Shown one piece after another: positions 1-32,000 of a stretch of 32,000 nucleotides of DNA. Made by a program: the position numbers and the translations under genes. The stretch is from Candidatus Saccharimonadota bacterium. Lineage in GTDB: Bacteria > Patescibacteriota > Gracilibacteria > Absconditabacterales > Absconditicoccaceae. The notes under the pieces are model-generated. The model had not been told where the DNA came from and did not search any database. It saw only the letters and a program-made list of their open reading frames with translations. Location: the NCBI GenBank assembly GCA_030429145.1, contig JAUIDC010000001.1:570001-602000 (forward strand), written 5' to 3'. The number at the start of each line of letters is the position of its first letter. The stretch's first letter is position 1.

Positions 1-87
1 TATGGCACGATGATAGAAGGTTTGTGGCCGTTTGTCATCATGTCATTTTAGTTTTATTTACCATATTTAATTACTTGTTTAACTCCT

Positions 88-2193
88 ATGGCAGAATTTA
101 AACCCTTAAATGTAGTCAGAAATGTAGGTATTATCGCGCATATTGATGCGGGAAAAACTACAACAACTGAGCGTATTCTTTACTATACTGGTAAGAACCA
201 TAAAATAGGTGAGGTTCACGAAGGTGAAGCTACTATGGACTGGATGGAACAAGAGCAGGAAAGAGGTATTACTATTACTTCTGCTGCGACTACTTGTTTC
301 TGGAGAGACCACCAGGTAAATATTATCGATACCCCAGGTCACGTGGACTTTACTATTGAGGTAGAGCGTTCTCTTCGTGTTCTCGACGGTGCGGTATGTG
401 TACTTTCTTCTTCTGACGCTGTACAGCCTCAGACAGAAACAGTATGGAGACAGGCTGATAAATATCACGTGCCTCGTATGTGTTTCGTAAATAAGATCGA
501 CAAGATCGGTGCAGACTTCAAGATGTGTATTGACGACATCAAAGAGAGACTTTCAGGTAAGGCGGTAGCATTGCAGCTTCCATACGGTGAGTCTTCAGAG
601 TTTAAAGGTATCGTTAGCCTTTTCTCTATGAGATATTATACGTTTGAAGGTGCAAATGGTGAGCAACAAGTAGAACATGATATCCCTGAAGATTTCAGAG
701 CAGAGTGTGAAGAGTATAGAGAAAAACTTCTCGATGCTGCTTCTGCATTTGATGATGAACTTGCTGAGAAATATCTTGCAGGTGAGGAGATTTCTATTGA
801 GCTTTTGAAGAAGGCTATCAGAAAGGGTGTGGTAACAAATGAACTGTATCCTGTACTTGTTGGTTCTGCTCTTAGAAATGCTGGTGTTCAGCTTATGCTT
901 GATGCTATGGTTGATTTCCTTCCTTCGCCACTTGATATTGGTAATGTACACGGTACAGATATCGATGATCCAGAGAAAAAGATGGAGAGAGAGCCTTCAA
1001 ATAGTGCTCCTGCATCGGCTTTGGCATTTAAGATCATGACGGACCCATTTGTAGGTACATTGACGTTTGTTCGTGTTTACTCAGGTGTAGTGAAATCAGG
1101 TGATTCGTTACTCAATCCAAGAACTGGAAATAGAGAGCGTATCGGACGTTTGCTCTTGATGCATGCAAATAAGAGAGAAGAAGTTTCTGAGATTCCAGCA
1201 GGACACATCTGTGCCTTCCTCGGTCTTAAAGACGTGAAGACGGGTGACACGCTTTGTGATGTGAAAGACACTATCATGCTTGAGCGTATGGAGTTCCCTG
1301 ATCCAGTGATCAATGTGGCAGTAGAGCCTGCTTCAAAGAAAGATCAGGAGAAGATGGGGCTTGGACTTTCAAAGCTTGCATATGAAGATCCTTCATTCCG
1401 TTTCTATACTGATGAGGAGTCTGGACAGACTATCATCGCAGGTATGGGTGAGCTTCACTTGGAAATTATTATTGACCGTTTGAAGAGAGAACATAAGGTA
1501 GAGGCTGTGACTGGTAAGCCACAGGTAGCCTATAGAGAAGCTATCTCTCAAAATGCTGACGGTGAAGGTAAATTCGTTCGTCAGTCTGGTGGACGTGGTC
1601 AGTATGGACATGTACTCATCCATCTTGAAAAGCTTGAAGAAGAAGGAAAGATCTATGAGTTCCGTGATGATGTAACTGGTGGTATCATTCCTAAGGAGTT
1701 TATCCCAGCTATCGATAAGGGTGCTCAGGAGGTTATCAAGCAGGGTCCTATTGCAGGATATCCAGTGATTGGTGTAAGAGTTGCTCCATTTGATGGTTCA
1801 TACCATGATGTAGACTCGTCAGAAGTTGCGTTTAAGGTTGCTACATATAGAGCATTCAAGGATGCCTTCATGAAAGCTGGTCCAACGCTTCTTGAGCCAG
1901 TGATGAGCGTTGAAGTAACAACTCCTGAAGAGTATATGGGTGATGTGATGGGTGACCTTTCTTCAAGAAGAGGACTTATCGGTGCTCAGGATCAGAGAGG
2001 AAATGCTATGATCATCAAGGCAAAAGTACCACTTTCAGAGATGTTTGGTTACTCAACACAACTTCGTTCTATGACACAAGGTAGAGCATCATACTCTATG
2101 GAGTTCGCTTCATACGAGAAGGTGCCAAACAACGTTGCAGACAAGATCATCGAAGAGAGAAAAGGAAAGATCAAAGGATTGGATGAAGAGTAA
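88..2193 (+). CDS. fusA: Translation elongation factor G
   Basis: Uninterrupted 701-aa ORF with GTPase motifs [17 protein letters not shown] and NKIDK, plus typical EF-G domains III-V text. TAA stop. No in-frame TGA. Confidence 0.97.
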
Positions 2194-2209
2194 AAGATTA
2201 TACTACTGG

Positions 2210-2241
2210 AAAGTCTCTCCCTTAAAGGAGAGACTTTTTTG
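2210..2241 (+). terminator. Rho-independent terminator after fusA
   Basis: 9-bp stem agtctctcc (2212-2220) / ggagagact (2227-2235), 6-nt loop, then a T-run (2236-2240). Confidence 0.75.
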
Positions 2242-2249
2242 TTATATAG

Positions 2250-2273
2250 AAAAAGTCCTCCTTGTGGAGGACT
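2250..2273 (-). terminator. Putative terminator of the convergent minus-strand gene
   Basis: 8-bp stem agtcctcc (2254-2261) / ggaggact (2266-2273) with loop ttgt. A short T-tract follows on the minus strand (plus-strand A-run 2250-2253). Confidence 0.5.
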
Positions 2274-2297
2274 CTATAGACATCAAGAAATATGTTG

Positions 2298-2915
2298 TTA
2301 CTTATCAAACAACCCTTGTTTCAAGTGATCAGCAAAGTTCTCTTTTGCGTCTTCAGGGTTTTCTTCATCGTAGTGTGAGTGGTGTGCTCCGTCATCATCG
2401 TGAATGTTAACCATATTTGCTCTGCTGATGTGTCTTGCTTGACTTAGTACCTGCCATAGGGTGTAGATGATACCGAGGAGGAGGAGGAGTGAGATGAAAT
2501 AGTATCGATTTGTGAGAGAGATAGTATAAGTGAAGTTGTTTTTGATGAGAAATGTCACGTCACCGATAGATACAAAAGAAGTTGTCATCATCATAAGGAG
2601 TGCTAGTGAGAAGAGCATATCGTTTTCCTTAAATCCGATAACTTGGTTAAGAAATGCTTTAAATCTATAGCTGATAGACCATCCTACGAGTATGATAAAC
2701 GAGAGGAAAATGATGATATTGGACTTGATAAAGTAGGTGTTTATTAGACCAAATACCTTTGCCGGTTCGTTAGAGATGGGTGATATCGTAATGATCGGCA
2801 TGAAAAGGAGACATGCGCCTAAGATAATCGCATAGATAATGAAGATTTTCTCAGTTTTTGAGTATCTTCCCCATTTGTGTCTGAAGACAGAGGTTTTGCT
2901 GTTATAGTTTCCCAT
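2298..2915 (-). CDS. Hypothetical multi-pass membrane protein with an acidic, His-rich C-terminal tail
   Basis: 205-aa ORF with several long hydrophobic stretches (IFIIYAIILGACLLFMPIITI, IIIFLSFIILVGWSI, LFSLALLMMMTTSFV, YFISLLLLLGIIYTLW). TAA stop. No family recognised. Confidence 0.6.
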   Translation of the reverse strand: MGNYNSKTSVFRHKWGRYSKTEKIFIIYAIILGACLLFMPIITISPISNEPAKVFGLINTYFIKSNIIIFLSFIILVGWSISYRFKAFLNQVIGFKENDMLFSLALLMMMTTSFVSIGDVTFLIKNNFTYTISLTNRYYFISLLLLLGIIYTLWQVLSQARHISRANMVNIHDDDGAHHSHYDEENPEDAKENFADHLKQGLFDK

Positions 2916-2965
2916 CTACTAGTAAAAATTTATACAATAAAATCATAATAATCCTCGGTAGTGTA

Positions 2966-3439
2966 CTATTTATTCATGTTTTCAATGTATTCCAACACCT
3001 CATTTGCGTGTCATTTTGCTTTTACTTCTTCCCACTTATACAAAACCTTTCCCTCATTGTCAAGGAGATAGGTGTTTCTTAGTGTTCACATATACTCTCT
3101 TCCCATAAATTTCTTCTTGCCTTCTGCTTCAAATATGGCATGGAGGACCTTCTCTTTGTCAGAAACAAGCCCAATGGAAAGTTCTTGTTTTTCCTGAAAA
3201 CCACAGTGTGACTTTGTTGAGTCTTTACTTACGCCAACAATTTGGGCTCCGACTTTCTCAAACTCTTTTTTACTAGCAGAGAATTCTTTTCCTTCGATTG
3301 TACACCCAGGTGTGTTATCTTTTGGATAAAAATAAAGCACGGTGTAGCGTGCCTGAGACAAAAGGTCATTCATAGATATTTCTTCAGTGTTTCCCTGAGG
3401 AGATACGTAAGAGACAACTGTTTCAAGTAGGTTCACCAT
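2966..3439 (-). CDS. bcp: Peroxiredoxin, Bcp/AhpC-TSA family (recoded; 2 in-frame TGA=Gly)
   Basis: Active-site text YFYPKDNTPGCTIEGKEF. The standard-code ORF stops at TGA 3086-3088. Reading through it gives ...GREYM-G-TLRNTYLLDNEGKVLYKWEEVKAK-G-HANEVLEYIENMNK, the canonical Bcp C-terminus, with the second TGA at 3011-3013. TAG stop at 2966-2968. Confidence 0.9.
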
Positions 3440-3495
3440 GCTGATTAATAATTATGTAAAAAGTGCTACTAATTACTAATGGTTGGGGCTCTTTT

Positions 3496-3894
3496 TTAGA
3501 GACTTCCGCTTGGAGTATAGCTATCGCTAAGAGGAGATGAGCTTTGTGTATTGAAGAAGTCTCCAAAGCCTTCTGAGCCGACACCCATAATTCTTTTGAT
3601 GATCTGTCCAGCTCTATTGAAGATGTTTTGTGCCGTATAGTATTGATATCCTGCTACTTTCATCTGCTTGAAGAGTATTGGAAATACAAAAAGCAGAACC
3701 AGTGTAACAATGATTCCGAGAATAGTATATCTGATATTCTTTATTGCTTTTTGGATGACGTCGTCTTTTCCGTCTGAGAAAATGAACTGAAAGATAGCGC
3801 GAAAAAGAGAGTAGATAGCTCCGGCAAATATGATAATGATGAGTATAGCCAACACGGTAAGGATAATATCCTGTATAGTGGTGTAGTTAGTCAT
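3496..3894 (-). CDS. Small two-TM membrane protein; topology resembles TrbC/VirB2-like (T4SS-pilin-like) proteins common in CPR genomes
   Basis: 132-aa ORF with two hydrophobic helices flanking ...FIFSDGKDDVIQKAIKNIRYTILGIIV.... The family call rests on remembered motif similarity only. Confidence 0.55.
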   Translation of the reverse strand: MTNYTTIQDIILTVLAILIIIIFAGAIYSLFRAIFQFIFSDGKDDVIQKAIKNIRYTILGIIVTLVLLFVFPILFKQMKVAGYQYYTAQNIFNRAGQIIKRIMGVGSEGFGDFFNTQSSSPLSDSYTPSGSL

Positions 3895-3942
3895 CCCGGG
3901 CTATATGGTGAAGAAAATAAAGTGGGTTTTGAGAAGATGATA

Positions 3943-4245
3943 TTATTTACCTTCTTGTTCCTTCTTTGGCTTTCTGTTCTTCGTTTTCAGTGTATAGTAG
4001 TTTTTGAAAAGTTCATCTTTTGTGTGAGTGTGAAGAAGCTTTGCTAGTCTTTCTGAAGGTCTAGCGCCGTTTGCGATGAGCTCTTTTGCTCTGTCTGCAT
4101 TTACTTCCATTTTATGATTGAGAGGATTGTACCATCCAAGTACTTCTGTGTAACCAGCTTTTACTGGCTTAGTATGCTCAGTAACAACGATTCTAAAGAA
4201 AGGACTTTTGGTTCTACCTGCTCTTGCTAGTCTGATAGTCAACAT
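3943..4245 (-). CDS. rpsP: 30S ribosomal protein S16
   Basis: N-terminus MLTIRLARAGRTKSPFFRIVV is typical of S16. 100 aa, TAA stop, no TGA. Confidence 0.93.
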   Translation of the reverse strand: MLTIRLARAGRTKSPFFRIVVTEHTKPVKAGYTEVLGWYNPLNHKMEVNADRAKELIANGARPSERLAKLLHTHTKDELFKNYYTLKTKNRKPKKEQEGK

Positions 4246-4276
4246 TGTTTACACTGTTTGATAACAAATAAATGAA

Positions 4277-4459
4277 TTATTTCAATTTTTCCTTAGATTT
4301 GTGTAGGGTATGAGTTCTACACTGGTTGCAATATTTTTTGATTTCTAATTTCGGATCATTTACTTTGTTTATCATGACAACATAGTTTTGCTTTCCACAT
4401 GTTGTACAAAGGAGTCCTACGTTAATTCTTGCTCCTTTCTTTTTCTTTGTTCCTGCCAT
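4277..4459 (-). CDS. rpmG: 50S ribosomal protein L33
   Basis: 60 aa. The CTTCGKQNY...KKYCNQCRTHTLHK zinc-ribbon pattern is typical of L33. TAA stop. Confidence 0.9.
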   Translation of the reverse strand: MAGTKKKKGARINVGLLCTTCGKQNYVVMINKVNDPKLEIKKYCNQCRTHTLHKSKEKLK

Positions 4460-4540
4460 TGGTGATGTCGTTTGTACTGATAAATATAAATTGATTATTC
4501 GTTATCAATATGGTCTGTACATTGATAAGGGATAATGAAT

Positions 4541-4614
4541 TGGCTTTGGGTAGACTTGAACCACCGACCTCGCCCTTATGAGAGGCGCGCTCTAACCAGC
4601 TGAGCTACAAAGCC
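4541..4614 (-). tRNA. tRNA with anticodon CAU (elongator Met type; lysidine-modified Ile2 not excluded); CCA not encoded
   Basis: The reverse complement is GGCTTTGTAGCTCAGCTGGTTAGAGCGCGCCTCTCATAAGGGCGAGGTCGGTGGTTCAAGTCTACCCAAAGCCA. It folds as a cloverleaf with acceptor GGCTTTG/CAAAGCC, anticodon loop CTCATAA, T-loop TTCAAGT and A73. Confidence 0.9.
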
Positions 4615-4633
4615 ATAGTATATGGGTATATAA

Positions 4634-4721
4634 TGGCGGTGAGGGCGGGATTCGAACCCGCGGTACCTTGCGGTACGACTCGTTAGCAGTGAGCTGACTT
4701 CGACCACTCATCCACCTCACC
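4634..4721 (-). tRNA. tRNA-Ser (anticodon GCU), long variable arm, CCA encoded
   Basis: The reverse complement is GGTGAGGTGGATGAGTGGTCGAAGTCAGCTCACTGCTAACGAGTCGTACCGCAAGGTACCGCGGGTTCGAATCCCGCCCTCACCGCCA. Features: acceptor GGTGAGG/CCTCACC, anticodon loop CTGCTAA, variable-arm hairpin GTACC-GCAA-GGTAC, T-arm GCGGG-TTCGAAT-CCCGC. There is one A:C mismatch at the base of the anticodon stem. Confidence 0.9.
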
Positions 4722-4732
4722 ATCCTTTCAGA

Positions 4733-4756
4733 CAAAAAAAAGCATGAAATGCTTTA
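4733..4756 (-). terminator. Weak terminator-like hairpin plus T8 directly upstream of tRNA-Ser (same strand)
   Basis: The minus strand reads aagcat-ttc-atgctt followed by TTTTTTTT (plus-strand A-run 4734-4741). The stem is only 5-6 bp and AT-rich. Confidence 0.3.
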
Positions 4757-4789
4757 CTGTTGTTCTGAAACCGCTTCACGCGGTGAGAG

Positions 4790-4823
4790 CATACGTGCAC
4801 AGTGTGTACTCGCTTCACGTATG
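4790..4823. repeat. Perfect 8-bp inverted repeat CATACGTG-N18-CACGTATG in the tRNA/ORF4908 intergenic region
   Basis: catacgtg at 4790-4797 and cacgtatg at 4816-4823. A second small palindrome, ccgc-ttcac-gcgg, lies at 4771-4783, and the 9-mer cgcttcacg occurs twice (4772-4780, 4811-4819). Confidence 0.6.
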
Positions 4824-4849
4824 TATACAGATTTTGGGTTGTAATGCAA
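4822..4849 (-). promoter_or_regulatory. Candidate sigma70-like promoter reading toward the tRNA / rpmG / rpsP block
   Basis: Minus strand TTGCAT (plus 4844-4849), 16-nt spacer, TATACA (plus 4822-4827). The -10 overlaps one arm of the inverted repeat. Confidence 0.35.
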
Positions 4850-4907
4850 GGGAAAGTTGCTAAAAAAGAAAGGAACAATTCTTTTCATTTAGTAGAATCA
4901 GACAGTT

Positions 4908-5480
4908 ATGACAGAAACGTTTGTACCGAGTTCTTTAGAGACGTCAGGTGGTAGTGAAACAGTCTCAGAAGCTTCTGAACAAGATATTGTCAGGGTTTCT
5001 GAAAGTATGCAGAAGGCAAAACAGATTGGCGCGCAGATCGGGGCAAGTCAGATACAAAATACGAAATTAGCTCACTTTCTCACATACCTTCTGAATACCG
5101 TACAGGATGAAAACATCTGGATCATTCTTATTGATCTCTTTTCAAAGCCGGATGTGACGACAAGTTCAAATACAGCCAATATGGCGCTGGCAGTCAATGA
5201 AATGGTAGCATTGTTTTTGCCATTTTATATGTCAAAAGTCGAGGAGCTTGATATGCAAGAACTCTTTCAAGAGGTTTCTTATCAGATTTCTCTTGATGAA
5301 CATAGCTATATTCAGTATATACATGCTTTGTATCAAGCTTATCCACTTTATGGACAACTTGATAAAGATATCTTGAGTTCTCTTCTCACGGCAATTCTTG
5401 TCTATCATGGACTGACAAAAGAAGAGGAAGAAAGAGATCTTCAGAAGATCGTTAATGAGGTGCGTGCAGCACTCGGTTAA
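4908..5480 (+). CDS. Hypothetical protein (190 aa)
   Basis: Uninterrupted ORF with ATG start and TAA stop. No recognisable motif and no TM segment. Confidence 0.6.
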   Translation: MTETFVPSSLETSGGSETVSEASEQDIVRVSESMQKAKQIGAQIGASQIQNTKLAHFLTYLLNTVQDENIWIILIDLFSKPDVTTSSNTANMALAVNEMVALFLPFYMSKVEELDMQELFQEVSYQISLDEHSYIQYIHALYQAYPLYGQLDKDILSSLLTAILVYHGLTKEEEERDLQKIVNEVRAALG

Positions 5481-5505
5481 TTTATTATATGTGTAGTTGA
5501 TAAAA

Positions 5506-6243
5506 ATGGAAATAGTGCGTATCCAATGATTGAAAAAAGTATTTCGTAAATGGAATAAAAAAATACCTGTACTAATAGGGGTAGATTTTTCAGTGAAGCA
5601 GGGTGAAATCTACGGGTTTTTGGGTGCCAATGGTGTCGGGAAAACAACACTTCTCAAGTGTCTCTTTCACTATATTTCACATCAGGGAGATGTTGAAATT
5701 TTCGGAACGAAAGACTACTATCATCAAAAATATTTTACCCGTATCGGTTACGCACCCGAAGTGACCAATCTTTATCCTTTCCTTCGCGGAAAGGAGCTCC
5801 TTCACTACATGGGGAAGCTTGCAGGTATGAAGACAAAGCTCATAGAGAAGAGATCGAAAGAGCTTTTGGACAAGCTTGGGTTGACCTTTGCTGAGGACCG
5901 CTTGATCGGAGCCTATTCAAAGGGAATGAAGCAAAGACTTTCTCTCGCAGCATCACTCATCAATGATCCAGAACTTATCTTCCGAGATGAGCCCATGTCA
6001 GGACTCGATCCACTAGGGCGTATTATCGTCAAGGACCTGATGAAAGAGCTTAAGGAACAAGGGAAAACACTCTTTTTCAACACGCATATTCTCTCAGATG
6101 TGCAAGAGATCGCGGACAGATTTGGTATCCTTCATAAGGGAAAGATTGTACATGAAGATAAACCAAGTAGTATTCAAGGATCACTCGAGGAGTTCTTTAC
6201 GAAGACTATTAGAGATATTGATAAAAATGTGAAGGTGAAGTAG
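5506..6243 (+). CDS. ABC transporter ATP-binding protein (ABC-2/CcmA-like), recoded N-terminus
   Basis: Walker [10 protein letters not shown], signature YSKGMKQRL, Walker [14 protein letters not shown]-loop NTHIL. ATG 5506 read through TGA 5527-5529 gives MEIVRIQ-G-LKKVF, the usual ABC N-terminal strand. TAG stop. Confidence 0.9.
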
Positions 6244-6336
6244 TCAGAGAAGAAGCGAGAAAATGATGTTTAAGTATATTGTGTAATTTTTTGAAGAAAA
6301 GTCTATGTAAATTTCCCCTATATAGTAGATTGAGAG

Positions 6337-6364
6337 CAGTGGATTTTGTCCCCTGTTTTTTTTT
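6337..6364 (+). terminator. Putative rho-independent terminator after the ABC ATPase gene
   Basis: Stem cagtgg (6337-6342) / cccctg (6350-6355) with one mismatch, 7-nt loop, then T9 (6356-6364). Confidence 0.45.
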
Positions 6365-6408
6365 GATTACACTTTACATTAGAAGATTTTATACCTTTCT
6401 GTGTTACA

Positions 6409-9400
6409 ATGGGTAACGTGTTAGAACTTAGGTTACAGGCTCCAGGTATCAATGGAATTGATATTAATACAACGGAGATGGCAAAGGATTTTGCTGAACT
6501 ACAAAAGAGGTTCAGTGATGAATTTGCGAAAATGAAGGCAAGGCTTGAGCAGAGCAAGACGCTTGATGAGGCAAAGAAATTTCTCAATGATGTGCCTTTG
6601 TATGCTGATGCTGGAAATCTTACTTTGAAAGTGGGAGATAGTTATATCAAAGCAAAAGATAAGGAAGAATTTGATAAATATAAGAACGATATCGAAACGA
6701 CTATGTCGGAGATGAATAAGAAACTTGCTGAGTATGAGCAGAAGATGCTTGAAGAGCAAAAAAAGACCACAGATAACTCAAAGGGTGAGCTTGATGAGGT
6801 AAAGAAAAATGTGACGATTGAAAAGAAAGAGCAGGATGGTATTGTTCGAGAGTATGACAGGCAGACAGGTATTTCTACGTTTACGTTGGAAAATTGGATT
6901 CGCTTGAATCAGCAGAAACAGTGAGATGCTGGTAGTTCGTTCATGGTTGATCCTGCAGGCAAGATGCAAAGTAGACAAGCAAAGCAGCTTGATAGAAGAA
7001 TTGATAGACATATGGACATCAAGAACGAAAAAAGAAAAGCAAGAAAGTTAGAGAAGGATGCGAGAAAAGCAGAAAAGCTGAGAGACAATGTCGCAAGACA
7101 AAAAGACGCCATGGCTCAGATAGGTGGAGATGTAATGGGTGCCGCTGAAAATAGAAAGCAGACGCTCTACTATGAACAAGTCGCAAAACTTGCTATGGAG
7201 GAGTTTAAAAAAGGTAAATATAACGCAGAAGATACTGTCTATATCAACACATACAATCCACTGTTTACTGTCGAGGGATTAAATCCTTCTGGTAAGGTTG
7301 GTATTAGACTCACCCTTGATCAGGTTGCGCAGTACAACGAGAACATGAGAATCTCTAATGATCCTAGATTGGCACCATATCTTTCACAAGAAGACAAAGA
7401 AGTCATCAATAAGGGCGGTATCTTAGGTGCTGGAGTTGACTGGATGGTACAGCATACTAACTATCCTCCAGAAAGTGCACCAGCATTGAAATCAGCTGCA
7501 AAACTTGGTGCGATCATCGGACTAGGTATCCTTGGATGGCAGACGATTAAGAGAGTATTCAATATTGGTGGTAAGTATTCAGCTGGTGAAAGACGAGGTT
7601 GGGGACTTGGTGCACTTGGTGTGTTAGTAGGAGTCCCTGCACTTACTGGTCAGCGTATCGATCAGCTCCTTTTCAGTGGGGATGCAAAGCTTGCATGGGA
7701 AAAGACAAAAGATCTCTTCTCATCTATGGGTATAGAAACGGGAGAACTTCTTTGAAATACCGACGAGAAAGTTATGGATCCTGCTATGGGTAATCTACTC
7801 TTTGGTGGTTTAACCGTAGAGGAAGCAAGAAAATATATCACCTATAAAGATGGCAAGTACACTATGAGACAAAGTGATTTTACTAACTATCTTATAGAGC
7901 AGGAGGCAAAGGAGACGGATCCTGTGAAGAAACAAACATGGAAAGATAAATTAGCTCTTTGGAAGAAGGCCATCCTAGAAAAGAAGGCTGACAAGATTGG
8001 AAACAATTGGGGGAAAAGTATTGGACTCCATGAAGCAGCAGATAAGGATAAAACGACAGAAGAGCTCTATACTGCCTATCTTGAAGGTCTTCACCTTGGT
8101 GCAGGGCTCTTGGCAGGCGATAAGAAATTGAAGATCAAAGACCTTGATGCATTCAATGCATATGTACGTGAGCAGATTGTTGATAAGGGAAGAGATCCTG
8201 CAAGTATCACAAAGAAGGAACTTTTGGAGAAAGATCTCCTTGAAGAGGTTGTCGAAGAAGGCACGAAAGATGCAGATACGAAAGAGGATAATAATAACAC
8301 AAAAAATAATAAACAAAACAACAAACCTGCTGACAATACTGGTACAGCAGAAGATGTTGGAACTCGAGAAAAGGTTACCAATCGAACATCATCAAACTGG
8401 AAGAAGTTTAAGGGAGCTGTCGCTGCGACGGGTGCAACTATTGCGGGGTGGTTTGGTATGAAAAAGAAACCCGATTCTCCACAACTGAAAGCAGCAAAGG
8501 ATAAACTCCAAGAGATGAAAGATAATCTTGCTGAGCTAGAGGCGATGGATGAGACAAAGAGAAAACAGGTTGCAACAGCAGAAGACATTAAGGAAGCAAA
8601 GGATCAGATAAAAGATGCTGAGTATCAGTTGACGCAGATAGAAGCTATGGACAAGGCGATTGATCCTGTCTTGGAGCCACTAGTGAAAAACAAGAAGCTC
8701 TCACAAAATATGGCAGAGCAATTGACGGAAGCAAAAAACAATCTTAATCTCCAGTACGAACTGATCAATCGTAACAATCAACATGCTATGATCCACTTTG
8801 TGGAGGATCATGGACAGCTCTTTGTAGCAAGTTACAACGAACAGTTGCCTATAACTATCGCGGAAAATGCTGACAAAAAGACATTTACAGCGTCTTTGGC
8901 AGACTGTCCACTTCAGTTCAATACGATGGAAAGTCTTGTGCAGACAGCAAATTTTGTAAACTTCCTCGTAATGAACTATCAGTACACTTCGCAGGAAGCA
9001 AATCCGTTCTATGTCGATGGTGATGAGATTTCTATGAGCGGTCCTGGTATAGATAAAGATATGCTTGAGAACTTGTATCCAGATATTCGTCAGCCAAGAA
9101 CTCAGAAGTTTGTAGACTGGTTGAATAATAAAAAGGGTTCCATGGGCGTTTCAATCTGGCTGGAAACAGGAAGACCAAATAATGATGTCTTGAGAACAGT
9201 CAAAGAGCTAGAGCGTGTGAAGTTGGACTCTAGTATATATGGTTGACTTATCTCAGCCCTTCCGTGACAATATGCACGTAAGAAGATTAGCACTATGGAT
9301 GAGAGCGCTTTGAGAAAAAATGCACAGGGAGAAGTGATTGGATATGGTAAGATCGAGGCTGCGTTTGATGGTCAAGGCCTTGTGTTTAAAACACATGGTA

Positions 9401-9756
9401 GAGAGACTGCTATCATGAAAGATGGGAGAGAGTGGAAGGTAGGAGATTTTAAATACTCACTGGAAACGCCACAAGAAGCTCTTTATATAGCTAACTTTGT
9501 TAACTACTGTAAGAGGTATCTTGAATATGCTACCACTGGTACAGAGCCATTTAATATGTCGTTTACTGATAAATATCTTGAGTTTGCTCAGCATTCCGAC
9601 AGAGAGTATCGATGGGGTCTGTCAGACATTAAGAACGACCTGAAACTCGCAAGAAAAGAAGATCTTATCAGAATGTCCAATGTCTTTGCCAATAAAACAG
9701 TCAGAAAAGAGTTCGCGGCATTTCTCAATAGGACATATCCTAAGTGGCATGGATAA
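6409..9756 (+). CDS. Giant hypothetical protein A1 (1115 aa; coiled-coil-like, two Gly-rich hydrophobic segments, duplicated C-terminal module); 4 TGA=Gly
   Basis: Standard-code fragments 6409-6924, 6943-7755, 7774-9246 and 9295-9756 are all in frame 1. They are joined only by TGA (6922, 7753, 9244, 9265), with no TAA/TAG in the gaps (checked codon by codon). First real stop is TAA 9754-9756. Hydrophobic stretches: LGAIIGLGILGW and GWGLGALGVLVGVPAL. Confidence 0.8.
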
Positions 9757-9779
9757 GTATTTACTAATTGATACGCATT

Positions 9780-11819
9780 ATGTGATTTAACGATGTAGAG
9801 AAGCTACAGCCAAAAGATCAAAAAGAAACTCAGAAGAATACTTCTGAAGTTTCTGATAATGCGAAAGTGGATAAGATGCAGGCGACAGATCAAACTACTA
9901 AGGAAACAGAGATCAGTTTGATAGAGCTACAAAAGAGAATTCAACAGATGAAGGCTTCAAAGGAGTATAATGATGAGGACTTAGAGAACTTAGAAAAAGA
10001 TATTCTTGCCGCTAAAAATAATAAAGAAGTGCTCGAAAGAAAGGCGAAACAATTAGATAGTCTTGCAAAGAAGAAAGATCAGACGACAGAAAATCCATCT
10101 CTCTGGAGAAGGTTTCGGTATGGTAGCTTTCTTGGAAATATGATGGACAAGATAGGCTGGGAGTCATGAAAAGAGCGAGCTGATAAAAAGCTACATGAGA
10201 AAAAAGATACTACCAAAAGAGGGTTTCGAGGAAAAGTAGGAGACGCATTTCTTTTTGCTGGCGCATTTCTCCTAGGTAAAAAAACCTTAGGAAAGCTTCA
10301 GGATTGGTTTGCTGAAAAATTTGGAGATGAGAAAAAGGATAAAAAGCCAGATCAACCTAAGACTGTTGTAGATACTGGACAAACAGATGTCGCTCCACAA
10401 GATCAGAATCATACAACTCCTGATAACAATTTAGGAGCAGTGTTGGAGGATGATAAGACGAATCAACCACCATTGCAACATGGAGAGCAGTCGGAAATAG
10501 ATAAAGCGATAGTAGAAGAGGATAAGCTACGTGGAGACGGAGTGAATGATCTCTATATTCTTTCTCGTCTCTTAGGGATGGGATTTGTTCCAAGTAATCT
10601 CTATAGACGACGTCCTGCAAGATTTATGACAAATGCACCATGGAATTTTAAGGTTGCTTTGTCAGCGCTATTGCCATCTATGCGTGAAAGAGTAGTTCGT
10701 GAAAAAGCATATCTTATCTCTCAGTGAGTTAATCAGTATGACTATGATGCTCATCTCAATAAGCTCAGTGCTTTAGAGCAAGATATTAAGACAGGAAAGA
10801 TAACCTCTTTTGATCAGATAAAGAAGAACTATCCAGATTTAATCGATACAAAACCTTCTCGTATAGAGAAATTACTTCGTGATAAAAAATCACCACTCAA
10901 GAGAGTGAAGAAAGAGGCGGAAACAAAGATTGAAACTCTACAAGATCGTGAGCAGGCCATTAGACAAATCGATGGTGAGATGAAGAGTCTCCAAAAAGAG
11001 GCTGCGGCCAAGTATAAAGCACTAGAAGATTTAGATAAAGCCGCTGTCAAAGACCCAGCAAAGAAAAAACAATTGCAGGTGGAGTTAGAAAAAATTACAA
11101 AAGATTTTCAACGTAAACAAGCAGAACTTTATAAAAAAACAGGCGTGGCGCTACAGGGAGTTTCTAACTCTGATATTGTGAAACTCCAAAGATATCAAAT
11201 GGTAGATCATTTAGTTAAAAACAATGGAGGCCGTTTGAAGTTGATAGAGAAGATCAATGGAAGAGGTGGGAGAATTATGATGAGAGTTGGTCTGGCAGGA
11301 TTGTTCTTTAGAGCAGCTGATGATATCGCAGATCAAGGTATTCTTTCAAAGGAAACAGCACTTGATGCTGCAGATCTGGGTATCTGACTTATTCCAGTGG
11401 CTGGTGGTATTTATGACCTTGGTATGGCAATTTATGGAAAGGACCTCAATGGTAGACAGATGTCGACAGCGGATAGGCGAATAAGATGAACAGTGTGAGT
11501 TGGAACTGCTGTATTAGATTTATTCTCATTTGGTGTCGCAGGTACTGCAGTGAGAGCATGAGTCAAAACTACAACGAGAGTTGTAAAGATAGTGAATAAG
11601 ACCGTAGACGCAGAGAAAGCTATTACCAGATGACTGAAGATTGCCGATGATGTCTATAAAGGTACGAAGGTTGTCACTCATGGGGTGATGCTTGGAGGCT
11701 TGACCTACGGTGTTGCTATCAATGCATATGACCTTACCATCGCTTTGAAAGACGGAAGTGAACCGGTCATCGAGGAGATTAAAGCAAACAATACGGATGC
11801 AAGCAAATCAATTACATAA
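9780..11819 (+). CDS. Hypothetical protein A2 (679 aa; coiled-coil N-half, C-terminal pre-toxin-TG-like Gly-rich hydrophobic module); 8 TGA=Gly
   Basis: Starts ATG-TGA-TTT (MGF...) at 9780; an alternative TTG start is at 9768. Fragments 9867-10169, 10440-10727 and 10905-11387 plus the gaps form one frame-3 reading with TGA at 9783, 10167, 10725, 11385, 11487, 11496, 11559 and 11631. TAA stop 11817-11819. All gaps were checked codon by codon. Confidence 0.78.
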
Positions 11820-11842
11820 CTTTATTATACTATTCAATCAAA

Positions 11843-12865
11843 ATGGCACCGCAAGATACATTTGATATGTTACATGAACAACTTCAGGAAGACTCTGCTA
11901 AGCAGAAACTTTCTGCATTACAGGAGGAGATAAAGACACACATCTCTTCACAGGGCATGGGAACAGAAAAAATAGATCAGATTGGTGACGCTCTTGTCAA
12001 TGGTGAGAAGATAGATAATTTCAAACTGGACATAGATGTACTGACAGTTTCTGCATCCATGATCTATGCAAAGAGACTTTCAAAGGATATCATCCTAAGG
12101 TATCTGTCTGGTGACACACCATGGAAGAATCAATCACTCAGTTGGCGAGACTCTCTGAAAGATAAATTTGTCGATAAGATGGTGAGCCTGTTTTCAAAAC
12201 AGAAAGATGCGTATGATGCCATCTTAGCAAAGATAGAGGCTCCAGTTGTACAAAAGTTTCAAGCACAGCTTGATGCATTGAAACAAGAGGTAGGAGTTCT
12301 TCCAGATCCTAATGCTCCTCAGGGTAGCACAGATAACGCTCCTGAAACTATGCAACCGAATAAGATACCTACGTGACTACCTATTGCAGGCATGAAGAAA
12401 GAAGATATTAGTAGTGATCTTTGACATCGTGATGCACCAAAGAAAGGAGCAACGGAGGATCATAAGTGAATAGACATTAAGGTCGATGAGAATACCCCTG
12501 TGTTAGCCACTGCTGATGGAGAAGTGATTGAAGTTGGTGACCAACCAGACGGGGCCGGGAAATATATTTCTATCAATCATGGAGACTATATTACGAGATA
12601 TTTTCATCTCAACACACAGGAGGTGAAAGTGGGAGATAAAGTAAAGAAGGATAAAGTGATTGCAAAAAGTGGAGCAACGGGTAATGTAACATGACCACAC
12701 TTACACTATGAGATTAGGAATACAAAAAAGATTGCCTATCAGGATAAGCAAACAGCATCGAAATATGAGGTGCTTGATCCGGAAAAATATTTAGATTTTG
12801 ATGGTGACGGTAAGGTTGTCGCTCTCAATAGTGATGAGGTAGAAGAGACAACTATAGCAGCATAA
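11843..12865 (+). CDS. M23/LytM-family metallopeptidase domain protein A3 (340 aa; helical N-half, no signal peptide); 4 TGA=Gly
   Basis: The stitched C-half reads LPIAGMKKEDISSDL-G-HRDAPKKGATEDHK-G-IDIKVDENTPVLATADGEVIEVG...YISINHGDYITRYFHL...SGATGNVT-G-PHLHYEIR. This is the full M23 signature (HxxxD, HxH). TGA at 12374, 12422, 12467 and 12692. TAA stop 12863-12865. Confidence 0.92.
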
Positions 12866-12887
12866 TCTTTATTTAATCGACAATATT

Positions 12888-15848
12888 ATGTGATTTGGAG
12901 ATAAAGGAGTAGAACTAACGAAGAAGGTTTCAGACAATGTCGATAATATGCAGATATTGGATGAAAAGAAGGTTTTGGAGCAGACAAAACATGATTTGTT
13001 GCAACTGAAAGATGATGTAAGATATGCTGAAAAGGTTTCAGATGAGTTGGCGAAAGGTGGATGGATAGACAACATCCTTGCTACAGAGCGGAAGAGAAAG
13101 CTTCACGCGCCAGAGCAGAGAGAAAAGCAGGAGGCTGTCAATCAAATAGCTGAGAAAGTTGAAGAAGTTCGTACACAGTTTGATACTTTGTCGGATGATA
13201 AAAAAGAAAAGGTAAAGAAAATGACTGTGGTGCTTCAACAGATTAGAGCAGAGCTTTTTGGTCTACAGCAACAGATTGTCGACACAAAAGCACTTGAGCA
13301 AAAAACGATAGAAGCTGCGACAAAAGAACTTGATAAACATCGGTATTCTCGCTTGCTTGTTGGGCCATATACAAAATATATTCAGAGAAGGTTTGCTTCG
13401 TTGAAACAGACTAATAAGCAAACTGACCTTTCGATCATAGATACAGTGAAGCAAGCTTTTACAGATTTTTATTATCAGGCTATCGGTGTGATTGGCTGAC
13501 GATTTGCTGGTAAATCTGTTGCGGGTATGGTAGATGGGATAAGCCTCGATGCAATCAAGCAAAAAGGTGCCGAGTTGTTGCAGCAGGTAGACCAAGTGTC
13601 TATTGATGATCTGTCTCCTGAGGCACTACAACAGGGTCAGACTATCATGAAGCGTAAGATAGACAGTTTTGTTCAAAAGCAGTTTGGCAAAAAACTGACT
13701 CCAGAACAGTTAGACCGTATTGCAAAAAAGTTAGACACGAAAGATCTTTTGCGCGAAAATAAAACGCTCCTTGATTTTCTCTCGTCATGAGGAAAGGAGT
13801 GAGCTGATGCAAACCTGTTCCATGCTGGTGTGGAGTGATTGGTATTACCTCTGTCTATGATGACGCAGCTTATCTCAGCATTAAAGGAGGAAGGAGTAAT
13901 TGATACGAAAGAGATTGTTTTCAATGTTACATGAGATGTAATAGAGTATGGGCTGAAAGGGTTCAAGCTGTTTGGAAGCGGCTTGGCATTAGTTCTTTGA
14001 AAGGTCTCTCGAGATGAGGTTGGTGGTCAGATGGCTCGCTTGTACGACAAGAGTCCAGATGAGGCAAAACAGCTTCTCTTTGCTTTGATCTATAGAGGAC
14101 AGCACTCGCCAATATTTAAGCTGATGCTCAATACAGGAGAGTGGCTTGCAAAGCTGCCTATGTTCTTCTTGGCAGACATGAATGATAGTGTCAAATCACT
14201 ATGACATATTAAGGATGTCTATAAGGGAAACATAGATACAGCTATTAAACAACTGGAAAAGATATCAGATGTCCTGCCTGCTAACTTTGGGTGAAAAGAC
14301 CTCCAAGATACTGTGAAGGCTGCTAAAGCGAGCGTTAAACAGATGAGTTCAGTCAATGACATGGTAACTATTCTTCATAACATGGATGAAACGGTTTCTG
14401 TCAGTGAATTCAAAAAAAAACTTACAAGAAATGGTATACAGATAGCTGACTTACCACCGAATATTGCGAATGAACTTAAAAATGCTACTGGAGATCTCTC
14501 AAATCAACAACTCAGAAAAATGCTTTCAAGAGATATCTTAGATATCACAAAACAGACAAAAAATGTATTTTGACAGAATTCGTCCCTCTCTAAGTTCTTT
14601 GGTAAGACGAAGGGCTTGTTGAAAGGAGAGGCGAATCCTTATAAGATGATCGATGATATGAGTCGTTATCTCGATGACGTGGGTCAGGAGTGGAGTAAAA
14701 TGGTTCATCATGGCTCATGGTTTACAAAGCAGAAAGCTAAGTTGAAATTGTCAAATAGACTGATGAATGAGACCTTGGAATCAGGTAAATTTATGTATCA
14801 CTTTGATAATGTGACAGACTTTGAAGACTTTGTGAAAAAGAGTAAGTTCTTGATGAAATCGTCTCCGAGTAGTCTTAAGTTCCTTGTAGGAAAATCACCG
14901 ATATTTATCGTATGAGGTCTGGCTGTTGGAGAGGGAGACACTATGTCGGAAAAGATGAAGTCATTGCTGACAGGATTACAGTGACTCGTGCCGTTAGTTT
15001 GACCATATTTGATCATGTCGGATGCCGGTATCATGAAAGATGGTTGACCAGATATGTGACAGCTTGCTCTCGGTGGGGTCCTCATGTGAGTAGATGGATA
15101 TACGCTTGTTAGACGCATGATGAGAAAAGATTTCGTCGGTATGGCGAAATATATGGCGCAGCCTATTGTTGATGTATGGCAGATCGGTAAGTTTTTGGTA
15201 AATGCTGGAAGAAGAGGGCTAGTTCTTGGTAAAGGTTTTGCGACACTTATGCAAAATCAAGGCAGATTAAATACGTTGAAATGAATTGGAAAGAGACTGA
15301 TGACTAAGTCTAGACTTTCAAGAGTAGGTATTTTGACGGCTGTAGCCATATGAGGGTATGTGAGTTGGGATTACCTCTTTTCATCAAATGATTTGGACAA
15401 AGAAACGAAGGATAAGTTGGCTGAATACAAGGATAATCCTGATAAGCTTGATCAAGAAATTCAGCAGAAATGGCCTACTATGACGCAAGACGAAAGAAAT
15501 GATTATCTCAGAGCGGCGGTACTTCGTCAGTGAGGATTTTCGCCTGAGTATCTAGACGATCTTGAGATAGAATTTGCGAACAATCAATATACTGTCTATT
15601 TGCCATCAGTTATCGCGCGTGATGAGGCTATCTATGTGAAAGACTTACTCAGTCAGTGAATTTCTCGTCTCCAGTCTGGTAGTAGCGTAGATGTTCGTTT
15701 TGCATGACCTGCAAGATATCGTTTCACGAAAGAGCTTACTGATCAGTTCGCTGACATCTCTGAAAATGATAGACGTGCAAAGATGGAAGAGTATGTTCGT
15801 ACTATGTGATATACAGATCCAAATATAGCACTTACAAACAATGCATAA
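12888..15848 (+). CDS. Giant hypothetical membrane protein A4 (986 aa); 22 TGA=Gly
   Basis: Starts ATG-TGA-TTT (MGF...) at 12888. Fragments 12948-13499, 13527-13790, 14313-14573 and 14616-14915, plus the fragment-free stretch 14916-15848, are one frame-3 reading with no TAA/TAG until 15846-15848 (every codon in the gaps checked). The N-third is coiled-coil-like. The rest has multiple Gly-rich hydrophobic segments. Confidence 0.8.
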
Positions 15849-15873
15849 ATAACATATTTTTTTGGATATGAGA

Positions 15874-15906
15874 AAAGCTACGGTTAATACCCCGTAGCTT
15901 TTGTGT
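15874..15906 (+). terminator. Rho-independent terminator closing operon A (possibly bidirectional)
   Basis: 10-bp stem aaagctacgg (15874-15883) / ccgtagcttt (15892-15901), 8-nt loop, T/G-rich tail. An A-run on the 5' side would serve the convergent gene. Confidence 0.65.
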
Positions 15907-15929
15907 GTTCTCTTGTTTTGTAAACGCCC

Positions 15930-16448
15930 TTAGTTTGTAGTGGTTTCGACTCTTGCGTCAGAACCAAAATGATAATGGAGATTATAGGTGTCCCCCTGAT
16001 TGTCATTTGGTTGCTGGGCATTATCGGCATTTGAGCCACGACCACCATTTCCGCTTCCAGTCCCAGCAGGAGCTCCAGGCCCGCCATAATACACGTTAGT
16101 GATTACTCCACGTTGGGTGCTGTTGCCAGAACAATTTCCACCACCGTAACCCTGAGGAGGTTGGTTATATTGATGTCCTCCTTGGTTCTGCTGGCCAGGT
16201 ATATAATTGCTGTGGTCTGTAGGACGTTGGTTTGCTGGCTGATTGCCATTGTTCCTGTTCCTTCTGAGTCGGTTGTAAAGCCAAACGCCTCCTAAGGTAA
16301 GTCCGATTGCAATGATAATAACCACAATAATCCAACCCCAACCTATGCTACTACTGGTAGAAGTGTTGCTAAGGTCCGTTTGTACGTCTTGCGCTTTTGC
16401 GCTGATCATAGCGGCGATTGCCGCCAATGTTAAAGTTAACTGTTTCAT
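15930..16448 (-). CDS. Hypothetical signal-peptide plus single-TM protein with a G/N/Q/P-rich tail (172 aa)
   Basis: Begins MKQLTLTLAAIAAMISAKAQ (signal-peptide-like), then the TM segment IGWGWIIVVIIIAIGLTLGGVWLY, then RLRRNRNNGNQ and a low-complexity tail. No TGA codons; TAA stop. It is the only minus-strand gene inside the accessory region and is locally GC-richer. Confidence 0.6.
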   Translation of the reverse strand: MKQLTLTLAAIAAMISAKAQDVQTDLSNTSTSSSIGWGWIIVVIIIAIGLTLGGVWLYNRLRRNRNNGNQPANQRPTDHSNYIPGQQNQGGHQYNQPPQGYGGGNCSGNSTQRGVITNVYYGGPGAPAGTGSGNGGRGSNADNAQQPNDNQGDTYNLHYHFGSDARVETTTN

Positions 16449-16567
16449 ATAAAATTGGTTTTTTGACTGATTTTGTTTTTCTGCTTCAATGCATTACATA
16501 TATTTTAACTATAAAATAATATAAGTCAAGTATTTTGAGGCTTTTTTTCTTTATATTTTAGTAGGTA

Positions 16568-16596
16568 TTTGTGTGCTGAGAGCCCCGTCGGTATAA
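16568..16596 (+). promoter_or_regulatory. Sigma70-like promoter for operon B
   Basis: TTGTGT (16568-16573), 17-nt spacer, TATAAT (16591-16596), about 40 nt upstream of ATG 16636. Confidence 0.55.
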
Positions 16597-16635
16597 TAGA
16601 TAGAGACAATATTTTTTATCTTGTCGGTGGAGAAA

Positions 16636-17388
16636 ATGATCAATACAGCATCATCTAGTGCAGAACAGGTAAAAACCGCAGTAAATATCAATTTTGCTGA
16701 TTATAAACAGGAACTTCAGACATTCCTTAGACTTTCGGAGAATCAACAAACTCTGGTCGATGTTGTTGCATCTGACCTGACTGCTGCGGGGAGTATACTT
16801 AATCAAGATCCTAATCTGATTGATGACATTGCTGATACAAATGGCGTTGATAGGAAAAGACTAAAAATGGCATACGATATCATCAAAGCGAAAAGTGCCT
16901 GACCAGAACTCTCAAATACTATGTCGGCTGATATCGAAGGAAATACAGAGCCAGAGGTTGACGCAAAAGCTCCTGAGACGCCTGAGCAGAAGATAGCAAG
17001 ACTAACAGCTGAACTGAAAGCAAAAGATAACAGATTGAAAACTATTGAACCAGCTGTGATTGCAGCAGAGCTTGTCACTCATCCGACTAAGCTTCCAAGG
17101 TTCCTTCGTCAGAAGATGCGTAACAGGATGATCGCTCGTAAACCAAGAGATCCATATGCGTTGCTCTACTATATGCGTGATGGACAGCTCAGAAGATTTA
17201 GAAAGACAAAAAATAGAATGAAAAATATTGATAATGTGTATCGTGATTTGAAGGCAAAATACGGACCAGATGCACAAGCGAACGAAAAGTTCATCCATCA
17301 AAAGCGTATCATGGAAAAAAGACGAGCAGTCATTGAGCAGGCATACAAAGCCGTTCAGTGAGTAAAACCTATGAAAGTATCTCTTTAA
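16636..17388 (+). CDS. Hypothetical protein B1 (250 aa; basic C-half); 2 TGA=Gly
   Basis: Fragments 16621-16902 and 16921-17361 share frame 1 and are joined by TGA 16900. Read-through of TGA 17359 reaches TAA 17386-17388. ATG 16636 is preceded by GGTGGAG; TTG 16621 and GTG 16627 are alternative starts. Confidence 0.65.
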
Positions 17389-17409
17389 TCTTCTCAAAAC
17401 AATAGACTC

Positions 17410-17724
17410 ATGAAACTAACTAATGAAATTCAGTCACTTCTTCTTGAGATCCAGCTTGATGCAGATGAGCAGTTGGAAGATATTGTACTGGACGCACAAG
17501 AGTACGGCATGGAATGTATCATCGAGATGGTAACACCAAAGCTTACTCCAGAAGATATTATTGTACTTGATGAGATGATAGATGATGATAAGTCTGTTGA
17601 TGAGCTTGATGAGTGGTTAGGGACGAAAATAGAGGACTATGACTCATACGTGAATAAAGCTCTCGAGATGGTAAAAGAATATCTTCAATGAGAAGAAGAG
17701 GAATTGACCGAAGAACTATCATAA
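17410..17724 (+). CDS. Small, strongly acidic hypothetical protein B2 (104 aa); 1 TGA=Gly
   Basis: ORF 17410-17691 extended through TGA 17689 to TAA 17722-17724. D/E-rich text such as DADEQLEDIVLDAQEY and DEMIDDDKSVDELDEW. Confidence 0.6.
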
Positions 17725-17751
17725 TACAATTTATACAAAAACATATTTACC

Positions 17752-20700
17752 ATGGATGCAAACAAAACTAAAAAGTATCTAGACGAGCGTGCCAATCAAA
17801 AGGTAAATACTCTCCTGAGAAGAGAGACGCTTGGAGACAACTCACAACAGGTGGTGCAGGATATTGCATCAGACCTTTTCTCGTCGCTAGCAAATGAGTT
17901 TGTTGTCAATGATGATACCGTAAATACTCTTAAAAACATCCAGGATAAAACACTTGCGAAATCCAATGAATTTTCTGTCGATAAAGCGAACAAGGAATCA
18001 AAGCATCTTGATCTCAATGTGGAGTTAAACCTATTGGCAAGTAAGATAGCTTCTCTCGAGGATGAATTGAACAACCTTCCATGAGGCAATCAAAATAAAG
18101 GAAAAAGAAACTCGTTGAAAGCTGAAATTAAGAGATTGCAGAACGAGGAAGTGACCAAGACAAAGCAATGGCAAAATCTTGATAAGCTAGAGATACAGAA
18201 GATAAAAGACATCACTAGTCATGTATCTAGTCTGCGAGAGACATATAAAGACATTGCAGAAAAAGCAAAAATTGCTTTCAATGCATCTACAGTGGATCTG
18301 GTAAAGTCTTCTACCCCTCACACCTTAGAAGAGCCAAATATGCTCAACGGTGCACAAAACAAGACATATACAGTATATGCTGGAGGAAATAAAATAGATA
18401 CGTCGGGTAATGAGTTTTCTATGATGATCAATGGTAATAAGTTTACGATTGAAAATTTAAAGTTTGATGAGACAACAAGGAAGCTTGATACAGACAAGAT
18501 CATTGTAAAAGATGCCGATGGAAATGTTGCACAAGACTGACTCGTGATCCCACTGGAATATCGAGCATCTTTCAAGACAAGCGTGAATGATAAGACGAAA
18601 AATGGTACAGAGCAGATGACTTTTGCAGCACAGCAAAGAGTAAATCTACAGCTCACCACAAATAGACTTTCTGCTACAGATCAAGCTTCGGCACTTAAAA
18701 GTAAAAGAGTCAAAATAGATCAGCTCTCAAGTGTCGTCTATAACTCTTTTGATGATGTACGTGATACACTTATCAATGAGATGATTGATACTATTGCGGG
18801 AGAAAATGTGTCTGATGAAAAAAAGAGAAACATAAGAGCAGCGGTGATTGCTCACTTGAACAATGCGGGTTTCAGTTATGATGAAGCTGCATTCAGCGAT
18901 GATGTTGTGAGCAAAGACTCAGTGTTAATTGATGTCGCATACAAAGGGACAAAAAACCAACTCAAGAAAGACATAGAAAATAAACGAACCTCTAATGAGA
19001 TCCTTTCAAAGGTAAGACCTTTCTTGCGTAAACAGCTGGAAGCTAAGTTCTATGATGGATCTGCTGCATGGAATACTGGTGCAAATACTATCAATAGTGT
19101 CATCCTTAGTTCCATCAATGCAGGAAACAATATTGATACAGCTATGCAACAAAGAGTACTTTCGAAACACTCAAATAGAGTCGGTGATTCACTCAATAGA
19201 GTATTTACCGAGCATCTACATGGTGCATTGAGTGAAGAGTTCTCTGCATATATCGATCAGTTTGATGCAGGCACATTTACGAAAGAACAGAAAGACCAAC
19301 TTATCGCTGAGATGGTTAGTCAATACTTTCAACAGTTTACTATGTTGCAGTTCATGCAAGATTATAATAACTGGGCAGATAATTGACTCACGGACAAATC
19401 ATTTAAGGGTAGTGATCAGGTTGCTTACGAGAAGAAATTTCTCGAATTCTTAAGGGCTGGCACACAGGATAGCATCTTTACAAGAGGAAAAAAGAGGTTG
19501 AAGAGCTGGATCGGCGACACATTGGAAAACAATCAAGCTCTCTCAAGAGAGATCCATGACCATATTGACAGGGCTATCAGAGAGAAGGCTGATCCTGTGG
19601 CAAATCTCATTTCGACAACAGCAGGCAACCATACTGTTAATTTGCTCAATCTCTACGAAAGCAATCGTGGTAACTTCTTTCCTGCACAAGACGAAGCGGC
19701 AAGAAGATATAGAGGTATGCCTGGTATTAGAAACATTAGACGTTTGCGAGATCGTAGTTTCCGTGGCGGCCACAATATCAATCGTGAGGTTGTTCGTAAT
19801 GTCCAGAACAACAGCTATATGACCTTCTTTGAGAGGATTGATAATACACAAAATCCAGAATCTATGAAAGATATACAGCTTCCAATGGGACTTGGTAGTG
19901 TAGACATCTCTGTAGGTCTCCAGTATCATCCTTTCCAAGGAAGCCTTGCGCAAAATGGTACGGTCACAGTCAATGTAGCAGGCAAAAATGTGAACGTCGG
20001 TCCAGTGGAGCGTATTTCACATGGTTTTGGTCTTCATGGTATGGTTGAGTCAGTGCTACGCCATAGATTTCATGAAAACGAAAGTGTAAACAATGTCATT
20101 ACTGCAAATGTTGTATTAGCTATGTATAAGTCTTTGGTAAAACAGGCTATAGAGAAGCTCGGAGAACTTCGTGCAGGCAATGAAAGAATATCGCTCAATA
20201 AAAATGGTAACCTTGTGTTTGAGTGAAGAAATGGTCACTTTGATGAGGAGACTTTGCGTGGAAGAAATGATTATAATAATATTTTTCATCAACTTTCATG
20301 GCTCGCGGGAGGCTTCAACTATATCATGCAACACAAGAATGATGACTATATCAATGGTGTTCGCAATAGGCGCTTCAACAGTCCAGGACGTGCAAGTCTT
20401 GGGAGATCGCTTAACCCGCTCTATAGATATAGAAATAGAAACCTGCTTAAAAACAATGTCGAGTTTCAGTGTGATGGTATCCAAGGAACGTACGATAAGC
20501 GAGGTAGATTGACTCTTCAGGTACAGTCTCCAGAAGGTGAGACCATACAGTTGCCACCAAGAAGCAAGATGAAGAAATTTACTGATGCAGTAAGACAGAC
20601 AAACTTGGAGGATATCTTCTCGTCACCACTTGTCTATGGAAGACAGCATGAAATCTTGAAGGCCTTCTATAAGGCTTATCTTGAGAGGTTGTTCCAAAAT

Positions 20701-20955
20701 AGAAGAGTTGCCAGACATGGTTACTGGTTTCAACATGATGGACGCAGATATGCTATCATCAATAGAGGGACGCCTAAAAACCAGCAGCTTTCGTTCTGTG
20801 AGATACAGGCATGAGCTCCTATGCCAGGAGGCAATAGAGCTGGTGTGCTCAACCAAAGTATGGTAAACAGTCTAGAGCCAGTCAATGAAAATATCATTCT
20901 CGGGAATCCTGAGCTTATGAACCAGTTTATCGATGTGATCACGAGACGCGCATAA
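17752..20955 (+). CDS. Giant hypothetical soluble protein B3 (1067 aa); 5 TGA=Gly
   Basis: Fragments 17752-18084, 18115-18540, 18544-19386, 19498-20226 and 20254-20814 are all in frame 1 and joined only by TGA (18082, 18538, 19384, 20224, 20812). Gaps were checked codon by codon. TAA stop 20953-20955. No TM segment or signal peptide seen. Confidence 0.8.
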
Positions 20956-20957
20956 TA

Positions 20958-20985
20958 TTGACATAAAACCATTATTCTCTATAAT
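20958..20985 (+). promoter_or_regulatory. Consensus sigma70 promoter upstream of ORF 21017
   Basis: TTGACA (20958-20963), 16-nt spacer, TATAAT (20980-20985). It begins 3 nt after the B3 stop codon. Confidence 0.6.
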
Positions 20986-21016
20986 CTATAAATAATTTAT
21001 CATCTTTCGGCTTATT

Positions 21017-21943
21017 ATGGCTAAAAATCATAAAAACCAACGTCATCATCACGAAACTTCTCAGGACAGTGCTGAGAAGAAGAAACAGTGAAATGAAAAG
21101 CTGGTGGAAGAGACAAAAGAAGAGCTGGCAGATACTCTGAAAGAAGAGAAGGAGTCTGGTCATAAGGCAGAAAAGCATGAGAATCATGATGAAAATAGAG
21201 ATGCAAATGATACAGAGCAGAAGATCGCAATGAAGAAAGCTCAGCTTCATGCGGCAGAGCCTGTACTAGAAGAGAAAGACCCAGAACCTGCAGCAAAAAA
21301 ACCTTCAAAATCAAAGAAGGAAAGAAAGATAGATCGAAACCCATTGAATTGGGTAAGACATATTGGTACAAGAGCTCTTTCTGGTATCGCTTGATTGCCT
21401 TCAAGAGTTGCAGCAAAGTTCAACCATATAGTGGCAAGACCACAGCAACTAGTAAGCGGAAAGTTTTATAAAGATTTGGGAAAAAACGTTATTAAGACTC
21501 CTGGAGCGATGGTGACGACTGTTACCGGTGCAGTATACAAGCCACATCGTGATAAGGTGAAATTTGAAGATAATTTTAAGGATTATGGTCCGACATTTGG
21601 GCCCGATGCAAAAGATAAGAACTGGTTTGTGAGGAATGGGAAAAAGGCTTTATGGTTCGGTGGCAAATTTGCTATGCCCACCCTGACAGCAGGTACGTGG
21701 TCACTATTTCCTAAGTTCTTTGCCAATGTAGGCAGAGGTCTCAACCATGTTATTCATGAGACGTTTGAAGGCATCAGAGACTCTAAATGGCATTGGAATC
21801 CTAAGAATTGGAACCTTAAGACGTGGAAGTTTAGTAAGACAAAAGAGTCCTTTGGAAAAGCTTTCTCACGAAATAAGAAAGGTAAGTCTCCCGAAGGTAA
21901 GACTATTGCTCTCTCGCCAAAAGAAGAAAAGAAAGCTGCATAG
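21017..21943 (+). CDS. Hypothetical basic protein (308 aa; K/E/H-rich N-half, W/K/G-rich C-half); 2 TGA=Gly
   Basis: From ATG 21017, fragments 21104-21394 and 21395-21943 are in the same frame and joined by TGA 21392, with another TGA at 21089. TAG stop. Confidence 0.65.
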
Positions 21944-22018
21944 TGTGCTTTCGATTGAAAACATGAAGCTGATCACTATACTTTGCGTGGTCAGTTTTTT
22001 GTTTACGTGAAAATATCT

Positions 22019-22906
22019 ATGGCGAACGCAAGACAGATAAAAACGAAGATAAAGTCAGTAAAGAACCTACAGAAGATCACGAGAGCACTCGAGATAGTTT
22101 CAACAGTGAAGCTACAAAAGACAAAGAAACGTACTGAGCACTATCGTGAGTTCATGGAGGAATTCCTTCGCGTCATGCGTGTAGCCCATGAGAGAATTGG
22201 GCTTTTTGATGAGATTGAAGATCAGAACGGAAGAAGACTCATCGTTGTCGTGTCTTCGGAAAGAGGACTAGCTGGTTCGCTCAATAGTAAACTCTTCAAG
22301 CATATCCTTGGAAAGTATGCTGATTGGAAAGACAAAACAGATATTTACTGCATTGGAAAGAAAGCGGTAGAATTTTTCACCCGCAATGGCTTCAATGTTG
22401 TTGGTAAACTTCACCTGCAAGATGAGTTCGAAGAGAAGGATGCAAAACCGCTTTTCGACTATCTTCAGGACTCTCTGGAGAATAAAACTCATGCAAAGAT
22501 CAAAGTCTATTTCAACTATTTTAAAAATACTATCACCCAGGTGCCACTGAGATTTAAGCTCTATCCCCTCGATAACGAAAGCTTCAATACCTTCGCAAAA
22601 GATATTGATCTTAACTTGGAGACATATAAAGAGGCTATCCCTTCGTATCAGGACTTTGTCTACGAACCAACGAAGAAGGAGCTGAGAAATGCACTATTAA
22701 AACAACTTGCTGAATATATCATTTATGGAGCAATTTTGCAGAATAAGACTGGTGAGTTTGCAGCTCGTATGCTCGCTATGAAAAATGCTAAGGACAATGC
22801 AAAGAAGACCTCTGAGGCGTTGACGATTAAGTTTAACAAAGCTCGTCAAGCTGCTATTACACAGGAGATATCCGAAATTGTCTCTGCAAAAATTGCTATT
22901 GAATAA
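22019..22906 (+). CDS. atpG: F0F1 ATP synthase gamma subunit
   Basis: MANARQIKTKIKSVKNLQKITRALEIVSTVKLQK... at the N-terminus and ...ARMLAMKNAKDNA...KFNKARQAAITQEISEIVSAKIAIE at the C-terminus are the canonical gamma-subunit ends. ATG 22019 is preferred over the track's TTG 21983. No TGA. Confidence 0.9.
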   Translation: MANARQIKTKIKSVKNLQKITRALEIVSTVKLQKTKKRTEHYREFMEEFLRVMRVAHERIGLFDEIEDQNGRRLIVVVSSERGLAGSLNSKLFKHILGKYADWKDKTDIYCIGKKAVEFFTRNGFNVVGKLHLQDEFEEKDAKPLFDYLQDSLENKTHAKIKVYFNYFKNTITQVPLRFKLYPLDNESFNTFAKDIDLNLETYKEAIPSYQDFVYEPTKKELRNALLKQLAEYIIYGAILQNKTGEFAARMLAMKNAKDNAKKTSEALTIKFNKARQAAITQEISEIVSAKIAIE

Positions 22907-22920
22907 TCTTCACACCAATA

Positions 22921-23328
22921 ATGTCAGAATTTTCTACACTTGTACAAACATACTATCAAAATCCCATTAACAATCGTAAAATAGCCGATTGTACTATTTC
23001 TCGTCACGAGGGAAACAGCGTATGTGGCGATGATTTAATGGTCTATCTCAAGATAGAGGACAACAAAATTGTCGATCGATCCTATGAGGGTATGCCATCG
23101 ATGATCACCCAAGCTGCCGCTAGTTTTTTTTCTGAGTTAGTCATAGGTAGATCACTTGATGAGGTCTTGCAGATGAATGAAACAACCATGAAAGAAAATG
23201 ATTTTATCGTCTCTCCAAGACGTAGGAGAGCATCAGTCACAGCTATCTTGGCAACCAGAAACGCAATACACGACTATTTGAAAGATGGCAGAGAGGATGA
23301 CTTTGATGATTTGTTAGTTGATGAGTAG
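22921..23328 (+). CDS. NifU/SufU(IscU)-like protein with only one of three conserved Cys ligands
   Basis: NSVCGDDLMVYLKIEDNKIVDRSYEGMPSMITQAAAS aligns by eye to SufU NPTCGDRIRL...FEGEGCSISMASAS. The second and third Cys positions are Ser (codons 23098-23100 and 23233-23235). Confidence 0.7.
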   Translation: MSEFSTLVQTYYQNPINNRKIADCTISRHEGNSVCGDDLMVYLKIEDNKIVDRSYEGMPSMITQAAASFFSELVIGRSLDEVLQMNETTMKENDFIVSPRRRRASVTAILATRNAIHDYLKDGREDDFDDLLVDE

Positions 23329-23841
23329 TTTCATAATCTCATTATAGAGTTCTTCAGGTGAGAGCTTGCCCGAATCAAAAGTCGGTATAGTTTCGTCTTT
23401 AGCATGGAGATAGGTGTTATATCTCTCTAGCATTCACTCAATATTTGTGACGGATATTTTCCCTTTTTTAACTTTGTTGTCTTCTATCCTTTCGTGGAAT
23501 CTCTCTTGTAATACTTCAAGGGGAGCTTCTATATTGATGTGTACGAACTTAGCATCATTTTCCGTTGCGAGTTTTCTGTAATCATCAGCTCCATGTCACT
23601 CTAGCTGCTTACCACATTCTACAATAACGGATAGGTTATTTGCGAGAGCTTCTTTGCTAAGAGCAAAAGCAAGATTTGCTTTGATGATATTATGTTTTTT
23701 AGCGTCATAATGTGAAATGAGCCACTTTATTCTATCAAAGCTTGCATAGAACAGGTTCTCATGCTCAGCGAGTAGTGATTTTACCACAGTGCTTTTGCCT
23801 GCACAGAGAGGTCCTTGAATGATGAGTATGAATTTTTGCAT
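23314..23841 (-). CDS. P-loop NTPase/kinase-like protein (175 aa); 2 TGA=Gly
   Basis: MQKFILIIQGPLCAGKSTV contains a Walker A motif. The ORF continues through TGA 23596-23598 and a second TGA to TAA 23314-23316. ATG 23841 is preferred over the track start 23913. Confidence 0.7.
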
Positions 23842-23951
23842 GATCGTGTGAGAAAGAAATATATACGTAGTTTTTGCCAATTTCTCTAGCAATTTCCAGC
23901 TAAAAATATACATATTATATACTATTTAGATTCTTAAAGGGGAGAACAAAT

Positions 23952-26900
23952 ATGTCATTTGCTCCACAGCAGCCGAAACCGGATCTGTATGCGTTAGATC
24001 AGCTTATTTTGCAATGATGGAAAGATAATCATATTTTTGAGAAATCTATTGAGCAGAGACCAGAGGATCAACCATATCGTTTTTATGATGGACCTCCATT
24101 TATTACGGGATTGCCTCACTATGGTCATCTTGCAGCTTCAGTTGCAAAAGACGCGATACCAAGATTTTGGACGATGAAAGGAAAGAGAGTGGATCGTGTA
24201 TGGTGATGGGACTGTCACGGTATTCCTATTGAACAAAAAGTACAATCAAAGCTTGGGCTTGAGTCGAATATAGATATTGAGAAGGCTGGTATAGATCGCT
24301 TTATAGAAGAGTGTTATACATATACTCGTGGCATGTCGGCTGACTGGAACTACTATATTGATAATATTGGACGCTGGGTGGATATGGAAAATCCATACCG
24401 TACGATGGACAATGACTATATGGAGTCTGTGTGGCGAGTCTTTAAGGCGCTCCGAGAAAAGTGATTGATCTATAAAGGAAAGCGTGTGTCTATGTACTCA
24501 ACGAAGTTAGAGACTCCTATCTCTAGTTTTGAGGTTGCTATGGATGACACCTATAGTGACGTAAATGATCCTACGGTAACAGTTATGTTTGATCTTTCTG
24601 CGAACGGTGATGAGTGGAAAGATACCTATGCATTGGCATGGACGACGACACCTTGGACTATCCCTGCAAATATTGCGCTTGCTGTAAACAAGGAGCTAAC
24701 GTATGCAAAGGTTGTATGTGATGCAAGTAGTTTTATAGTAGCAGAGAAGAGAGTAGAAGAAGTATTTAAAGGGAGGGTTTTTGAAATTGTTGAGACATTT
24801 ACAGGAGATGAACTTGTATGAATGTCATATAAGCCACCATTTGATTATCTCTATGGTAAGACGAACAATGAAAAAGACCATAAGATCTATCATGCAGAGT
24901 TTATTACTGATGAGGATGGTACTGGTATTGCTCATGAGGCACCAGAGTTTGGTGATGTAGACTTTGAAATGGCGCAGAAAGCATGATTGACCATCACCGA
25001 AGCAATGGACAGTAGTGGACACTATACGACGCTCATTGATGATTTGGTTGGAACATTCTATCGCGATGCAAATCCGATTGTTATGGAGAGATTGCAAACT
25101 ATGTGAAGACTTTTCGCAAAGTGAAATATAACACATCGTGTGGCGTTTTGTCCAAGATCAAATACGCCTCTTGTATACAAGGCTCAAGATAGTTGGTTTG
25201 TGAACATTCAAAAATTGAAGCCAAGATTGCTCGAAAAAAATGAAGAAATAAACTGGTTTCCAAATCACTTCAAGTATGGTCGTTTCCAAAAGTCTATCGA
25301 GGCAGCGCCAGATTGGGGCATCTCTCGTACAAGATACTGGGGGACACCTATGCCTATCTATGTATCTGAAGACGGGAAAGATATGATCATCATCTGATCG
25401 AGAGAGGAGCTCTATGAGTTCAGTAAAGAAGGAAGTGCTAATGTGGAGAAAAGAGAAGTAGAGGGTAAAGTAGTTTATTGGAATACAACAAGAGACGAGG
25501 AACTCAACATGCACCGTCCGTATATTGATGACGTATGGCTTTCAAAAGAAGGAAAAAAGTATACTCGTATCTCAGAGGTATTAGACTGTTGGGTAGAGTC
25601 TGCAAGTATGCCATATGCACAGATTCATTATCCATTTGAAAACAAAGAAAAGTTTGAGGGACAATTTCCTGCAGATTACATTGTCGAGTATACGTGACAG
25701 ATACGTGCATGGTTTTATGTGATGCATGTGATAGGTGTCGCATTGTTTGATAAACCTGCATTTAAAAACGTAACGGTTACGTGAGTACTTGCTGGTAATG
25801 ATGGACGCAAGATGTCAAAGAGCTTTGGAAACTATCCAGATCCAAGAGACTCTTTAGAGCAGTATGGTGGCGATGCAATTAGAATGTATCTTTTGTCATC
25901 ATCTCTTTTCGCTGGCGGAGATCCAGCGGTCTCTGAGGATTACTTTGGAGAGGCCCTCAAAAATTATATTCTTCCTTTCTGGAATGCGTTCTACTTTTTT
26001 GTCACCTATGCAAATATTGATAAGTGGGATGAAAAAGACAAAGTATATGATCCTGCAAAAGTGAAGCATCCACTAGATAGGTTTTTGTATGCAAAGGTAC
26101 AGGAGTTGATTACAACCGTAGAGGAATCGATGCAATGATATGATCTTATGCGTTCATCTCGTGCATTGGGCAACTTCTTAGATGACTTAACCAATCGATA
26201 TATCCGTCGTAGTAGAAGAAGATTTTGGAAAGAGGAAGAAGATCAAGATAAAAAAGATGCTTATGCAACTCTCTATTATGCGCTTGTCAACTTCTGTCAA
26301 GTCGCTGCTCCATTTATGCCGTTTGTCACTGAGTATATCTATCAAGTGCTTACTGGGAAAGAGTCTGTGCATTTGACAGACTGGCCAACAGCGCATTTGC
26401 AAGATACTGATAAAGAGCTTTTACAAAAAACAAAACAAGCACAGGATGTCATCTCTATCGTTTTGGCAGCACGTTCGAGAAAGAACATTCGTGTGCGTCA
26501 ACCATTGCAAAGTGTTACTATTGGAGTGGAGATAGATGAGTACTTCCAAGCTATTGTCGCTGATGAGTGTAATGTAAAAGAGGTTTCGATAGATGCTACT
26601 ATCAATGCATTGGTGACAAAGATATGTAAACCTGATGGCAAGTATGTAGGCGAGACTTTTGGTGCAAAGACAAAGGAGATATTTGCTGCAGCAAAGTCGG
26701 GTAACTTTACGGAAAATGAAGACGGTAGTGTTACAGTTGCCGGAGAGACTCTCCCTTCATGAACATATGAAATCAGTTATATAAAGGCTGACGCTTCACA
26801 AGATCTAGAAGTCGATAACGGTATTGTTGTGAAAATAGATTGGGCCATAACGCCAGAGCTAGAGCTCGAAGGTTATGCAAGAGATCTTGTGAGATTGATA

Positions 26901-27113
26901 CAAGATGCCCGTAAAGAGGCAGATTATCATCTTGCTGATAGAATATCTCTTTCTATTACATGAGACCATTTGGCTACTTCTTTGATAGCGCAATTTGCTG
27001 ATTATATCCAAGACGAAACATTGTCTACTGTTGTCGACATTAATGACAAACCTGATATCTCTAAAGAGGTAGAGATCGGATGACAAACGATCGTCTTTAG
27101 CCTACAGAAATAA
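23952..27113 (+). CDS. ileS: Isoleucyl-tRNA synthetase (1053 aa); 14 TGA=Gly
   Basis: SD-like AAAGGGGAG lies upstream of ATG 23952. Motifs: [13 protein letters not shown] (HIGH), [12 protein letters not shown] (TGA 24204), [30 protein letters not shown] (TGA 25695), KMSKS (25809-25823). All track fragments (24465, 25140, 25443, 25812, 26148) are in frame 3 and joined only by TGA. TAA stop 27111-27113. Confidence 0.95.
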
Positions 27114-27134
27114 AATAGTTCATTGTGACATACT

Positions 27135-27170
27135 AAAAAAGCTAATGCGTCTTGAGCATTAGCTTTTCTT
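27135..27170. terminator. Bidirectional rho-independent terminator between ileS and the convergent gene
   Basis: Stem gctaatgc (27141-27148) / gcattagc (27156-27163), 7-nt loop, flanked by A6 (27135-27140) and TTTT (27164-27167). Confidence 0.7.
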
Positions 27171-27183
27171 ACTTGATCGAAAT

Positions 27184-27753
27184 TTATTTTACATCGATAT
27201 ACTGAGGCATGTCTGTGTATGGAATATATCTTCTGTCTTCATGTGAAGGACCTTTCATCCCGAGCATATCTCTTACTATAAGCGTCCCCCAAGGTCTTTC
27301 GATATAGAGATGTTGTGACTCTAGACCTATATCTACAAGATGCCATTCGCTATCTTCTGGTCCATCAAAAGATTGTACTTCAATGTAACCCGCTTTAAGC
27401 TGTGCTTTCATGTCATCGACAGTAACTTCAGAGCCTTCAGCATTGATCATTTCATCGTATACAGCAATCCAATATGAGTTAAAATAACTTGCATAGTTTC
27501 CTGACCATACTGTTATGAGGAAACATGATTCGTCATTGCCTGCGAGACAAGAGTGGGTGCTTTTAGCACCGGTTACCGGTGAGGTATAGTCGGTGTAAGT
27601 AGTAATAAATGACTCTCAAGTGAATGACCATTTGTAGTTTCTGTTGATAATCATATTTCTTCCTCCAAATGGGAAGACATCAATCTGGTAGTTGATGACT
27701 AAAATAACTGAGAGGATGGCCAAGATGATAACAACGATGTATCGATTTTTCAT
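27184..27753 (-). CDS. Hypothetical N-terminally anchored or secreted protein (189 aa); 1 TGA=Gly
   Basis: Track ORF 27184-27450 extends upstream in frame through one TGA to ATG 27753. The N-terminus MKNRYIVVIILAILSVILVI is a signal/anchor helix. Confidence 0.6.
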
Positions 27754-27866
27754 GGGGAGGGTAGCTACAGAAAGATAAAATTGTCTTCAATGTAGTAAAA
27801 TATACTCATAATACAAAGAAAATAGCATTTTTATGTGCTATTGGGAGATTTTGTCAATGATATTTT

Positions 27867-27895
27867 TTGCTGGAAAGAGATGAAAACCCTATAAT
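27867..27895 (+). promoter_or_regulatory. Candidate promoter of the Na/Pi cotransporter gene
   Basis: TTGCTG (27867-27872), 17-nt spacer, TATAAT (27890-27895), about 35 nt upstream of ATG 27931. Confidence 0.45.
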
Positions 27896-27930
27896 TATAT
27901 CGTATTTATTAGTAAGCACATGTCTTACCA

Positions 27931-29550
27931 ATGTGGTGATTTTTGTGAGGACTCTGAATCTTTCTGCTGGGAATGAAAACTATGGAGAATACACTTTTGC
28001 AGTATGGAGTTCCTACATTGAAGAGAATTCTTCGCGGTTTCACAAATAAGAAATGGAAGTCAGTCATCTCGGGCACTATTTTAGCGAGTATCACACAGAG
28101 TAGTACGATAGTTTCTGTTATGACTGTTGTGTTTGTCGGTGCGGGCATTGTGACATTAGCAAGTGGTGTCGGTGTGATTATTGGTGCGAATGTCGGTTCT
28201 ACACTTTTGGGTATTGTGCTTTGATGAGCGATGGCGGGTTCCATTAAGCTCTCCAGTTTCGCTCTTCCTATGCTTGCAGCGGGTGCGATCGGAGAACTCT
28301 TTTTCAAAAAAAAGAAGAAGATCTATTTTGTAACGATGTTGCTTCTTTCGTTTGGTTTGATTTTTTATGGAATTAGTCTCATCAACGGAACTGTTTCTGC
28401 ATATGCCATGAGTATCGATATGGCTGTTATAAATCAGCGGGGTATCCTATGATATTTTCTGATAGGTGTGCTGTTAACTGCCATGATGCACTCAAGTGAT
28501 ACGATGTTAGTACTTGCACTGAGCTTTCTTGCGCAAGGTGTGATTGGACTGCCTGAGGCTATTGCTATCATGATAGGTGCTAATATCGGTACTACTATCA
28601 GTGCAATTGAATGATCTCGAGGTGGTTCAAAAGAACAAAAGCAGGTTGCACTCAGTCATTTCCTTTTCAATGTTATCTCGGCTATTATCGCACTACCGCT
28701 ACTATGATGGTCAATACAGTTAGTAGATTTCTTCTTTGATCTTCCGAAGCAAAACATATGGGCGGTAGTTATCTATGATTTCTGGTATAATGTGCTTGGT
28801 GCATTGTTATTCTATCCATTTATGAAACAGTATGTGTGGCTTCTGGAAAGACTTGTCTCGCCTAAGAAAGATGAACTTGTTCTTCGTTCTACAAGCATTG
28901 ATGCCGAGCACTTGAAAGAAGCGGTTGCTGACTTTCGCCAAGATACTATGCTTTTGTTAGATAAGGTTATTACATTCAACCTCCAGGTGCTCAATATCGA
29001 CCCGAAGAAATTGAAGCTAGTTGACAAGAAACTATTGGATGAGGAAAAAGAGGAACAGTCGTACAATGTTATCCGTACGATAGAGGAGACACTTATGCAA
29101 ACAGTGATTAGTCTCTACAAGACACACAAAACTCATACCAGATACCATACAGAGCTTTTCACGCTCCGTGAGGCAGTTGAACGCATGGTGTACAGTGCTA
29201 AAACTCTTAAGGATATCTCTCATAATCTCGATGAGCTGCGTGCCTCAAAGATGGCACTGCTGACAAAGTTTCTCAAGGAGTTCGCGAAAGAATCGATCGA
29301 TATATACCAGACTATTTCGAGGTATAGAGAAGGCGAGGCAGAGGCATCGCACGATGCGAAACTCCACTGATCGCTTAAGATGCTTATGGATGCTGATGAA
29401 CACTTTCTGTCAGAAATTGGAACCAGGGTATCGAAAGAGCTTCTTGCTAACCGTAATCTTTCCTCTCTCCTGCATCTTTCTCAGTGACTCAATAGGTCTC
29501 ACAAAGCTATGATACACACGATAGAGCTTCTCTATAACAAAGATAACTAG
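27931..29550 (+). CDS. Na+/phosphate cotransporter family protein with PhoU-like C-terminal region (539 aa); 10 TGA=Gly
   Basis: The stitched N-terminus MW-G-FL-G-GL-G-IFLLGMKTMENTL...ITQSSTIVSVMTV... followed later by IGANIGTTISA...ALSHFLFNV is the duplicated Na_Pi_cotrans signature. TGA at 27937, 27946, 27955, 28222, 28225, 28450, 28612, 28705, 29368 and 29485. TAG stop 29548-29550. Confidence 0.88.
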
Positions 29551-29567
29551 TACCCTTTTATAAGAAA

Positions 29568-29595
29568 AAGCGCTCCCATACAGGAGGCTTTTTTA
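29568..29595 (+). terminator. Putative terminator between convergent cotransporter and pth genes
   Basis: Stem aagcgctcc / ggaggctt with one bulged G, loop cataca, then T6 (29589-29594) overlapping the pth stop codon. Confidence 0.45.
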
Positions 29596-30123
29596 TTTCT
29601 CGATAAACGCATATATCATATCTCATATCTTTTGCTCATTGTCAGCAAGTGTTTGCAACTCTCCCTTGCTAAATGGATAGAGTACATAATCTACCACCTC
29701 TTCTTTTGTCTCTGGACGTCCCACTCCAATCCTTATGCGAGAGAATGTGTTCGTTCCAAGCTTAGCAATAATGTCTCTGAGTCCATTGTGTCCAGCATGT
29801 CCACCTCAGCTTTTCATCTGTATCTGCCCACTAGGAAGATCAATCTCATCATGAATAACGAGAATATCTTCAGGCTTTATCTTGAAAAACTGTGCTATCT
29901 TACCGACACTTTCACCTGACTTATTCATAAAGGTGAGGGGCTTGCAGATGATAATATCTTCATCTTTTATCTTTCATTTTCCTATTTCCGCATTCCGATC
30001 CTTGTTTGCCGTCCAGCTTATTTTCTCTCGCTTGGCAAAGCTATCCAACGCTAAAAACCCCGCATTGTGGCGGGTATTCTCATATTTCTTTCCTGGATTC
30101 CCTAGTCAGACAATTAGTTTCAT
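29593..30123 (-). CDS. pth: Peptidyl-tRNA hydrolase (176 aa); 4 TGA=Gly
   Basis: The minus strand gives [23 protein letters not shown]...[16 protein letters not shown]...RIGVGRP. TGA at 30106-30108, 29974-29976, 29806-29808 and 29623-29625. The ORF track misses this gene entirely and shows spurious plus-strand ORFs instead. TAA stop 29593-29595. Confidence 0.93.
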
Positions 30124-30132
30124 CACTGAGGA

Positions 30133-32000
30133 TTACTCCATAACATAAAACTCCATGATATCTCCTTCGAGGATTTTCTTGCTGACTCTGACTTTCATAC
30201 CACACTCGTAGCCAGCTTGAATTTCGTCTACGTTCTCCGCTTCACGTTTGAGAGAGGTAACCTTACCCGTTGCATAGATCTCTGCCTCTTCGCCTTCACC
30301 GTGTCGGATTCTAAATGAGGCTCCATTTTTGATCTTGCCGTCGATAACCTTTCCACCGATAATCATTTCTTTCTCTTTCTTGTAGAAGATACCGAGCACT
30401 TCAAGTTTACCAAGGTATACTTCTTTCTCTTCGATCACGATCATACCCTGAAGAATTTGCTCGATATAATCAGTCATCTCATAGATGATATCGTAGTTTT
30501 TTACTGTCGTTTTCATCTGTTCCGCTTTCTTGGCAAGCGAAGCAGTGATAGTCGTGTTGAAACCAAGGAGGAGGGCGTTTGACGCCTGTCCAAGAGAGAG
30601 GTCACTGTCTCCAAAATTACCTACATCAGAGTGAACGATCTTGATAGAAAGATTTTCTGGTACCTCAATATTTTCGATAGCATATTTGACTGCCTCGAGA
30701 GAGCCGTACGAGTCTGCTTTGAGGATCAGGTTGAGCTGTGCGTCATCTCATGATTGGATCTTTGACATGAGCTGAGCGAGTCCACCTTCGTCTTGCTTCT
30801 CTTTCTCTTTTTCAAGGATCTTTGAGATTTTGTTTTGTGCTTCACGCTCGTTGTTTACCACTTCTGCAACACGTCCCGGTTCTGGTACATCACTGAGACC
30901 GAGAATCATCACAGGATCTCCACCTTCCACATGTTTTGTCTCTTTTCCTGTCCGGTCGAGCATCTTTCTTACTTTTCCATATGTGTTGTGAATCATCACA
31001 ATATCTCCGACATTGAGTTTTCCGGTGAGAAGGAGAATAGTTGAGAGGACACCCTGTTTGCTATCTTTTGTTGCTTCAAGAACAATACCAACACCATTTC
31101 TTGTCGGATTGTACTTCAGTTCAAGCATCTCAGCGTGTAGTGAAATCGTTTCGAGAAGCTCGTCTACGCCTTGTCCAGTCATGGCAGATACAGGGACGAG
31201 AGGGATATTTCCTCCCCAGTCCTCAGGAGTGAGGCCGTGCTCAGCGAGTTGACCTTTGATGTTGTCTATATTGCCTGTTCCTTTGTCTATCTTCGTGATA
31301 GCAACAATGATAGGTACTCCTGCATCCTTTGCATGATTGATAGCTTCTACTGTTTGTTGCTTGATACCATCGTCAACAGCGATAACAATAACAACAATAT
31401 TTGTAATCTTCGCACCACGTGCACGAAGAGACGTGAAAAGTTCGTGTCCTGGAGTGTCGATGAAAGTGATCTTTTTATCGTTATGTTCAATTTGAGACGC
31501 TCCGATAGACTGCGTGATACCACCAGCTTCTCCACTCACAACATTCGTTTGTCTGAGGTGATCGAGAAGCTTTGTCTTACCATGATCGACGTGACCCATG
31601 ATAGTGACAACAGGAGGTCTTTCTTTGAGGTTTTCTGCTTCTTTGTCAGCAGCGAGTATCGCATTGACGTTTCCTTCTAGCATATCATCCACTGAGATGC
31701 TTGTTGCCTCCTTTCTTACCTTGACGCCGAGCTCTTCGCCAATAAGGTTTGCTGTATCAAAATCGATAGATGAGTTGATGTTCACCATAATTTTATTTTG
31801 AAGAAATTTCTTCATGAGCTCATTGAACGATACACCCATCTTTTCAGAAAACTCTTTCACAGTAATGCTATCACCAATGATGATTTCCTGTTTCTTCACA
31901 AGATTGCCTGATACACCGGCTTCTTTTACTGGTCTTTGTACTGGGATAGACTGCTCTGCAGGAGCTGCTTTTTCTTTCGTTGGAGCAGCTCATTTGCCGT
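30133..32000 (-). CDS. infB: Translation initiation factor IF-2 (5' end beyond window); at least 2 TGA=Gly in window
   Basis: G-domain motifs [20 protein letters not shown] and TKID. Fragments 30748-31899 and 30133-30516 share a frame and are joined through TGA 30748-30750. The gap translates as [20 protein letters not shown]..., typical of IF-2 domain C1. The frame stays open to the window edge, with a TGA at 31990-31992. TAA stop 30133-30135, 10 nt before pth. Confidence 0.93.

Follow-up and report, generated by a model that had tools for sequence, protein, structure and literature searches.

Codon alignments point to UGA as glycine and CGA and CGG as tryptophan in a chromosomal region of a probable Absconditabacterales bacterium

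Background

A double change of the genetic code, in which UGA is read as glycine and both CGA and CGG as tryptophan, was described for Absconditabacteria with the Codetta software (Shulgina & Eddy 2021, eLife; PMC8629427) and restated elsewhere (PMC13092985). Absconditabacteria use CGA fewer than 37 and CGG fewer than 7 times per 10,000 codons, and the GC content of clades with reassigned CGA/CGG ranges from 0.26 to 0.38 (PMC8629427). NCBI table 25, the Candidate Division SR1 and Gracilibacteria code (Campbell et al. 2013, Rinke et al. 2013), is summarised in PMC13293708. In Anaerococcus and Onthovivens (RFN20 Bacilli), CGG has been reassigned to tryptophan (PMC8629427, PMC13092985).

Here, a 32,000-nucleotide stretch of DNA (the window) was analysed, for which genetic code 25, with TGA decoded as glycine, had originally been predicted. 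TGA is a glycine codon in the window, while CGA and CGG act as codons for tryptophan, and the code of the window is therefore not plain table 25.

Results

Once stops were restricted to TAA and TAG, 25 genes and two tRNAs were resolved in the window (Table 1), and the 25 gene frames gave a coding density of 94.9%. These frames hold 85 in-frame TGA codons, located in 16 genes, and no internal TAA or TAG, and all 25 genes end, as predicted, in TAA (20) or TAG (5). The predicted fragmentation of table-11 calls was likewise observed, with ileS split into 15 pieces, the ORF at 12888-15848 into 23, and pth into five (longest 60 aa). The ORFs at 6409-9756 and 9780-11819 gave only a weak PT-TG match in Pfam and none in PHROGs; the ORF at 12888-15848 had no match in Pfam, PHROGs or PDB, and its homologue in the relative L004 was merely 31% identical.

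Table 1. Features of the window, with the number or positions of TGA and CGA/CGG codons
Feature	Position	Strand	Length	TGA	CGA/CGG	Remarks
fusA (EF-G)	88..2193	+	701 codons	0	0	highly expressed gene
bcp peroxiredoxin (AhpC-TSA)	2966..3439	-		3086-3088, 3011-3013		Pfam PF00578, E = 1.8e-26
membrane protein gene	3496-3894	-		0		table-11 ORF; name from sequence motifs
rpsP (S16-like)	3943-4245	-		0		table-11 ORF; name from sequence motifs
rpmG (L33-like)	4277-4459	-		0		table-11 ORF; name from sequence motifs
tRNA-Met(CAT)	4540-4615	-				ARAGORN, Rfam
tRNA-Ser(GCT)	4634-4721	-				ARAGORN, Rfam
ABC transporter ATPase	5506..6243	+		5527	CGA 5983	Pfam PF00005
large ORF	6409-9756	+	1115 aa	4	CGA, 5
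large ORF	9780-11819	+	679 aa	8	CGA/CGG, 5
M23 peptidase	11843..12865	+		12374, 12422, 12467, 12692	CGA 12146	PF01551, E = 1.2e-29
large ORF	12888..15848	+	986 aa	22 (28% of Gly codons)		most TGA-rich gene
large ORF	17752..20955	+	1067 aa	5	CGA, 5
atpG (ATP synthase gamma)	22019-22906	+		0		Pfam PF00231, E = 1.5e-70
NifU_N protein	22921-23328	+			CGA 23077	Pfam PF01592
ileS	23952..27113	+	1053 aa	14: 24015, 24204, 24462, 24819, 24984, 25104, 25122, 25395, 25695, 25782, 26136, 26760, 26961, 27081	CGA, 3: 24435, 24453, 26196	PDB 8c8v, E = 3.6e-208; main test gene
Na/Pi cotransporter	27931..29550	+		10	CGA 28618, CGG 28438	Pfam PF02690, E = 4.6e-43
pth (peptidyl-tRNA hydrolase)	29593..30123	-		30106, 29974, 29806, 29623	CGA 30028, CGG 29995	Pfam PF01195, E = 1.7e-65
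infB (IF-2)	30133..31998	-		2	CGA 30304, CGG 30952	5' end cut by window edge

The 15 recoded IleRS sequences were monophyletic (100/100) in a single-gene neighbour-joining tree, and the window fell inside the clade spanned by two loci that their depositors named Absconditabacterales. The contig falls within the SR1/Gracilibacteria radiation, as the prediction of an SR1- or Gracilibacteria-like lineage had it, and the placement is narrowed to Absconditabacterales (SR1) when the IleRS tree is combined with the CGA signature.

The window very probably comes from the chromosome of an uncultured bacterium within the Absconditabacterales (candidate division SR1, CPR/Patescibacteria), one in which UGA encodes glycine, CGA and CGG encode tryptophan, and translation stops at UAA and UAG alone. 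This reading is based on the location of TGA on glycine columns and of CGA/CGG on tryptophan columns of conserved proteins, and on codon interchange in close relatives, where TGA exchanges with GGN and CGA/CGG with TGG, and never with codons of the standard meaning, and on the avoidance of all three codons in the most highly expressed genes.

Sites of TGA were compared with solved structures from standard-code organisms. TGA 30106 of pth (VGLGNPG) corresponds to glycine in four of four Pth structures, both bcp TGA codons in five of five Bcp structures, and TGA 12467, which encodes the glycine of the M23 H-x-G-x-D motif, is also matched by glycine; TGA 12692 (T-G-PHLHYE) is glycine in ShyA and 2gu1 and glutamate in the degenerate DipM. 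In IleRS, five of 12 TGA sites were opposite glycine, and in none of these proteins was TGA opposite tryptophan. All TGA positions named in the original prediction were in-frame TGA codons of the respective genes (ileS, pth, M23, Na/Pi cotransporter at 27946 and 27955, bcp and ABC), and its claim that they fall on family-invariant glycines was overstated for ABC 5527 (a variable column, with H/N/E in solved structures), IleRS 25695 (G 17, D 14 and A 10 among standard-code homologues) or Na/Pi 27946 (GCG, alanine, in both close relatives).

Ambiguous or incomplete decoding, an intermediate stage of reassignment in which UGA would be read as glycine and also as stop or tryptophan, and CGA/CGG as a mixture of tryptophan and arginine, is unlikely. 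A U34 wobble overlap between UGA (Gly) and UGG (Trp) was raised by Shulgina & Eddy, according to whom excluding ambiguous translation takes experiment (PMC8629427). The most highly expressed genes avoid TGA, CGA and CGG, and fusA, rpsP, rpmG and atpG have no reassigned codons, as would be expected if these codons were costly. Conservation was also slightly lower at TGA than at GGN sites: the two genomes nearest to the window, used for codon pairing (~80% IleRS identity), had GGN or TGA at 46/64 TGA sites (72%) versus 262/314 GGN control sites (83%), with non-glycine codons opposite 28% and 17% of the sites, respectively, a small difference. Against ambiguity, TGA and CGA are found at residues that are invariant for catalytic or structural reasons (IleRS GWD(C/T)HG and SNWY, Pth GLGNPG, M23 HxGxD), where frequent misreading would be harmful, and 85 TGA codons in 16 genes, 14 of them in the essential ileS, would leave a negligible full-length yield if termination competed substantially.

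A screen of all 64 codons flagged only TGA, CGA and CGG consistently. Plain NCBI table 25, in which UGA is glycine and CGA/CGG are still arginine, fits the TGA evidence equally well; the window has few CGA and CGG codons (37), and several are at poorly conserved positions where arginine would be possible site by site, such as CGA 30028 of pth, which is opposite lysine in a solved structure. Table 25 is nevertheless very unlikely in view of the codon pairing with relatives, in which window CGA/CGG codons were opposite TGG, CGA or CGG at 18/24 sites and opposite CGT, CGC, AGA or AGG at 0/24, whereas true arginine codons of the window were opposite TGG, CGA or CGG at 0/200 sites (Fisher p = 1.8e-18). 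Individual pairs were CGA 30028 itself (TGG in L004 and L001), CGA 23077 of the NifU_N gene (TGG in L001 and L009), and CGG 29995 of pth (Phe in the solved structure 8axp) and CGG 30952 of infB, both TGG in L004. CGG, with only six codons in the window, was paired with TGG twice, with CGA twice, with CGG once and with arginine codons never.

The IleRS profile gave the same result, with log-odds for the three window CGA codons of +9.1 for Trp and -6.8 nats for Arg, for 96 CGA codons of relatives of +251.7 for Trp and -250.3 for Arg, and for 13 CGG codons of relatives of +21.4 for Trp. Reading CGA as tryptophan raised the IleRS score by 14 bits. Two of the three IleRS CGA codons are located in conserved-Trp columns, and CGA 26196 is opposite the conserved W of '...SNWYVRRSR...'. 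In the ABC transporter ATPase, CGA 5983 directly precedes the Walker B 'DEP', where homologues have a hydrophobic residue and solved structures leucine, and an arginine there would sit inside the hydrophobic Walker B strand. With CGA/CGG acting as tryptophan codons, translation by table 25 places arginine at 37/132 tryptophan positions (28%). Genetic code 25, as predicted, was supported for UGA and for the UAA/UAG stops and not supported for CGA/CGG. The predicted use of TGG at conserved tryptophans was observed in 17 of 21 conserved-Trp IleRS columns; two columns use CGA, so that TGG-only usage was wrong in detail. The tryptophan role of CGA/CGG had been missed in that prediction.

The predicted meaning of TGA, glycine and not tryptophan, was borne out by an IleRS profile built solely from 43 standard-code homologues, in which the 11 scorable window TGA codons had log-odds of +12.4 nats for Gly, -5.7 for the next best residue, Asp, and -31.0 for Trp; TGG codons, as a control, gave +56 for Trp. 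Pooling with 14 relatives (n = 156) gave +194 for Gly and -469 for Trp. In hmmsearch, the window IleRS scored 1190.4 bits with TGA as G, 1165.4 masked, 1162.0 as C and 1145.2 as W. In the two closest genomes, GGN or TGA was opposite 46/64 window TGA sites; for the ileS TGA codons, 27/28 cells in L004 and L001 were GGN or TGA. Among the reassignments of UGA in bacteria, table 4 (UGA = Trp, found in Mycoplasma and in some endosymbionts of insects) is the most frequent, and TGA 24015 is in a column that is Phe/Tyr in most homologues, but this codon is GGA in L001, TGG was opposite TGA at 0/64 sites in the close relatives, and IleRS with TGA as W falls 20 bits below the masked sequence; code 4 was therefore excluded, the column statistics leaving it a negligible chance.

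The ileS product can be aligned over its whole length with solved IleRS structures, and its gene contains 14 TGA but no TAA or TAG; TGA makes up about half of the out-of-frame stop triplets in the window, and random nonsense would produce this pattern with a chance of ~0.5^14 for this gene alone. In-frame TGA (4-40 codons) was found in 14/14 IleRS homologues of at least 44% identity and in 0/43 more distant standard-code homologues. That TGA is a genuine stop of the standard code, with pseudogenes, assembly or sequencing errors, selenocysteine or programmed readthrough, is extremely improbable and was rejected: table 11 does make the genes resemble pseudogenes, but TGA alone breaks the frames, the TGA-bearing genes have no frameshifts, independent assemblies of relatives have TGA or GGN at these sites, the affected genes include essential ones (ileS, pth, infB), the score with Cys below the masked score argues against selenocysteine, and 85 sites in 16 genes are incompatible with SECIS-dependent recoding.

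ARAGORN and Rfam identified just tRNA-Met(CAT) and tRNA-Ser(GCT) in the window, neither of which decodes a reassigned codon, and neither the window nor the ~250 kb of DNA examined from relatives had a tRNA(UCA), tRNA(UCG/CCG), prfA or prfB gene, so that the decoding machinery was inferred from the literature. For the double reassignment, UGA would be read by a tRNA-Gly(UCA) charged by GlyRS, with release factor 2 presumably lost, and tRNAs with UCG and CCG anticodons would bear Trp identity elements, leaving CGU and CGC to tRNA-Arg(GCG); both changes may be the outcome of codon capture while these codons were little used.

Discussion

The code described for Absconditabacteria (PMC8629427) and that of the window agree in all three codons and their three new meanings, and in the low usage of CGA (30.8 per 10,000 codons in the window) and CGG (6.0). 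Arginine is encoded mainly by AGA in both, tRNA-Arg(GCG), expected for CPR, was found in the relatives L032 and L036, and the window is placed among loci named Absconditabacterales. The window differs in its GC content of 0.40, slightly above the published range, and in the evidence, since the published inference had tRNAs and release factors and the window is known from codon alignment. Public genomes nearest to the window bear the label 'Candidatus Peribacteria' or 'Patescibacteria group', not Absconditabacteria. Both changes having been described already for Absconditabacterales, the result matters mainly for correct gene annotation, and the TGA observation is correct, useful for annotation, and already known.

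Among the other codes, table 25 shares with the window UGA as glycine and UAA/UAG as sole stops, but keeps CGA/CGG as arginine and would mistranslate 37 window codons. Table 4 (Mycoplasma/Spiroplasma, several insect endosymbionts) is alike in a sense UGA, a small low-GC genome and a dispensable RF2, and differs in UGA encoding tryptophan rather than glycine. Anaerococcus and Onthovivens likewise show a CGN arginine codon captured for tryptophan at very low usage, but there CGG alone is changed and CGA remains arginine, whereas in the window CGA, CGG and UGA are all changed.

Gene content and reading frames

With TAA and TAG taken as the sole stop codons, long single-frame ORFs were obtained throughout the window (GC content 40.1%). 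These matched EF-G, the peroxiredoxin Bcp, S16, L33, an ABC ATPase, an M23 peptidase, ATP synthase gamma, a NifU-like protein, IleRS, a Na/Pi cotransporter, peptidyl-tRNA hydrolase (Pth) and IF-2, and several very large ORFs could be placed in no family. The final map comprised 25 protein genes and two tRNAs, which together cover 94.9% of the window. In-frame TGA codons numbered 85 and were spread over 16 of the 25 genes, including the essential genes ileS (14), pth (4) and infB (2), and no internal TAA or TAG was found. Twenty genes ended with TAA, five with TAG and none with TGA, in agreement with the original prediction that only TAA and TAG serve as stops. Past the C-terminal TGA codons of ileS and pth, the sequence kept aligning with relatives.

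The TGA codons cited by coordinate in the original prediction were all in frame within the genes named, and the fragmentation that it expected under the standard code was confirmed: translation table 11 yielded 15 fragments of ileS, 23 of the ORF at 12888-15848 and five of pth (each ≤60 aa). The coordinates of the features discussed here are collected in the table.

Coordinates of genes, regions and codons discussed in the text
Feature	Sequence	Position	Strand	Source or remark
Three small genes without TGA: 132 aa membrane protein, S16-like, L33-like	window	3452-4540	minus	ORF listing
TGA of ABC ATPase	window	5527		
CGA of ABC ATPase	window	5983		before Walker B
15 kb block of large ORFs	window	6409-21943	plus	
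ORF with PT-TG match	window	9780-11819		Pfam, sub-threshold
ORF broken into 23 pieces by table 11	window	12888-15848		
Small gene inside the 15 kb block	window	15930-16448	minus	
atpG, ATP synthase gamma, full length	window	22019-22906		PF00231, E = 1.5e-70
IleRS motif EYTGQIRAWFY	window	25674-25720		
TGA within the IleRS motif	window	25695		
CGA of IleRS	window	26196		W of ...SNWYVRRSR...
C-terminal TGA of ileS	window	27081		
TGA of Na/Pi cotransporter	window	27946		
C-terminal TGA of pth	window	29623		
TGA of Pth	window	30106		VGLGNPG
tRNA-Arg(GCG) downstream of ileS	L032	21211-21284		ARAGORN
tRNA-Arg(GCG) downstream of ileS	L036	23409-23482		ARAGORN

The region holding the three small genes seemed non-coding when ORFs were limited to at least 80 codons. 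An RNA gene at this location was ruled out, as a permissive Rfam search returned no RNA family there and the three small genes occupy the region.

The atpG gene is isolated, with other ATP synthase subunits absent from at least 9 kb of sequence both upstream and downstream. It is missing at the syntenic position in the two closest genomes, L004 and L001, where a gene of unknown function adjoins the NifU-like gene.

Assignment of TGA to glycine

In order to prevent circularity, TGA was masked as X and the comparison was restricted to standard-code organisms. A genome-collection scan for IleRS yielded 61 loci. Fourteen homologues with at least 44% identity, referred to here as recoded relatives, carried 4-40 in-frame TGA codons each, and 43 more distant ones carried none. 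One locus with 62% GC (L020) was left out, its 15 apparent in-frame TGA codons being an artefact of frame choice in DNA poor in TAA and TAG. Column profiles and an HMM were made from the 43 standard-code sequences.

At the 11 scorable TGA codons of the window IleRS, the profiles favoured Gly (+12.4 nats), with Asp as runner-up (-5.7) and Trp far below (-31.0), and pooling with the relatives (n=156) gave Gly +194 and Trp -469. This was a check of TGA columns of the kind proposed in the original prediction, and alignment of these columns to Trp was not seen. The control codons TGG, GGN, GAT, AAA, TGT and AGA each recovered their standard meaning when pooled with relatives. The HMM score of IleRS was 1190.4 bits with TGA read as Gly, 1165.4 with TGA masked and 1145.2 with TGA read as Trp.

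Codons were also paired at the DNA level, using validated gene frames only, for seven genes shared with L004 (OZ246420.1, a closed 1.1 Mb chromosome, IleRS 81% identical) and L001 (JAGOPC010000002.1, 79%). Window TGA sites corresponded to GGN or TGA at 46 of 64 sites and to TGG at none; within ileS, GGN or TGA was found in 27 of 28 cells. As a control, GGN codons were compared likewise, and 262 of 314 sites had GGN or TGA in the relative.

Alignments with solved structures placed Gly opposite the Pth TGA in 4/4 cases and opposite both TGA codons of Bcp in 5/5, and in the M23 peptidase the Gly residues of H-x-G-x-D and GPHLHYE are both encoded by TGA. For IleRS, Gly was found at five of the 12 visible TGA sites and Q, D, E or K at the others, with no Trp. 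Profile scores, solved structures and interchange with GGN in relatives therefore show that TGA is a glycine codon in this window, as originally predicted.

The further claim that TGA falls on family-invariant glycines did not hold for three of the cited sites. Solved structures have H, N or E opposite the ABC ATPase site, and the Na/Pi cotransporter site is GCG (Ala) in both L004 and L001. The IleRS site at 25695 lies in a column with G 17, D 14 and A 10 among standard-code homologues and is opposite the conserved Asp of EGxDQxRGWF in 8c8v, the best-matching solved structure; all 14 recoded relatives have GGN or TGA there. These three sites leave the glycine assignment unchanged.

The IleRS motif around 25695 reads EYTGQIRAWFY in the window and in CPR relatives, versus EGIDQTRGWFY in solved structures of bacterial and eukaryote type. 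The two conserved Gly residues and the Asp are all replaced throughout this subfamily, including its standard-code members.

Among the alternatives, ambiguous decoding of the reassigned codons is unlikely, because these codons occupy invariant catalytic and structural residues of essential enzymes. Table 4, in which TGA encodes Trp, was rejected on the profile score, on an HMM score 20 bits below that of the masked sequence and on the lack of any pairing with TGG. Reading TGA as D, S, A, R or C always gave a lower IleRS HMM score than reading it as G. Pseudogenes were excluded by the codon scoring and by the codon pairing with relatives, and selenocysteine by the number of sites, their spread over 16 unrelated genes, their location in Gly columns and a score for TGA as C below that of the masked sequence.

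CGA, and probably CGG, behave as tryptophan codons

The first sign of a second reassignment came from the control rows of the codon-pair analysis, in which window TGG stood opposite 'Arg' in relatives and window CGA stood opposite Trp. Across the 14 relatives, window CGA was partnered by TGG (19) and CGA (12), with true Arg codons (CGT, CGC, AGA and AGG) absent from the ten commonest partners, and window TGG was partnered by TGG (145), CGA (59) and CGG (12). In the comparison with L004 and L001, window CGA/CGG corresponded to TGG, CGA or CGG at 18 of 24 sites and to a true Arg codon at none, whereas window true Arg codons corresponded to one another at 153 of 200 sites and to TGG, CGA or CGG at none (Fisher's exact p = 1.8e-18).

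The standard-code IleRS profile gave the same result. The three CGA codons of the window IleRS scored Trp +9.1 and Arg -6.8, the 96 CGA codons of the relatives Trp +251.7 and Arg -250.3, and their 13 CGG codons Trp +21.4 and Arg -31.5. AGA in IleRS scored Arg +34, and CGU, CGC, AGA and AGG are still arginine codons as judged from these comparisons. The original prediction that conserved Trp positions use TGG stood at 17 of the 21 conserved-Trp columns of IleRS, but two are occupied by CGA, and reading CGA as Trp raised the IleRS score by 14 bits. CGG occurs as only six in-gene codons in the window, none of them in IleRS, and with TGG (2), CGA (2) and CGG (1) as partners and no Arg codon it points the same way on thin numbers. 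The CGA of the ABC ATPase lies in the hydrophobic strand directly before the Walker B 'DEP' and is opposite Leu in solved homologues.

In a screen of all 64 codons, none beyond TGA, CGA and CGG was consistently flagged; flags for GGC, ACC and AGG in the window were small-sample noise (n=2-7) that disappeared in the pooled relatives. The code in use is UGA = Gly, CGA = Trp and, probably, CGG = Trp, with UAA and UAG as stops. The designation 'genetic code 25' is thus partly supported, being right for UGA and incomplete for CGA/CGG: table 25 would misread 37 of 132 Trp positions (28%) as Arg, conserved Trp residues of IleRS among them.

Table 11 loses pth and splits ileS and table 25 yields full-length genes with wrong Trp residues, so that neither translates the contig correctly. 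We know of no standard translation table that combines UGA = Gly with CGA/CGG = Trp, and such errors therefore carry over into this lineage's protein database entries, profile models and predicted structures.

Phylogenetic position and labels of relatives

In a neighbour-joining tree of IleRS, the 15 recoded sequences were monophyletic (100/100), and the window, L001 and L004 formed one group (100/100). L036 and L042, two loci that bear the name Absconditabacterales from their depositors, flank the basal split, and the window falls within the clade that they span. This result, from a single gene and depositor names, supports with moderate confidence the placement of the window in Absconditabacterales and is consistent with the SR1/Gracilibacteria-like lineage originally proposed.

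Six of the loci (L002, L003, L004, L032, L041 and L050) were deposited as 'uncultured Candidatus Peribacteria bacterium', a name that NCBI taxonomy places under Peregrinibacteriota. Their IleRS genes contain 4-32 in-frame TGA codons and have CGA at conserved Trp positions, and the six loci group with those bearing the name Absconditabacterales. Peribacteria are reported to keep UGA as a stop. In current GTDB, the Peregrinibacteria lineage bears the class name Gracilibacteria, and class JAEDAM01 contains SR1 and BD1-5 (PMC13293708). Because UGA-to-Gly recoding is described as confined to the SR1/BD1-5 lineage (PMC13293708), the Peribacteria labels seem to be an artefact of name mapping, probably caused by the GTDB Gracilibacteria/JAEDAM01 renaming, and not a new distribution of the code. 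CGA on Trp columns is an inexpensive means of telling SR1-type genomes from other UGA-to-Gly lineages, and it also reveals public assemblies whose Peribacteria label contradicts their code.

Decoding machinery

The two tRNAs of the window are tRNA-Met(CAT) and tRNA-Ser(GCT). No tRNA(UCA), tRNA(UCG) or tRNA(CCG) was found in the window or in the loci of 23 relatives (~250 kb, searched with ARAGORN), and no release-factor gene of either kind was present among the window's 25 genes. The only tRNA genes that ARAGORN gave for the relatives' loci were two for tRNA-Arg(GCG) and one for tRNA-Gln. The tRNA-Arg(GCG) genes agree with the reported decoding of CGU and CGC in CPR bacteria by tRNA-Arg(GCG) and not by an inosine-modified ACG tRNA, an arrangement that makes CGA and CGG available for reassignment.

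From the literature on this lineage, UGA would be decoded by a tRNA-Gly(UCA) charged by GlyRS, with RF2 absent, as found by Campbell et al. (2013) according to the summary in PMC13293708. CGA and CGG would be decoded by tRNA(UCG) and tRNA(CCG) with Trp identity. The published criteria (PMC8629427) are G1:C72, C2:G71, G3:C70 and U73 for Gly identity of tRNA(UCA), and G73 with no A20 for Trp identity of tRNA(UCG) and tRNA(CCG). The reassignments may have arisen through codon capture at low usage, as the same literature suggests.

Uneven use of the reassigned codons and the block of large ORFs

The reassigned codons are unevenly distributed among genes. TGA, CGA and CGG are all absent from the translation-core genes fusA, rpsP, rpmG and atpG, and infB has two TGA codons among 59 Gly codons. 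For ileS, pth, the Na/Pi transporter and the ORF at 12888-15848, the share of TGA among Gly codons is 21-28%, and the range extends to 33% when some small orphan genes are included. This unevenness is consistent with rare decoding tRNAs of low abundance.

A 15 kb block on the plus strand, interrupted by one small gene on the opposite strand, contains ORFs of 1115, 679, 986 and 1067 aa, together with shorter ORFs, around the M23 peptidase. None of the ORFs around the peptidase gave a significant match when Pfam, PHROGs and PDB sequences were searched; the single Pfam match among them, to PT-TG, was weak and below threshold. By eye, their translations show many charged, repeat-like stretches and Gly-rich hydrophobic segments. 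The GC content of the block equals that of the remaining window. The homologue of the ORF at 12888-15848 in L004 is 31% identical, versus 57-82% for neighbouring housekeeping genes, and the block therefore evolves fast. It may comprise genes that an SR1 bacterium with an epibiotic or predatory lifestyle uses at its cell surface or for host interaction.

A more far-reaching reading, which we consider improbable, is that the window and its nearest relatives, deposited as 'Candidatus Peribacteria' or 'Patescibacteria group', with ~40% GC and including the closed 1.1 Mb chromosome, form an unrecognised recoded subclade. In such a subclade, capture of CGA/CGG by Trp would persist above the GC range thought to have enabled it, and the reassigned codons would be strongly partitioned, being absent from translation-core genes but making up as much as 28-33% of the Gly codons of large orphan proteins that evolve fast. 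If this were true, the partitioning would hint that the supply of tRNA-Gly(UCA) and tRNA-Trp(UCG) tunes the expression of host-interaction genes and that the codons are not a neutral relic.

Comparison with the published code

Earlier work has described both reassignments in this clade, of which the window is another member: Shulgina & Eddy (2021) inferred UGA = Gly together with CGA/CGG = Trp in Absconditabacteria (SR1) (PMC8629427). The window is thus another example of a known phenomenon and opens no new question; its upper-edge GC content, the mislabelling of its close relatives and the uneven use of reassigned codons between core and large orphan genes are only mildly unexpected.

In Absconditabacteria, CGA and CGG occur at <37 and <7 per 10,000 codons, respectively, AGA is the main Arg codon, and CGU and CGC are served by tRNA-Arg(GCG) (PMC8629427). 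In the sister group Gracilibacteria, some reassignments of CGG have been reported and none of CGA (PMC8629427). In the window, CGA at 30.8 and CGG at 6.0 per 10,000 codons stay inside these limits, and AGA is dominant. Its GC content of 0.40, which describes one 32 kb window and not a whole genome, is marginally above the 0.26-0.38 reported for the clades with CGA/CGG reassigned. Translation table 25 shares UGA = Gly with the window but differs from it at CGA and CGG.

Follow-up and report, generated by a model that had tools for sequence, protein, structure and literature searches.

A rapidly diverging four-gene operon with exchangeable working domains in a code-25 CPR bacterium: a possible polymorphic-effector cassette

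We describe here an operon of four genes, A1 to A4, at positions 6409-15848 of a 32-kb window (the whole stretch of DNA analysed), in a code-25 CPR bacterium of the Gracilibacteria/Absconditabacteria type. We tentatively propose, giving the idea somewhat less than an even chance, that it is a clade-specific, fast-evolving polymorphic-effector cassette whose products are exported without Sec and attack the envelope of another cell. All features given by position below lie on the plus strand.

The genes emerge once TGA is read as Gly. With TAA and TAG as the sole stops, stop-to-stop ORFs span 6274-9756, 9768-11819, 11783-12865 and 12858-15848, and taking the first ATG as start gives A1 (6409-9756), A2 (9780-11819), A3 (11843-12865) and A4 (12888-15848), of 1115, 679, 340 and 986 aa and with 4, 8, 4 and 22 in-frame TGA codons respectively. 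By our own calculation, a run of 1115 codons free of TAA and TAG would arise in random sequence of the same composition with a chance of ~1e-24. The same starts and lengths appear in a public gene call for this genome (NCBI contig of 936,577 bp), in which TGA was translated as W (P0038, P0042, P0043 and P0044). That TGA encodes Gly is seen in IleRS, where it falls in the motifs GWDCHG, KGLIYKG and TGQ.R.WF, and in the operon itself, whose TGA columns face Gly in 43 of 85 comparisons with orthologs and Trp in none. The spacers are AT-rich, measure 23, 23 and 22 nt and contain no GGAGG-like motif, and the operon is closed by an intrinsic terminator (15873-15902; 11-bp stem with a U-rich tail, -17.6 kcal/mol, z = -5.0). 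The tiny spacers and single strong terminator indicate that A1-A4 are co-expressed. The N-terminus is hydrophilic in each of the four proteins, and none therefore carries a Sec signal. An earlier reading, made from the sequence alone, had anticipated each of these points: read-through into four co-directional genes, recoding to Gly, spacers of these lengths lacking a Shine-Dalgarno-like sequence, a strong downstream terminator and no Sec signal even on the hydrolase. Its upstream terminator (6337-6364) was only partly upheld. A hairpin followed by T9 is present (6332-6364; -12.2 kcal/mol) and may serve as terminator or attenuator; it is weaker (z = -3.0) and was not listed by the terminator scan.

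A3 is a peptidoglycan hydrolase. The M23 peptidase recognised by the sequence-only reading is a LytM-type domain (12458-12727; Pfam 1.2e-29) with an intact active site (H207xxxD211, H247, H286xH288), and its nearest NCBIfam assignments are the DD-endopeptidases MepM/ShyA. Since all catalytic residues are present and the domain is closest to these enzymes, A3 must meet peptidoglycan; the protein has no signal peptide, and no TM helix was scored in it by the hydrophobicity test. The domain is preceded by an N-terminal helical module of ~165 aa (11843-12337), without family or PDB match, which an alignment of four orthologs shows to be kept whichever catalytic head comes after. In the related loci L001 and L009 that head is NlpC/P60 (24.6 bits; gathering score 23). 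The closest N-modules, at 43% identity, are those of L002 (M23) and L009 (NlpC/P60); L001 and L009 share 60% identity in the head and just 20% in the N-module. Judged by these identities, the head swap does not track N-module relationships.

A2 occurs in two forms. The window carries the short form, which has orthologs at 45-48% identity in L004 and L009; the long form of other relatives has a wholly different body of ~1000 aa, and hhalign joins the two (97.7%, E 2e-12) across residues 1-117 only, defining a common N-terminal module of ~117 aa (9780-10130). Residues 530-575 (11367-11504) form a PT-TG (pre-toxin TG) domain (Pfam PF14449; motif P.AGG.YD.G.A..GKDLNGR..S..DR), which scores 17.9-19.6 bits (E 3e-3 to 9e-4) in the window, below the gathering score of 23.5, and 24.4 bits, above it, in the L009 ortholog. 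This domain is a hallmark of polymorphic toxins, and A2 is probably polymorphic-toxin-like. PT-TG has been tied to T6SS, T7SS and CDI toxins across 347,289 genomes in a survey whose text never names Patescibacteria (bioRxiv 10.1101/2025.10.01.679605). The C-terminal ~100 aa of A2 (11505-11816) are Gly/Val/Thr-rich and conserved in L009, where GVMLGGLTYGVAINAYD is matched by GLMFGGLTYGVGINVYD; they match no family, toxin families included, and show no canonical glycine zipper. In PT-TG proteins this slot is taken by the toxin domain.

Among the five genomes compared for A2 form and A3 head, all four combinations are found, and such combinatorial mixing is the pattern that polymorphic effector loci show. 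The cassette itself stays in place. The synteny check that the sequence-only reading had suggested showed that the four-gene order recurs in at least four further relatives, whose genomes come from different samples, and the operon is adjoined by housekeeping genes at the same position in all relatives; gene order and surroundings together argue that it is not a prophage. Between the window and L002, identity is 90% for EF-G, 68% for the ABC protein and 62% for AhpC among the neighbours, and 31-34% for A1, 34-36% for A4 and 47-51% for A3 in the cassette; against L009, AtpG is 82% and IleRS 59% identical, and A4 36-38%. The cassette thus evolves faster than the genes beside it.

The two largest proteins are orphans. 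A1 has orthologs at 31-36% identity in L001, L002, L004 and L005, and its profile, run by HMMER over the full set of 1.84 billion representatives, gave 26 matches, each an A1 ortholog or fragment, and by sequence none outside the narrow clade. A4, conserved along its full length, has orthologs at 32-38% in L001, L002 and L009, again with no relative by sequence beyond the narrow clade and no family, PDB or phage match. Searches with both proteins of Pfam, PHROGs, NCBIfam, PADLOC and PDB sequences returned nothing, and Foldseek of the A1 model found no counterpart. The earlier statement that three products belong to no recognisable family holds for A1 and A4 and fails for A2, with its PT-TG domain; that none of the three could be assigned to a known machine was borne out by profile and sequence searches and, for A1, by Foldseek.

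The best-conserved parts of these proteins are Gly-rich hydrophobic stretches. In A1 they lie within a near-invariant block, residues 330-425 (7396-7683), which contains LGAIIGLGILGW and GWGLGALGVLVGVPALTGQ and is modelled by AF2 at pLDDT 25-46; their Hessa dG values of +6.0 and +6.9 show that they are not classical TM helices. The best-conserved block of A4, residues 655-740 (14850-15107), has invariant columns (LKFLVGKSPIFIVGGLA ... GLVPLVGP ... GVD) and hydrophobic stretches at +6.5 and +7.1. Overall, the best 19-mers of Gly-rich stretches score +5.4 to +6.9 kcal/mol, like the soluble IleRS and IF2 of the window. Gly-rich hydrophobic segments, as previously noted, do exist; their supposed transmembrane nature does not survive these values, and glycine-zipper-like membrane segments failed both the hydrophobicity and the motif test, the canonical zipper being enriched in the window's A1 alone. 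The rest of A1 comprises a compact, mostly helical domain (residues 450-615; 7756-8253; pLDDT 83-97), without match in PDB or BFVD by Foldseek, long coiled-coil-like helices (residues 660-786; 8386-8766; pLDDT 75-93; H661-684, H691-711, H724-745 and H766-786) and a C-terminal repeat module of beta strands and a long helix with an ANxxNF motif, present as copy 1 (8776-9048; AF2 model of low confidence, pLDDT 45) and copy 2 (9346-9588). The two copies align by hhalign (97.6%, E 4e-12), and copy 1 of the window aligns with copy 2 of L001 A1.

Upstream of A1 lie two further genes: U4896, encoding a 190-aa acidic orphan without family match (4908-5480), with homologs 5' of the ABC gene in L001, L002, L004 and the distant L003, and a DrrA-subfamily ABC ATPase (5506-6243; NCBIfam drrA 6.5e-54), which ends 165 nt before A1 and directly precedes it in every related locus. 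Both are possibly associated with the operon. The assertion that the locus has no ATPase is contradicted by this gene, and the operon is probably not self-contained as had been thought plausible, given the conserved U4896-ABC pair directly upstream and the lack of a recognisable export engine (EssC-, VirB4-, VgrG-like or holin) within the 32-kb window. A 132-aa unrelated gene 2.5 kb upstream gave a weak, below-cut-off match to T4SS_pilin (E 0.004).

The main rival to an effector cassette, rather unlikely in our estimate, is self-directed wall remodelling. A3 would then be a hydrolase for division, separation or growth, kept in place and switched by a coiled-coil module at its N-terminus in the manner of enzymes under FtsEX control, and A1, A2 and A4 would be clade-specific envelope or cytoskeletal partners. 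The FtsEX-controlled hydrolases EnvC, PcsB, CwlO and RipC combine a coiled-coil module with an M23 or NlpC/P60 domain, and A3, with a helical N-terminal module before a head of either type, falls within this range; the fixed place amid housekeeping genes in all relatives, the ABC ATPase gene invariably found just before A1, the lack of an immunity gene and the conservation of A1, A4 and the A3 N-module along their full length also fit. However, the ATPase is of the DrrA type and not FtsE (90 bits on the FtsE model against a cut-off of 265), the window has no FtsX-like permease, and sequence comparison ties the A3 N-module to no structure of the EnvC or PcsB type. To our knowledge all four of these hydrolases carry a signal peptide, which A3 lacks; its active site, unlike that of EnvC, is intact. 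Heads that vary between close relatives and a PT-TG domain in A2 would be unusual for housekeeping wall enzymes, and divergence far outpaces that of the housekeeping neighbours. Another reading, distinctly unlikely, enlarges the unit: U4896, the ABC ATPase and A1 would make up an envelope device driven by ATP, with A1 as its atypical membrane or mechanotransducing component, and A2-A4 would have been added later as substrates or accessories. The trio is indeed kept in every locus compared, including L003, where A1 is only ~23% identical and has a terminator and a gene on the opposite strand behind it instead of A2-A4 directly; a pair of hydrophobic helices is, moreover, the most conserved part of A1. 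DrrA-type ATPases usually partner six-helix ABC-2 permeases, whereas no A1 segment scores as a TM helix; a hairpin and T-run occupy the gap between the ABC gene and A1, and adjacency alone is weak evidence where housekeeping neighbours are syntenic too.

That the operon is a phage or mobile-element module, domesticated or in decay, with A1, A2 and A4 tape-measure- or ejection-like and A3 a virion-associated lysin, we regard as very improbable. Tape-measure and ejection proteins have long helices, Gly-rich hydrophobic stretches and M23 domains without signal peptide, a resemblance that extends, as in T5 Pb2-like proteins with lysin domains, to being meant for crossing another cell's envelope. 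The A3 M23 domain matches tape-measure PHROGs, one ortholog's N-module matches Pfam TMP_3 (E 0.005), and Foldseek ranks 'minor tail' and 'tape measure' proteins highest in BFVD (E 2e-3); these last matches, however, have probability <=0.25, TM-score 0.07 and rmsd >35 A, a generic long-helix similarity. A1, A2 and A4 match no PHROG, none of 50,697 phage genomes gave a tblastn match to A1 or A4, and IMG/VR scans returned nothing. As first noted from the sequence, genes for capsid, portal, terminase and integrase are missing from the window; it also has no tail gene and no plasmid-type gene. The hydrolase activity resides in a small protein of its own, and the chromosomal position is the same in genomes whose IleRS is just 59% identical. 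Gram-positive conjugation systems likewise place modular VirB1-type wall hydrolases (LytM, CHAP/NlpC-P60; PrgK, CwlT, TcpG) in an envelope-crossing operon, but the present one lacks VirB4/VirD4 ATPase, VirB6 and relaxase, and A3 has no membrane anchor.

An effector cassette is favoured by a catalytic A3 that has neither signal peptide nor TM helix, by head swapping independent of N-module kinship, by PT-TG in an A2 whose forms are alike only at the N-terminus, by the full set of combinations and the rapid divergence, and by the signs of co-expression. It shares with PT-TG polymorphic toxin loci (T7SS LXG/WXG, T6SS, CDI) an N-terminal handle with exchangeable C-terminal cargo, PT-TG immediately before the C-terminal module, the lack of a Sec signal, rapid divergence and module reshuffling between relatives. 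Small Gly-rich C-terminal toxins of this class include EsxX (PMC12744356), TelE (PMC10434224) and Tse5 (PMC9637101). The operon differs in having no LXG, WXG, VgrG, Rhs or FHA trafficking domain, in the code-25 CPR host and in two ~1000-aa orphans that sandwich the cargo genes. Points against are the lack of an export engine in the window and of an immunity-like gene after A2 or A3, the sub-threshold PT-TG score, an A2 C-terminus without toxin family or zipper, a short form that is fairly conserved (45-50% identity) rather than hypervariable, a comparison spanning only five genomes, the conjectural link of A1 and A4 to secretion, the L003 arrangement and a fixed place amid housekeeping genes that would suit a housekeeping role too.

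As an effector cassette, the operon would work as follows. Synthesis of A1-A4 would take place in the cytoplasm; with neither Sec signals nor true TM helices, they would be exported or delivered by a non-Sec route, perhaps linked to the upstream ABC ATPase. A2 and A3 would be two cargo proteins, each an N-terminal helical 'handle' (~117 and ~165 aa) with an exchangeable working end: in A3 an active peptidoglycan endopeptidase of the M23 type, replaced in relatives by NlpC/P60, in A2 the PT-TG pre-toxin domain with its small Gly-rich C-terminal domain, or the other ~1000-aa body. A1 and A4 may bind these handles, as carriers, adaptors or conduits. The wall of a contacted cell, host or prey, would be opened by A3, which might instead cut the producer's own wall so that the complex can pass; the envelope thus exposed would be what A2 acts on next. 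Absconditabacteria in culture live as predators and have to get through the wall of a host (PMC8080830; PMC11452946), and the operon may, we infer, be part of such attack machinery.

The four plus-strand genes at positions 6409–15848 form an operon which, judged from sequence comparison, is real, conserved and confined to a narrow clade. It combines an enzyme domain and a probable pre-toxin domain, both of known families, with two orphan giants. When only TAA and TAG are counted as stops, four long plus-strand ORFs are found at 6274–15848. Read from the first ATG, they give A1 (6409–9756; 1115 aa, four in-frame TGA codons), A2 (9780–11819; 679 aa, eight), A3 (11843–12865; 340 aa, four) and A4 (12888–15848; 986 aa, 22). 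A public gene call for the same genome (entries P0038, P0042, P0043 and P0044) matches A1–A4 in starts and lengths, and the four packed co-directional recoded genes described in the sequence-only reading are confirmed. Re-measurement of the AT-rich spacers returned the same lengths, 23, 23 and 22 nt, and again no Shine-Dalgarno motif in any of the three. Of the two terminators proposed to enclose the group, the downstream one is strong and lies 3′ of A4 (15873–15902, plus strand); the one upstream of A1 is present only as a weaker hairpin with a T-run (about 6332–6364, plus strand). Both A2 and A4 start with MGF-x-D, in which Gly2 is a TGA codon (9780–9794 and 12888–12902). An MGF, MGG or MGN start is retained in some A2 and A4 orthologs and absent from others, and could reflect either chance or an N-terminal signal.

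The reassignment of TGA is supported by both housekeeping and operon genes. In the isoleucyl-tRNA synthetase (IleRS), in-frame TGA codons read as glycine fall within GWDCHG, KGLIYKG and TGQ.R.WF, and at the TGA columns of A1–A4 the orthologs carry Gly at 43 of 85 residues and Trp at none of the 85. From these alignments, TGA is read as glycine and not as tryptophan, which is encoded by TGG, as in genetic code 25. With this code the organism falls within the Gracilibacteria/Absconditabacteria branch of the CPR, and its EF-G clusters with a protein labelled "Patescibacteria group bacterium" at NCBI. The public gene call was made with TGA translated as Trp, and in the public protein collection this genome is represented only by such translations or by fragments produced with table 11, where TGA is a stop (P0038, P0042–P0044, P0047); the public version of A4 thus contains 22 wrong Trp residues. 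The A1–A4 families are consequently hidden from exact, word-based and standard searches.

Contigs of relatives were fetched and re-translated with table 25. The order A1-A2-A3-A4 recurs in no fewer than four further genomes, which come from different samples; this answers the call for a synteny check of the four-gene unit. Locus L001 reads U4896-ABC-A1-A2-A3-A4, where U4896 is a 190-aa acidic orphan and ABC a DrrA-type ATPase; L002 has the same series downstream of fusA, L004 shows U4896-ABC-A1-A2, and L005/L007 with L009, taken as a single genome, show A1-A2-A3-A4 followed by atpG and IleRS. The window and L002 are 90% identical in EF-G, 31–34% in A1 and 34–36% in A4; for L009 the values are 82% for AtpG, 59% for IleRS and 36–38% for A4. 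Two forms of A2 and two catalytic heads of A3 occur among the compared genomes in all four pairings, and the type of A3 head is at odds with the relationships of the A3 N-terminal module. Evolution of the cassette is rapid and involves recombination.

A3 carries the known enzyme domain. Residues 206–295 match Peptidase M23 of the LytM type (PF01551; 102.7 bits, cut-off 28.7, E 1.2e-29), with MepM and ShyA as nearest relatives. The catalytic motifs are intact, H207-K-G-I-D211 (HxxxD) and H286-L-H288 (HxH) together with H247, and A3 is predicted to be an active peptidoglycan endopeptidase. The L001 and L009 orthologs have NlpC/P60 in place of the M23 head, with the catalytic Cys motif IDCSGL or IDCSAL; the L009 head scores above the Pfam cut-off. 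All orthologs keep the helical module formed by residues 1–165, for which no family match was obtained and for which PDB sequence and profile searches returned nothing. The module also shows an L[ST]G motif reminiscent of LXG; this was rejected, because just two of the four orthologs carry it and Pfam lends it no support. A3 has no signal peptide, and a peptidoglycan endopeptidase of this kind would require export by a route other than Sec.

A2 has the probable pre-toxin domain. Its residues 530–575 resemble PT-TG (PF14449) at 17.9–19.6 bits, below the gathering score of 23.5; the 48% identical L009 ortholog reaches 24.4 bits, above this cut-off, and the core loop retains its conserved Gly, Asp and Arg. 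PT-TG is a mark of polymorphic toxins of T6SS, T7SS and CDI systems (10.1101/2025.10.01.679605). A2 is short in the window, L004 and L009 and long (1105–1120 aa) in L001 and L002, and the two forms have only residues 1–117 in common (hhalign 97.7%). Like these toxins, A2 therefore combines a conserved N-terminus with variable C-terminal cargo. It differs from them in that no Pfam or NCBIfam match to a trafficking domain (LXG, WXG, VgrG, Rhs, FHA) was found over residues 1–529, and in that no immunity gene follows directly, since A3 begins 23 nt further on and the spacer contains no small ORF. Effectors of this class are known whose C-terminal toxins are small, rich in Gly and depolarise membranes (PMC12744356, PMC10434224, PMC9637101). 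The A2 tail itself does not match the definition of a glycine zipper.

The two giants have no counterpart in the libraries searched. For A1, a word-index search gave a single match; when 1.84 billion representatives were scanned in full with HMMER, 26 matches came back, all of them A1 fragments or orthologs. Automatic A1 patterns found no relative in GTDB species genomes, where the degenerate pattern GA[IL]IG[LM]G[IV]LGW returned just eight chance matches in unrelated phyla; a metagenome scan recovered one locus. PDB sequence and profile searches with A1 were negative. In an AlphaFold2 model, for which the public TGA=Trp translation was combined with 25 homologous fragments, a helical domain (residues 450–615) and long helices (660–786) are predicted with confidence and the rest poorly; Foldseek found no PDB neighbour for it, and only non-significant long-helix look-alikes in BFVD. 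Near the C-terminus (8776–9588), a module of about 100 aa with beta strands, a helix and an ANLTNF-like motif is repeated internally, in two copies in the window and three in the distant homolog P0014; a cropped AlphaFold2 model of it is of low confidence (pLDDT 45). A4 is conserved along its entire length in four genomes and matched nothing in any library, PDB sequence and profile searches included. A4 and a four-sequence alignment of it were also used in word-index searches, which came back empty, the K/E-rich words having probably saturated the index. Comparison of the A1–A4 families by hhalign revealed no hidden paralogy beyond the A2 N-terminus. The earlier statement that three of the products belong to no recognisable family thus holds for A1 and A4 and probably fails for A2.

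The sequence-only reading had also seen Gly-rich hydrophobic, glycine-zipper-like membrane segments in A1, A2 and A4. Such segments exist and are the best-conserved blocks. Their membrane nature is not borne out: on the Hessa scale, a crude one, the best 19-mers of the three proteins have insertion energies of +5.4 to +6.9 kcal/mol, comparable with the soluble IleRS and IF2 of the same window (+6.3 to +6.8) and not with its membrane proteins (about −2.7 to 0). The canonical zipper motif is enriched only in the A1 of the window. Given these energies, all four proteins are by default taken to be soluble products made in the cytoplasm.

The locus lies in a chromosomal setting, with EF-G, S16, L33, tRNA, AtpG and IleRS genes among its flanks. 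The upstream flank carries fusA and genes for a membrane protein, AhpC, another membrane protein of 132 aa, S16, L33, tRNA-Met, tRNA-Ser, U4896 (4908–5480, plus strand) and the ABC ATPase (5506–6243, plus strand). The downstream flank contains a minus-strand gene for a small membrane protein, three further orphan genes ("operon B"), atpG, a gene resembling IscU, and the genes for IleRS, a Na/Pi transporter and IF2. The 132-aa two-helix protein (3496–3894, minus strand) has a sub-threshold match to T4SS_pilin (PF18895; E 0.004, 17.6 bits, cut-off 26.6), and L001 and L002 have a gene of similar size in the corresponding position. The gene right after A4 (15930–16448, minus strand) encodes a small protein, perhaps an anchor or immunity protein, in which a signal peptide and a single TM helix are combined with a tail rich in Gly, Asn and Gln; a similarly built opposite-strand gene follows the A1 homolog of the distant relative L003 (L003:6540–7237, minus strand). 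Operon B (16633–21943) is variable. B2 is its conserved gene, with 60% identity to the L009 counterpart, while B0 and B1 (1067 aa) are replaced in L009 (L009:5688–11678) by unrelated ORFs of 1077 and 558 aa; the 1077-aa ORF has a further homolog after A4 of L001 (L001:15439–16861). Neither the operon B genes nor these replacements have a Pfam or PHROG match.

Compared with known systems, the operon would work most like a polymorphic-effector locus, but each named system has several defining features that it lacks. The window lacks the EssC/FtsK-SpoIIIE ATPase and WXG100 proteins of a T7SS locus as well as the VirB4, VirD4, VirB6 and relaxase of Gram-positive T4SS or conjugation loci, for which the pilin-like match at 3496–3894 is the only trace. 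An anti-phage defence system was rejected, PADLOC giving generic ATPase matches on the ABC protein only. The resemblance to phage tape-measure proteins suggested earlier did not survive: no tape-measure, tail, capsid, portal, terminase or integrase homolog was found, PHROGs matches being confined to the M23 domain (the lack of the last four genes had been anticipated), phage tblastn and IMG/VR scans were negative, and the chromosomal position among housekeeping genes is stable. A phage or mobile-element relic is accordingly very improbable.

The ATPase, in turn, corrects the earlier view that none was present, since its gene adjoins the operon. U4896 and the ABC ATPase (4908–6243) precede A1 in every related locus, and L003 (P0014) keeps the U4896-ABC-A1 trio, with the U4896-ABC pair at L003:247–1644; after its A1 homolog come a terminator and a gene on the opposite strand, and not A2–A4. 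The functional unit might then be a larger ABC-driven one made of U4896, the ATPase and A1, which we consider unlikely; no ABC-2 permease is encoded near the pair. We give a somewhat better, still minor, chance to a complex remodelling the cell's own wall, analogous to FtsEX with EnvC, PcsB or CwlO. Against it, the ATPase is of the DrrA type (drrA 183 bits; FtsE only 90 bits, cut-off 265), FtsX is absent, A3 has no signal peptide where such modules use a Sec-exported coiled-coil hydrolase, and the catalytic heads are swapped.

The reading that we tentatively prefer, as quite possible if short of probable, is a polymorphic-effector cassette targeting the envelope of another cell. A2, with its probable PT-TG domain, and A3 each join a conserved N-terminal handle to exchangeable cargo, the build of polymorphic effectors; A3 would leave the cell by a non-Sec route, and A1 and A4 may serve as carrier or conduit parts. 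A bolder version, which we regard as a long shot, is that A1 and A4, possibly driven by the U4896-ABC pair, constitute an undescribed Sec-independent delivery apparatus of a code-25 CPR epibiont clade. The host would receive, inside it or on its surface, a wall-cutting enzyme along with a PT-TG effector, both having interchangeable heads.

To our knowledge, genomes of CPR epibionts and predators lack classical contact-dependent secretion systems. The cassette offers concrete, cloneable candidates for how these bacteria breach their hosts: a predicted wall hydrolase unable to exit by Sec, a protein with a probable toxin hallmark, and a cassette-like swapping of both between relatives, with two conserved orphan giants, A1 and A4, that might supply the carrier so far missing. 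Should the cassette prove to be housekeeping instead, it would represent a new mode of wall-hydrolase control in minimal cells; if the delivery apparatus were real, bacteria with ultra-small genomes would possess a novel type of contact-dependent secretion or injection system.

Follow-up and report, generated by a model that had tools for sequence, protein, structure and literature searches.

A3, a predicted leaderless and modular M23 peptidoglycan endopeptidase in a giant-protein operon of a code-25 patescibacterial genome

What is a peptidoglycan hydrolase for if it is made without a leader, and by which route could it reach a cell wall? Bacteria serve as hosts or victims for SR1/Absconditabacteria and other Patescibacteria, and to our knowledge it is not known how they breach the envelope of their hosts. 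The question is raised here by A3, the 340-amino-acid product of an open reading frame at 11843..12865 (+ strand), which on the basis of the ORF, Pfam and an AF2 model is predicted to be a leaderless modular peptidoglycan endopeptidase translated with code 25. The window, by which we mean the whole 32,000-nucleotide stretch of DNA that was analysed, corresponds to positions 570001-602000 of the single 936,577-bp chromosomal contig of a genome (G000) that is 97.8% complete. Besides the A3 locus it carries fusA (88-2193), ileS (23952-27113), rpsP, two tRNA genes, atpG, pth and infB. We found no description of the A1-A4 locus, to which the A3 gene belongs, in the literature searched.

Catalytic domain, TGA codons and start of A3

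The M23 (LytM-type) catalytic domain of A3, together with a C-terminal extension specific to its subfamily, is encoded at 12398..12811 (+), as delimited by Pfam, Foldseek and an alignment with ShyA. The Pfam profile Peptidase_M23 matched residues 206-295 with E = 1.2e-29 and 102.7 bits (cut-off 28.7), and alignment to standard-code M23 enzymes showed that the catalytic and zinc positions are kept (5/5): H207 (12461-12463) and D211 (12473-12475) of the HxxxD motif, H246 (12578-12580), and H286 (12698-12700) and H288 (12704-12706) of the HxH motif, all on the + strand. The claim of the sequence-only reading that the peptidase is catalytically intact is borne out by these results. The AlphaFold2 model, made with a 49-sequence alignment, had a mean pLDDT of 82; the M23 domain scored above 90, and an additional confident extension reached up to about residue 330. 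Comparison with the PDB by Foldseek returned DipM, ShyA, Csd, lysostaphin and LytM, with E values from 1e-12 to 1e-8 and a probability of 1.00 for the domain against DipM, ShyA, LytM and lysostaphin. The only whole-chain lookalikes were EnvC (FtsEX complex) and a cyanophage pre-ejectosome protein; because both superposed with an rmsd of ~30 Å, this likeness is one of domain order only.

It is instructive to compare A3 with MepM of E. coli and ShyA of Vibrio cholerae (PDB 6ue4, 6u2a, 2gu1). These enzymes have the same catalytic fold and all the zinc and catalytic residues, the identity is ~40% across the domain with no gaps, and in the gapless alignment with ShyA the segment TGPHLHYE is identical. 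We take A3 to be a zinc-dependent M23 endopeptidase of peptidoglycan that comes nearest to the MepM/ShyA type, which cuts cross-links, its activity being predicted. However, MepM and ShyA have housekeeping roles, are exported by Sec and possess LysM or auto-inhibitory domains, whereas A3 lacks a leader, starts with a helical N-module unrelated to them, has the C-terminal extension mentioned above, and is encoded in a hypervariable operon.

A3 contains four in-frame TGA codons, at 12374 (G178), 12422 (G194), 12467 (G209) and 12692 (G284). The last three sit on conserved glycines of standard-code M23 proteins of Vibrio and Bacillus, and the public database copy of the A3 protein shows W at the TGA sites, an artefact of TGA = Trp translation; thus the reading of TGA as glycine is directly demonstrated here. 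The sequence-only reading laid emphasis on the presence of TGA codons inside or next to the active-site motifs (those at 12422, 12467 and 12692), but their placement is ordinary. Of the 15,706 glycine codons in the long ORFs of the genome 15.5% are TGA, and the share in A3 (4/23) is typical for the genome (P = 0.49). A special meaning of the TGA placement within the M23 motifs can therefore be ruled out as it matches chance, and the remark that the enzyme exists only under code 25 loses its weight, since it holds for any gene of a code-25 genome. There is a practical side to these codons: genes of the A3 kind escape standard searches because public gene calls stop at TGA or read it as Trp.

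A leader is not possible for A3. The closest in-frame stop 5' of the start is at 11780-11782, and the 20 codons from that stop to the ATG include no ATG, GTG or TTG, and the peptide they would encode does not look like a leader. Within the protein the highest 19-residue Kyte-Doolittle mean found anywhere was 0.78. The absence of a signal peptide had been proposed from the letters of the DNA, with a cryptic signal peptide emerging from inspection of the start site named beforehand as the observation that would overturn it; the inspection revealed none, and the proposal stands. The other two M23 proteins of the genome (genome positions 220499 and 434962) both begin with hydrophobic leaders.

A hypervariable operon with an exchangeable hydrolase cassette

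A3 comes third in a tight four-gene operon, A1-A2-A3-A4, on the + strand, with spacers of 22-23 nt (22 nt between A3 and A4) and a terminator-like hairpin with an 11-bp stem at its end (15873..15902, +). A1 (6346..9756, +) is a leaderless giant in which no known domain is recognised and whose Gly-rich hydrophobic segments lie around residues 378-440; A2 (9768..11819, +) is leaderless, 683 amino acids long, and has such segments at residues 537-655; A4 (12888..15848, +) is a leaderless protein of 986 amino acids, in which conservation is highest in a hydrophobic hairpin (residues 663-712). Each of these three proteins contains two or three Gly/Ala-rich, moderately hydrophobic segments. Gly-rich hairpins of this kind would be typical of proteins made in soluble form that enter membranes only afterwards. 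The cluster begins (4908..6243, +) with genes for a 190-amino-acid leaderless protein and an orphan DrrA/ABC-2-type ABC ATPase, both conserved in congeners. Located 3' of the operon are B1, B2, B3 and a gene for a leaderless 308-amino-acid protein (21017..21943, +), which has its own consensus promoter (20958-20985). None of the + strand cluster proteins (the 190-residue protein, the ATPase, A1-A4, B1-B3 and the 308-residue protein) has a leader, and apart from the ABC ATPase none of A3's + strand cluster neighbours belongs to a Pfam or PHROG family. No immunity gene for A3 was evident, and the interval from A3 to A4 contains no small ORF.

Searches with the giants against Pfam, PHROGs and the PDB, both by sequence and by profile, gave nothing above noise; a PT-TG match in A2 (E = 0.003) and a VirB5-like 'T4SS' match among the giants (E = 0.001) were below the cut-offs and were set aside. 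A broad protein search with A4 gave no match, probably because its 22 TGA codons break up public gene calls. The locus lies beside tRNA genes, and a recent genomic island was considered; this is ruled out by the uniform GC content and the conserved synteny, the locus being part of the chromosome and keeping its synteny in three or more genera.

The N-module of A3 (residues 1-150; 11843..12292, +), delimited by HMMER search, AF2 model and Foldseek, is all-helical, rare and has no known fold relative. The helical character noted in the sequence-only reading agrees with the AF2 prediction, but the long coiled coil does not: residues 1-150 are predicted to form a bundle of about nine short helices. 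Modelled alone, the N-module gave a weak model (pLDDT 62), for which Foldseek returned no match below E ~1. A HMMER search of 1.84 billion cluster representatives with residues 1-175 yielded six matches in all, of which one is A3 itself (P0122, ended at the first TGA), three (P0123-P0125) are true relatives and two are repeat proteins, seemingly spurious; in P0123 the N-module is followed by an NlpC/P60 domain. A profile search of 141 family genomes detected the N-module proper in no genome outside the three of genus g1, among genomes of named GTDB species it was detected only in the two congeners of G000 (G001 and G002), and it was found neither in JGI metagenome contigs nor as a paralog elsewhere in its own genome. 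Profile-profile comparison (hhalign) with the N-regions of cluster hydrolases from other genera (g2 and g47) detected no homology (probability 0.8%). The N-module is connected to the catalytic domain by a disordered Pro/Asn/Ala/Thr-rich linker (residues 151-185; 12293..12397, +), defined by pLDDT, which is below 50 at residues 160-169, and by the end of homology: the similarity of A3 to its NlpC/P60-bearing congeners stops at this linker, which is the junction of the catalytic cassettes.

The proteins of the locus differ strikingly in their degree of conservation within the genus. Between G000 and its congener G001 the flanking proteins are 61-82% identical, with 82% for the VirB4-like ATPase (82-85% within the genus) and 76% for the fused pilin, two proteins described below, and the ABC ATPase of the cluster is 67% identical. 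In the same comparison the identity is 27% for A1 (27-28% to the congeners), 35% for the N-module of A3 and 32% for A4, whereas A2 gave no match at E <= 1e-5 and to the second congener, G002, it is 36% identical over 110 amino acids only. Within the genus, then, identity is 27-36% for the giants and the N-module and 61-82% for flanking genes. The M23 cassette is 52% identical to that of genus g2, and in the same genomes NifU is 54% and IleRS 45% identical. Judged from these identities, fast evolution is common to the giants and the N-module, the catalytic cassette evolves at a normal rate, and since the N-module diverges with the giants while the cassette does not, the N-module may be the part that fits the giants.

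The comparison with related genomes shows what occupies the position of A3 elsewhere. In G001 and G002 the gene order is the same as in G000 (a 185-190-amino-acid protein, ABC ATPase, A1, A2, hydrolase, A4), and the hydrolase, 350 and 354 amino acids long, consists of the N-module and an NlpC/P60 domain. In three genomes of other genera the arrangement is similar: A2 and A4 are followed by a leaderless 439-amino-acid M23 protein in G128, whose cassette is 52% identical to that of A3, three giants by a leaderless 401-amino-acid NlpC/P60 protein in G003, and two giants by a leaderless 363-amino-acid NlpC/P60 protein in G095. The possibility raised at the outset that the homologs are always stand-alone LytM factors does not agree with these data; full-length relatives in other genomes share the position in a giant-protein operon. 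In a maximum likelihood tree of seven N-modules, admittedly a small one, the catalytic types are interleaved: one M23-bearing module pairs with a P60-bearing one (support 95/93), separately from the M23 pair formed by G000 and P0003 (support 100/100), and a single exchange was permitted by 0/200 bootstrap trees. This interleaving forces at least two exchanges between M23 and NlpC/P60. The modularity of A3, with repeated exchange of its cassette, is established by these sequence comparisons.

The M23 and P60 forms also have a similar C-terminus. In A3 the tail (residues 324-340; 12812..12862, +) runs K-V-V-A-L-N ... A-A-COOH, with the last 10 residues disordered; the two forms have in common K-[VL]-V-A-[LM]-N and, between it and the C-terminus, some ten polar residues. 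The cluster hydrolases end in [A/V/T]-A in 6/6 cases, an ending whose share in the proteome is 2.3%. Among the 826 proteins of at least 100 amino acids encoded in the genome, the tail motif occurs only in A3 and in the 308-amino-acid protein (shuffle expectation <= 0.05); it must be noted that the motif is short and was defined post hoc, after the sequences had been inspected. The shared tail is possibly of interest, and we regard it as a lead rather than as evidence of a signal.

Secretion genes and the possible role of A3

Genome positions 565589-569724, immediately upstream of the window, are occupied by a type IV secretion (T4SS) module of three genes. They encode a VirB4-like ATPase (715 amino acids, P-loop_TraG E = 1.8e-24), a membrane protein of the polytopic kind and a protein in which T4SS pilins are fused (E = 6.6e-12); the same three-gene arrangement is present in G001. 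Within the window (3496..3894, - strand) a small protein with two TM segments is encoded, whose match to T4SS pilins stays below the threshold. The VirB4-like gene lies 12 kb (about 12 genes) upstream of A3, and a VirB4 gene was found 5-20 kb from the cluster in G000, G001, G002, G128 and G095, which represent three genera. The last four are all the other genomes that have both loci on one contig, and they are related, hence not independent samples; five further genomes, fragmented ones with VirB4 and the cluster on different contigs, were left out of the count. Between VirB4 and the cluster lie housekeeping genes (fusA, rpsP, tRNAs), so the linkage is one of proximity. About 30 kb downstream of A3 a T4CP-like ATPase of 1083 amino acids is encoded, with matches above the cut-offs to TrwB_AAD_bind (E = 2e-7) and TraG-D_C (E = 1.3e-5). 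A Pfam scan of A3 for the secretion-signal domains XVIPCD, LXG, MIX and PAAR found none, the only match being M23, and an FtsK_SpoIIIE search of the genome for an EssC-type ATPase found only FtsK proper and one weak match. The T7SS/LXG reading is ruled out by the lack of an LXG match and of an EssC-type multi-FtsK ATPase.

Patescibacterial T4SSs derive from monoderm conjugation systems and are mostly without relaxases, and in Gracilibacteria most T4SS components are missed by profiles (PMC12102498). They may export proteins, with no substrates named (PMC12102498, PMC10633639, PMC11665869); their role has been called completely unknown, effector delivery being only speculated upon (PMC11665869). 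In Southlakia, the single species examined by genetics, the T4SS is essential, and so are the virB4-adjacent peptidase and lysozyme genes (PMC12102498, PMC10633639).

Our preferred reading, to which we give an even chance, is that A3 is a wall-breaching cargo or effector of a host-contact locus that is exported without Sec. From the composition and divergence of the locus we infer that A3 is exported, which route it takes, what its N-module binds to and that the wall it cuts is that of the host. A3 would be built of an N-module, a flexible linker, an exchangeable wall-cutting cassette (M23 or NlpC/P60) and a short common C-terminal tail. The lineage-specific helical N-module would probably tie it to the co-encoded giants; the protein would leave the cell by a route other than Sec, and would open peptide cross-links of peptidoglycan where the episymbiotic or predatory SR1-type cell is in contact with its host. 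The top candidate for the export route is the neighbouring minimal type IV secretion machine; alternatively, A3 may pass through a conduit made of the operon giants with their hydrophobic hairpins. The sequence-only reading had pictured A3 either as a cargo or effector of the neighbouring giants or as a protein using some non-Sec route; this picture fits the co-divergence and the exchange of cassettes, and its export part, like a docking of the N-half on A2 or A4, keeps its conditional form.

Known modular peptidoglycan-hydrolase effectors of contact-dependent secretion provide a partial parallel. The X-Tfe effectors of the Xanthomonadales T4SS, which kills bacteria, T6SS effectors of the Tae/Tle type and the LXG toxins of T7SSs are, like A3, without a Sec signal, combine a delivery part with an exchangeable enzyme part, are polymorphic between close strains and are encoded near a secretion machine. 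A3 differs from them in having no XVIPCD, LXG, MIX or PAAR domain, no EssC-type ATPase and no identified immunity gene, in that its conserved module is N-terminal and lineage-restricted, and in that its producer is a monoderm CPR bacterium.

A3 could instead work at home, as a VirB1-like helper cutting the cell's own wall locally for the assembly of the T4SS, a pilus or a giant-protein apparatus, a reading that we consider rather unlikely. PrgK (pCF10), TraG (pIP501), CwlT (ICEBs1) and TcpG (pCW3) are likewise hydrolases encoded near virB4, and these monoderm VirB1 analogues interchange M23, CHAP/NlpC-P60 and lysozyme domains from one system to another. However, in the known monoderm analogues the N-terminus bears a membrane anchor or a signal peptide and the gene is located inside the T4SS operon, whereas A3 has neither anchor nor signal peptide and is co-transcribed with the giants, not with virB4. 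With its distance of about 12 genes A3 does fall inside the 20-CDS neighbourhood that has been used for T4SS components, and the essentiality of the virB4-adjacent peptidase and lysozyme genes of Southlakia speaks for such helpers (PMC12102498), but a helper role gives no reason why the N-module and the operon partners should be at ~30% identity while VirB4 is at 82-85%.

The lack of a recognisable export signal in A3 would also be compatible with a cytoplasmic or lysis-released protein that has no dedicated export, either a domesticated phage protein of the ejection or endolysin type or an autolysin. Leaderless M23 domains do occur in phage ejection and tape-measure proteins (PHROG matches, the 9k2v pre-ejectosome and 9m7n Gp16), and T7 gp16 and the cyanophage A4 pre-ejectosome (9k2v, 9m7n) have leaderless hydrolase domains and travel with large leaderless partners, which become inserted in the envelope of the target. 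In A3, however, the matches to PHROG and PDB entries are confined to the M23 domain, the cluster contains no phage structural, holin or integrase genes and is uniform in composition, and a chromosomal locus with its synteny is not what such an origin would lead one to expect; we find this reading very unlikely. The ABC ATPase at the cluster head and the whole-chain likeness to full-length EnvC (helical N-part, LytM C-part) bring to mind a division hydrolase of the FtsEX-EnvC type, in which an ABC ATPase/transporter would hold the helical N-domain and switch M23 on at the septum. This is hardly credible. The Pfam FtsX profile (PF02687), which responds in 13/14 control genomes, had no match in this 97.8%-complete genome, the cluster ATPase resembles DrrA/ABC-2 (6.8e-54) more than FtsE (1.5e-25), and the superposition with EnvC is as poor as stated above. 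EnvC-type proteins are Sec-exported and usually catalytically degenerate, whereas A3 is leaderless and intact; its N-part is predicted to be a short-helix bundle, not a long periplasmic coiled coil; and division proteins are not hypervariable, as this locus is.

The reading of A3 as an exported effector can be extended to the whole operon, and in this form it is unlikely and should be taken as speculation. A1-A4 would then be the first patescibacterial T4SS substrates and would form an ejectosome-like kit: the leaderless giants with their glycine-zipper hairpins would be pushed out and inserted into the host envelope as a feeding or attachment conduit, A3 (M23 in this genome, NlpC/P60 in sister lineages), carried by its N-module, would cut the host peptidoglycan, and an arms race with the host would drive both the hypervariability and the exchange of cassettes.

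Implications for patescibacterial biology

To operons that combine a leaderless hydrolase with giant proteins this genome contributes an M23 variant, a rare N-module, a tree with repeated exchange and a linkage to the T4SS. That A3-type genes are hidden from standard searches is a practical concern for gene calls in code-25 genomes. As a leaderless, cassette-swapping hydrolase that appears to be tied to giant proteins and is encoded near the machine, A3 is a candidate for the missing cargo of the patescibacterial T4SS.

Possible secretion-related genes outside the T4SS module

A 1083-aa protein encoded 11 kb past the window end (genome positions G000:C1:613054-616305; L047:555-3806) gave matches to the coupling-protein families TrwB_AAD_bind and TraG-D_C, both above the cut-offs, and has a single hydrophobic segment. 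This makes the protein a candidate type IV coupling protein (T4CP), distant from virB4. A small protein with two TM segments, encoded on the minus strand at 3496-3894, had a sub-threshold match to T4SS_pilin (E = 0.004) and is kept beside rpsP in the congeneric genome G001; it may be an extra pilin lying outside the T4SS module.

Other genes of the leaderless-protein cluster

The cluster starts with an orphan ABC ATPase of the DrrA/ABC-2 type (5497-6243, plus strand), near which no permease gene was found. The ATPase is well conserved in the congeners (67-80% identity), unlike the giant proteins encoded downstream of it. The sole minus-strand gene inside the cluster (15930-16448) codes for a protein of 172 aa that has a signal peptide and a single TM segment and is 15% glycine; the compared regions of the congeners held no homolog of it, and it is possibly an immunity or partner protein. 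A leaderless, highly charged protein of 308 aa (21017-21943, plus strand) is preceded by a perfect promoter (TTGACA-16-TATAAT, 20958-20985), and its C-terminal tail, G-K-T-I-A-L-S ... A-A, is similar to that of the M23 protein A3; besides A3 it was the sole match in the proteome to this motif, which was defined post hoc.

A calcium-loop-like stretch in A3

The M23-specific C-terminal extension of A3 contains a D-x-D-G-D-G-K-V loop (12794-12811, residues 318-323), which by its sequence resembles the calcium-binding loops of EF-hand or dockerin type. The M23 form of G128, a genome of another genus, also has such a loop (E-G-D-G-K-V there), and the NlpC/P60 forms lack it.

TGA codons and the public records

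The closed congeneric genome G001 (L046, record OZ246420.1) is titled 'Candidatus Peribacteria'. In-frame TGA codons, which stand for Gly, are numerous in its genes, and for a lineage recoded in this way the title looks wrong. In public gene calls the members of the A3 family (P0002, P0122, P0124 and P0125, P0122 being A3 itself) are either cut at the first TGA (lengths of 177, 193 and 164 aa) or have their TGA codons rendered as Trp, which places W inside the HxGxD and TGPHLH motifs, and for this reason the family escapes routine searches.
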